NCBI RefSeq assembly: GCF_004010195.1
Contig: NC_057718.1
Location: 86,372,318 to 86,422,898 of the forward strand
DNA length: 50,581 bases
Reading direction: 5' to 3'
DNA from: Chiloscyllium plagiosum
Lineage: Eukaryota
Shown: piece by piece, positions 1 through 50,581 of the stretch
How positions within the stretch are numbered: the first letter of the stretch is position 1
Layout of the letters: each line of letters begins with the position of its first letter
Translations under genes and position numbers: made by a program
The notes under the pieces: model-generated
The model's input: only the letters and a program-made list of their open reading frames with translations
What the model was told of the DNA's origin: nothing
Database searches by the model: none

Positions 1-733
1 TGAGTACAGGATTAAAGACAGGATTCTTGGCAGTGTGGAGGAATCAGTAGGATCATAGTGTGCAGGTATATAGATCCCTTAAAATGGCCACCCAAGTGGA
101 CAGGGTTGTTAAGAAAGCATATGGTGTATTGGCTTTCATTAACAGGGGGATTGAGTTTAAGAGTCGTGGGATCTTGTTGCAGCTCTATAAAACTTTGGTT
201 AGACCGCACTTGGAATACTGCGTCCAGTTCTGGTCGCCCTATTATAAGAAAGATGTGGATGCTTTGGAGAGGGTTCAGAAGAGGTTTACCAGGATGCTGA
301 CTGGACTGGAGGGCTTATCTTATGAGGAGAGGTTGACTGAGCTCGGACATTTTTCATTGGAGAAAAGGAGGAGGAGAGGGGACCTAATTGAGGTATGCAA
401 GGTAATGCGAGGCATAGATAGAGTTGATAGCCAGAGACTATTTCCCAGGGCAGAAATGACTAACACGAGGGGTCATAGTTTTAAGCTGGTTGGAGGAAAG
501 TATAGAGGGGATGTCAGAGGCGGGTTCTTTACACAGAGAGTTGAGAGAGCATGGAATGCGTTGCCAGCAGAAGTTGTGGAGGCAGGGTCATTGGGGACAT
601 TTAAGAGACTCCTGGACATGCATATGGTCACAGAAATTTGAGGGTGCATACATGAGGATCAGTGGTCGGCACAACATCGTGGGCTGAAGGGCCTGTTCTG
701 TGCTGTACTGTTCTATGTTCTCTATGTTCTATG
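1..733 (+). mobile_element. CR1-clade LINE 3' end (RT C-terminal region, 3' UTR, CTATGTT-type tail)
   Basis: ORF 60-641 has CR1 motifs LYKTLVRPHLEYCVQFWSP, LERVQKRFTRM and RGDLIEV; ends in short tandem tail TTCTATGTTCTCTATGTTCTATG. Confidence 0.9.
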
Positions 734-2470
734 TCATAACAGTTTGGGGGCTCATCCGGGATTTAGACAGGTTTAGACAGATCCAGTCTGAGATTTGGAC
801 AGATTTGAATAGATTTGGGGAAGGAAAGATCTCAGCAGATTTAAGCACATATCAATTAGTGCCCTAGATCTTTAAATAAAATGTAGATGAGACAATTTGT
901 TTAATTTCAGTTATTTGTGGTTGGTTAAATTAGAAGTGAGAGAAATGGCTCTTAAAATTGCTGAAGAGGTTCTGGAGTTTGAAAATGATTCCCAAGTTTG
1001 CCAAGAAAGTTTAGAAAGACAAAAAAAAAGCCTTACTTTTAGAATAAGCAAATAGGTTAGAATTGGGTCCAACCAGGGAGAAAAGAAAAGCTGAAATTGT
1101 AATGGAGTTTTCAAACACTTAGGTGTGTTAGAAAAACAGGCAAGTGCAGTAGAGCTTGAAAATTAAATTGCAATTGAGGCAAATGGAGTTAGAAGATAAA
1201 GAAAAGGAAAGAAGAGCAATGAGAAAAGAAAGAGAGAGAAAGGAAAGAGAGAGAGAAGGTTCTCAGCTGAACAAAGAGCGAGAAGAAAGTGAGAGAGAAA
1301 GAAAGACAAGAAAGAGAAGGAGAGAGGATTTGAACTTCAGAAGTTGCAAAATAATCAGGAAAGTCCAGTTTACAGGAAGGAGATGAAGAGAGAGGTGAGT
1401 GATTGACACAAATACATTATAACATTGCCTCATTTTGATGAAAAAGGTATTGAATACTTCTTTATTTCATTTGAAAAATTGGCTAAGCAGATGGAGTTGT
1501 CAGAGAAGTAATGTTCAGATAATGTTAGTTCAGATTCAGCTGGAAGGTAAAGTTAATGAGATATTTGCAGCATTGTCAGATGAGGGGTCAAGGGATTATG
1601 AAGATGTCAAACAAGCTATTTGAGTGCTTATGAATTGGTACCAGGACCGTGTACACAAGCAGCTCAGAAACATAAAGAAGGAACCAGGTCAGACTCATGT
1701 TGAGTTTGAAAGAATTAAACCTAGTAACTTTGATAGCTGGTTGTGGGCCTTAAAAATAGACTACACCTATGAGGCTCTAAAAGAAATTATTCTGCTGGAG
1801 GAGTTTTAAAACTCATTTATGTGGATGAACAGCAAGTTCAAGAAGTGAGAAGAGCAGCAGAGATAACACATGAATATGCATTGGTACATAAGGCAAAAGT
1901 TAGCTTCCAGCAAGAAATTCATCAGGTGAGGAATAGAAATTGGGAGAAAGGGAGATCCTACACAACAAAACAAAGAGCCGAGCGCACTGTTAATAGTTTA
2001 CCACAGGATAAAAAAGAAGCCCAAGAGGATGAAAGGGAGGTGAAAAGCCTCAGGTACTTCTCGTCTGGTAAAGTGGACCACGTAAAGTCACAGTGTTGGT
2101 CATTAAAGAAAGGCACTGTGGGAAAAGATGTGGTAAAAGACAATGGCATTAGTGAAAGAAGCAAAGGAAACCCCAAGAAAAGTCAAGGAGCTATAGCAGA
2201 GTGCATATCCGAGGTAGGGGCTGGGTATGGCGTTAGTATGACTTCGCTTCTGTGGCTAACGTTTACTCAGAAAGAACGGGGTGGGGGCAGGGGTTAAAGG
2301 AAAAGAAGTTAAAATTTTGAGAGATACAGGATCTAATCAGTCTCTAATAGTAAGAGATGAACATATTTGCACTCTTTCTGACCTGTTACCCGAGAGTGTG
2401 GTAATTCATGGGAAAGCTGGACAGAAATTTAGTGTTCCCCTATGTAAGATCAGGTTGGAGTACCAACTCA
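733..2470 (+). mobile_element. Decayed Ty3/Gypsy (Gmr1-like) LTR retrotransposon: LTR end, PBS, gag with SCAN-like region, degenerate Zn knuckle, protease
   Basis: GTCATAACA LTR-like end 733-741; tRNA-Pro PBS 745-762; gag fragments FAALSDEGSRDYEDVKQAI and YEALKEIILLEEF; knuckle YFSSGKVDHVKSQC; protease ILRDTGSNQSL; many stops and frameshifts. Confidence 0.8.
745..762 (+). promoter_or_regulatory. Primer-binding site complementary to the tRNA-Pro 3' end
   Basis: TGGGGGCTCATCCGGGAT matches the canonical TGGGGGCTCGTCCGGGAT at 17/18 and follows ...TAACA after a 3-nt spacer. Confidence 0.85.
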
Positions 2471-2474
2471 TAAG

Positions 2475-2775
2475 GAATCCACGGTGTATCTTCACAGGTA
2501 ATTGCAGAAGGTGTAATACTTGCTCTCGATCCCCTCCCTCCTCACAGCCCGGGGTCCAGAGCATACCATTCCAGTGAACAGCAGTTTCCCTTGTACTTTT
2601 TTCTATCTAATCTACTGATTTTGCTGCTCACAATGTGGACTCGTCTACATTAATGAGACTAAACACAGACTGGGTAACTGATTTGAGGAACATTGCTGCT
2701 TTGTCCACAAGAATAATCCTGATCTTCTGTTTGTTTACCATTTTAATGAAACATCTTGCTCCCGTGCTAACGCAC
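2475..2775 (+). mobile_element. Penelope-like element GIY-YIG endonuclease remnant
   Basis: Manual translation FPCTFFYLIY*FCCSQCGLVYINETKHRLGN*FEEH...YHFN parallels the better-preserved motif in ORF 15913-16416. Confidence 0.75.
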
Positions 2776-2794
2776 AGATGAACACACATGGACA

Positions 2795-2960
2795 ATGTGG
2801 AAGCAGGCCATTCAGCCCATCAAGTTCACATTGACCCACCCTCAACTCTATCCCTGTAGCTCTGCCTTTCCCAAGGCTAACCAATCTCGCCTGCAAGCCC
2901 TGGGAACTATGGGCAATTTAGCATGGCCAATCCGCCAACCTGCACATTTTTGGACTGGAG
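2795..2960 (-). mobile_element. Partial HE1/V-SINE
   Basis: GGGCAATTTAGCATGGCCAATCC...CCTGCACATTTTTGGACTG is the reverse complement of the SINE core at 42250-42295. Confidence 0.7.
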
Positions 2961-3232
2961 TTGTTAGAGTTTGCAGCATCCAACAGGAAGGGGAATCCAT
3001 GAAATGTTTCCCAAAGGGACAAGGATATGGGGAAAGGAGAGAGAGAAATGGGTGTGAGTGGATCATTCTGACAGGAGCCAGGGCAGGTCTGAGAAGTTCA
3101 GTGGTCATTTTCCTGCCTCCAGTTCTATAATTTTAATGTTTCTGCTCCAGTGCTTCGGCTGTGACTTATCAAGTGTAAGTAAATCAATTCTGTTTTTCTT
3201 CACCGCTATACATTATACTCAGTGATGTAATC

Positions 3233-3317
3233 TGTTTACTCCAGTGGCTGGAACTAATTACAATGGTTACATAAGCCTCCTGGGCTCAGTGAGTGTCACT
3301 CACCTGGATTCATAAAT
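3233..3317 (+). promoter_or_regulatory. Putative promoter of receptor A: TGTTTAC, AACTAATT and CATAAAT
   Basis: TGTTTAC at 3233, AACTAATT at 3252 (same 19-nt offset as in the three paralogs), TATA-like CATAAAT at 3311, 85 nt before the ATG. Confidence 0.5.
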
Positions 3318-3395
3318 GGCTTCATTGACTGAATGAGCTCAGAGTGTTAATGAAACCTGTTTGATGCTGAAGGACACTCAAATTCACCACTCAAC

Positions 3396-3477
3396 ATGAA
3401 TCTGGTGGATCTAATGTTTCTGCTCATTGATATTGAACCTATTTTCTATCCCATCCTTGGGGTCACTGGAGTTCTGT
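3396..3477 (+). CDS. Receptor A exon 1 (GPR139-like class A GPCR; N-terminus and first half of TM1)
   Basis: ATG 3396 encodes MNLVDLMFLLIDIEPIFYPILGVTGVL plus 1 nt, followed by donor GTGAGT at 3478; splices in frame (phase 1) to exon 2; homologous to exon 1 of the paralogs. Confidence 0.85.
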
Positions 3478-3974
3478 GTGAGTTATTATAACTGTTGTTG
3501 GTTTGTATGCTCTGATAATGTAACCTGTTGGTGCAGTATTTGTTGCAGCCTCATACATTTACAGTTTTATTTCAAATGCTATCGATCATTAACATTCCGT
3601 GATATTTATCCTTATTTTAGTCATAGTCTCTTCACCAAGTCGGAACATGCAGCTAACTGGGGTTAGTTTGCTCAGATAAATATCTTATTTTATTTACTTT
3701 ACTCTATTTCTGCAACTAAATCCTACATCAGGATGTATTTATTAATTTTCAGAACTGTTCCATTTATTTCCAGGCTTCAGTGAGGATGTGTTGTATTTGG
3801 ATGTTGTTTTGTGCATTGAAGCAAAGTGGGGAGATGCACCTTCACTGCAATGGAACGTGTGCTCTCTCACACCAAAGAATTGCCCTCAGGAATGGACTAT
3901 GTCAGGCCTTTTACACCATCAGAACATCCTGAAGCTCCTCACACCCTGTGAAGGATCACTGTATTTTTAAATAT

Positions 3975-4445
3975 TCTTTATGAGGATGTGACAGGTCACT
4001 GACTGGACCAGTGTTTATTGCCCATCTCTAACCATTCTTGAGAAGGTGGTGTTGAGCTGCCTTCCTGATCTGCTGAGCCTGTGCAGATTATGGAGGAATG
4101 GATTTCCAGGATTGTGACAGAGAAAGAACAGCGAATTAGATCCACGTCGGGATAGTTATGGCTTGGAGGGAAAATTGTAGGTGACACTGTCATCACCCTT
4201 GGTGCTGTCTGAGGGGTCTTGGTGAGTTATTATAATCCATCTGTAGATGGTACACACTGCTGTCCCTCTGCCAATGGAGTCAGTGCAGAAGGAAGTGGAT
4301 GAAGTGCAGATCACACGGGCTGCATCGTCCTGAATGGTGTTGGGATTCTTGAGTGTTGTTGGAGCTGCCCTCATTCGGCGAGTGAACGTTTGTAGCATCC
4401 CCTGATTCCGATTGCATTGCCTTGCCGTTGAGCTCAGACACAAAG
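3975..4445 (-). mobile_element. LINE 3' fragment (second CR1/L2-group family) in the intron of A
   Basis: Minus ORF with RAAPTTLKNPNTIQDDAARVI; same family as 11728-11940 and 14889-15122. Confidence 0.7.
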
Positions 4446-4569
4446 GCAGAAAGCTTGTCATGGGTGTCAGCATCTTCAGTCAAGACAAATGAGATAGACT
4501 TCACTCACAGAGTAAATCAAGGGCAGCCTCTGATACTAGTCCAGAGGCTTGAACATGATCAGTCAGATG

Positions 4570-5200
4570 GTCAGGGTCTTAGCCTCACAGGGGGATGAGG
4601 AGTTGAATGTCTGGCAGCCCACCACCTGCCATGATGTGTTTTTGCCCTATTGAGGGTTGTTTTCCTCGTGGAGTGAGAGAGAGGAAGGGATGAAGGGAGC
4701 TGAAAGTGGATGGGACAGCTGTGACATTTGGTGGAGGTGGGAAGGTGACCCGAGTAAGTGAGGAGACAGTGCCAAGGGCAAGTGGTGTTGGGAGTAAGGG
4801 GGGTGCTGAGAGTGAGTGAGGGAAAATAATGCAGCCAAGCAACAGTGTGGTAGGATTGGACCATTACATGAAGCAGCGGACGGGTCGAGGAATAAAAATG
4901 GCGCATGCTGGCAGAGTGGAAAAGAACCAACTCCCTGCACTGCCACTGACCTCAGTGGCAAACTCAGAAAAGGCTGACATGGATTGCTGTCATGCCTTCC
5001 GCTGTTGGTGTTTGTAGGTGAAGAAGATATCCTGAGTCTGAATCCCCACATCCAGCAGGAGCTCCAGGTAGCTGCCCACAAACTGGAGTACCCATTTCCC
5101 CATGTCTGCCATGTCAGGGGCAAACCAATGGTTCCTTTTCTCAGTCATCATGCAGGTCAGCTCAGGTCTCACAGTGCTTGCCCAGGTGCACTGTGGGATT
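4570..5200. mobile_element. Possible PIF/Harbinger remnant (Myb/SANT-partner fragment on the minus strand)
   Basis: Minus ORF 4585-4842 ends AGGGLPDIQLLIPL, resembling the TGGG motif of Harbinger Myb-like proteins; weak. Confidence 0.35.
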
Positions 5201-5599
5201 TTAAATTTGCCATCAGCACAAGAAATATTAATCATTCTGTGGATATCCAGTGAGTGACACATTTTTCTGGGAAGAGCACATGGTAAGTAAGGGAGAGATT
5301 TGGATATGTGGGATGCCCTAGGATTGGGGTGGGACATTGATAAGGTACATTTGTTTGGTAAGGTTTGGAGGAAAAAGACACAGGGCCACACATCAAGAAT
5401 TCTTGCAAAAACCCTGACATAACTTGCACTTCCCTCAAAATAAGTTTTATAATTTTGCACATTAAGAAACTTACCTGTTGATTCACTCAGACAAAATCCC
5501 TACAAAGTCAGCTGTAAAATTGTAACGTTTTAACTTTTACACTACTTGCACACATTTTCAGCTTACAATTTGGTGTCACCTTCTTTTTTACATTTACAG

Positions 5600-6495
5600 C
5601 TAACCTAATCGCAATCATGACACTGTCACGAGGGAAGTGTGGTCTTTCTAAAGGTGTCACTTGGTACCTGATCGCTATGGCTGTAGCAGATCTGCTGGTT
5701 GTCATTATTCAGGTCATACTGGACAAGATGAATCACTTTTATCTACACATTGTATTCTTCTACAGCCCTCCTGGTTGTAGCATCAGAGACGTCATTGGTT
5801 CCACAGCCGTAAGTAGCTCAGTCTGGCTCACAGTCACCTTCACCTTTGACCGAATGGTGGCTATTTGTTTCCAGAAACTGAAGAGAAAATTCTGCACTCA
5901 GAGAAATGCAGCTGTCATTATCACAACTGTCAGTTTACTGAGTTTATTAAACAAAATCCCACTATATTTTAAGTATGAACCATACTTTTGCAAATTTACC
6001 CATAAATACATGCAGTACCCTGCATGGATAGCTTTTGACTGGGGGGATCGTATTTTAACTCCAGTGCTCCCTTTCTTCCTGATCCTGCTGCTTAATGCTG
6101 TCACCGTCAGACACATCCTTCTGGCTAGTGCAGTCCGCAGGAAGCTGAGAGGACAACAAAACGGGGATAAGCCGAATGATCCAGAAATGAAGAATCGAAG
6201 ACGATCCATCATTTTGCTCTTTGCCATATCGGGCAGTTTTATCCTGTTATGGATCACTCGTGTCATAATTCTCGCGATTCAGCGACTTACTGGGTGGTAT
6301 ACATTAACATCAGATGGTTATTGGGTGGGAGATCTCATAGGAGCAATGCTTCAGTTATCCAGCTCCTGCAACAACACATTTATTTACGCAGTCACACAGA
6401 GCAAGTTCAGAGAGGAGATGCTGAATACTGTGAAATATCCCTTCATCACCATCCAGAATTCCATTAAACGACGGGAACAAAGCTGGTCAATGTAA
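5600..6495 (+). CDS. Receptor A exon 2; intact probable GPR139-like GPCR, 325 aa spliced
   Basis: Pyrimidine tract plus CAG acceptor ending 5599; (S)NLIAI leads into ORF 5617-6495 with MAVADLL (TM2), FTFDRMVAIC (DRY-like), PFFLILLLN (TM5), FILLW (TM6) and NNTFIY (TM7). Confidence 0.9.
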
Positions 6496-6677
6496 GTACA
6501 GTCCGGAAAGGAATATTATTATTCTCCAATCAACTGCTGTTGTATAGGTGCGTGCAAAGAGATTTAAAATGGAGAATCAGATTGTTCCTTAAATTGTGTG
6601 AACAAATGATTTAACACAAGTGTGCTGTGAGGACATCTGCTCCTGCTCAATGAAGATCCATGCCTATCTTGTTCATC

Positions 6678-7570
6678 GAGTCATAGAGCCATGGAGATGT
6701 AGAGCATGGAAGCAAACCTATTGGTCCAACTCGTCCATGCCAACCAGATATCCTAAATTAATCTAATCCCCTTTGCCAGCACTTGGCCCACATTCCTCTA
6801 AACTCTTCCTATTCATTGACCCATCCAGATGCCTTATATAATGTTATAATTGTTATAATGTCTTCACTGTTTCCTCTGGCAACTCATTCCACACACACAC
6901 CATACTCTGTGTGAAAACATTGCTCCTAAAGTCTCTTTTAAATCTTTCCCCTCTCACCTTAAACATATCCCCTTTATCTCTGGACTCCCCCACCCAAGGG
7001 AAAAGACCCTATCCATGTCCTCCATGATTTTACAAACCTCCATCAGGTCACATCTCAGTCTCTGATGTTTCAGGGAAAACAGCCACAGCCTATTCAATCT
7101 CTCCCTGTAGTTCAAACCCTCCAAACCTGGAAACATCTTTGGAAATCCTTTCTGAACCCTTTCAAGTTTCAGGATAGCACGTTAGCAGGGAGACAATGTT
7201 TCAGTATTGCACACAATATTCCAAAAGTGGCCTAACCAATGTCCTGTACAGCAGCAACATGCCCTCCCAACTCCTGTACTCAATGGTCTGACCAATAAAG
7301 GAAAGCATGCGAAGGGAGATAGTTCTTCACTATCCTATCTCCCCGCGACTCCACTTTCAAGGAACTATGAACCTGTACTTCAAGATCTCTTTGTTAATCA
7401 ACTCTCCCCAGGATCTTACCATTAATTGTATATGTCCTACCCTGATTTGCCTATCAAAAATGCAGCACCTCACATTTATCTAAGTTAAACACCATCTGCC
7501 ATTTCTCGGCCCATTGGTCCATCTGATCAAGATCCCATCATATTCTGAGGCAATCTTCTTGGCTCCAATT
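6678..7570 (-). mobile_element. CR1 LINE 3' fragment
   Basis: Minus ORF PGLEGLNYRERLNRLWLFSLKHQRLRCDLMEV; GAGTCATAGAG tail at 6678. Confidence 0.9.
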
Positions 7571-7884
7571 TTGGCATCAATTTTGTTCTTCACACTTGGC
7601 CCATTATTGTTTGGGGGATTTTATGTAAATTTCCACTTCAATTTTTCAATAATGATTCTTGCTCAATATATGTCATGTTGATTTTTGTCTAATTGTACAA
7701 GACCAACTGAGTTTAAGACTGTATTTTTGAATGCCATTAACATGATTTAGAAAGAATAATAATTATAACAGAGCCATCACCTACAACTGGCTCTATCATT
7801 GGCTTCATGACTGGTGAGTGATGGTGTCGTGCAAGACACAATAGTAAGATCTTAGCTCTGATTACAACTTTGGCTCCCCATAAT

Positions 7885-10127
7885 TCTATTTGTCTTAAAA
7901 TAGTTACAGGAAATGATAGGCCTTGTATAAAAGTTAAAGTTCTAAATTGGAGTAAGGCCAACATTGATGGCATAGCACAGGAACTTTCAAAAGCAGATTG
8001 GAGTAGACTATTTGCAGTTAAAGTGACAACTGGCAAGTGGGAGGCTTCCAAAAGTGAGATAACGAGAGTTCAGAGGCAGTATGATCCTGTTAGAATCAAG
8101 GGTAAAGTTGGTAGGAGTAGGGACAATAGATAAACAGAGATATTGAGGCTCTAGTCAAGAATGAGAAGAAGCCATGTATCAGATATAGGCAACTGGGATC
8201 AAGTGAATCTCTTGAAGACAATAAGGGTATAGGGCATTCTTAAGAGTGAAATCTGGAGGGTAAAGTGGGGATACGAGATAGTCTTGGCAGATTAGGTTAA
8301 TGATGAACCAAATAGTTTCTATGATTACATTGAGGGCAAAAGAGCAGCTTAGGTGGGAATATGGCCTCAAAAAGATCAACAAGGTCATCAATCCATGGAA
8401 CCACAGGCAATGGGTGAGATCCTAAATGAATATTTCACTTCAGTATTCACTCTGGAGAAAAGCATGGAAGCTAACAAACTCAGGAAAATAAATATTCACA
8501 TCTTGAAAACAGTCAACATTACAGAAAAGGAGGTACTGGCAAGTCATAGAAGGGATGAAGGTAGCTTAATCTCTGGGTCTTGATCAAGTGTATCGAGGGA
8601 TGAAATTGTGCAGCCCATAGCAGAGATATATGTATCATCTGCAGCCACAGCTGAGGTGCCAGAAGACTGGAGGGGGGCTAATGTTGTGCCTTTATTTAAG
8701 AAAGGCTTCAATGAAGAACCAGAGAACTGAAGACCAGTGAGTCTGATGTCAGTGATGGGTAAGTTGCTGGAGGGGATTCGCAGAGACAGGATCTACACGC
8801 ATTTGGAGAGGGAAAGACTGATTCTGAATAGTCAGCATGGCTTTGTGCATGGGAAATTGCGATTCACTAACTTGATTGAGTGTTACTGTGAGCAAGAAGT
8901 AGATGAAGGCAGAGCAGTAGATGTTGTCTACTGTTGTCTAAAGAGCAGTAGATGTTGGAGGTCTGTAGCAAAGCCTCCAAGAAGGTTCTGTATAGTAGCC
9001 TGGTCAGTATTGTTCGATCAAATGGGATCCAGGGGAAGCTTGTCAGTTGAATACAAAATTGACTTGAAGGTAGGAAACAGAGGGCAGTGGTGGTTGGTTG
9101 TGTTTTGGACTGGAGGCATGTGATCAGCGGAGTTCCAGTGCTAGGCCCACTGTTGTCTGTCTTTTATATAAAAGATTTGATGTGAATTTAGGAGGCATGG
9201 TTAGCATGTTTGTGGATAACTCCAAAATTGATGGTATCATGGAGAGTGAGGAATTTTATCTAAGAGTAGAACAGGATTTGATCAACCTGGCAGTGGGACA
9301 AGAAATGGTAGATCGATTTTAATTTAGATAAATGTAAGGTGTTGCATTGTGGGAAGACAAACAAGAGCAGGACTTACACAGTGAATGGTGGGGCCCTGGG
9401 GATGGGTGTAGAACAGAGAGACCTCGGGGTTCAGGTATGTAGTTCTTTGAAAGTTGTGTCACAGGTAGACAGAGGGGTAAAGAAGGCTCTTGGCACACTT
9501 GTCTTCATTGCTCAGATCGTTATGCAAAGGAATTGGGATGTCATGTTGTAGTTGTATAGGACATTGGTGAGGCCACTTTTGGAGTAATGTGGACTGTTCT
9601 AGTTGCCCTGCTGTAGGAAGGATGTTATTAAGGTGGAGAGGGTGCAGCAAAGATTTATAAGGATCTTCCCAGGACAGGAGGGTTTGAGTTATAAGAAGAG
9701 ACTGCATAAGCTGGGACTTTTTTCACTGGAATAGAAGGAGGTTGAGGGGTGACATTACAGAGGTTTATAAAATCATGAGAGGAACAGATAAAGTGAATAA
9801 CAAAGGTTTTTCCCTAGAGTTGGGGAGTTCAAAACTAGAGGGCGTAGGTTTAAGGTGAGAGGAAAAAGATTTGAGAGGGACCTGAGGGGCAACATTTTCA
9901 TGTAGAGGGTGGTTCGTATGTGGAATGAATTGCCAGAGAAATCGGTGGATGCAGGTACAGGTACAATCTTTAAAAGATATTTGGACAGATACAGGAATAG
10001 GAAAGGTTTAGAGGATAATGGGCCAAAAGCTGGCAAATGGGATTAGTTTAGCTTAGGAGATTTGGTCGGCATGGATGAGTTGGACCGAAGCATCTGTTTC
10101 CATGCTGTATAACTCTATGACTCTATG
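7885..10127 (+). mobile_element. Long decayed CR1 LINE ORF2 with 3' tail
   Basis: Fragments VLNWSKAN, ILNEYFTSVFT, SLMSVMGKLLE...SQHGF, MFVDNSKI and QRDLGVQV; tail CTCTATGACTCTATG. Confidence 0.9.
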
Positions 10128-10129
10128 GG

Positions 10130-10420
10130 CAGTGAGGACAGGTGAGTGGTGGCCAAGCTGGTAATCCTGACTCCAATGGAGGGGGAGGTTCCACAGCTGA
10201 CCAGTCCCAAGACTGGAGAGCCATTGGCTGTCTGCGTAGAGTTCAGCTGAAGGTGGCAGAGTGGGTTTCCTTGCTGCATTTTCCCAGAAACTGAGCTTGT
10301 TTGTTGAGTTTGGGAAGATGTGAGGCTGAATATTAATGAGCCCTGTTGGGCTGCTAACAAGGTGGTGTTTAGCCATCACTAATGCCCATCAATCCCCATC
10401 TCCCTGCTGCCTAGTGAGAG
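10130..10420 (+). mobile_element. Possible Harbinger Myb-partner remnant
   Basis: Translates AKLVILTPMEGEVPQL, similar to VAKLNLMEEEEMLQL in ORF 21564-21830 (-). Confidence 0.3.
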
Positions 10421-10964
10421 TTTCCACACACCACTTATCAAAAACATGAAAGGTGGAGCAAGACCATCTTGATGTTTAGATGGGCCTCGCTGCACTTGTC
10501 ACCTGATTCTGTCACATGACTTTCCAATGCCCATGTCACAAAGACCCCGATAAGATTCCTCCTGAAATTTATTCCCACAACAATTTGAAATTTACATGCT
10601 TGAAAAACACTCACACCCTCATGGACACACGCACACACAGACAGACACACACACAAAACATAAGAAGTAAATCACATTTTACAGTTTAGCTCTTTAAACT
10701 GCATGTGTTTTATGTTGACTCTTGCAATTCTTTGATTAAATGGAAATGAGAAATGTTTGAGTTTCCAAAAGAATCAGGATACCACTTTTCTGGAGACGTA
10801 CCTTTTGGTTGGTGTAAATAGGTTCAGCCACCTCACTCAATGCCTGAGCTGATTGGTGTCCTGGCAGGGCGCTATTCTTGGTGTTAGAGGAATGGTCCCT
10901 CCAGTTCTGGTGGTTTCAGGACGACCTTTTCCCAGGTTAGTTCTTGGAGTGATGGACCAAGTTT

Positions 10965-11960
10965 TCCATTGGCATGACAACCAACAAGAGGGAAAACCAT
11001 CCTTGACCCCAATCTAACAGCTTCAGATACATCTGTCCATGATATTACTGGTGAGAGTGACTACCACACAGTCCTTGTGGAGACAAAGTGCTGTCTTCAC
11101 ATTGAGAATACCCTCCATTGACACTATCACTATGTTAAATGGGACAGATCTAGCAACTCAAGACTGAGCATTCATGAAATGTTGTGGGTCATCTCCAGCA
11201 ATAGAATTGTATTCCAACACAATCATGGCCCAGCATATTCCCCCACTCAGCCATTACCATCAGGCCAGGGGATCAGCCCTTGTTTCGATGGGGAGGGCAG
11301 GAGGGCATGCCAGGAGAAGGACCAGGCAAACAAAACAATGATGGTGGTGCTACCAAACAGGATTGCTTACATGCCGAACAGCAAACGCAGCAAGAGATAA
11401 ACAGAGCTAAGTGATCCCACAACCAATGGATCAGATCTAAGTTCTGCAGTTCTGCCACATTCAGTCATGAAGGCCAGCGGACAATTAAACAACTCACTAG
11501 TGGAGGACACTCCACAAATATCCCCTTCCTCAGTGCTGGAAGAACCCAACACATCTGTGCAAATGATACAGCTGAAGTATTCACAGCCATCTTCAGCCAG
11601 AAGTGCAGAACAAATGATTCATGTCAAACTTGTCCAGTGATCCCCAGCACTGCAGATAGCAGCCTTCAGCTAATTCAACTCTCTCCATGTGATATCAAGA
11701 AATGGTTGGATGCACTGAGTACTGGATATGGGTTCCAACAATGTTCCAGCCATAGTACTGGCAACTTGTACCCCAGAACTTGTGATGGAATATTCCTCAT
11801 TTGCCTGGATGCGTGCAGCTCGAACAGCATTCAAGAAGATTGACACCATCCAGGACAAAACAGCCCACTTGATTGGTACCACATCCACAAGCATCCACTC
11901 CCGCCAACACCAACGCTCCTATCTACGCAATGCACTGTAGCAATTCACCAAGCCCCCTGA
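10965..11960 (+). mobile_element. Internally deleted LINE (second CR1/L2-group family)
   Basis: FTAIFSQKC, IQLSPCDIKKWL, GSNNVPAIVLATCTPEL fused to MEYSSFAWM...IDTIQDKTAHLIG. Confidence 0.75.
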
Positions 11961-14499
11961 TCTTTTGAAATGTAAAATGTCCTTCAGTGTCCATGTTCCG
12001 ACCTCGATCATTTAACAATCATATTTCTGTCATGATGATCAGATTATGCATTTTTAATCCTATCTTTGCAAACAGTTCATCTATTTTTGACAAATGCAGT
12101 GCACATTCAGAGAAAGAATGTGTGTTTATGTGTTATTATCATTTTCTTGAATTTTTTTGCCTTATTTCATGGTACGCTCTTATGCCCTTTTGCTCTGTCC
12201 TAACCTGTCTCACGCTGGTTACCATTTCCAAACTGTTACACGGCTCTATTACATCATATTTTCCTTTGGATTTACCACATTCCCACTCATATGACCACTT
12301 CCATAATGATGTAGTTTAAAGTGCTCTCGACCATCCTAGTAATATCAACCGACATGTAGTGTAGAGCATTATGGGTAGGAAGGAAATACAGGAAATGAGT
12401 ACTCAATCAGAGGAGGACATATAGATAGGATCAAACTGAAAGAGATCTTGTGTACAAGGCTATTGTAGCGGCCCATGGTTAAGTTGACAAGATGGACACT
12501 TGTATAAGCTTTAAAAAAGACCCAAGATGGCTGGAAGGTTTGACAGTTGCATACAGCAAATATTCAGAACTAGACCCGTGGGCTCCATGTAGATGTAATA
12601 GACAAGATGAGATTCATCATAGGAAGGAAGATTCGCAAAGTTAATCAGATTTCTGTAAACAGGCAGTTCGAAACATATAAGCATTCTAATAAGTAGCATT
12701 TTTGCGAGGCCTAGTTTAACCACAGTCCCACAATTGTTATTTAGTAAAAAGTAGAAGGAAAAGACTGATCCAACAGTATTTTGATCTATTCAGGTAATTG
12801 TAGAATTTGAAAGGCAAACAATAAGTTAGTGTGAAAGGGTCAGTTACATTCCTTGAGCAAATCTTTGTGGGCATTAAAGAGGCCTGATGCATTATTAGGA
12901 AAGATAAAATAATAAATGGTGTAAACATGACCTCCAAAAAACAAATTGCCACAGTAGGAAGGCAATAGAAATGTTATAAAAAGAGAGGTCACGATGGGCA
13001 AAGATATACAATTGAAACTTAAGTGCAGATGTAAATAATTTGAACAAAATCTTACATCCCAAGATCAAGGAAGAGTGACAAAGATAAAATACAGAATGAA
13101 GATGTAGCTGTCCCCTTGTTGTTTGTGGATTCAAAACAAGTTTCATTTCATGACTTGGTAATATTGGAAATTGAGTGAATTTCACCATCGTTGATGGAGT
13201 TCAAACAGATGCTTTTTATGAAAGAAGATATTCAGTAATGGAAAGTGTTTAGAGTAGAAACAGTAAAGATTTATTTAAAAATAAAACTTTAGTTTAAAAT
13301 TCACTTACAACATGTAAATCACAGGTATCGTTAACTGAATTGCAAGTCAGAGGGACAGCTGTTTGATCGCTCAGGCTGAAGTGAGAGATATGTTGTTCAC
13401 AATTTGTCAGCTGTGTCACAGTAACTTTATGCTCGAGTTGATTTTAAAGAGTTTATAACTATTGGTTGAAAATTAATATTTTTGCTAATCTGTCATACTA
13501 AAGTTGTACAGAATTTCGAAAAGTTCTTAGTGAAAAGCAACTCTTTAGGTTATTAGTAAATAATGTGGTGTAGTTGGCAAATGTTTGGAACGGAATAAAA
13601 CTGTCAGAAGTGTTGAAAGTTTCCAAAGAAAGATGGTGGAGGTATCTGGTGAATGTCATAATATTATGGCAGAGCCAAGGACAGTCTGTAGAGCTGTCCA
13701 TCATGGATCAAGTGTTTATTGGATTGGATGTATCAATTTGAGGGAAGTGGCTAACAATTACATCAATATTGTATAATTATTGTAATGCAAAAGGTATAAA
13801 AATGTAGCATTTCATTAGGGAACTCAGGGCATCATTGACCTCCAATCTGAGCTGGGTTTAAGAGGGCAGCTGTGCTCCATGTGAAGGTCAGATTTGGGGT
13901 GGTCTCTGGCCTCTCCCACAGATGTGGTAATAGAGCTCTGAATAAAGATCGCTTGTGCTGAAGTCTCCCTTCAGTAAAGACTTAATGTTAACTCACAAAA
14001 TAATCCAGAGCAACTCTCAAAACAGCCAACATGATATTCATCCACCAGAGAAATCATTAGAGTATACGTAAAAGGGATAAATGATCAAACTGTCAAGGGC
14101 TATTTTTCCAACTACACCTGAAATATCTCCACAGAGGCCAATATCCCATCACCGAGTCACTCTTGATGACACATGGAGAGTCCTTGACACTGATCCAGCT
14201 CCCTCAGAGTGAGCAGGATGCTGGGAAAAGGTGATGGGAGAGCTCTGTTAATTAAGGATGTCATTGGTGCAGGAGTGAGTGATGACTTTAGCTCAGAAAA
14301 TGTAGAAATAATTGTGTAGATGTAAGCATCAGGAAGGGATAATGTTTACTTGTGGGTGTAATTCATGACCCTCTGAGAGAAAAAAAATCACTTCAGCTTT
14401 GATTTGAATGGTGATCTCTGAGGAGAAAACAGTGACTCTCGTTCTTTTTTTTCCCAAACAGCTGGCGATGGGATCCCGATCTCTGTGGAGTTATTTCAG

Positions 14500-15490
14500 A
14501 TGTGGTTGTTGGAGCTCAGTCAGCTCAGCTCCTCCAAATCTCTGTAGGAGTTCCTCATAGTAATATCCTCAGCACAAAAATCATCAGCTGCTTCATCAAT
14601 GGCCTTCCGTCCATCATATGGTCAGAAGATGTCAGGGGATGTTCACCAACAATTGCACAATGTTCAGCACCACTCATCAGATACTGACACATTCCATCTT
14701 CAAATGCAACATGACCTGGACAATATCCAGGCTTGGGCTGACACATGGAAAGTAACATTCACACCATACAAATGCCAGTCAATGACCATCTCTAATTAGA
14801 GACAATCTAACCACTGCGCCTAGACATTCAAAACATCCTTGGGGTTACTGTTAACCAGAAACTCAACTGGACTTGCCATGTAAACACAATGGCTACAAGA
14901 GCAGGTCAGCGGCTAGGAATATTGCAGCAAGTAACTCACCTCCTGGCTCCCCAAAGCATGCCCACTATTGACAAGACACAAAACAGAAATGTGATGAACT
15001 ACTCCCCACTTGCCTGGATGTGTACAGCTACAACAATACTCAATAAGCTTGACGCCATCCAGGACAAAGCAGCCCACTTCACTGGTACCACATCCATCAG
15101 CATCCACTCCCTCCACCACTGACACTCAGTACCAGCAGTGTGCAGTATCTACAAACGTCCTGCAGACATTCACCAAAGATCCTTAGACAGCACCTTTCAA
15201 ACACACAACCACTTCCATCTAGAAAGGCAACAGCAGCAGATACCTGGAAATACCACCACCTGCAAATTCCCCTCCAAGCCCCTCACTATCCCGACTGGAA
15301 ACATTAGCTTTCACTGTTGCTGGGACAAAATCCTGGAATACCCCATGTAATGGCATTGTGGGCCATCCTACAGCACATGGACTGCAGTGGGTAAAGAAAG
15401 CAGCTCACCATGACCTTCTCAACACCAACTGGAGATTGGCAATAAATCCTGGTCCAGCCAGAGAGACACCCATCCTGGGGGTGAATGAAG
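14500..15490 (+). mobile_element. LINE 3' portion (second CR1/L2-group family): RT and 3' UTR
   Basis: ISVGVPHSNILSTKIISCFINGLPS, MQHDLDNIQAWADTWKVTF, RAGQRLGIL...YSPLAWM. Confidence 0.85.
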
Positions 15491-15527
15491 AAACCTGCAC
15501 AACTCACAAAGTACCTTAAAATTGAGC

Positions 15528-16369
15528 TGAAAAATGTGTTGCTGGAAAAGCGCAGCAGGTCAGGCAGCATCCAAGGAGCAGGAGAATCGACGTTTCGGGC
15601 ATAATCCCTTCTTCAGGAATGAGGAGGGTGTGCCAAGCAGGCTAAGATAAAAGGTAGGGAGGAGGGACTTGGGGGAGGGGCGTTGGGAATGTGATAGGTG
15701 GAAGGAGGTTAAGGTGAGGATGATAGGCCGGAGAGGGGGTGGCGGCGGAGAGGTCAGGAAGAAGATTGCAGGTCAAGAAGGCGGTGCTGAGTCCAAGGGA
15801 TGGGACTGAGATAAGGTGGGGGGAGGGGAAATGAGGAAGGTGGAGAAATCTGCATTCATCCCTTGTGGTTGGAGGGTTCCTAAGCGGAAGATGAGGCGCT
15901 CTTCCTCAGACGTCATTTTGCCATGGTCTGGCGATGGAGGAGGCCAAGGACCTGCATGTCCTTGGCGGAGTGGGAGGGGGAATTGAAGTGTTCAGCCACG
16001 GGGTGGTTAGGTTGGTTGGTCCGGGTGTCCCAGAGGTGTTCCCTGAAACGTTCCGCAAGTAGGTGGCCTGTCTCCCCAGTATAGAGGAGGCCACATCGGA
16101 TGCAGCAGATGCAGTATATGATGTGTGTGGAGGTGCAGGTGAATTTGTGGCGGATATAGAAGGATCCCTTGGGGCCTTGGAGGGAAGTGAGGGGGGGAGG
16201 TGTGGGCGCAAGTTTTGCATTTCTTGCGGTTGCAGGGGAAGGTGCCGGGAGTGGAGATTGGGTTGGTGGGGGGTGTGGACCTGATGAAGGAGTCGCGGAG
16301 AGAGTGGTCTTTCCGTAACGCTGATAGGGGAGGGGAGGGAAATCTATCCTTGGTGGTGGGGTCTGTTTA
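15528..16369 (-). mobile_element. 5'-truncated Penelope-like element with GIY-YIG domain and 15-bp target-site duplication
   Basis: FTCTSTHIIYCICCIRCGLLYTGETGHLLAERFREH...PVAEHFN; ACCTTAAAATTGAGC at 15513-15527 and 16370-16384. Confidence 0.9.
15584..15621 (-). ncRNA. Minimal type I hammerhead ribozyme motif in the Penelope terminal repeat
   Basis: Minus strand CATTC-CTGAAGA-AGGGATTATGCCC-GAAAC-GTC-GATTC: CUGANGA core, stem II (one mismatch), GAAA, palindromic mini stem III, GUC site. Confidence 0.6.
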
Positions 16370-16384
16370 ACCTTAAAATTGAGC

Positions 16385-16690
16385 CAGTGTTGTAATGTAG
16401 CAGTGAAATTGTACACAGTGAGACCTCACATTCAACAATAAGAGAGGTAATCAAACAATCTGCTTTCAGTAATGTTGGTCAGAGAATAAATATTACCCAG
16501 AAGACCATGGATGACTTCACTGCTTGTCCTCAAAGGAGGGCTGTGGGAAATGTTACACCCAATGAGGAGCGTGGACTGGTGTAGTGTTACCAGCTCATCT
16601 GAAGTGGAATTCTGTCAGCCTCAGTCATGTGCTTGATCACATGACCCTGTGATGCAGAGGTGAGAATATCACCACAGAGCCAAGACTTAT
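16385..16690 (-). mobile_element. Old DeuSINE/SacSINE1-like SINE just downstream of the B stop codon
   Basis: Minus strand AATATTTATTCTCTGACCAACATTACTGAAAGCAGATTG resembles the Deu-domain; related to 47500-47740. Confidence 0.45.
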
Positions 16691-18354
16691 AATTAGCATT
16701 GACCTCTGAGGACAGAATTGTCATATTCAGTAGATTCATTTGAATGCTTTATTTCCAATCATTTTTTTAAAACATATTTGACACATTGAATAATTGCAAG
16801 ACATGAATGCATTGCTGCATATCTAAAATTTTCTCTGAATTTAGTCTGAGCCAATGCATAAAGCAGTTGAAACATATCTCCACTACAGGTTGCGATTAGT
16901 AAGTGATTAGTATACTGATCTGGCTCGTAATGCATATGTGTAATTCTAGAAATCAGGATAAACACAGTATATGGCATCCACAGCACGATGAAAGTGCCAG
17001 AAAGAGTGAACAGTAAAGTGATGGATTTCCTTCGGCTCGGCATCTCTGGATCATCACTGTTCTGGTAGTTGTGTTGACCTTGCAGTGCTCTGCGGGTTTG
17101 ATTCGCCATCACAATGTGTCCGACAGTCAGTGCGTTGAGCAGTAAAATGAGAAAGAATGGCAATAGTGGGTTTGAAATTGCATCATGCCAGTCAAAACTG
17201 ATTCATCCTGGCAAAATAAAACAGTCTGGTTTGAAATGAGCGCCCCAATTGTTAATGATATAGGTTGGCTCATAGTACACGGGGATGTTTTTGAAACAGA
17301 ACACTACACACATAGTCACTATCACCACAGCTGCAGTTTCCTCCCTGCAATACTTTGCTCTCAACCTCTGGCAACAAATGAGGACAAAATGATCGACAGT
17401 GAAAGCGACCGTGAGCCAAACAGAGCAGTCATCAGCTGTGTAGTTGATCACCTCATTGATGCTCCTTATTGAGGTGAAGTGTAGAAATGAAAATGGGAAA
17501 TAGCAGTAAAGCATGTAGTAGATTATCACATTGGAAATAATGAACAGGAGATCAACTGTCGTCATACCCACCAAATAAAGAGTGATCCCTTTGGACAGAC
17601 CACAGCCTCCACAAAATAGAAGGACAATTGTCAGGAGGTTAGCTACAAAGAAAAGAGCAGAATCTCCAGATTAATAACACAACATTGTTTGGAAATTATG
17701 GCACAAAACCAGGTAATTTAGTCCAATATGTCTCAGTTGAGATTCACACTGCAAATATGTTTCCTCCCACTGACTTCATCTTACAATATTGAGATATTAT
17801 TTCTTTCAGCCTCATGTAGTTACTGAGATTTCTCATCAGGCAAGCTCACAAATGTGTAGAAATATTGCACAGATTGGAAGGAAGCAAATCTATTTCTCAA
17901 ACTAGAATCCCTTTACAGAGACGGATTGAGTGGGTGTACCCCACCACCACTTTGCCTTATGTCAGTCTATAATTAAACAGAAGGGTGGGTGGGGCTGGGA
18001 GGGGCTGCCTCGTTTGAATGTTGACTAACTTACATACACTGAAGCTCATGGTGAGCTCAGTTGACCACAATTGTGTGGGATCCATTCTCCTATCCAGAGG
18101 TTCCACAGACAATAACAGAATGGGAAGGGGGGTTTCCAGCAGTGTTATGTCAGGGGCACTGAGACGGATAAAAATCCAACAAAGTCTTTATAAGTGGAGC
18201 GGTTGGATGTAGTCAGTGATTTTCCTCATGAAGGTGGAAGTATTGAGCTGTTTTTTATTTTGACAATTTTGTGATATTCGGTGGGGACAATAAAAACATG
18301 ACGGAGGAGAGACAAGGCTATAGGCCTTGATATAGGGCTGTGATTAAGTCCAAG

Positions 18355-19750
18355 GAAAAAGTGAGGACTGCAGATGCTGGAAATCAGAGTCGCGAGTGTT
18401 GTGCTGGAAAAGCACAGAGGGTCAGGCCGCATCCGAGGAGCAGGAGAATCGATGTTTCGGGCATAAACTCTTCATCAGGAATGAGGCTTATGACCCAAGG
18501 GATTGGATAGATGAATGTGAGGGGGTGGTGGGCTGAGGGGAAGCTGAGAGTACGATAGGTAGATGGAGGTGGGGGTAATGGTGATAGGTTGGAGAGGAGG
18601 GCAGAGCAGATAGGTGGGAAGGAAGATGGGCATGTAGGACAGGTCATGGGTGCAGTGCCAGGTTGGAAGGTTGGAATTGGGGTAAGGTGGGGAGAGAGGA
18701 AATGAGGAAACTGGTGAAATCCACGTTGNNNNNNNNNNNNNNNNNNNNNNNNNNNNNNNNNNNNNNNNNNNNNNNNNNNNNNNNNNNNNNNNNNNNNNNN
18801 NNNNNNNNNNNNNNNNNNNNNNNNNNNNNNNNNNNNNNNNNNNNNNNNNNNNNNNNNNNNNNNNNNNNNNNNNNNNNNNNNNNNNNNNNNNNNNNNNNNN
18901 NNNGGGGATGGGTGCGTAGATCTGACGAGGGAGCCATGGAGGGAATGGTATCCCCAGAACACTTATAGAGGTGGGGAGGGAAACACATATCTGGTGGCAG
19001 TGTCCGTTTGTAGGTGGCGGAATTGGCGGAGGATGATGTGATGTATACGGAGGTTGGTGGGGTGGGAGGTGAGAATCGGGAGATCTGTCCATGTTGTGTT
19101 GGGAGGGGTGAAGTTCAAGGGTGGAGGTGTGGGAAGTGGAGGAGATGTGCTGAAGGGCATCATTGACGCATGGGAAGGGAAATTGCGATCTTGGAAAAAG
19201 GAGGCCATCTGGGATTTTCTAAGGTGGAATTGGTCATCCTGAGAACAGATGCAATGGATGCCCCACCACCCATGGCTGAACATTTTAACGCCCCCCCACC
19301 GACTCCACCAGGGACATGCAGATCCTGGGCCTTCTCCATCACCAAACCCTTACCACCTGAAGCCTGGAGGAAGAACGCCTCATAGTCCACCTTGGGACCC
19401 TGCAACCACATGGGATCAATGTGGATTTCACCAGTTTCCTCATTTCCACTTCCCCCACCTTATCCCAGTCCCAAGCCTCCAACTTGACACCGCCCTCACG
19501 ATCGTCTTTTCCATCTATCCTCTCCACCCTGCTCTCCAACCTATCACCATTACCCCCACCTTCATCTACCTTTCACATTCTCAGTTACGTTCCCCTCAAA
19601 CCCACCCCCCTCCTATTTATCTCTCAGCTCTCCACCCAAACCCCCCAACCCGGCCTACAAGCCTCATTCCTGATGAAGGGCTTAAGCCTGAAATTTCGAT
19701 TCGCCTGCCCCTCAGATGCTGCCTGACCTGTTGTGCACCACACTCTCAAT
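18355..19750. mobile_element. Penelope-like element with an inverted (two 3' ends) structure in the intron of B; contains N gap 18729-18903
   Basis: Left part is minus (ASFFQDRNFP...HPTNLRIHHIILRQFRHLQTD); right part from about 19258 is plus (PMAEHFN...). Termini are reverse complements, each with a CTGATGA...GAAA motif. Confidence 0.85.
19665..19702 (+). ncRNA. Hammerhead-like motif (Penelope terminus)
   Basis: CATTC-CTGATGA-AGGGCTTAAGCCT-GAAA-TTTC-GATTC; stem III degenerate. Confidence 0.5.
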
Positions 19751-19869
19751 GACTGTTGTTAAGTCTGAGACTCAAACAGGAGATTAGAGGCCACTGTCCC
19801 CATGGGGATCATATATGTGGCAGGAGGTCAAGACAAGAAAGTTCAAGAGGGCAGATAGTCTGAAAGGAG

Positions 19870-20700
19870 AATGTATGATCAGTGCGTGGAGTCTGTAAAA
19901 AGAGGACAAATTATCTGCAGCATCTGGAGTCCCAGTGTCTGCACAGAGTGTGTCTCCAGGGACACAGTGACATCCCTTTGTCTCAAATCAGTTACAGTTG
20001 TGTCTGTGGGTATTCAGTGTTTGTAGCTTTCAAGGTCACTTGTGGCTTTAAGCTTTCTTGCCTCCAGCTCTTTGTAAGTATTAGCCAGAGATTGTCACAG
20101 TGGGCTATAAGCTCCTCCTGTACATCACTGTATGAAGGTGGTAACATCTGCAAGGATTTGGTGTGCTCACATCTACATCACTTTCACCACAGATGAGGTT
20201 CACCAGGCAGGAAGATGGCCACAGGATTCAGGAATCTTGCTGGATTCTCAAACCGGAAGGTGTCATCGATTACAAGCATGTTGCTGCTGAGGTTTCAGTG
20301 AGACAACCAGGGGCATTTGTAAATATTAAAGGGGCTCACTCCCGATGTGTCCGATTGGACAGCAATTATCGACAAAGGCTTCTCCAGGTATGTGGGTCAT
20401 GTCTCATACAACCTTCAACCTCGCTCAGTTCCATTAAAACTGAAAGAACTGTAAATCAGAAACAAAATAAAAGTTGCTGGAAAAGCTCAGCAGGTCTGGC
20501 TGTATCTATGAAGAGAGATCAGTGTTAACGTTTCGGGTCGGGTGGCCCTTCCTCAGAACTCCTCAGTGACTGCGGCTCCACGTGAACAACTCTGAGGATC
20601 ACTTGGCCCTCCCTACCTTCCTGACAGAGGGACAATGACCTGACGATGATGTCAGATATCTCCAGCCTCTTTCCTCTTGCACATGGAGTTCAGTGACAAT
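19870..20700 (+). mobile_element. Decayed PIF/Harbinger DDE transposase (HARBI1-like)
   Basis: ORFs give RTNYLQHLESQCLHRV, VAFKVT and GVIDYKHVA...QPGAFVNIKGAHS...QRLLQVC, matching the Harbinger GxIDxTHV and FVNRKGxHS motifs. Confidence 0.75.
20453..20560 (-). mobile_element. Short Penelope-derived non-autonomous element with a hammerhead motif (20524-20560)
   Basis: Minus AGTT-CTGAGGA-AGGGCCACCCGACCC-GAAAC-GTT-AAC; same family as 48161-48297 and 49711-49845. Confidence 0.65.
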
Positions 20701-20714
20701 GCAATGGATCACAA

Positions 20715-21090
20715 TAACCCTAACTCTTAACACTCACCCTAATCCTGACCCTAACCTCATCTCGAGACCAAACCCAAACTTTAAACAAAACCTCTACACA
20801 AACCCGAAACCTGAACCTCAGCCGAACTCTAACCATAACACTAAAATGAAGCCCATCAAATCCCTAACCTGAACCTGAAAGCTAACTATTCCCAAATTCT
20901 TCACCCAAACCTGAACCCTCCCCTAACCTGAACCCTAAACATAATTCTAACGTCAAATGCAATCCTAATGCAAATCCTTACTCTAATCCCAACCCTCAGA
21001 TAAATCTAAACTAAGTACTAACCTCGGCCTAATCATAACTGCAACATGAGACATAACCCTGACCTAAGTCTAACTCCCAGCCTAACTTTA
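20715..21090. repeat. Degenerate CCCTAA/CCTGAA-like hexamer tract
   Basis: Recurrent CCCTAA, CCTAAC, CCTGAA, CTCTAA and CCCAAA with about 6-nt periodicity. Confidence 0.7.
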
Positions 21091-21539
21091 TTACAAATCA
21101 GCATGTACATTCCACAGCAGCTGATTGATCAGCCTCCACCAGAGATTGGGATGTGCATGTGACCACCCCCCACCCCCCTAACCCTCAGTAGATGTGCACA
21201 AACCCATCAAGATGTGATGCTATGTCAGACACAATCCCAAAGCCCCTGTGTAGCTCCCTGTTCCCCCTCAGTGGGCAATGCTGCTGACTGAGGAGCGGTT
21301 ACAGGGTCCAACGGTTAATCTGTTATAAAAAAAAAGCAGATTAATGATAATTACATCTTCATCTGTGATCATTCAAGCGGACACATGCCCTCTCTGTGAA
21401 ATCAGTTGAACAGAGTCACAAACGTCTCCATTTCAGAGGAGATGCCAACATTCTCCCTCTGCCAATGGTGACAATATTTCCCTTCATCGACCCTTCCTTT
21501 CAGGAGTAAGCTGGGTCCGTCTGAACCTTAATGCATGCA

Positions 21540-22340
21540 CAACCTCCTGCCTCGTCCTGCCCCTCAGCCTCCAGCCTCCCAGTGGGTCTCCAGGTGAGTG
21601 ACCAACTGCAACATCTCCTCCTCCTCCATCAAATTCAGTTTGGCCACACCTCCACTGCTCCTCATTCTCTCACTCAGCCTCTTGCAGCACGTCAACCACA
21701 TTGACCAGACACGCCCACATCTACTGTCTGACTCTGCCAACTCTACCCGATAACTGCGACACAGGGGAGGGCTCACTCCTTGGTATTTGGCCTGCCCTGG
21801 ATGGGGTGGATGATATCTCCACCTTGGCAAAGGGGTTTGTGAAAGATGGCCCTGTCATAGGAGACACCAGAGTTAAAGTTCACGGTCTAACCTGCTCCCT
21901 CAACAATAAAGGTTCAGAACTCTCAATGCTGCCTCCCCACAGCTGAAGGATATTTAAACAATCCCACTTCCCCTCAGCTGCCTGCTCATGCCAACAGCCC
22001 GATACAATGACGGCCGGAGCTGACTTGCTGTTCACGGCCTGACCCTTCTCCCAGTGGACACCCGCCCTCACTGTGTGCTTCACTGAGGAGGCCCCTGGCA
22101 CCATATGACTTGGGTGACCAGTTCTTGGTCCCACGGTGAAGATTGTTCGGGTATGTCAGCACGTGGACCGGGTACTATCCCATCGACCTGCCTGATCCAC
22201 TGACCAACATCAACATGTCCCAGCAACAGACCCAGACACATGGCGATAAAAACCCAGTCAGAGAGAGCTTTGGGATCCAGAAATCTGAAAGTACCTGTTC
22301 CTCCCAGACAAGGACCATTTAGCACACGTCAGGTCACAGA
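21540..22340 (-). mobile_element. Probable Harbinger Myb/SANT-like second gene remnant
   Basis: HWEKGQAVNSKS and RLSERMRSSGGVAKLNLMEEEEMLQL resemble Myb_DNA-bind-type partner proteins; convergent with the transposase. Confidence 0.45.
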
Positions 22341-22664
22341 TTCCTCATGTCCTCATGGAACTAAACTAAAATTCACAAATTACAGCATGAGCTGTTTCTT
22401 GTAGGAACACCTGAAACTGGATCCAGCATGAGGAGAGAAAGAGGGAGAGTTTATACACTGAGAGATATATCAGGGGAAAGAACAGAGTGAAAGTGGGATT
22501 GAAAAGATAACACAACCTGCTTCAGCTTCTTACCAGGAACTCCGAAAATTGCGAGGAAATGGTAGTAAGTGAAAGCTATCTGTTCAATTGTTGGTCATTC
22601 CATTTTCAGAGAGAGGGCGATATCAATTGTCGTCCACAGATCTGAATAATTGGACATTCATCTG

Positions 22665-22740
22665 TTATATAAAGCAACTAAACCTCCCTTTTGTTAGGTT
22701 GCAGAGAGAGTGAAATTAGTTTGTGGTCTTTGAACAAACA
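22665..22740 (-). promoter_or_regulatory. Putative promoter of B: TGTTTGTT, AACTAATT and TATATAA
   Basis: Minus-strand TGTTTGTT starts 22740, AACTAATT starts 22721, TATATAA 22671-22665. Confidence 0.6.
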
Positions 22741-22923
22741 GGTACAGTTAATTTTAATGGATATTACACAATACAATCTTCACCTACACTGGAAGATTGA
22801 AGGAGAACAATTGGGCCAGGTCCATCTCAGGGCTCCTTGCTCACTCTCTTAGTGCTCTCTACACGGATGCTCACACCATCCCTGCCTTGCCTTGACTTTC
22901 TCACTTTGTCCCCTCACCCACAC

Positions 22924-25920
22924 AGTCATAGAGCTGTACAGCATGGAAACAGATCCTTGCGTCCAACTCGCCCATACCAAACTGACATCCCAAGTTAATC
23001 TCGTCCCATTTATCAATATTTCGTCCTTATCCCTCTAAACCCTTCCTGACCGTATTTTGATGCCTCTAAAATGTTGTTATTGTACCCGCCTCCACCACTT
23101 CCTCTGGCAGCTCCTTTCTTACACACACCACCCGCTGCGTGAAAATGTTGCCTTTTCAGTCATTTTAAAGCTCAGCCCCTCACCTTAAACCTATAGTCTC
23201 TAGTTCTGGATTCCTCTACCCTGGGGAAAAGACCTAAAGCTCATCACCATATAAATGCCCTTTATGATTTTATAAACTTCTATAAGGTCATCCCTCAGCC
23301 TCCAATGCTGCAGGGAAATTAGCCCCAACTTGTTTAGCATTTCCCTGTAGCTCAAGTCCTCTCATTCTGGCAACATACCTGTAAATATCTCTTGAACCTT
23401 TTCAGATTTCATGTCAGCCTACCACAGCAGTGAGACCAGAACTGAATGCAATACTCCAATGTCCTGTACAGCCACAATATGACTTCCTCTCAATTCCTGC
23501 ACTCAGTGCACTGACCAATAAAACCAAGTTTACCAAACGCCTTCTTCACTAACCTGTCTACCTATGAAGCCACTTTCAAAGAATTATGAACTTGCAGTCC
23601 AAGAACTCTTTGCTCAGCAACAATCAGCACGACTTTATCATTAAGTGTATAAGTCCTGCCCTAATTTATCTTTCCATAATGCAACACTTCACATTTATCT
23701 AAGTTAAACTCCATCTGCAGCTCCTTGATCCATTAGCCCACCTGATTAAGGTCCCACTGTACTCTGAAGTAACCTCCTTGGCCCTCCACCACACCACCAA
23801 TTTTGACGTCACCAGCAAACTTACTAACCATTCCTGCTGCATTCATATTCAAATAATTTATAATAATGACAAAATGCAGTGGACCCAGCACTGATCCTTG
23901 TTGCATATCACTTGTCACAGGCATCCAGGCTGAAAAGCAAACCTCCACCACTCCCCTCTGTCTCCTACCTTCGAGCCAGTTCTTATCCAAATGGCTAGTT
24001 CTCCCTGTGTTCCATGTGATCTCACCTTGCTAATCAGTCTACCATGCAGCACCTTGACAAACGCCTTAGTGAAGTCCATACAGATCACATTCACTATTCT
24101 GCCTTCACCAATCCTCTTTGTCACTTCAAAAAACTCAATCAATTTAATCAGACATGACTTCCCACGCACAAAGCTAAGTTGAATATCAGGAATCAGTCCT
24201 TGCCTTTGCAAAACCCAGCCCTCAGAATCTCCTGCAACAATTTGCTCACCACTGATGTCAGGTTCACTGGTCTATAATTCCCTGGCTTTTCCATACCACC
24301 TTTCTTAAAGATTGGCATCATACTTGCCAACCTCCAGCCTTCCAGCACCTCACCTGTGGCTATCAGTGGTACAAATATTTCAGCAAGAGGCCAGCAATCA
24401 CTTCCCTAGCTTCCCAGAGTTCGAGGGCACACCTGATTAGAACTTGGAGATTTATCCACCTTTTTGCATTTTAAGTTGTCCAGCATCTCCTCTTCCATTA
24501 TTGTGGACAATTCTGAACGCTTGTTATCTCATTTTTGAAGGCTTCCCGTTTTCCAGCTGTCCCTTTACCTGCAAATACCCCCCTCACCCCACCCCCACCC
24601 CCATGAATGTTTGCAAGTTTTTTTGCCTAATATCATGAAAATTGGTCTTTCTCCAATTTAGAACTTTAACTTTTAGATCCGATCTATCCTTTTCCATCAC
24701 TCGTTTAAAATTCATAGAATTATGATCACTGGCCTCAAGGTGCTCCACTCACTGACACCTCAGTCACCTGCCCTGTCTTATTTCCCAAGAGAAGGTCGAG
24801 TTTTGCTCCTTCTCTAGTAGGTACATCCACATATTGAATCAAGAAATTTTCTTGTATGCACTTAACAAAGTCCATTCCATCCAAACCTTTAACACTAAGG
24901 CAGTCCAGGTCTATGTTTGGAAAGTTCAAATTCCCAACCATTACTACGGTATTATTCCTACAGATTACTGAGAGTTCTTTTCAAATGTGTTTCTCAATTT
25001 CCCCGCTGACTGTTGGGGGGTCTATAATACAATCCCAATAAGGTGGTCATCCCTTTCTTATTTCTCAGTTCCACCCAAATAACTTCCCTGGATGTACTCT
25101 CCAGAATATCCTTCCTAAGTATAACCATACTGTTATTCCTGATGAAAAACCCCACTACCCCTCCTCTCTTGCCCCCTTTGTAACCTTCATATAACACCTA
25201 TACCCTGGGACATTTAGCTGTCATTTCTGTCCATTCCTGAGTCACACCTCTGTATTTGCTATGATACCCCAATCCCAAGTTCCCAACCATGCCCTGAGTT
25301 CATCTGCCTTACTTGTTAGGCCTCTTGCATTCAAACAAATGCTGTTTAGTTTATCAGTCCTATCTCATTTTCTGCTTTGTTCTTGCCTGCCTTGATTGTT
25401 TGGCTGGCTCCTTTTCCCAATTGAACCAGTCTCAGACCAATCTCCTTTCTCACCACCTCTGTGACTAATTTAAATCCTCCCGAGTCGCTCCAGAAAATCT
25501 CCCCACCAGTATATTATTCCCCTTCCAATTCAGGTGCAACCTGTCCCTCTTGTGCAAGTCACTCCTACCCGAGAAGAGATTCCAAGATCCAAAAATGTGA
25601 ATCCTTCTCCCCTTCATGAGCTCCACAGCCACACATTCATCTGCTCTATCTATTCCTACTCTCACTAGCATGTGACACCTTGAGGACCTACTTTTTAACC
25701 TCCTTCCTAATTTCTTGTATTCCCCCCTCAGAACCTTTTCTCTTCTTATGTTGTTTGTTCCAATATGTACAATGGCCTCCTGCTGTTTCTTCTCCACTGT
25801 ACGACAATTCTGCACCCTCTCCAAGACATCCTTGACCCTGACACCAGATAGGAAACACACCATTCTGATGTCTCATTCATGGCTTCAGAAATCTCTGTCT
25901 CTGCCTCTGACAAGACAGTC
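22924..25920 (-). mobile_element. Long CR1 LINE with ORF1 SGNH-esterase, APE endonuclease and RT remnants (internally deleted)
   Basis: CFLSGVRVKDV...IVHIGTNNI...DRLHLNWKG (esterase); VELRNKKG..LLGLYYRPPNS and VGNLNFPNID (APE); MDFTKAFVKV, QGSVLGPL and SKFAGDVK (RT). Confidence 0.9.
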
Positions 25921-26644
25921 ACTTAAAGTTTCTCAATATTTCTGTCGTGTCTTCCCTTTGGTGCGACACAAAGTCAGACAGTTTGTTGTAGTTTCCAGCC
26001 ATCATCAGTCAAGGGAGTGGACATGTAGCTGTACAGCACCGCACTACATCGATCTTACACCTGCACCATGTGACAACAGTGTCCAGTTTGTGTGAATGAT
26101 GTCATCCAAAGTGGAATAAAATGAATGGAACAAGATTGGTTTCATTGACAGTCACACATCACACCCTGTGACACACATAGACACATCCTTCGCAAGTCTT
26201 CTGCAGTGACATTTCTTCTCTCTTTAGAGAGCTAATAGACCCTATCTACTTTGCTTGACCTCACGCTTTCTGTCATACATTAACATGAGTCTTTTGGTTA
26301 AGGACAACAGACCATCTTTTTGGCAAATTCCAGATTTGGCTTTCCTCTACTTAATTATGCTCCTTTTTGAAACCAACACATCCCAGAATATGTTTACAGA
26401 ATAACCTCATCTTCAATAATTATCTCCATAGCAACCTCAGGACTGTCTTGCTTCTGGAAGCCTCTCAATTGGGTCAAAAGTTTAAACATTCTTTATCAGC
26501 TCGCACAGGCACCAAGGAACTAACTCAAAGCTAACAACCTCTAATCTACCTTAAACTGAACCAAATCTCCACATTTTTATGCTTTAATATAACCCACAAT
26601 AGAGTCAGCTCTAACAATGTGTGGCTTTATAAATATACAAATAT

Positions 26645-26825
26645 TGAGTTTTGAGAAGATTTGTAGCTCAGGTTGAGGTTCTGGATGTACGTTTGCTCGC
26701 TGAGCTGGAAGGTTCACTTTCAGACATTTCGTCACCATACTAGGTAAATATCTTCAGTATCTAGGCTTCGCCCGGTGAAGAAACATCTGAAATGAATTTT
26801 CCAGCTCAGCGAGTAAACCTACATT
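26645..26825. mobile_element. 181-bp hairpin element with internal inverted repeats, a hammerhead motif and a 12-bp TSD
   Basis: Arms about 26685-26736 and 26774-26824 are imperfect reverse complements; ATATACAAATAT at 26633-26644 and 26826-26837; minus CTGAAGA-tatttacc-tagtat-ggtgac-GAAA-TGTC at 26757-26723. Confidence 0.75.
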
Positions 26826-27364
26826 ATATACAAATATATAAACACTGTTTTACACACAACAAATATTGTCTTCACCAACATCATATGAACTGGTACTCTC
26901 GATAAACCAGCAACAACTCCCCTTTCATTGTACAAGAATTTATTTAAAATGCCCCCACTCCAACCCTGAACTGACCTAATCCCCTCTCACCTCTGGTCCA
27001 GACCCAACCCCTTCTACTTGTCCTGACACACCCAAACACCATTCCTCCCAACATCCACCCAACCACTCTCTGAGAGCTGAAACACCCGCCCCATTCCCCC
27101 ACCCCCACAGCAACATTCTCCTTGTGATTGCCCCTCCTGGAAAAATCCAGCCCAGTAAGATCTGTTATCTGAAGGCAGCACCAATCACATGTCCACACCA
27201 TCAATGATTCCATTGTCCACACAGGATTTGAAGTAAGAAACCATTGCTGTATTGGTGGGGAGAGGGAGAAGCTCCTGAATTGGAGTTTTGGTGAATAGCC
27301 AGTCAATAAAGCGTGTGCATTCACAAGTGGTTTTGTATTTTAAAACTTTTTTCAAGGACTTAAT

Positions 27365-27675
27365 TCATAGAATCGTGGAATCTCCATGATGCAGAAGACA
27401 TTCAACCTTTTGAAGACCACCCCTCCAGTGTATCCCTGTAACCCTGTATTTCCCATGGCTAACCCACTTAATCTGGACATCCTTAAACACAATGGACAAT
27501 TTAACGTGGCCAATCCACCTAACCTGCACAGCTTTGGACTGTGGGAGGAAACCAGAGCACCCAGAGGAAACCCACGCAGACCCAGGGAGAATGAGGACAG
27601 ACAGTTGGAATTGAAGCTGGGTCCCTGGTGCTGTGAGGAAGCAGCGCTAACCACGGAGTCACCATGCTGTCCCAT
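27365..27675 (-). mobile_element. HE1/V-SINE
   Basis: Reverse complement has a tRNA-like head and the V-domain GTCTGCGTGGGTTTCCTCTGGGTGCTCTGGTTTCCTCCCACAGTCCAAAG. Confidence 0.85.
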
Positions 27676-27764
27676 TGTCTCTGCAAATGGCACAAAACAC
27701 AGGCTGTTGGCAGCCATCTTTGTGGCACAACGTTCACTTTTTATCATCAATTTCAAAATGGTTA

Positions 27765-29590
27765 TGTTACATGGATCTTGAAAGTTAAGAATATCAATCT
27801 CCTTTCTGGACAGGATCCAGGTAAATTAATATTGACAAAATATGTTATGGTGACACTCTACAGTAAACATTGTTTAAAGAAGTTAAAGTTGAAAGGCTTA
27901 GGAGAAAGGAATGTATTTTGAGTTTTGTGGATGTGACTGAAGTGCTTTCTTTGTGAGACGCCATCAAACATTCACTGTGGATATTGGAAACTTCATTCAA
28001 CAAGGCTGCTTGAAATCACTCGGCTGGTAAAAACGGCTTACTCCACCATCGATCCTGCTTGATGAGGCTCTTGTTTTATCTGGTTCAGTTGGAGGAAAGC
28101 CGGCCAAGAACAAGCAGAGTTGGAGGAAAGCATATTATGAACAAGCTGCCCAGCTGTTGTTTTGTGAAAAGAAATCCCTTTGTATCGGCTCAGGATGAAA
28201 CCTATTCATTCTTTTGAAATTGTGATTGAAAAGGCATCTCAAGATAATATTTCCTGAATGAACAGGATCTGGACCAGATGGGCCAATGGGCTGAGAAGTG
28301 GCAGATGGAGTTTAATTCAGATAAATGCCAGTGCTGCATTTTGGGAAAGCAAATCTTAGCAGGATTTATACACTTAATGGTAACGTCCTAGGGAGTGTTG
28401 CTAAACAAAGAAACCTTGGAGTGCAGGTTCATAGCTCCATGAAATTTGACTCTCAGGTAGATAGGATAGTGAAGAAGGTGATTGGTATGCTTTCCTTTAT
28501 TGGTCAGAGTATTGAGTGCAGGAGTTGGGAGGTCATGTTGTGGCTGTACAAGACATTAGTTAGGCCACTGTTGGAATGTTGCATGCAATCCTGGTCTCCT
28601 TCCTATCGGAAAGATGTTGTGAAACTTAAAAGGGTTCAGAAAAGATTGACAATGTTGTTGCCAGGGTTGGAGGATTTGAGCTATAGGGAGAGGCTGAACA
28701 GGCTGGGGCTGTTTACCCTGGAGCATTGGAAGCTGAGAGGTGACGTTATAGAGGTTTACCAAATTATGAGGGGCATGGATAGGATAAGTAGACAAAGTCT
28801 TTTCCCTGGGTGTGGTAGTCCAGAGCTAGAGAGCATAAGTTTAGGGTGAGAGGGGAAAGATATAAAAGAGACCTACGGGGCAACGTTTTCACACAGAGGA
28901 TGGTACATGTATGGAATGAGCTGCCAGAGGAAGTGGTGGAGGCTGGTACAATTACAACATTTAAAAGGCATTTGGACGAGTATATGAATAGGAAAGGTTT
29001 GGAGGGGTATGGGCCGGGTGCTGGCAGGTGGGACTAGATTGGGTTTGGATATCTGGTCCGCATGGATGAGTTAGACTGAAGGATCTGTTTCCATGCTATA
29101 CATCTCTATGACTCTATGACTCTCTAACTGTATCTGCAAGGTGCAGAGAAAACCCATGGGTGAGGATTGACTTCACAACACATGACAGACTATCAGAGGA
29201 ACAGACTCTGGAATATGTTACACGTTATCCTTTTGCTTTCAAGAATAACCCATTGACAAAGTGTTTTCAGTTTTCTCTGCAGAGAAATCTTTATTCCCTC
29301 TTTTTCTGAAATGTGTGTGTATATTTGTATGCGTTTTGGGAAGTTAATTGGATGGATAAGCATTTATACTTCCACATTACTGGCTGTGTTTGATAGCCAA
29401 TTACTACAAGATAATTACATACATTCATTTTGATAACAAAACCATAATTGTGTTTATTATGAAACTGGGTTGATAGATCTTTTTATTCAAACCTGTGTCT
29501 GGTCAGTCATCTTGGTAATTGGAGAAAATCTTTTTGTTTGATGTTGTGACCCATCGAATGAAGGTCCTCCTTCAGCCTCAGTTGTAAGTG
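27765..29590 (+). mobile_element. Probable solo LTR upstream of C, interrupted by a CR1
   Basis: Starts TGTTAC, collinear with 41511-43521, ends near CCTTCAGCCTCAGTTGTAA. Confidence 0.5.
28261..29123 (+). mobile_element. CR1 LINE 3' fragment
   Basis: ORFs 28325-28849 and 28846-29037 (LYKTLVRPLLECC, WNELPEEVVEAG); CTCTATGA tail. Confidence 0.92.
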
Positions 29591-29993
29591 TTAAACAATA
29601 TCTCGGCGACAGAAATTCAGTCTTTCTCTCCTGGAGAATTTGTGTCGTGAAGCTTCAGATTTGAGATTTGAGATAAGTAGAACAGAAAAGCTTTGTGTTT
29701 AGTGTCAATTGCTCTGAATATGGTCATCAATGGAGGGCAAAATTATTTCAAAGACCAACCAGGAACATCAATTTCATTCAATTTAACATTCCAGATTTAA
29801 TCAATTAATATATTCTCAAGGACAATGCAATTTCAAACTTTACTTTACTAAAGGTTGAATATTCTTTTTTCAGTTCATAAATACCCATGTATTCATAATA
29901 GGAATATTTTCTGAACACTATTCTTTATTTGGAATTATTTCATTTCAAACTGTGTAAATATATTGCCTAATTTCTGGCAACATTAATTGTCCA

Positions 29994-30073
29994 TTTTTGT
30001 TCAAAGAGCTTGAACTAAGTCTGCTCCCTCTGCAAATGAAGAGAATCACAGGGGGATTAATTGTTTTATATAA
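29994..30073 (+). promoter_or_regulatory. Putative promoter of C (motifs mutated: TTTTTGTT, AACTAAGT; TATATAA 30067)
   Basis: Collinear with the D promoter at 43885-43964. Confidence 0.55.
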
Positions 30074-30151
30074 GAAGCTGATACAAATGAAGAATGTCTG
30101 CTGCTTCAGGTCTGTCTCACTGATTGGTTGCATCTTCCAGTTCCTTCCAAA

Positions 30152-31441
30152 ATGGAGCTGATTGATCTATCAATAATTGAGCAGACAACTTTCATTTACT
30201 ATCATTTTTGTGGAACATTTGGAGTTCCTGATAAGAAACTGAAGCTGGGTATTTTGCATTTTGTCTAAAAATTCAAACTTTAATTTTGTTCTTGCTCTTG
30301 ATGCATCAATCAAACATAGAATGTGAAATGATCTCTCTTAATGCTGCATCAAGTTTAGGTCTTCCTTAATGTAGAACACTTCCTACTTTATGCAATGATG
30401 GCCTTCTTGCAGAAAACATCTTGGGATCGAGAAGATGACAGATTTCAGCACTGGTTTGTAAAAAAATGTCCCTTAGTTTAGAGGAACATGTGTTTGCAGC
30501 TCTTTTTCCCTTTGTGTTTTTCTTGTGTCATGTTTGGATCTGTTATGACTCATTTAGAGGTGCTGATTGTTGTGGTTAGTCAACACCGAAAATCATCTAT
30601 CTATCCTCTGGCTGCCAGGATTGTGGAATGAAACAACGTAGAGGATGTTTGCTCTTTGTCTCATTGTCATGGTGCCATATATTCTGGTTTGAGAGAAGAA
30701 CTTTTCTCTTCATGATCAGTACAGTATTATCAAACCAGCACAGACAGTGTGAGCTTGTCACATTGGGAAATTAATAAGAAAGAAGTGTGAGGAAAAGGAT
30801 AAATTATAATGGTGAGATGAAGTTAGATGAAGGAAGTGTATATGAAGCATGAATAGTAACATAAAACTATTGGAATGAATGGTGTCATTTTTACTGCAAT
30901 TTCCAAATTAGACTTTGCATTTCATTTGGAGATTTGACTCATTTCTTTGTAGCTAACTTCCTGACAATTGTCCTTCTGGTCCAAGGAAGCTGTGGTCTAT
31001 GCAAAGGTGGGCATGACAACAGTGGACTTGCTGGTCCTTATTTTCAATGTAATAATTTATTACATACTTTATTACTATTTCCCATTTTCACTTTACTTGG
31101 TGGGCATGACAACAGTGGACTTGCTGGTCCTTATTTTCAATGTAATAATTTATTACATACTTTATTACTATTTCCCATTTTCACTTTTACACTACACTTC
31201 CATAGTGAGCATCAATGAGGTGATCAACTATGTGCTTGTTGACTGCTCTGTTTGGCTGACAGTCGCTTTCACTGTCGATCGCTTTGTCCTCATTTGTTGT
31301 CAAAAGCTCAGAGAGAGGTATTGCAGGGAGCAGACTGCAGCTGTGATTATAACAACCCTGTGTGTTGTATCATGCATCAAAAATATTCCGCTGTACTTTG
31401 CTTTTGAACCTGGCTATATAATTGACAATGTAGAATGGACT
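30152..31441 (+). pseudogene. Receptor C: GPR139-like GPCR pseudogene (exon 1 30152-30230, exon 2 from 30953, cut by Penelope at 31442)
   Basis: Close paralog of D; donor GT changed to AT at 30231; about 17-nt frameshifting deletion near 31006; 93-bp tandem duplication; homology stops at ...IIDNVEWT. Confidence 0.9.
31006..31191 (+). repeat. 93-bp tandem duplication inside C exon 2
   Basis: GGTGGGCATGACAACAGTGG... starts at both 31006 and 31099. Confidence 0.95.
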
Positions 31442-32351
31442 CTGAAAATATGTTGCTGGAAAAGCGCAGCAGGTCAGGCAGCATCCAAGGAGCAGGAGAA
31501 TCGACATTTCAGGCATGAGCCCTTCCACAGGAATGAGGAAAGTGTGCCAAGCAGGCTAAAATAAAAGGTAGGGAGGAGGGACTTGGGGGAGGGGTGTTGG
31601 AAATGCGATAGGTGGAAGGAGGTTAAGGTGAGGATGATAAGCAGGNNNNNNNNNNNNNNNNNNNNNNNNNNNNNNNNNNNNNNNNNNNNNNNNNNNNNNN
31701 NNNNNNNNNNNNNNNNNNNNNNNNNNNNNNNNNNNNNNNNNNNNNNNNNNNNNNNNNNNNNNNNNNNNNNNNNNNNNNNNNNNNNNNNNNNNNNNNNNNN
31801 NNNNNNNNNNNNNNNNNNNNNNNNNNNNNNNNNNNNNNNNNNNNNNNNNNNNNNNNNNNNNNNNNNNNNNNNNNNNNNNNNNNNNNNNNNNNNNNNNNNN
31901 NNNNNNNNNNNNNNNGGAGGGGAGGGAAATATATCCCTGGTGGTGGGGTCTGTTTGGAGGTGGCGGAAATGACGACGGATGATACGATGTATATGGAGGT
32001 TGGTGGGGTGGTAGGTGAGGACTAGTGGGGTTCTGTCCTGGGGCTCAAGGGCAGAGGAGCGGGAAGTGGAGGAGATGCAGTGGAGAGCATCATCGACCAC
32101 GTCTGGGGGGAACTTGCGGTCTTTGAAGAAAGAGCCCATCTGGGTTGTTCGGTATTGGAACTGGTCCTCCTGGGAGCAGATGCGGCAGAGACTAAGGAAT
32201 TGGGAATATTGGATGGCGTTTTTACAGGGGGCAGGGTGGGAGGAGGTGTAGTCTAGGTAGCTGTGGGAGTCAGTCGGTTTATAGTAAATGTCTGTGTTGA
32301 TTCAGACGCCCGAGTTAGAAATGGAGAGGTCTAGGAAGGGGAGGGAGGAGT
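31442..32351 (-). mobile_element. Penelope-like element inserted in C (N gap 31646-31915 inside, 32352-32851 adjacent)
   Basis: Terminus CTGAAAATATGTTGCTGGAAAAGCGCAGC as at 15527; ORF GSFFKDRKFPPDVV...PLVLTYHPTNLHIHRIIRRHFRHLQTDP. Confidence 0.88.
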
Positions 32352-33254
32352 NNNNNNNNNNNNNNNNNNNNNNNNNNNNNNNNNNNNNNNNNNNNNNNNN
32401 NNNNNNNNNNNNNNNNNNNNNNNNNNNNNNNNNNNNNNNNNNNNNNNNNNNNNNNNNNNNNNNNNNNNNNNNNNNNNNNNNNNNNNNNNNNNNNNNNNNN
32501 NNNNNNNNNNNNNNNNNNNNNNNNNNNNNNNNNNNNNNNNNNNNNNNNNNNNNNNNNNNNNNNNNNNNNNNNNNNNNNNNNNNNNNNNNNNNNNNNNNNN
32601 NNNNNNNNNNNNNNNNNNNNNNNNNNNNNNNNNNNNNNNNNNNNNNNNNNNNNNNNNNNNNNNNNNNNNNNNNNNNNNNNNNNNNNNNNNNNNNNNNNNN
32701 NNNNNNNNNNNNNNNNNNNNNNNNNNNNNNNNNNNNNNNNNNNNNNNNNNNNNNNNNNNNNNNNNNNNNNNNNNNNNNNNNNNNNNNNNNNNNNNNNNNN
32801 NNNNNNNNNNNNNNNNNNNNNNNNNNNNNNNNNNNNNNNNNNNNNNNNNNNTGAGCAGGAAACCACTGCTCATTGTGTGGATCACTAATGTCCTCTTGGA
32901 AAGGGAATCTGCTGTCCTTACCTGGTCTGGTCTACATCTGTCTCCAGAACCACAGCAATATGATAGATTCCATCAGACCATTAGATACAGGAGCAGATGT
33001 GGTCCATTCAGTCCATCAACTCAACTTCACCATTCAATGAGATCATTGCTTCTCTGATAAGCCCCAACTCCACTTTCCTACCCTTTGTCCATAACCGCTG
33101 ATTCCCTGACGGATTAAAAATCTCTCGGTCTCAGCCTGGAACGTACTTCATGGCCCAGATTCAACACTCCGCCACAAGAAAGGATTCTTCAGATTCACTC
33201 GCCTCTTCAAAAATAAATTACTCTCCTTCTCTGTCTTAAATGGTCAACCCCTTT

Positions 33255-36200
33255 GTAATGCGTCAGCAACACCAACTGGAAAAGAACAACTTTTATTGTT
33301 CAACACCAAATTAGAGCCACTATTTGTGGTGTATATAGGCTAGTCCCAGCCTGGGACAGACAGACATCCCTGGGTCTGATTTTGATTTTATATCCAGGAA
33401 TGATATCACACACAATTGGATGTTTTCTCTCCACCACGATGTGAAGGGTTTTTTTTTCCATCTATTACTCAACTGAGCCTGCTTTATATATATTTTATGA
33501 TAAGAGTCTGTTTTTTTTTTCCTCATTAACCCCTGTTTAGAGATGTTATTCCGCACCTGAGGAGCAAGTGAATTTTGAACCCAGGCTGCCTGGCTCAGAG
33601 GTAGGGACACTATCAATAGCCCACAGAGCCCTGAATCCTACCAGAAGCTGTGACTGGATTTGAACACCTGCCTCTAAAGAATGAGCCTGGGTAACCAAGC
33701 CAATGGCATTATCCCGAGGCCACCACTTCCCTTCATTGCTTTATAATGGGCTCGGGTGATGATTTCTAGCGCGAGGCCATTGCCTGTTACCAAGAGAATT
33801 CATTCTCTACAAGCTCTACAGGGAGATTAATTCTTGTTTCCCATGTGCCTTAAAGACATTCTCACATACCTCCACCTCCAAGTCTGAGATTTCCCCCCTT
33901 GGTCCTGTGACGACGGGGCATCCTGTGTTGTTTTGCTCATGACCCCATTCCTGTTGCTTTCCAGGTTTGATCGAGAGGTGTATAATGAACAAGCTCCAGG
34001 TGGAGGTGGGTGTGGCCCATTTTCAATTGAGAAAATATGTGACTCCAAGCCAGACTTTCATACAAGTCTCTGATACATGGCATTGGGTATCTGACTAAGC
34101 AGGAATCTCCGTTGATTGTCAACTCGTAATCGCCTCAGAGTCGACATGTTTTACAACTCGGATTACTGGCTTGGGCCCATTCAAAACACTGGGCATATGA
34201 TACCCAGTTCCTCTCGACGTTCTGGTTCAGCCTCCACTCTGCCTCATGAGGGACCGACCACGCCTTGAAGTAATTAGGTTGGGCTTCTGCGTCTAGATAG
34301 ATCTTGACCCATGAACCTTTTATCTTCTCTTGGAATATTTTGGGATACCTCCCAATAACTCGATATAGATCACTGGTAGCCATCTCAAAGTTCTGTTGCC
34401 AGTGCAGGCAGATTTTATGTAACCAGTTCCTTCCCAAACGATTGAGACCTCGCCCTTGTACTACCAGTGAGGGGAGTCTAACTGTCTGTTGCATCCCTAT
34501 ATAACTGGGTTGCAGTGGTCCCAGTAATACATAAGGGATCCTTAGTATAGTAACCAATCTAGCCTTGTGTCTTTCAAGGTTAAAGGCAAGATGTCCCATT
34601 GAAGTTTCCTTTATTTATTCCCCAAAAATTGTTACATCAGTATCTGTATCTCCCTCCATGTCTAACGGCGTAGCCATTTATTTGACCTTTTTTAATTAAT
34701 TGGCACCATTTTGGGAGCGGTGATGTGATTTAGCGATATCAGTTCCTCATCCTTGGGCTGTTTTATTTACAAAACCCCATTTGGAGGTGACTTCACCCCT
34801 CAGCCTGGGCGGTACACGTTGTATTTCGGTAGCATTGTCTGGGGTGAACTCTGTGACTACAAGTGTGGCATAGCCTTTCCTGCTCCTCACTGTATTATGG
34901 AGAAACTTCCCACCCAGTTCTGGAACCTTGCAGCCTCCGCTTCCAAACCCCCTTCTTTGGAAACAAACAGGAGCCATGAGTATTACCCACTGGGGACTTT
35001 ACTCTGCAATACGGGCCTTTCCCAAGGTTGAGGACAGTACTGTCTATGGACCCCTGAACCACATGAGCTCCTTTTCCCACATTTTGGGGTAAAAGTCCAG
35101 TTCTATGGCTTTCCTGAGGTACAGATCTGGTTCAGTCAGTAGCTTCCTTTGGGTTGTAGCATTATTAATTCCACAAACTAAGTGACCCCTTATTATTTCC
35201 CAACGTGTGGCTCATACTCACAGAGTTCTGGAAATTTCCACAGTCTCATTTAGAATTCAGGAACTGGTTCCCCAGGAAGTCTATTTCCTGTGTTAAACCT
35301 GTAATGCGACAGTATAACAGATGGGTTGGGGTCAGAGTGGTCCACGACCATATCTATCAGTTCCTCAAAGGATTCTGACTCCGGGGCTGCTGAGGGTGGG
35401 GGGGGGGGGTGAAACACTTCATGATGCTGTTAGAAGGGACTCCACAAGCAGTCAGGAGAATGACGTTTTGTTGGTGATCTACCCCGTTTGCCTGAGATAA
35501 ATATCTCATTATTTCAGCATTCTGGGACAATCCTCCACATTTGAATCAGAATGTTCCAGATTCCCAAACAGCAGAATGTTTAACATTTCCCTGACACGGT
35601 CTCACTGGGTTTGTTGAAAGGCAAGGCTGTCTGAAACTTGCCTTTCCTCTCAATGCCAATACAATAACTCAGGAAGCCTGACTGGAAAGGAGCAATGTTT
35701 GTCTTCCCAAACCAATGAGACCTGCCCCTTCTGCCACCAGCAAGGGGAGTCTGACTGTCTGTTGAACCCCTCTCATGTAACTGCGGTTACAGTGATCCCA
35801 ATAATATAATGGCTCCTCAATGCAGTGATCAATGCAGCTCTGTGTCTCATAGGCTTAAAGACAAGATGTCTGATTGCTGTTTCCTAAAGGTTTACTCCCC
35901 AAGAGATAGAGTAGTCCAGTGACGAACTCCATGTCTAAGGGCCTGGCCATTTACTTGGCATTTTATTTCAATTGGGGTGATGTTGGGAGCAGTGATGTGA
36001 TTCAGCTGTATCAGTTCCTCATCCTTGGGTGATTTATTTACAAAACCCCGTCTTGAGGTGACTCCGCATCTCTGGCCTGGGCGGTGTGTGCTATATGTTT
36101 TGGGTAGCATTGTCTGGGGTGAACTCTGTGACTACAAGTGTGGCATAGCCTTTCCTGCTCCTCACTGTATTATGGAGAAAATTCCCACCCAGTTCTGGAA

Positions 36201-37200
36201 CCTTACAGCCTCCGATTCCAAACCCCCTTCCTTGGGAACAAACAAGAGTCATGAGTATTACCCACTGGGGACTTGACTCTGCAGTAAGGACCTTGCCTAA
36301 GGATGAGGAGGGTACCATCTATGGACCCCTGAAGCTCCTGAGCCCCCATTCCACATTATTGGAGGAAATGTCCAGCTCTTTGGCTTTCCTGAGGTTTAGA
36401 TCTGGTTCAGTTGTAATATTATTAATTCCACAAACTTAATGATCCCTTAATATTTCCCAAAGCTCTGGCTAATACTCACAGTGTTCTGGAAATTTCCACA
36501 GTCTCATCAAGAATTCAGTAACTGGTTTCCCAGGAAGTCTATTTCCTGTGTTAAACCTGTAATGCGACAGTATAACAGATGGGTTGGGGTCAGAGTGATC
36601 CACGACCATATCTATCAGTTCCTCAAAGGATTCTGACCCTGGGTCTGCTGGGAAGGGGGTGGGGTGGGGGGGTGAAACTCTTCATGATGCTGTTAGAAGG
36701 GACTCCACAAGCAGTCAGGAGAATGACGTTTTGTTGGTGATCTACCCCGTTTGCCTGAGATAAATATCTCATTATTTCAGCATTCTGGGACAATCCTCCA
36801 CATTTGAATCAGAATGTTCCAGATTCCCAAACAGCAGAATGTTTAACATTTCCCTGACACGGTCTCACTGGGTTTGTTGAAAGGCAAGGCTGTCTGAAAC
36901 TTGCCTTTCCTCTCAATGCCAATACAATAACTCAGGAAGCCTGACTGGAAAGGAGCAATGTTTGTGGTTGAAAACCAAAATACAGCGATTGCTCATGGCA
37001 CACAGAGGCTAGTCCCAGCCCGGGACACACAGTTCTGCAGATCATCACCGGGTCTTCATTTTTTTTTCTTTTTATTTAACTTTCTTTTAATCAAATTGTC
37101 TAGAGATGTTACTACACCCCTCTGGAGCAGGTGGGACCTGAACCTCCCGGTCCAGAGATAGGGATATCATCACTCTGCCACAAGAGAGCCTCGGGTCTGC
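33255..37200 (-). mobile_element. Decayed, internally deleted Gypsy LTR retrotransposon with a duplicated gag-protease segment
   Basis: LPSLVVQGRGLNRLGRNWL..., YFKAWSVP and RYPMPCIRDLYESL...FSQL (protease-RT); LTR-like similarity between 33270-33375 and 36940-37050; PPT-like AGGGGGGAAA near 33890-33899. Confidence 0.75.
34460..36965. repeat. About 1.26-kb tandem duplication (34460-35702 and 35735-36965)
   Basis: Directly visible collinear copies; 35417-35702 and 36680-36965 appear identical. Confidence 0.9.
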
Positions 37201-37320
37201 TATATCTTTGATTTTTTAACCAATTTTTCTCATCAACCTTTGCAGAGATGTTATTGCATACCCCTGGAGCAAGTGGAACTTGAACCAAGAACTAGGAATG
37301 CTACCACTGTGCCACAAGGG

Positions 37321-38135
37321 AGCCTCCACCACTTCCTCTGGCAGCTTATTCCATACACGTACCACCCTCTGTGTGAAACGTTGCCCCTTATGACTCTTTT
37401 ATATCTTTCTTTCCCCTCTCACCCTAAACCCTCTAGTTCTGGACTCCCCGACCCCAGGGAAAAGACTTTGTCTATTTACCCTATCCATGTCCCTCATAAT
37501 TTTGTAAAGCTCTATAACGCCACCACTAAGCCTCCAATGCTCCAGGGAAAACAGCCTCAGCCTGTTCAGCCTCTGCCAATAGCTCAAATCCTCCAACCCT
37601 GGCAACATCCTTGTAAGTCTTTTCTGAACCCTTTCAGGTTTCACAACATCTTTCTGGTAGGAAGGAGACCAGAATTGCACGCAATATTCCAACAGTGGCC
37701 TAACCAATGTCCTGTACAGCCGCAACATGACCTCCCTACTACTGTACTCAATACCCTGACCAAAAAAGGAAAGCATACCAAACGTCTTCTTCACTATCGT
37801 ACCTACCCGAGAGTCAAATTTCAAGGAGTATTGAACCTGCACTCCAATGTCTCTTTGTTCAGCAACACTCCCTAGGACTTTACCATTAAGTGTGTAAGTC
37901 CTGCTAAGATTTGCTTTCCCTCACATTTATCTGAATTAAACTCCGTCTGCCATTTCTTAGCCCATTGGCCCACCTGGTCAAGATCCTGTTGTAATCTGAG
38001 GTAACCTTCTTCGCTGTCCACTACATCTTCAATTTTGGTTATCATCTGCAAACGTACTAACTATACCTCTTATGCTCGCATCCAAATCATTTCTGTAAAT
38101 GATGAAAAGTAAAGGACCCAGCACCAATCCTTGTA
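37321..38135 (-). mobile_element. CR1 LINE fragment
   Basis: ORF 37399-37842 LYRTLVRPLLEYCVQFWSPSY. Confidence 0.92.
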
Positions 38136-38727
38136 GTTTAGATTAGATTCCCGACAGTGTTGAAACAGCCCTTCAGTAACTGCCATTCATCACATACCAT
38201 TGCTGTTGCAAATTCCTCATTGCCTCTAATTGCCTCTCTAACCAATCCATTTAATCTGATAGGATTCGCAACCAACAGCATTTATTGCAGATATAATTCA
38301 CAGTAACCCTTAAACTCTCTTTAAACTCCCACATCTGACAAGAAGCGCATATCACTCTACTAAAGGCCATTTTTACTCCTTTACAATTGACAGACCCAGA
38401 AATTAACACCTTCTTATTCCTCTACAAAACACTGCACCGGAATAAATTAATAGTTATGGCTTATATTTTAAGTTTAATCAAGAGACATATCTCAAAAACC
38501 ATATGATCAAGAAAGAACCCACTCTACTCACTACTGCAGCCTTTCTGTAGGCCACACATAAAACAATTCACTTATCTCTTTCTGTGCTGTTACTTCACCC
38601 AAACAGTTCCGCCAAGATCAATTGTGAATTTCACTGTTTGTTAATGTTCTCAGACGCGCCCCGAAGTCCAACGATAAATGAATTCAACAGCAAAGGCAGT
38701 AACTGTGTAGGTTCACTGTGGTGTCAG

Positions 38728-38780
38728 TTTCTTTCTTTCTCTCTCTCTCTCTCGCTCTCGCTCTCGCTCTCGCTCTCGCT

Positions 38781-38811
<31 letters not shown>
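38728..38811. repeat. Compound (CT)n/(CTCGCT)n microsatellite
   Basis: Seen directly. Confidence 0.95.
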
Positions 38812-39499
38812 CTGCACTGACCTCACCATGTGCTGCCTTTGTCTGCTCTTCTCCCTTTTAAAACTGCTGTTGTTTTGACTTTTATTTTCCAAAGTTCCAA
38901 AACAATGCAACAGCATATAAAACAGTAATTGCTGCTCCTGGAGTTCGAGGAAATCACCTCCAACACCTAAAGCACCTCAAAAAAGGAGCAGCACTTACAG
39001 CCAGAAATTTTTCCTCTCCTCCATCTTGGATTACCCAGAATCCTTTGTGAAAGCTGGTGTAGAAATGCAGTTTGACTTGTCCTTTAAACTCTAATGAACT
39101 TGCCAATATAAATAATTGTGCAAATTAAAAACTACTTTCAATTATGTGGTGTTCTGAAGGTAAACGTAGTGCCAATAATAATCAGCAACAGAAAGGTGAA
39201 GATAAATCACAAATGGAAAGACAAAGTGAGGGGAATCTTTCCGGACCCGAGAGGACAGTGTGGGCTTTGATGACTCTGTTGGAAAACATGACAGAAACAG
39301 AAAGGTGAGTTTTTAACTTCAAGAGAGAAAAGTTCATCGATCCACCACAGAATTTAAGGCTGGATAAGAATTTCACAACTGAGTGGCAAGGGAACTGCTT
39401 GTACAAATAATCATCTCATTATTTGTTTTTCTCACCTCATTTTACACAGTTTACTAGTTTCTGATCAGTGAGAAACCCCACAATGTTGACCCTGGGGAT

Positions 39500-39790
39500 T
39501 CAGAGAGGGCAATGCCTTTGTATATCATAGGATGATGTTTCCATTCTTGTTGGAGATTGCCACTTATCTGGTGAGAATCTTCCTTCTTGCCATTTAACAG
39601 TCCATGCTAGAACCTTAAGCAGCTCTTGCTGTAAACATAAATGACCTGCTTCAGTGTCGGAGGAATGGTGCTGAACATTGTGCAATCTCCAGAGAACATC
39701 CCCACTTCGAACGTTATGAACAAGAGTAGATCGTTGATCGAGCTGCCGAGAATGGTTGGGCCCAGGGCTCCACCCTGAGGAACACGTAAG
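39500..39790 (-). mobile_element. LINE RT fragment (second CR1/L2-group family)
   Basis: LHNVQHHSSDTEAGHLCLQQELLKVLAW matches ORF 14599-14799. Confidence 0.65.
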
Positions 39791-40940
39791 AGGCTTTGTA
39801 AGATTGGCCTCCTTGTGTATTTTATTGAAATTTGTGGTTTCGAAGTGATTCAACCCAAGCAGGAAGGAGCATTAATAGAGAAACAGAGTCACTGGGAAAA
39901 CATTTTCAAGCTCAAGAGCATTTGCACAATGAATCAAAACCAATAAAAAGACAGACTTGAAAAGCCATGCTTCATTTTGATGTCTAGTCAGAATTCTGGA
40001 GAAGTTCTAAAGGTAAAGTAATCTGGAGATATCACGTGTGGAAATTAATGGATACCATAATTCAAAGCCATCTACTAGAACTTTGGGAGAACTGCCTACC
40101 CTGTCCCAGCATGGGTCTTGTGGGGCTGAATGGCCTATTGCTGCTGCAATTTGCTTTAACAAGAAGGGACCCACCATGCCCACCATCAGACCAAACAGGG
40201 CATTCAGCTTAGAATGGGCCTCTCCCAGCTGCTGTTAATTTTTTTCAGTGGCAGATTAAAGCCCCTAAGTGGGTATTAATGGACTGGTTCCCCTGTTGCT
40301 GGAAAAATTGTAGCAGGGATGAGTGGGTCTGATGCGGGCACAGTGCAAATTGAACTTAATGTGTGTCCTTCAAAACTGCTGGTAGCATGACCCCCAACCC
40401 ATGTCAGGGAGCACACAGATCAGGGTTTGATTGCTTTAGGAAATGTCCATTCAGGTTGTCTATAGCACTTGGTAACTTGGAAGGTGCATAATCGAGACAC
40501 CAACAGACATGTATTAATAATAACTTTCTGTGAATTTTGGGGAACTGTGAAATATCTTTTGCGTTAATGCATTGTCAGATAAACTGTGTCCTTAGTTTTC
40601 CAAGAAACAGTCTGTCAGGAATCTGCAACTTAAGACACTCAAATTGTCTCGTTGTCTGTTGTCATAAATCTTCTAATGCTGGTTGCCAGCAATGCCAACA
40701 TATGAAGGACAGATACATATTAAGGACTTCATCTAGTTTCTTCTGGTATTAACCAGACATCTGTCATGTTAACATAAGAGACAGCAACAGGTTACTTCTC
40801 CTGCTTGTTTTCACCATGAATGTAGCAAGCCCAATGAAATCTTCTACAATCGTCACTTGACCCTTTGTTTAATCAATGTTTGTTCCTGAACCTTTTCTCT
40901 GATGAGCTTATTTCTGGACAGACTTGTTATGGCCTCTTTA

Positions 40941-41408
40941 AGAGCCACATAGTCACACAGCCTGGAAACAGACCCTTTGGCCCAACTCCTTCATGTTGAA
41001 TACATTGCCTGAACTGAACTAGTCCCATTTGCCTGCATTTGGACTGTATCCTTCCCTTCCACATACCTGTCCAAACATCTTGCAAATGCTGTACTAGAAC
41101 TCACCTCCACCACTTCTTCTGGCAGCTCAATTCATATATTTACCACCTCTGTGTGAAAACGTTGTTTCTCAGATCCCTTTTAAATCTTTCCCTTTTCACC
41201 TTAAACCTATGCCTCTGTTTTTGGACTCCCCTACCCTTTGGCTATAAACCTTATCTGTACCGCTCATGATTTTATAAACCTCTTTAAGGTCACCCCTCAG
41301 CCTCCTGTACTCCAGAGAAAAAACTCCCAGCCTATCCAGCCTCTCCTTATAACTCAAGCCCTCCAGTTTCGGGAACATCCTTGTGAATCTTTTTGCAAGC
41401 TTTCTAAC
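40941..41408 (-). mobile_element. CR1 LINE 3' fragment
   Basis: PKLEGLSYKERLDRLGVFSLEYRRLRGDLKEVYKIM. Confidence 0.9.
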
Positions 41409-42092
41409 TTGCTAATTCCTTGTACAAATGACACAAAAAAGGTAACTTGCTGTCAGCAGCCATCTTTGAAGAGCAGGCTTTACTTTTTATCGTCAATTTA
41501 AAAATGTTAATGTTACATAAAGTCTGTGTCTTGAAAGTTAGGAATATGACCCACTTACCGGTCAAGAACCAGGTAAATTAATAATAATGGAGTAAGTGAT
41601 AGTGACACTTTCAAGTAACAATTGCTTAAAGGATTTAAGGCTGGAATGCTTAGGGAGAAAGAATTTTATTTTGAGTTTTGCTAACATATCTGGAGTTCTT
41701 TCTTCATCAGAGGTCAGTGAATGTTCACTATGGACATTGGAGATTCCTCCAAACAAAGGTTTCTAGAAAAACATGACTTGATGAAAATTGCTTGCTTTGC
41801 TGCAGTTCCTTCTTGGGTTTGTTTTAAACAGTGGCTGGCTTGGAGAGGCTCTTACTTTATCTGGTTCAGTTGGAGGAAAGCCTGCTAAGGACAAGCTAGG
41901 TTTGAGGAAAGCATGTTATGTACAAGCTGCCTAGCTGTTTTTTATCTAAAAAGGGAACTCTCCGTATCAGCCCTAGACAGAGGGCTGTTTTTTTCTCTCA
42001 GAAGAGTGATTGAAAGAACGTCTGAACATTGTATTTCCTGAGTGAGCTGTATCTGCAAGACTTAGAGACATTATTAGTGACCTTATTAGTGT

Positions 42093-42400
42093 GGGTGGCA
42101 CGGTGGCACAGTGGTTAGCACTGCTGTCTTATAGCGCCAAAGACCCAGGGTCAATTCTCGACTCAGGCGACTGACTGTGTGGAGTTTGCACATTCTCCCC
42201 GTGTCTGCGTGGGTTTCCTCCGGGTGCTCCGGTTTCCTCCCACAGTCCAAAGATGTGCACGTCAGGTGAATTGGCTATGCTAAATTGCCCGTAGTGTTAG
42301 GTAAAGGGGTAAATGTAAGGGAACGGGTGGGTTACGCTTCGGCGGGTCGGTGTGGACTTGTTGGGCCGAAGGGCCTGTTTCCACACTGTAAGTAATCTAA
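42093..42400 (+). mobile_element. Full-length HE1 SINE (V-SINE superfamily)
   Basis: tRNA-like head (A box TGGCACAGTGG 42104-42114, B-box-like GGTCAATTC), V-domain, CR1/HER1-like tail GGGCCGAAGGGCCTGTTTCC...TAATCTAA. Confidence 0.92.
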
Positions 42401-42754
42401 CCTGATCACACATGACTGACTTCAGAGGAACAGACTCTGGAACAGGCTGCACTTTGCCCTACTGCCTTCAAAAATAACCCAATGGCTAAAATGTTTTAAT
42501 TTTCATACACCTGATCCCTACGGAGCAATCCTTTTTTCCTTGTTTTTCTTAAATATGTGTGTTTTTATGTGTGTTTCGGGAGTTACTGAGAGGGATAAGC
42601 ATTTATCCTTCTGTCTGATCAGGTGTGGTTGTTAGCCAATGTTTTCATGTTTATTAAATACGTTTATTTTGATGATAAACCCATAATTGTGTTTATTATG
42701 ATACTTGATTGATGGATTTTTTTTGTTTAAAACTGTTTGATTTGATTCAATTTC

Positions 42755-43410
42755 AATTATTAGAATCACATGTACCTAGGTACAGTGAAATGTTTTGTAT
42801 GTGCATTCAGTATGGGCAGATCAATCTATAAAAAGTGTTTTAGGTTAGAACAGGTGAAGAAAACAATGCACAAAGAGCAAGATCAACATTCAATTTAAAA
42901 TTAAGAAGTCTATTCCAAACAGTGGGAAAGAAGCTGTTCTTGAGTCTGTCGATACATGTGTTTCAGACGTTTTTTACTGTTTGCCTAACAGGGGTGATTA
43001 CAACAGGGGTGAGAGGGATTTGATGATGTTGGCTGCCTTCCCAAGGCAGTGAGAAATATAGATATGGTCAATAGATGGAAGGTTGGTTTGTGTGATAGAC
43101 TGGGCTGTGTTCATAACCTCTTAGTTTCTTACAGTCCAGGGCAGAGCAGTTGTCATAACAAGCCGTGTGCATCCAGATAGAATGCTTTCTGTGGTACATC
43201 TGTAAAAATTGGTAAGAGTCTTTATGAATGTGCTGAATTTCCTCAGTCTCCTCAGGAAGTAGAGGCATTGTTGAGCTTTCTTCACTGTTACATGCATGTG
43301 AGTGGATCTTTGTTGGTGATCATCACACCATGGAACTTGATGCCCTTGACCATCTCCACCTCAGCACATTGATGTGGACAGGAACATGCGCTCTGCCTTG
43401 CTTCCTGAAA
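42755..43410 (-). mobile_element. Rex1/Babar-like LINE 3' fragment
   Basis: Minus translation KKAQQCLYFLRRLRKF...LTNFYRCTTESILSGC; TACYDNCSALDCKKL. Confidence 0.75.
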
Positions 43411-43884
43411 TGTGGCTACTTAGTCATTTTGGCAAATGGAAAAAGTCTCCCTATTTCATATTCTGACCTGTGGAATGAAGGGACGAGAAAATAGTACACG
43501 CCTTCAGCCTCAGTCATAACAAACGTTAAACAACAATTTGTTTCCCGAAATTCAATCTTTTCCTCACGGAGGATTTTTGTCGTGAATCTTCAAATTTGAG
43601 ATGAACAAAGCAAAGCTTATGTTTGGTGTGAATTTCTCTGAATATTGTCATGAACACAGGACCTATCAGCAACATCTATTCCATTCAAACCTAAAATTCC
43701 TAATTTAATCAAGTAATATATCCCAAGGACAGTGCAATTTTAAACTATACTTTGCTAAAAGTTGAAAATTGTTAATTCAATTGATAAATATTCATTTAAT
43801 AATGATCTGGATATTTTCAGTTGGAATTGATACAATTCACCTGTATAAATGTATTGCCTAATCTCTGGCAACATTAATTATACA

Positions 43885-43964
43885 TGTTTGTTCAAGGAGC
43901 TTGAACTAATTCTGCTCCCTCTGTAAATGAAGAGAATCACAAGCCGGATACGTGTTTTATATAA
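43885..43964 (+). promoter_or_regulatory. Putative promoter of D: TGTTTGTT 43885, AACTAATT 43904, TATATAA 43958
   Basis: Motifs and spacing conserved among paralogs; TATA starts 86 nt before the ATG. Confidence 0.65.
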
Positions 43965-44043
43965 GAAGCTGATATGAATGAAGAATGTCTGGTGCTTCAC
44001 ATCTGTTGTCACTGATTGGTTTCATCTTCTAGGTCCTTCCGAG

Positions 44044-44122
44044 ATGGAGCTGATGGATCTGTCAATAATTGAGCAGACAACTTTCATTTACTATCATTTT
44101 CTTGGAATATTTGGAGTTCCTG
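44044..44122 (+). CDS. Receptor D exon 1 (GPR139-like GPCR)
   Basis: GAGATGG start context; MELMDLSIIEQTTFIYYHFLGIFGVP plus G; donor GTAAGA at 44123. Confidence 0.9.
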
Positions 44123-44846
44123 GTAAGAAACTGAAGTTGGGCGTTTTGTATTTTTTCTTCAAATTCTGACTTTAATTCTGTTCTCGCTCTTGATGCATCG
44201 ATCAAACATAAAACATCAAATTCTCTCTCTTAATGCCGCATCAAGTTTAGGTCTTCCTTCAATGTAGACAACTTCCTACAATATGCAATGGTGACTTTCT
44301 TTCAGAAAACATCTTGCAATCCAAAAAATGAGAGATTTAAAGATTGATTTGGGGAAAATTTCCCATGTATTTTCAGATCAAAATTTCTCCTTAACTGGTT
44401 GATTCCCTTGCCTCATGTTTGGATCTGTGTTAGACTCATTTGGAAGTGTTGATTGCTGTGATCAGTTCATGAATAAAATCATCCTTCTATCCTCTGGCTG
44501 CCAGGACTGTGGAATGTGGCAACGTAGAGGGTGTTTGTTCTTGTCTCATTATCATGCTGCTATATATTCTAGTTTGAGAGAGAGAGAAAGACTTACCTCC
44601 TCATGATCTATACAGTATTATCAAACGACCACAGACTCTGGGAGGTGTCAATTATGGGAATCTCAATAAAGAGGACAAAGGAATAAAATGATATTTTGAT
44701 ATGGTGAGCTGAAATAAGGTGGGAGGAAGTCCATATGGAGCATGAACAGTAACATAAAACTATTGGAATGAATGGTGTCATTTTTTTCTGTAATTCGCAG
44801 ATTCTGCTCTGCAATTAATTTGGAGATTTGACTCTTGTTTTTGTAG

Positions 44847-45751
44847 CTAACGTCCTGACAATTGTCCTTCTGATCAGAGGAGGCTGTGGTCTGTCCAAAG
44901 GGATCACTCTTTACTTGGTGGGTATGACGATAGTGGACTTGCTGGTCCTTATTTTCAATGTGATAATCTATTACATATTTTGTTACTATTTCCCATTTTC
45001 ACTTTTACACTACACTTCCATAGCGAGCATCAATGAGGTGATCAACTATGTGCTTGTTGACTGCTCTGTCTGGCTGACAGTCGCTTTCACTGTCGATCGC
45101 TTTGTCCTCATTTGTTGTCAAAAGCTCAGAGAGAGGTATTGCAGGGAGAAGACTGCGGCTGTGATTATAACAACCCTGTGTGTTGTATCGTTCATCAAAA
45201 ATATTCCACTGTACTTTGCTTTTGAACCTGGCTATATAATTGACGATGTGGAGTGGACTGTTGATTTCAAGCCAGCATATTTTACATGGCCAGGATGGAT
45301 CACCTTTGACTGGATTGATATAATTTTAAACCCATTGTTACCATATTTTCTCATTTTACTGCTCAATGCACTGACTGTTCGTCACATTGTGATGGCTAAT
45401 CGAACCCGCAGAGCACTGCAAGGTCAACGCAACACCCAGAGCAGCGACGATCCAGAGATGCAGAGCCGAAGGAAATCCATCATTTTACTGTTCGCCATTT
45501 CTGGTACTTTCATCGTGCTGTGGATGCCTTCTGTTGTATTCTTCCTCATTTCCAGAATTACAGACAGACATTATGAACCAGATGAATACACAAACCCATT
45601 CCTTATCGCAGACTTCACAGCAGATATGTTCCAACTGCTGAGCTCCTGTACAAACACGTGTATTTATGCATTTGCTCAGACTAAATTCAGGGAGAAGTTG
45701 GGAAATGCAATAAGGTATCCATTTATTTCAATCATTAAACATGTCAAATGA
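44847..45751 (+). CDS. Receptor D exon 2; intact probable GPR139-like GPCR, 327 aa spliced
   Basis: TTTTTGTAG acceptor; uninterrupted (A)NVLT...MTIVDLL...FTVDRFVLIC...PYFLILLLN...FIVLWMP...TNTCIY...KFRE; 724-bp phase-1 intron. Confidence 0.92.
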
Positions 45752-46124
45752 TCAATACAATCTGAAGCAAAACAGTACAAGCTTCATCATAGTTGACTGT
45801 CTCTGGCTGAAATGTTATGCACAAAATTGACACTTAATGACTCAAAATATCAGCTTCAGCTTGGTAGCACCATTCTCCTGTGTCAGCAAGTTTTATGTTC
45901 AAGCACATCACCACCGCAGACACTTGCACAACCTGATGCCATTCCATGTGAGTGAATGGTTTCTGGAATGGCAGGAACACAGTGGAAATGTCACTGGATT
46001 GATAATGCAGAGGTTCAGGCTAATGTCTGGACAAAGGGGATCAAATCCCACCATTAATTCATAGCTAGTGGTGAGCATGAAACAACTGTTCATCAATTGG
46101 CTCACTAATATCCTTTAGTAAAGG

Positions 46125-46760
46125 AGTTTCAAGTGGAGTTTAATTTAGACAAATGTGAGGTGTTGGATTTGGTAAGGCAAACCAGGGCAGGGCTTATCCA
46201 GGTAATGGTGGGGTGCTGGGGTATGTTGCTGAATAAAGACACTGAAGGGTGCAGGATCATAGTTCCTTGGGAATGGAGTCACAGATAGACAGGGTGTGAA
46301 CAAGGCACTTGGGACACTTGCCTTTATTGGTCAGAGTTTGGATGGTGTGAGGAAAGATGTTGTTAAACATGAGAGGGTGCAGAAACGATTGACATGATTT
46401 AGGAGTGGTGGATATGAGTTATAGGGAGAGGTTAAATATGGGGGGATTTTGTTTTCCCTGGAGATCTTATAGAGGTTGATAAAATTGTGCGGAGCATGGA
46501 TAGGGTGAACCACCAAGGTCTTTTACCGAGGGTGGGGAATCCAAAATTAAAGGTATAAATTTAAGGTGAGAGAGGAAAGATTTAAAAGGGATCTGAGAGG
46601 CAACCTTTCACACAGAGGACAGTGCGTGTGTGGAATGAGCTGACAGAGGAAGCCCCATTTCCCAAATGCTGGGAAATGGGGCTAGGTCAGATTGGGATAT
46701 CTGGTCAGTGCGGGTGAGTTGGACTGAAGGGTCTGTTTCCGTGCTGTATGACTCTAACTC
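46125..46760 (+). mobile_element. Decayed CR1 LINE 3' fragment
   Basis: Nucleotide similarity to 28300-29123, including the GGACTGAAGGGTCTGTTTCCGTGCTGTATGACTCT end. Confidence 0.85.
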
Positions 46761-46834
46761 TCAAGGAATACTGCTGTCTTTACCGGTCTGAACTACATCA
46801 GACTCTAGACCCACAGGCATATGATTGACGTCAA

Positions 46835-47380
46835 GGCAGCAATAGGCCATTCAGCCCATCAACTCATTCTGCCATTCAATGAGATCAATTCTCCACTCCA
46901 CATTCCTGCCTTTTCTCCATAACCTTTGATTCCTTTATTGATTAAAAATCGAGCTCAGCCTTGAATAGACTGAATGACCCAGCTTCAACAGCCATCTGCA
47001 GGAAAGCATTCCGCAAATTCGCTCCTCTCTGTGAAAAGAAACTCCTCCTCATCTCTGTCTTCAATGAACAACTCCTTATTCTGAGATGATGCTGTCCACT
47101 CCGAGACTGACAAGGTGAAACAATCTTTCTATATCTAACCTGTCAAGCTCTTCTCAAATCTTTGATGGTTAATAAGGTTGTCTCTCATTCCATTCAACTC
47201 TAATGTACAATGTCAAATTACTCAACCTGTCCTCATAATAAAACCTCTTCATACCTGGGATCAAATGAGTGACCCTTCTGCGGACTGTGACCAATGCCAG
47301 TATATCTTTCTTTTGAGAAGGGAACCAAAACTGTTCATGGTATTTCAGCTGTTGACTGACTCGTGTCCTGTCTAGTATTG
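46835..47380 (-). mobile_element. Older CR1-type LINE 3' fragment (paralogous piece at about 32975-33250)
   Basis: QFWFPSQKKDILALVTVRRRVTHLIPGMKRFYYEDRL. Confidence 0.75.
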
Positions 47381-48160
47381 ACAAGACTTCCCAGCTACTC
47401 CTGAAATGGACCAGCAAACCACCCAGTTAAAGGGCAATTAGGGATGGATAGCAAATGCTGAGCTTCCTGGTGATATCTGCATCCCATGAAAGAATACATT
47501 TCTTCAAAAGTCTGTGTCCCCTCTCTGATGGATGTGAAATAGCTCAGTTTTGATGACAAGCAATGGAATTCTCCTCAGTCTCCTGCTCAATATTTATCCC
47601 TCAAACAATACCACCAAAATCTCATTGCCTGAATATTTGTTTTATTGCTGTTTGGTCAGGCCTGGGCATGTCCATAATTGCTGTTCTATTTCTGAAATTA
47701 AAACAATGACAAAGTTTCAAAGTACTTAATTTGCTGTGTTGTGAAAGCTGGTATTTCAATACAGTTCAGCTTGCCCTTTAAGCTCAAACAAACTTCACAA
47801 TATCAATAATTACATGCATTAAAAACTATTTTTACCTGTGTGCTATTCCCAAAGTAAACATCGTGCCAAGAATAACCAACAAAAAAAAGATAGAGTAAGC
47901 CTCTGGGATAATCTCTTTAAGAAACACAATGAGATTGGCTCTGTCCAACTGCTTGTAGAAAGAGCCCATAAACATGAACACAAAAGACATTCTGCCCAGC
48001 TACTGTCCTGGGATAGACCACAAGTGGAACGGTGAAGGGTGTGGAATCTTTCCAGACCAGGCTATGATGAGTCAGTTGGGGAAATATGAGAGTGTTCGAC
48101 AAAAAAAATGAAAAGAGTGTCTAATCACCTCCAAGGTTCCAGCTGTCTGTATCCTGAACT

Positions 48161-48297
48161 GGGTTCTGAAGAAGGGTCACCACACCCAAAATGTTCACTC
48201 TGATTTCTCTCTCCATGTATTCTGCCAGACCTGCTGAGCTTTTCCAGCAATTTCTGTTTTTGTTTCAGATTTCCATCATCTGCAGTTCTTTATTTTT
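48161..48297 (+). mobile_element. Short Penelope-derived element with a decayed hammerhead motif
   Basis: GTT-CTGAAGA-AGGGTCACCACACCC-AAAA-TGTT; GAAA changed to AAAA. Confidence 0.6.
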
Positions 48298-48504
48298 CTT
48301 GTGTTCAGTATAATGTTGCCTCTTTCAACCTGTTTACTGTCATTGTAACGGGTTGAGCTGCTTCTTCTTGAGGTCCAGGCATGAGAGCATGCTGCTGTTT
48401 GAGATTTCTTGATTATGATTAACATGCATATTCAATATTATCTTAATCCCTTTGTGTTGCAGTATTGCTTGCAGCATACATTTAATCTTGAGACAGTTCG
48501 ATCA

Positions 48505-48855
48505 CTTGTCACCGGCTGCCACCCTGAGAAGGTGCCTTTTATCCCCACTCTCTGCTTTCTGTCAGACAGCCAGGCTTCTATCCATGATAGCATCTTGCCT
48601 CTGACAGCTTGGGCCCCTATCTTACTCAGTAACCTCCTGTGTGGCACTTTGTCAAAGACCTTCTTGAAATCCAGATAGATAGCATCCATTAGCTCTCCTT
48701 GAGTTAAGTTGCTCATTACTTCCTCAAAGAATTCTAGCTGATTTGTTAGGCATGACCCCTCCTTGATGAAACCATGTTGACTCTGCCCTATTTTAGAATA
48801 CCCTTCCAACTATTCAGAAATTTCACCCTTCACGATGGATTCCAAGATCTTACTC
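48505..48855 (-). mobile_element. CR1 RT internal fragment
   Basis: QSQHGFIKEGSCLTNQLEFFE...DAIYLDFKKVFDKVPHRRLL...WLSDRKQRV. Confidence 0.9.
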
Positions 48856-49710
48856 TGTAATAAAGTGACTGACATTGACATAAACAGGTTAAACTCACGT
48901 TGGTCAGATTACCATTCTTTAAGACTGCATCAAATATCATTTTTAATGTCAGAGACTGTACCACATTCATAGTCATGTATCAGTAGTTATTTGATGTACT
49001 GATGCTCTGTAACTGTGTCCAACTATGATGTGACTCATTGGAGCAATGTGCTGGAAACCAAGACCCACTATTCCCAGCCATCACAAAGGTAAAGTTTTTA
49101 AAAGAAATGGAAGATCCCCAAACCTACCTGATTTTCAGAGCCAGGTTGATAGAAAACCAGGTTCCTGTACTAAACAAGAAATCACTATTTATTACAGATC
49201 ATCAGATTCTAGCAACTCAGAAACAACTGAAATAAATTAAGTAAACTGTACAAATTAAAACTCTAAATCCCCTATAAACTCTTCCTTACACACAGACAGA
49301 CAGACAAACATAAACACAGGAAGAAAACATTTGGGCAGAGGGAAAACAGTTCCATAGTCTTTGTTCACAAGATCAATCAGTTTGTTCCTTTCTGATCCAG
49401 ATGCCCTTATGCCAGATGTTTCCACTAGTTTGCAATAGGCACAGGGTGGCTGATTCATTTATGAATGTCTTGGGTTTATTCAATTCAAATTCATATCTTG
49501 CTGGATCTGCTGAATGAAAGATGAGCTCATTTTCTCAAGTTTAAAGTGGCTTCCTGCAGAGAACTGAGAGAGAGAGAGAGAGAGATAAAGAGAGCTTTTG
49601 GCTGCTGCAGATCTGCTGGATTCTCTTCTGCTCTGACAAAGCTCTCCGTCTGATTCACAATACAAGCAGTTCAGCTCCCTGACAACCAATCACATGTTAA
49701 TGTTTTGAAC

Positions 49711-49845
49711 AGTTCTGAGGAAGGGTCACCAGACCCAAAACATTCATTTTGATTTCTCTCCACAAATGTTGCCAGACCCACGGAGCTTTTCCAGCAACTT
49801 CTGTTTTCATTTCTGATTTACACCATCTGCAGTTATTTCAATTTT
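49711..49845 (+). mobile_element. Short Penelope-derived element with a decayed hammerhead motif
   Basis: AGTT-CTGAGGA-AGGGTCACCAGACCC-AAAA-CATT; reverse-complement match to 20453-20560. Confidence 0.6.
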
Positions 49846-49997
49846 TAACCAATCGCATGGCTGTTGGCAGGAAGAGGACCTTTGTTCTTTGTCCACAGAC
49901 CAATCAGTTTCACATGAAAACAACCCCTTAGCTCCAGTTCACCTGCACACTGTTGGAACACACAGCCAGACAAACAGGATACACAATTGGTATCAAT

Positions 49998-50534
49998 TTA
50001 GATTAGATTAGATTAGATTAGATTAGATTAGATTAGATTAGATTAGATTAACACTGTTGGAACACACAGCCAGACAAACAGGATACACAATTGGTATCAA
50101 TTTAGATTAGATTAGATTAGATTAGATTAGATTAGATTAGATTAGATTAGATTAGATTAGATTAGATTAGATTAGATTAGATTAGATTAGATTAGATTAG
50201 ATTAGATTAGATTAGATTAGATTAGATTAGATTAGATTAGATTAGATTAGATTAGATTAGATTAGATTAGATTAGATTAGATTAGATTAGATTAGATTAG
50301 ATTAGATTAGATTAGATTAGATTAGATTAGATTAGATTAGATTAGATTAGATTAGATTAGATTAGATTAGATTAGATTAGATTAGATTAGATTAGATTAG
50401 ATTAGATTAGATTAGATTAGATTAGATTAGATTAGATTAGATTAGATTAGATTAGATTAGATTAGATTAGATTAGATTAGATTAGATTAGATTAGATTAG
50501 ATTAGATTAGATTAGATTAGATTAGATTAGATTA
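49998..50534. repeat. (TTAGA)n pentamer array, interrupted once by a 50-bp duplicated flank
   Basis: Perfect repeats 49998-50050 and 50102-50534; 49947-49996 equals 50051-50100. Confidence 0.97.
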
Positions 50535-50581
50535 CTTAAAGTGTGGAAACAGGCTCTTCGGCCCAACAAGTCCACACCGAC
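50535..50581 (-). mobile_element. 3' end of an HE1 SINE whose tail is the TTAGA array
   Basis: Reverse complement of 42346-42392 with few differences. Confidence 0.85.

Follow-up and report, generated by a model that had tools for sequence, protein, structure and literature searches.

Mouse olfactory 'Greek Island' enhancers carry a composite motif in which Lhx2 and Ebf sites are adjacent; intergenic enhancers are enriched for it relative to promoters (Monahan et al. 2017, PMC5608512). Odorant receptor promoters contain homeodomain and O/E sites (PMC6744719), and DNA-guided forkhead-homeodomain pairs (such as PITX-FOXA/FOXD) form joint motifs in which gaps above 5 bp are rare (PMC12119339). 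On the side of the receptors, GPR139 and GPR142 are described as two-exon receptors activated by L-Trp and L-Phe, with expression in the brain and in the pancreas and gut (PMC7318219), receptor sets of fishes and the coelacanth have been named GPR210A/B (PMC6504862), and cartilaginous fishes are described as poor in olfactory receptors (PMC8455134).

The window considered here (the whole stretch of DNA that was analysed, 50,581 nt from Chiloscyllium plagiosum) holds four receptor loci, A, B, C and D, each preceded by a copy of a 27-nt element made up of a TGTTT half-site, a 14-nt spacer and a second half-site, AACTAATT. This element resembles the Lhx2/Ebf motif in its homeodomain core, in its fixed arrangement with a second site and in belonging to a large clustered GPCR family, and differs from it in being without Ebf, in its 14-nt gap and in its promoter-proximal position (137-163 nt from element start to ATG across the four genes). 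Specifically, no match to the Ebf (O/E) consensus lies within 300 nt of any of the four ATGs, and one weak match is found at -323 in D. The analogy with olfactory composite motifs, which the first-pass annotation had drawn, thus fails on its Ebf half, and the shark element, given the absence of Ebf and its promoter-proximal site, is not the olfactory Lhx2/Ebf composite; its general mode of action may still be similar. With odorant receptor promoters it shares the setting of an AT-rich promoter with a homeodomain site in a clustered receptor family; unlike them, it has a forkhead-type site in place of O/E, and the shark genes are not odorant receptors. As for the DNA-guided pairs, the 14-nt gap falls outside the usual range (up to 5 bp), so that direct forkhead-homeodomain pairing is not the natural reading. 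In place of the free spacer of usual length expected of a cooperative pair, a palindromic 14-nt spacer is found in which A and D are identical at 8 of 14 positions, and the N14 of the first-pass annotation was inaccurate in this respect.

Like GPR139 and GPR142, the shark genes are two-exon class A receptors; unlike them and the GPR210A/B sets, they are part of an expansion in chondrichthyans, for which the nearest outgroup proteins come from salamanders, the coelacanth and teleosts. In the literature searched (mostly papers free of subscription), no description was found of a comparable promoter motif, of this shark receptor family, or of the ligands, tissue or promoters of the chondrichthyan expansion, and GPR gene names were not found in passages from two shark genome papers.

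The four receptor genes and their family

All four genes (Table 1) have the phase-1 intron and 7tm_1 domain of a two-exon class A receptor, with open frames in A and D; B and C are pseudogenes. C had been called a dead gene from the outset, and this holds (lost donor GT, frameshift, duplication, truncation), but it is not the only one, as B carries stops at codon 3 and in exon 2. Exon 2 of C contains an exact 93-nt tandem duplication at 31006-31187, and is followed by a repeat (31445-31915) with 92% similarity to 15531-15731. As an N gap lies next to it, some of the damage in C could be an assembly artefact. Among the other repeats, a LINE-like copy at 22917-24384, about 180 nt upstream of B's motif, cuts off B's further upstream region and has other copies at 6678-7585, 8620-10129, 28260-29122 and 37321-38134, and a TTAGA satellite of about 87 copies occupies 49947-50534, preceded by a 104-nt duplicated unit.

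The genes fall in an expansion annotated 'probable GPR139' (clade SH-aLRT 96 in a quick tree), whose size comes to 1,360 clusters (90%) among 2,598 candidates when A is the query, and to 1,154 clusters at E < 1e-60 among 2,487 when D is the query. The nearest relatives of the window proteins are carpet-shark proteins (85-88%), and the best solved-structure match of the family profile is GPR139 (E 5e-20). In a tree with bony-vertebrate outgroups, the clade of D, which comprises B, C and D, contains two chimaera proteins (SH-aLRT 99), and the clade of A, made up of sharks and rays, is separate from it (SH-aLRT 99); the trees are quick searches without bootstrap on 68 (first) and 32 (second) hand-picked rows. 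Since chimaera proteins sit in D's clade and A's clade stands apart, the split between A and D predates that between chimaeras and elasmobranchs, which took place about 400 million years ago. At fourfold sites the identity of A and D is 21/55, near saturation, with 64/87 for B and D and 37/44 for C and D. None of the 213 candidate stretches from metagenome contigs and none of the 30 from viral contigs was confirmed as a family locus, and a degenerate version of the motif pattern had no match in metagenome contigs. A translated form of the motif was likewise absent from the N-terminal extensions of the 20 extended proteins (of 375), with a further 15 of 218 viewed.

Table 1. Positions in the window of the 27-nt elements, TATA boxes and exons of the four receptor loci.
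Feature	Position	Strand	Remarks
Gene A, 27-nt element	3233..3259	+	forkhead-like 3233-3239; imperfect inverted repeat 3238-3254 (5/7 pairs); CTAATTA 3254-3260
Gene A, TATA-like box CATAAATG	3311..3318	+	1 mismatch to the TATAWAWR consensus
Gene A, exon 1	3396..3477	+	ATG to phase-1 donor GTGAGT
Gene A, exon 2	5600..6495	+	with exon 1, open frame of a class A receptor (7tm_1)
Pseudogene B, 27-nt element	22714..22740	-	both half-sites intact; central dyad broken (3/7 pairs)
Pseudogene B, TATA box	22664..22671	-	
Pseudogene B, exon 1	22534..22603	-	in-frame TGA at codon 3
Pseudogene B, exon 2	16759..17642	-	in-frame TGA 17205-17203
Pseudogene C, 27-nt element	29994..30020	+	1 change in each half-site; dyad 6/7 pairs
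Pseudogene C, TATA box	30067..30074	+	
Pseudogene C, exon 1	30152..30230	+	donor GT lost
Pseudogene C, exon 2	30953..31441	+	frameshift; 93-nt tandem duplication; truncated by a repeat
D-like block (putative promoter/5' UTR)	43841..44043	+	shared with B and C and with paralogue contigs from two related organisms
Gene D, 27-nt element	43885..43911	+	forkhead-like site; perfect 7-bp inverted repeat 43890-43906 with 3-nt centre; CTAATT
Gene D, TATA box TATATAAG	43958..43965	+	
Gene D, exon 1	44044..44122	+	ATG to phase-1 donor GTAAGA
Gene D, exon 2	44847..45751	+	with exon 1, open frame of a class A receptor

Position and composition of the element

A pattern scan of the window for TGTTT-N14-AACTAATT gives exactly three matches, namely the elements of A, B and D, so that the 19-nt register reported for them by the first-pass annotation is correct in all its coordinates; the observation that C keeps the spacing with both half-sites mutated was also borne out. 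No match was obtained in 100 shuffled windows (0/100), a figure that overstates the significance, because the pattern was picked post hoc and B, C and D are recent duplicates with alignable flanks. While AACTAATT alone occurs three times in the window, each time inside the elements of A, B and D, the shorter half-sites are frequent on their own (TGTTT 260 times, TAATT 147 times).

The placement of the element upstream of a TATA box and the first exon is constant, A's box being a variant. Specifically, the distance from element start to the start of the TATA box is 69-78 nt and that to the splice donor 206-244 nt in the four genes, and A is close to C and D in both of the longer intervals (163 versus 158-159 nt to the ATG, 244 versus 236-237 nt to the donor), which favours a selected element. 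A TATA-like box had been placed 50-59 nt past the start of AACTAATT, and it does begin there, at 59 nt in A, 50 nt in B and 54 nt in both C and D. The box is TATATAA in B, C and D; that of A, the variant CATAAATG, is weak and counts against a selected element.

With regard to the half-sites, TRTTTRY, which we take to be a forkhead-type consensus, is present in A, B and D and not in C, and TAATT, presumably a homeodomain core (Lhx2-type), occurs as CTAATT in A, B and D, is extended to the full TAATTA only in A and is changed in C. The first-pass identification of these two half-sites thus agrees with the consensus in A, B and D; the identity of the factors is a guess from the consensus sequences only. 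A scan of approximately 310-400 nt of upstream sequence in A, B and D found no forward-strand forkhead-type site other than that of the element, which again favours a selected element.

In the middle of the element, an inverted repeat with a 3-nt centre spans positions 6-22, with 7/7 pairs in D, 6/7 in C, 5/7 in A and 3/7 in B. One of the five pairs in A arises by a change on both sides, and a single compensatory change of this kind among four copies, for which our own count gives about 0.15, is weak evidence for the dyad; B has lost the dyad, which counts against a selected element. In a comparison by eye with the spacings of Ebf, STAT, HSF, p53, RFX, CP2 and nuclear-receptor sites, none fits the central dyad. 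In B (22719-22739, minus strand) the right arm has changed at three neighbouring positions. The ancestral dyad is thereby destroyed, and what remains is another inverted repeat, a perfect one of 6 bp formed with the forkhead site, as expected of a template-switch mutation. The whole module of A lies between the arms of a 6-bp inverted repeat (3226-3262) whose TAAT cores provide a homeodomain-like site on each side, and another inverted repeat, TTGCC-N8-GGCAA, lies just upstream of the motif in D (43854-43871) and C (near 29963-29980) and is absent from A and B. At the level of RNA, an Rfam search for structured RNA returned one chance-level match, outside the motif, and the z-scores of single-strand folding (-2.8, -0.9, -1.4 and -2.3) come from windows picked post hoc and are therefore not counted.

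Similarity between the two lineages and conservation within one of them

Because the flanks of B, C and D align throughout, by duplication, the four copies represent two independent lineages, A versus B/C/D. Across the element A and D are identical at 21/27 positions (shuffle p 0.003), with 18/27 for A and C and 17/27 for A and B; the best windows of the latter two pairs are not significant alone (p 0.12 and 0.81), and this counts against a selected element. A profile made from B, C and D only ranks the site of A first among the non-training sites of 99,062 positions, with 17.9 bits versus 12.4 for the next, in a scan whose window was picked post hoc. A fairer test takes the best ungapped window of the B/C/D upstream alignment and slides it anywhere over the 300 nt upstream of A. 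In this test the top match falls in the motif at every width, and at width 27 an equal score is reached by 14 of 804 real window segments, or by 5 of 804 with an offset up to 40. Widths 15 and 20 are not significant (225/804 and 178/804), and p at widths of 12-20 nt is 0.02-0.11, which counts against selection. Corrected over the six widths, p becomes 0.005-0.008 with an offset up to 10 and 0.013-0.014 with an offset up to 40, values that ignore the number of loci and patterns a scanning reader inspects. Taken together, the statistics are fair yet not overwhelming evidence, and the A match is probably real. Outside the element, neither the alignment of flanks nor the sliding profile over A's upstream 300 nt found further similarity between A and the rest, as the first-pass annotation had noted.

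Within the B/C/D lineage, the identity of D and B is 13/13 in the half-sites and 10/12 in the TATA segment, above that of the flanks (0.54-0.67), which favours a selected element; in the spacer it is 9/14, the level of the flanks. Of the 21 positions at which A and D are identical, B agrees with them at 17, which is not above the fourfold-site identity of 0.74 (p 0.33), and the fair conservation test of B against D gives p 0.26-0.33. Between C and D there are 2 differences in the 13 half-site positions, compared with 14-19% in the flanks (binomial p 0.6). The mutated half-sites of C had been set beside its death as a gene, and this argument fails, because the changes match flank divergence and B, equally dead, retains both half-sites.

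The D locus was also compared with two related organisms, in which it shows 22-24 differences in about 560 nt. Among the differences listed (40 of 602 rows) none falls in 43865-44000, and these are too few to read invariance of the motif from them. Paralogue contigs (about 88%) align from 43841 onwards in all three DNA runs compared; the block they have in common is wider than the motif, which is therefore not specially outlined among D-like paralogues.

Interpretation and meaning for the receptor family

The best explanation makes of the 27-nt stretch a proximal promoter element that selection has maintained from a time before sharks and chimaeras separated, a predicted function to which we assign a probability of about 0.6. 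A forkhead factor would bind its left end and a homeodomain factor its right end, a dimeric factor might occupy the inverted repeat in the middle, and the bound proteins would work through the TATA box, which begins 69-78 nt after the first base of the motif, with a predicted transcription start about 30 nt past that box, so that the gene would be expressed in a restricted cell type. The middle site and common descent are a likelier cause of the constant offset than direct contact between the forkhead and homeodomain factors. The 'fixed spacing' of the first-pass annotation thus survives as an offset, the 19 nt being kept, and not as a signal of a code, since an ungapped homologous match gives it by default. 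Transcript reads number 0 in about 6% of one single-cell run, a sample too thin to speak either way.

Against the promoter element stands, above all, the explanation by chance and descent, which we judge somewhat unlikely: the copies of B, C and D would be duplicates and the match in A a post hoc coincidence in AT-rich DNA. It draws on the flanks of B, C and D being alignable throughout, on the 14 of 804 unrelated segments whose fit to the B/C/D profile equals that of A, on the abundance of TGTTT and TAATT in the window and on B giving no significant independent support. However, the top match deviates from the expected register by no more than 4-5 nt, with the corrected p of 0.005-0.008 (offset up to 10), and the agreement of A and D reaches into the spacer. 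The spacer also bears on the distinctly improbable reading that forkhead and homeodomain sites are conserved independently of each other, with no spacing need and no third factor, the spacer being neutral and the dyad due to chance. Its 8/14 identity between A and D exceeds the 0.38 seen at fourfold sites, and no indel has entered it in either old lineage, both of which speak against this reading; B, in which both half-sites are retained with the dyad gone and whose spacer is no closer to D's than the flanks are, fits independent sites better. The latter would also agree with CAP-SELEX, where gaps above 5 bp between the 8-mers of cooperating factors are rare (PMC12119339).

Very improbably, CTAAT could be a branch point used in splicing out an intron that lies downstream of some hidden non-coding exon. 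The reading would account for the fit of CTAAT to the branch-point consensus, for the pyrimidine-rich run that comes next in B, C and D and for an AG 22-32 nt on, and it fits poorly because the AGs downstream are weak acceptors: in each of the four copies the AG that comes first reads AAG, with 7-9 pyrimidines of 14, as opposed to TAG or CAG with 10-12 of 14 at the true exon-2 acceptors. A full TATA box lies downstream in B, C and D, and TGTTT and the dyad are left unexplained. Scarcely credible is a relic of a palindromic transposon end or of a short gene-conversion tract, as could be suspected from the inverted repeat of the core and from the extra 6-bp inverted repeat that flanks A's copy, given that no further copy in the window reaches 19/27 against the copies of A, B or D, that no tandem repeat exists at the element and that A's flanks do not align with those of D.

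A more far-reaching form of the promoter-element explanation, which would make of the three-part forkhead/dyad/homeodomain module, about 400 million years old, a family-wide switch marking one sensory or endocrine cell type, appears quite unlikely. The family-wide code for one cell type that the first-pass annotation inferred has two independent lineages behind it, in a family of more than 1,000 protein clusters. If such a family-wide module were true, it would be a switch comparable to the homeodomain and O/E sites that mark olfactory neurons.

The 27-nt stretch is thus probably a real promoter element, very old, of a kind already known and present in two independent lineages. Since conserved promoter motifs in receptor families are already known, the element alone is a modest finding; its value lies in the handle it gives on a receptor family of cartilaginous fishes with more than 1,000 clusters. 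If the motif turned out to be widespread in this family, it would point to the cell type and the factors that use these receptors.

Follow-up and report, generated by a model that had tools for sequence, protein, structure and literature searches.

A large cartilaginous-fish family of class A GPCRs in Chiloscyllium plagiosum, related to a single-copy orphan receptor and a candidate chemical-sensor repertoire

The window that we analysed is a stretch of 50,581 nt from Chiloscyllium plagiosum (GCF_004010195.1, NC_057718.1:86,372,318-86,422,898, forward strand), which contains four class A GPCR paralogs of two exons each; two of them (A and D) are intact and two (B and C) broken (Table 1). The mixed strands, the two-exon layout and the division into two intact and two dead copies were all found where a sequence-only reading of this DNA had placed them. 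Gene A encodes an intact receptor of 325 aa and gene D one of 327 aa, and a phase-1 intron occupies the identical position in all four copies. Besides the lesions listed in Table 1, exon 2 of pseudogene B has DHF in place of DRF and a 24-nt deletion that removed SSCTNTCI of TM7, while exon 2 of pseudogene C carries a 93-nt tandem duplication (31006-31187) and ends past TM4, where it is cut off by repeat-derived DNA, although it is still 95% identical to D at the nucleotide level. As had been proposed, A is the most diverged copy, with 45-49% amino acid identity to B, C and D compared with the 72-93% among the latter (B-D 72%, B-C 77%, C-D 93%).

Table 1. Positions in the window of the exons and promoter elements of the four receptor copies
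Feature	Position	Strand	Details
Gene A, promoter element	3233..3260	+	TGTTTAC then GAACTAATT, spacing as in D
Gene A, exon 1	3396..3477	+	27 codons + 1 nt, donor GTGAGT
Gene A, exon 2	5600..6495	+	TM1-TM7 and C-tail, short ECL2, DRM and NNTFIY motifs
Pseudogene B, exon 2	17642..16759	-	in-frame TGA at 17205
Pseudogene B, exon 1	22603..22534	-	TGA stop as codon 3
Pseudogene B, promoter	starts at 22740	-	TGTTTGTTCA, upstream of exon 1
Pseudogene C, exon 1	30152..30230	+	donor GT changed to AT
Pseudogene C, exon 2	30953..31441	+	17-nt deletion
Gene D, promoter	43885..43965	+	TGTTTGTTCA, GAACTAATT, TATATAA
Gene D, exon 1	44044..44122	+	donor GTAAGA
Gene D, exon 2	44847..45751	+	DRF and NTCIY motifs

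Both intact products belong to class A, as they match Pfam 7tm_1 above the cut-off (E 4e-18 for A and 1e-15 for D) and carry D2.50, DRx, W6.48, N7.49 and Y7.53; a crude hydropathy scan, used as a seven-helix check, gave 5 and 6 segments above 1.5. In D, neither cysteine of the TM3-ECL2 disulfide is present. The non-canonical motifs that had been pointed out are present, but they do not distinguish this cluster, since the loss of Pro from NPxxY is also found in GPR139 (NFFLY) and in the sister genes of the family and is therefore a trait of the clade. The very short N-termini hold for A-D and for most named homologs but not for a large young subfamily, in which the long first exons bear repeats and the N-terminal repeats vary in length; an Atlas search with the N-terminal repeat gave no match above 0.8. 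The cluster extends beyond the window, with at least 14 copies within about 400 kb of the same contig. Close relatives of D were found in catshark (82% identity) and chimaera (62%), and an Atlas search with D matched auto-named chordate clusters only.

Three independent codon patterns, for TM3, for exon 1 with its donor and for TM7, gave 2,104, 1,327 and 1,304 exact matches in the genome, respectively, with 0 matches for the controls. Corrected for sensitivity, which was tested on independently found loci (48/63 and 30/62), both patterns so calibrated lead to about 2,700 copies, far more than the sequence-only reading had guessed. Among the first 100 TM3 matches, the main exon was intact in 38, broken in 52 and in gaps in 10, from which the number of intact receptors in the genome is extrapolated to be roughly 800-1,000. 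The young subfamily accounted for 66 of these 100 matches; its members share about 86-90% nucleotide identity and their flanks, and of the 57 copies without gaps, 38 are broken. Many of the deep subfamilies (about 50% identity) have kept open reading frames, with no internal stop in the majority of the 131 and 132 best matches. The suggested chondrichthyan expansion with birth and death is supported: among the best 120 of 1,169 homologs, 118 were named and all of these came from a shark, ray, skate or chimaera, whereas, of 150 representatives, the tree included 126, each of which lay outside the family. In its size and its birth and death, the family resembles the large multigene repertoires of chemoreceptors. 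Spread as a mobile element was rejected, as the intron acceptor is kept, the flanks are variable and common ends were absent in 18 of the 20 loci compared; there is thus no support for retroposition or for a transposon unit of fixed extent. The copies spread as DNA duplications that included the intron and the flanks.

GPR139 and GPR142 are orphan class A GPCRs that are activated by Trp/Phe and by peptides. Descent from them, which the GPR139-like label of the sequence-only reading had implied, is not supported. In the tree, the family grouped with X, a single-copy vertebrate orphan (support 95/93 under both models), Y, Z and the lamprey and amphioxus genes lay outside this group, and GPR139/142 formed a separate clade (100/100); grouping the family with GPR139/142 was rejected by the AU test under LG+G4 (p 0.0056). 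An arrangement of X+Y+Z without the family was not rejected (p 0.13), so that X is the probable exact sister. The family descends from the lineage of X and not from GPR139/142. It lies inside a wider GPR139-related clade (GPR139/142, X/Y/Z, amphioxus) that has the intron in common and is apart from the protostome outgroups; GPR139/142 are united with the other members at a moderately supported node (96/84 and 94/83), which also takes in one long outgroup row. The shark has its own GPR139 elsewhere in the genome (one pattern match), and the lack of a match for a GPR142 ortholog with one pattern is not evidence of loss. X, Y and Z each have one clear copy in this genome and are about 21-30% identical to D. 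Among the listed matches, X occurred in sharks, fish, amphibians and reptiles and Y in sharks, fish, coelacanth and lungfish, with no mammal or bird for either. Their taxon pattern alone suggests that X, Y and Z are probably GPR210A, GPR210B and the third set of Rinne et al. 2019 (PMC6504862). They are the nearest relatives of the family and share with it the ICL1 Cys motif and the intron, but they are single-copy and auto-named 'probable GPR139'.

The name GPR139 is wrong for the family itself, which carries it in databases. Human GPR139 is the best solved-structure (PDB) match (E 6e-9), and GPR139 has two exons (PMC7318219) that are separated, as in the family, by a phase-1 intron ahead of the TM1 Asn; NxxxY without Pro, D/E-R-Y/F and W6.48 are common to GPR139/142 and the family. 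GPR139/142 are nevertheless only 18-22% identical to D, are single-copy compared with thousands in the family, and differ in the pocket. According to the pocket description in PMC7318219, Trp/Phe is bound in GPR139 by E3.32, F3.33, H5.43, W6.48, R6.51 and N7.38. The same positions are G, S, D, W, R and A in A and N, Y, D, W, S and D in D, so that A keeps two of the six residues and D one, and the amino-acid pocket that had been envisaged was not recovered. This, together with the fact that some 1,000 nutrient sensors would serve no evident purpose, makes it highly improbable that the family serves as gut or metabolic sensors of amino acids or digestion peptides in enteroendocrine or tuft-like cells, as the analogy with GPR139/142 had suggested, even though the structural match, the common intron position and TGTTTGTTC, which resembles endodermal FoxA sites, would fit such a role. 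A term look-up of shark genome papers showed no mention of GPR139, and a literature search aimed at the family, covering journals outside subscription, found no paper describing it.

Selection was analysed using 19 intact copies of the young subfamily. On the tree, with regions that were chosen after the data had been seen, omega was 0.41 in the helices, 0.33 in the intracellular part and 1.27 in the extracellular loops, the last being only borderline above 1 region-wide; in 46 close pairs of 12 genes, the loop omega was 1.75 (CI 1.21-2.66). The helices and intracellular loops of this subfamily are under purifying selection. Comparing M1a with M2a gave an LRT of 345-349, with 5.6% of the sites at omega 7.8, and 15 of the 16 fast codons lay in extracellular loops and one at the top of TM5. 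At these codons, parsimony counted 6.3, 7.1 and 4.4 changes per site at positions 1-3, as opposed to 1.6-2.0 at four-fold sites. Across 158 family proteins, D3.49, W6.48, N7.49, Y7.53 and P5.50 were invariant, whereas five pocket positions carried 2.3-3.1 bits. Diversification on the ligand side is suggested by the M2a signal in the loops and by the variable pocket positions, although a neutral-but-hypermutable site class fits nearly as well as M2a (lnL -6225.1 vs -6222.4). In the D subfamily, where a strict filter kept 4 of 30 loci, the four intact copies had an omega of 0.32 with no positive selection; A and D sit on branches of the family that are older and slower.

Rapid surface change would also be expected of reproductive or social-recognition receptors of gametes, cloaca or skin under sexual selection, and a relationship to the MIP receptors and other peptide receptors of invertebrates (PMC11004728) points the same way; of the explanations considered, we regard this as the least probable. 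The same source places the wider clade close to peptide receptors.

Expression data were available from about 2% of one single-cell run of unlabelled tissue, in which none of 118 placed reads was 99% alike to D. A neighbouring paralog received 245 reads, with poly-T loose ends at 1917-1920 of its locus and no splice joint among them, and AATAAA lies on its minus strand; the antisense orientation of the poly-T ends indicates antisense RNA, and a reading of these reads as expression of the paralog was rejected. A further read set gave no placed reads, and Logan contigs carry neither strand nor tissue information. The absence of sense RNA in these reads is consistent with a mostly neutral amplification, in which a few functional receptors would be carried along by DNA prone to duplication, the majority of the intact copies being merely young and not yet decayed. 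The predominance of one young, largely broken subfamily agrees with this, as does the near-equal fit of the hypermutable-neutral null, which formally still stands, and unplaced contigs may inflate the counts. Such a history is rather improbable in the light of the low omega among paralogs (0.3-0.4 in the helices and intracellular loops), the many deep subfamilies that are still open, and the promoter motifs, which are conserved although the rest of the upstream DNA is dissimilar.

The strongest of these motifs is the Forkhead-like TGTTTAC, which is also found upstream of the single-copy X. The promoter set, drawn from outside the young subfamily, comprised 33 sequences (23 of the 25 upstream regions with an exon 1, which was found for 25 of 40, and 10 others). 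The Forkhead-like motif occurred in 17 of the 33 compared with 3%, and an O/E-like site with at most one mismatch in 10 of the 33, within a window (-140 to -60) likewise chosen after the data had been seen, whereas intron windows had it in 41 of 1,230 cases (p 2e-7; mean of 0.6 in shuffles). Perfect O/E sites were found in 0 of the 33, and the A and D promoters have O/E sites with two mismatches only. Enrichment of the homeodomain motif was weak (18 vs 13.3 in shuffles), the mouse composite pattern showed no excess over shuffles (17/33 vs 17.5) and the spacing of the shark element is 1 bp shorter than in the Sfaktiria probe. The family promoters have a common layout of Forkhead, degenerate O/E and TATA. 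Pairs of Forkhead and EBF-type sites are also typical of B-cell genes. Together with the extreme loop-focused change (the omega class of 7.8), which resembles a host-pathogen arms race, the fast turnover (52/100 broken) and the variable-length N-terminal repeats of the young subfamily, this could indicate immune or barrier receptors, i.e., a leukocyte or epithelial repertoire that senses peptides of microbial or host origin, as FPRs or MRGPRs do, and is driven by an arms race. We consider this unlikely, though the most serious of the alternatives, because the proximal layout of TATA, homeodomain-like and O/E-like elements resembles OR promoters and because it is smell-receptor families that reach the scale of thousands of copies. 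Mouse OR promoters are marked by O/E, homeodomain and TATA in the text of PMC3247239, where a term look-up for Forkhead gave 0 matches.

Similarly to OR, TAAR, V1R and V2R, the shark family is large, clustered and subject to birth and death, with a conserved signalling side, a variable ligand side and O/E-like and TATA promoter elements. It differs from them in its GPCR lineage (Pfam 7tm_1, weak Srw/Srx), its coding intron, its fast sites in loops and not in the pocket only, and its dominant Forkhead-like motif. Nematode Srw chemoreceptors expanded out of the same peptide-receptor neighbourhood, and D matches Pfam Srw above the cut-off (E 4e-9); that expansion was independent and took place in another phylum. 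We put at about even the chance that the family is a ligand-diversified chemical-sensor repertoire, probably for peptide-sized cues. A and D are intact and B and C dead members of one cartilaginous-fish class A GPCR family, estimated at 2,700 copies in the genome; under the chemical-sensor reading, every copy is predicted to keep one common signalling core but to have a different ligand. The receptors would couple to one G-protein pathway, their ligands may be peptide-like, and they would be expressed in olfactory or other chemosensory cells. More tentatively, and with some doubt, they could be the fifth major family of olfactory receptors in sharks and rays, with about a thousand intact members, and have evolved independently from an orphan peptide-receptor lineage.

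Cartilaginous fishes have been described as GPCR-poor (PMC8455134) and as having the smallest vertebrate olfactory repertoires despite large noses (PMC10869828, PMC10116579), the shark repertoires given in PMC10869828 amounting to only 20-62 genes. Against an olfactory role, PMC10116579 reports that nearly all catshark olfactory neurons are Go and TRPC2 positive and that V2Rs are robustly expressed there, and the top 50 genes given in PMC11979771 for a catshark brain-and-nose library contain no GPCR. With roughly 800-1,000 intact receptors under one automatic name, GPCR counts would change for the whole group, whichever tissue uses them, and the paradox of shark smell becomes testable with existing RNA-seq. 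If immune, few innate receptor repertoires known from vertebrates would be larger; if olfactory, the family would outnumber all known smell receptors of sharks and rays by more than ten to one, and the view of a 20-62-receptor nose would be overturned.

The window contains four paralogous genes for one class A GPCR, A to D. Exon 1 is short and exon 2 long in all of them, and a phase-1 intron sits at the same place, directly ahead of the TM1 asparagine. Mapping of the exons, motifs and lesions bore out the sequence-only reading, which had described two intact and two dead copies of two-exon layout. Identity is 45-49% between A and the other three and 93% between C and D, whose upstream DNA is alignable across 1.6 kb, which marks C as a recent duplicate of D. 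The TM3 cysteine is absent in D and in the 17 named proteins closest to it, as is the ECL2 cysteine within the stretches compared. In sharks, the D subfamily has lost the two cysteines that usually form the TM3-ECL2 disulfide, and the chimaera relative retains both. GPR139/142 likewise lack the TM3 cysteine. Among the other features, one copy of the degenerate repeats gave a weak GIY-YIG match (E 3e-4), which suggests Penelope-like elements; one such copy adjoins the truncation of C. The interspersed repeat family, which resembles LINE reverse-transcriptase ends, gave no Pfam match on the two pieces tested. The window is an ordinary small piece of a family of cartilaginous-fish paralogs labelled GPR139 in databases, and the interest lies in the family itself.

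Paralogs and repeats of the window
Feature	Position	Description
A		325 aa; intact
B		stops in exon 1 and exon 2; DHF replaces DRF; TM7 missing 24 nt
C	3' half gone from 31441	dead donor; 17-nt deletion; 93-nt duplication
D	44847-45751 (exon 2)	327 aa; intact
Degenerate repeat copies	15913-16425, 18400-19750, 31445-32300	
Interspersed repeat family	51-641, 6680-10130, 22920-24380, 28260-29120, 37320-38130	multiple fragments, 67-87% identity
Direct duplication	34430-36978	about 1.3 kb; 86% overall, 99% in part
TTAGA pentamer array	49947-50534	about 87 units; 104-nt duplication ahead of array

A protein search of the animal's own genome returned 7,897 candidates with D as query and 7,832 with A, and all of those scored were strong matches (131/131 and 132/132). 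Exact codon patterns matched the genome 2,104 times for TM3, 1,327 times for exon 1 with its donor and 1,304 times for TM7, and their reversed controls 0 times each. Corrected for sensitivity on the loci from the protein search (TM3 48/63, TM7 30/62), the TM3 and TM7 counts both give about 2,700 main exons, among which unplaced contigs may hold duplicates. In the first 100 TM3 matches, all on contigs C1-C8, the main exon was intact in 38, broken in 52 and in gaps in 10; extrapolation gives roughly 800-1,000 intact copies, from a biased sample in which 66 belong to one young subfamily and intactness was judged on the main exon alone. At least 14 copies lie across about 400 kb of C9, the contig of the window. 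Over 0-11 Mb of contig C8, exon-1 matches are about three times as frequent as TM3 matches, for which long introns, assembly gaps or orphan first exons are candidates. Public proteins gave 1,169 matches at 1e-10, and 118 of the best 120 were named, all from sharks, rays, skates or chimaera, with no bony-vertebrate member among these 120; 115 of them carry a probable or putative GPCR 139 name. Both the chondrichthyan expansion and the birth-and-death turnover proposed earlier find support. Most likely, copies would arise by DNA-level duplication, roughly half would die, and each intact gene would encode a small receptor whose G-protein face stays fixed and whose ligand surface is private to it, its loops retuned by selection.

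A place of the family within GPR139/142 was not supported by the tree analysis. One match to canonical GPR139 lies on C21 of the genome, which also has three more single-copy relatives, the orphan GPCRs Y, Z and X (loci L160, L161 and L162; X on C26), auto-named GPR139. Relatives of X and Y were found in bony vertebrates, with further relatives in lamprey and amphioxus; conservation of X and Y extends across non-mammalian vertebrates, with no mammal or bird among the matches listed. Two X records bear TMEM183A isoform names, which suggests linkage. By taxa, X, Y and Z fit the three unnamed sets that Rinne et al. noted adjoining GPR139/142 (PMC6504862). In IQ-TREE analyses of 44 rows (LG+G4 and LG+C20) the family was monophyletic (100/100), followed outward by X (95/93), then Y and Z, then amphioxus, with GPR139/142 apart. 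The AU test rejected grouping of the family with GPR139/142 (p 0.0056), so the database name is a nearest-human-hit label; a grouping of X, Y and Z without the family was not rejected (p 0.13). X is the likely exact sister, short of certain because the family stem is long (0.94-1.19).

The supposed analogy to Trp/Phe ligands fails at the pocket, since two of the six GPR139 residues listed in PMC7318219 remain in A and one in D. Five of the six positions stand at 2.3-3.1 bits over 158 family proteins, in which the activation motifs are invariant. The proposed dN/dS comparison covered the young subfamily, a large recent branch, and four D-like copies; in the latter omega was 0.32 and no positive class was found. 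Among 19 intact young copies, omega was 0.41 in helices, 0.33 in intracellular parts and 1.27 in outer loops (borderline above 1), and reached 1.75 in outer loops among close, non-independent pairs. M2a was preferred to M1a in our own code (LRT 345-349). Loops hold 15 of the 16 fast sites, and the remaining one is at the top of TM5. Positive selection falls short of formal proof because a null with a 6.5-fold faster neutral class is only 2.7 log units below M2a. Four-fold sites changed 2.0 times in loops vs 1.6 elsewhere (9 vs 69 sites), which argues against regional hypermutation. The fast changes in the loops involve bulky W, Y and R residues and point to ligands of more than single-amino-acid size, in agreement with the closeness of the clade to peptide receptors reported in PMC11004728. 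First exons at L172-L201 contain up to about 11 in-frame 42-nt repeats, variable in number, each starting with ATG and encoding roughly MDQNLRTLDWNVPT, followed by a variable segment; predicted N-termini are about 44-186 aa. These exons probably belong with the young exon-2 subfamily, and an atlas search gave no credible match to the repeat.

In 33 promoters of diverse subfamilies, with windows drawn after sequence inspection, de novo motif discovery gave TGTTTGTTCA (near -160; log-likelihood ratio 85), TCAGTGGAGA (near -100; 73) and CTGGAACTAA (53), with shuffles at about 45. An O/E-like site with no more than one mismatch was present in 10/33 proximal windows vs 41/1,230 intron windows, a perfect one in 0/33 promoters, and a Forkhead-like motif in 17/33. 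TAATTR-N3-CASTGGAG matched the genome 755 times vs 151 for the control, several times immediately upstream of a family exon 1; its spacing is 1 bp shorter than in the mouse Sfaktiria composite (PMC5608512, supplement 7), and the composite pattern given in PMC11643329 was not enriched in family promoters. A and D share Forkhead-like and AACTAATT elements, and their O/E-like sites have two mismatches. These promoters hint modestly at OR-like control, short of proof. Roles in B cells and endoderm are known for EBF and Forkhead factors too. For D, no expression was seen, with zero reads matching it at 99% identity among about 2% of single-cell run X9, which carries no tissue label. In the same run, reads fall on the next paralog downstream; their reading as its expression was rejected, as they mark antisense polyadenylated RNA. 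The antisense end lies at L004:1917-1940 (G000:C9), in exon 2 of that paralog, about 29 kb beyond the window, with poly-T loose ends in 55 reads and a minus-strand AATAAA about 15 nt off.

Literature searches found no description of the family, and term look-up in the accessible text of shark genome papers gave no mention of GPR139. Gene structure, copy numbers, tree placement and the pattern of constraint are shown directly; we infer the sensory cell type and the ligand class. For chemosensation, in whatever organ, the chances are about even. Immune or barrier sensing is rather unlikely, mostly neutral amplification of the family improbable, gut nutrient sensing highly improbable and a reproductive role slightly more so. 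In cartilaginous fishes, published counts stand at 20-62 olfactory receptors (PMC10869828), and a paucity of GPCRs has been reported (PMC8455134).
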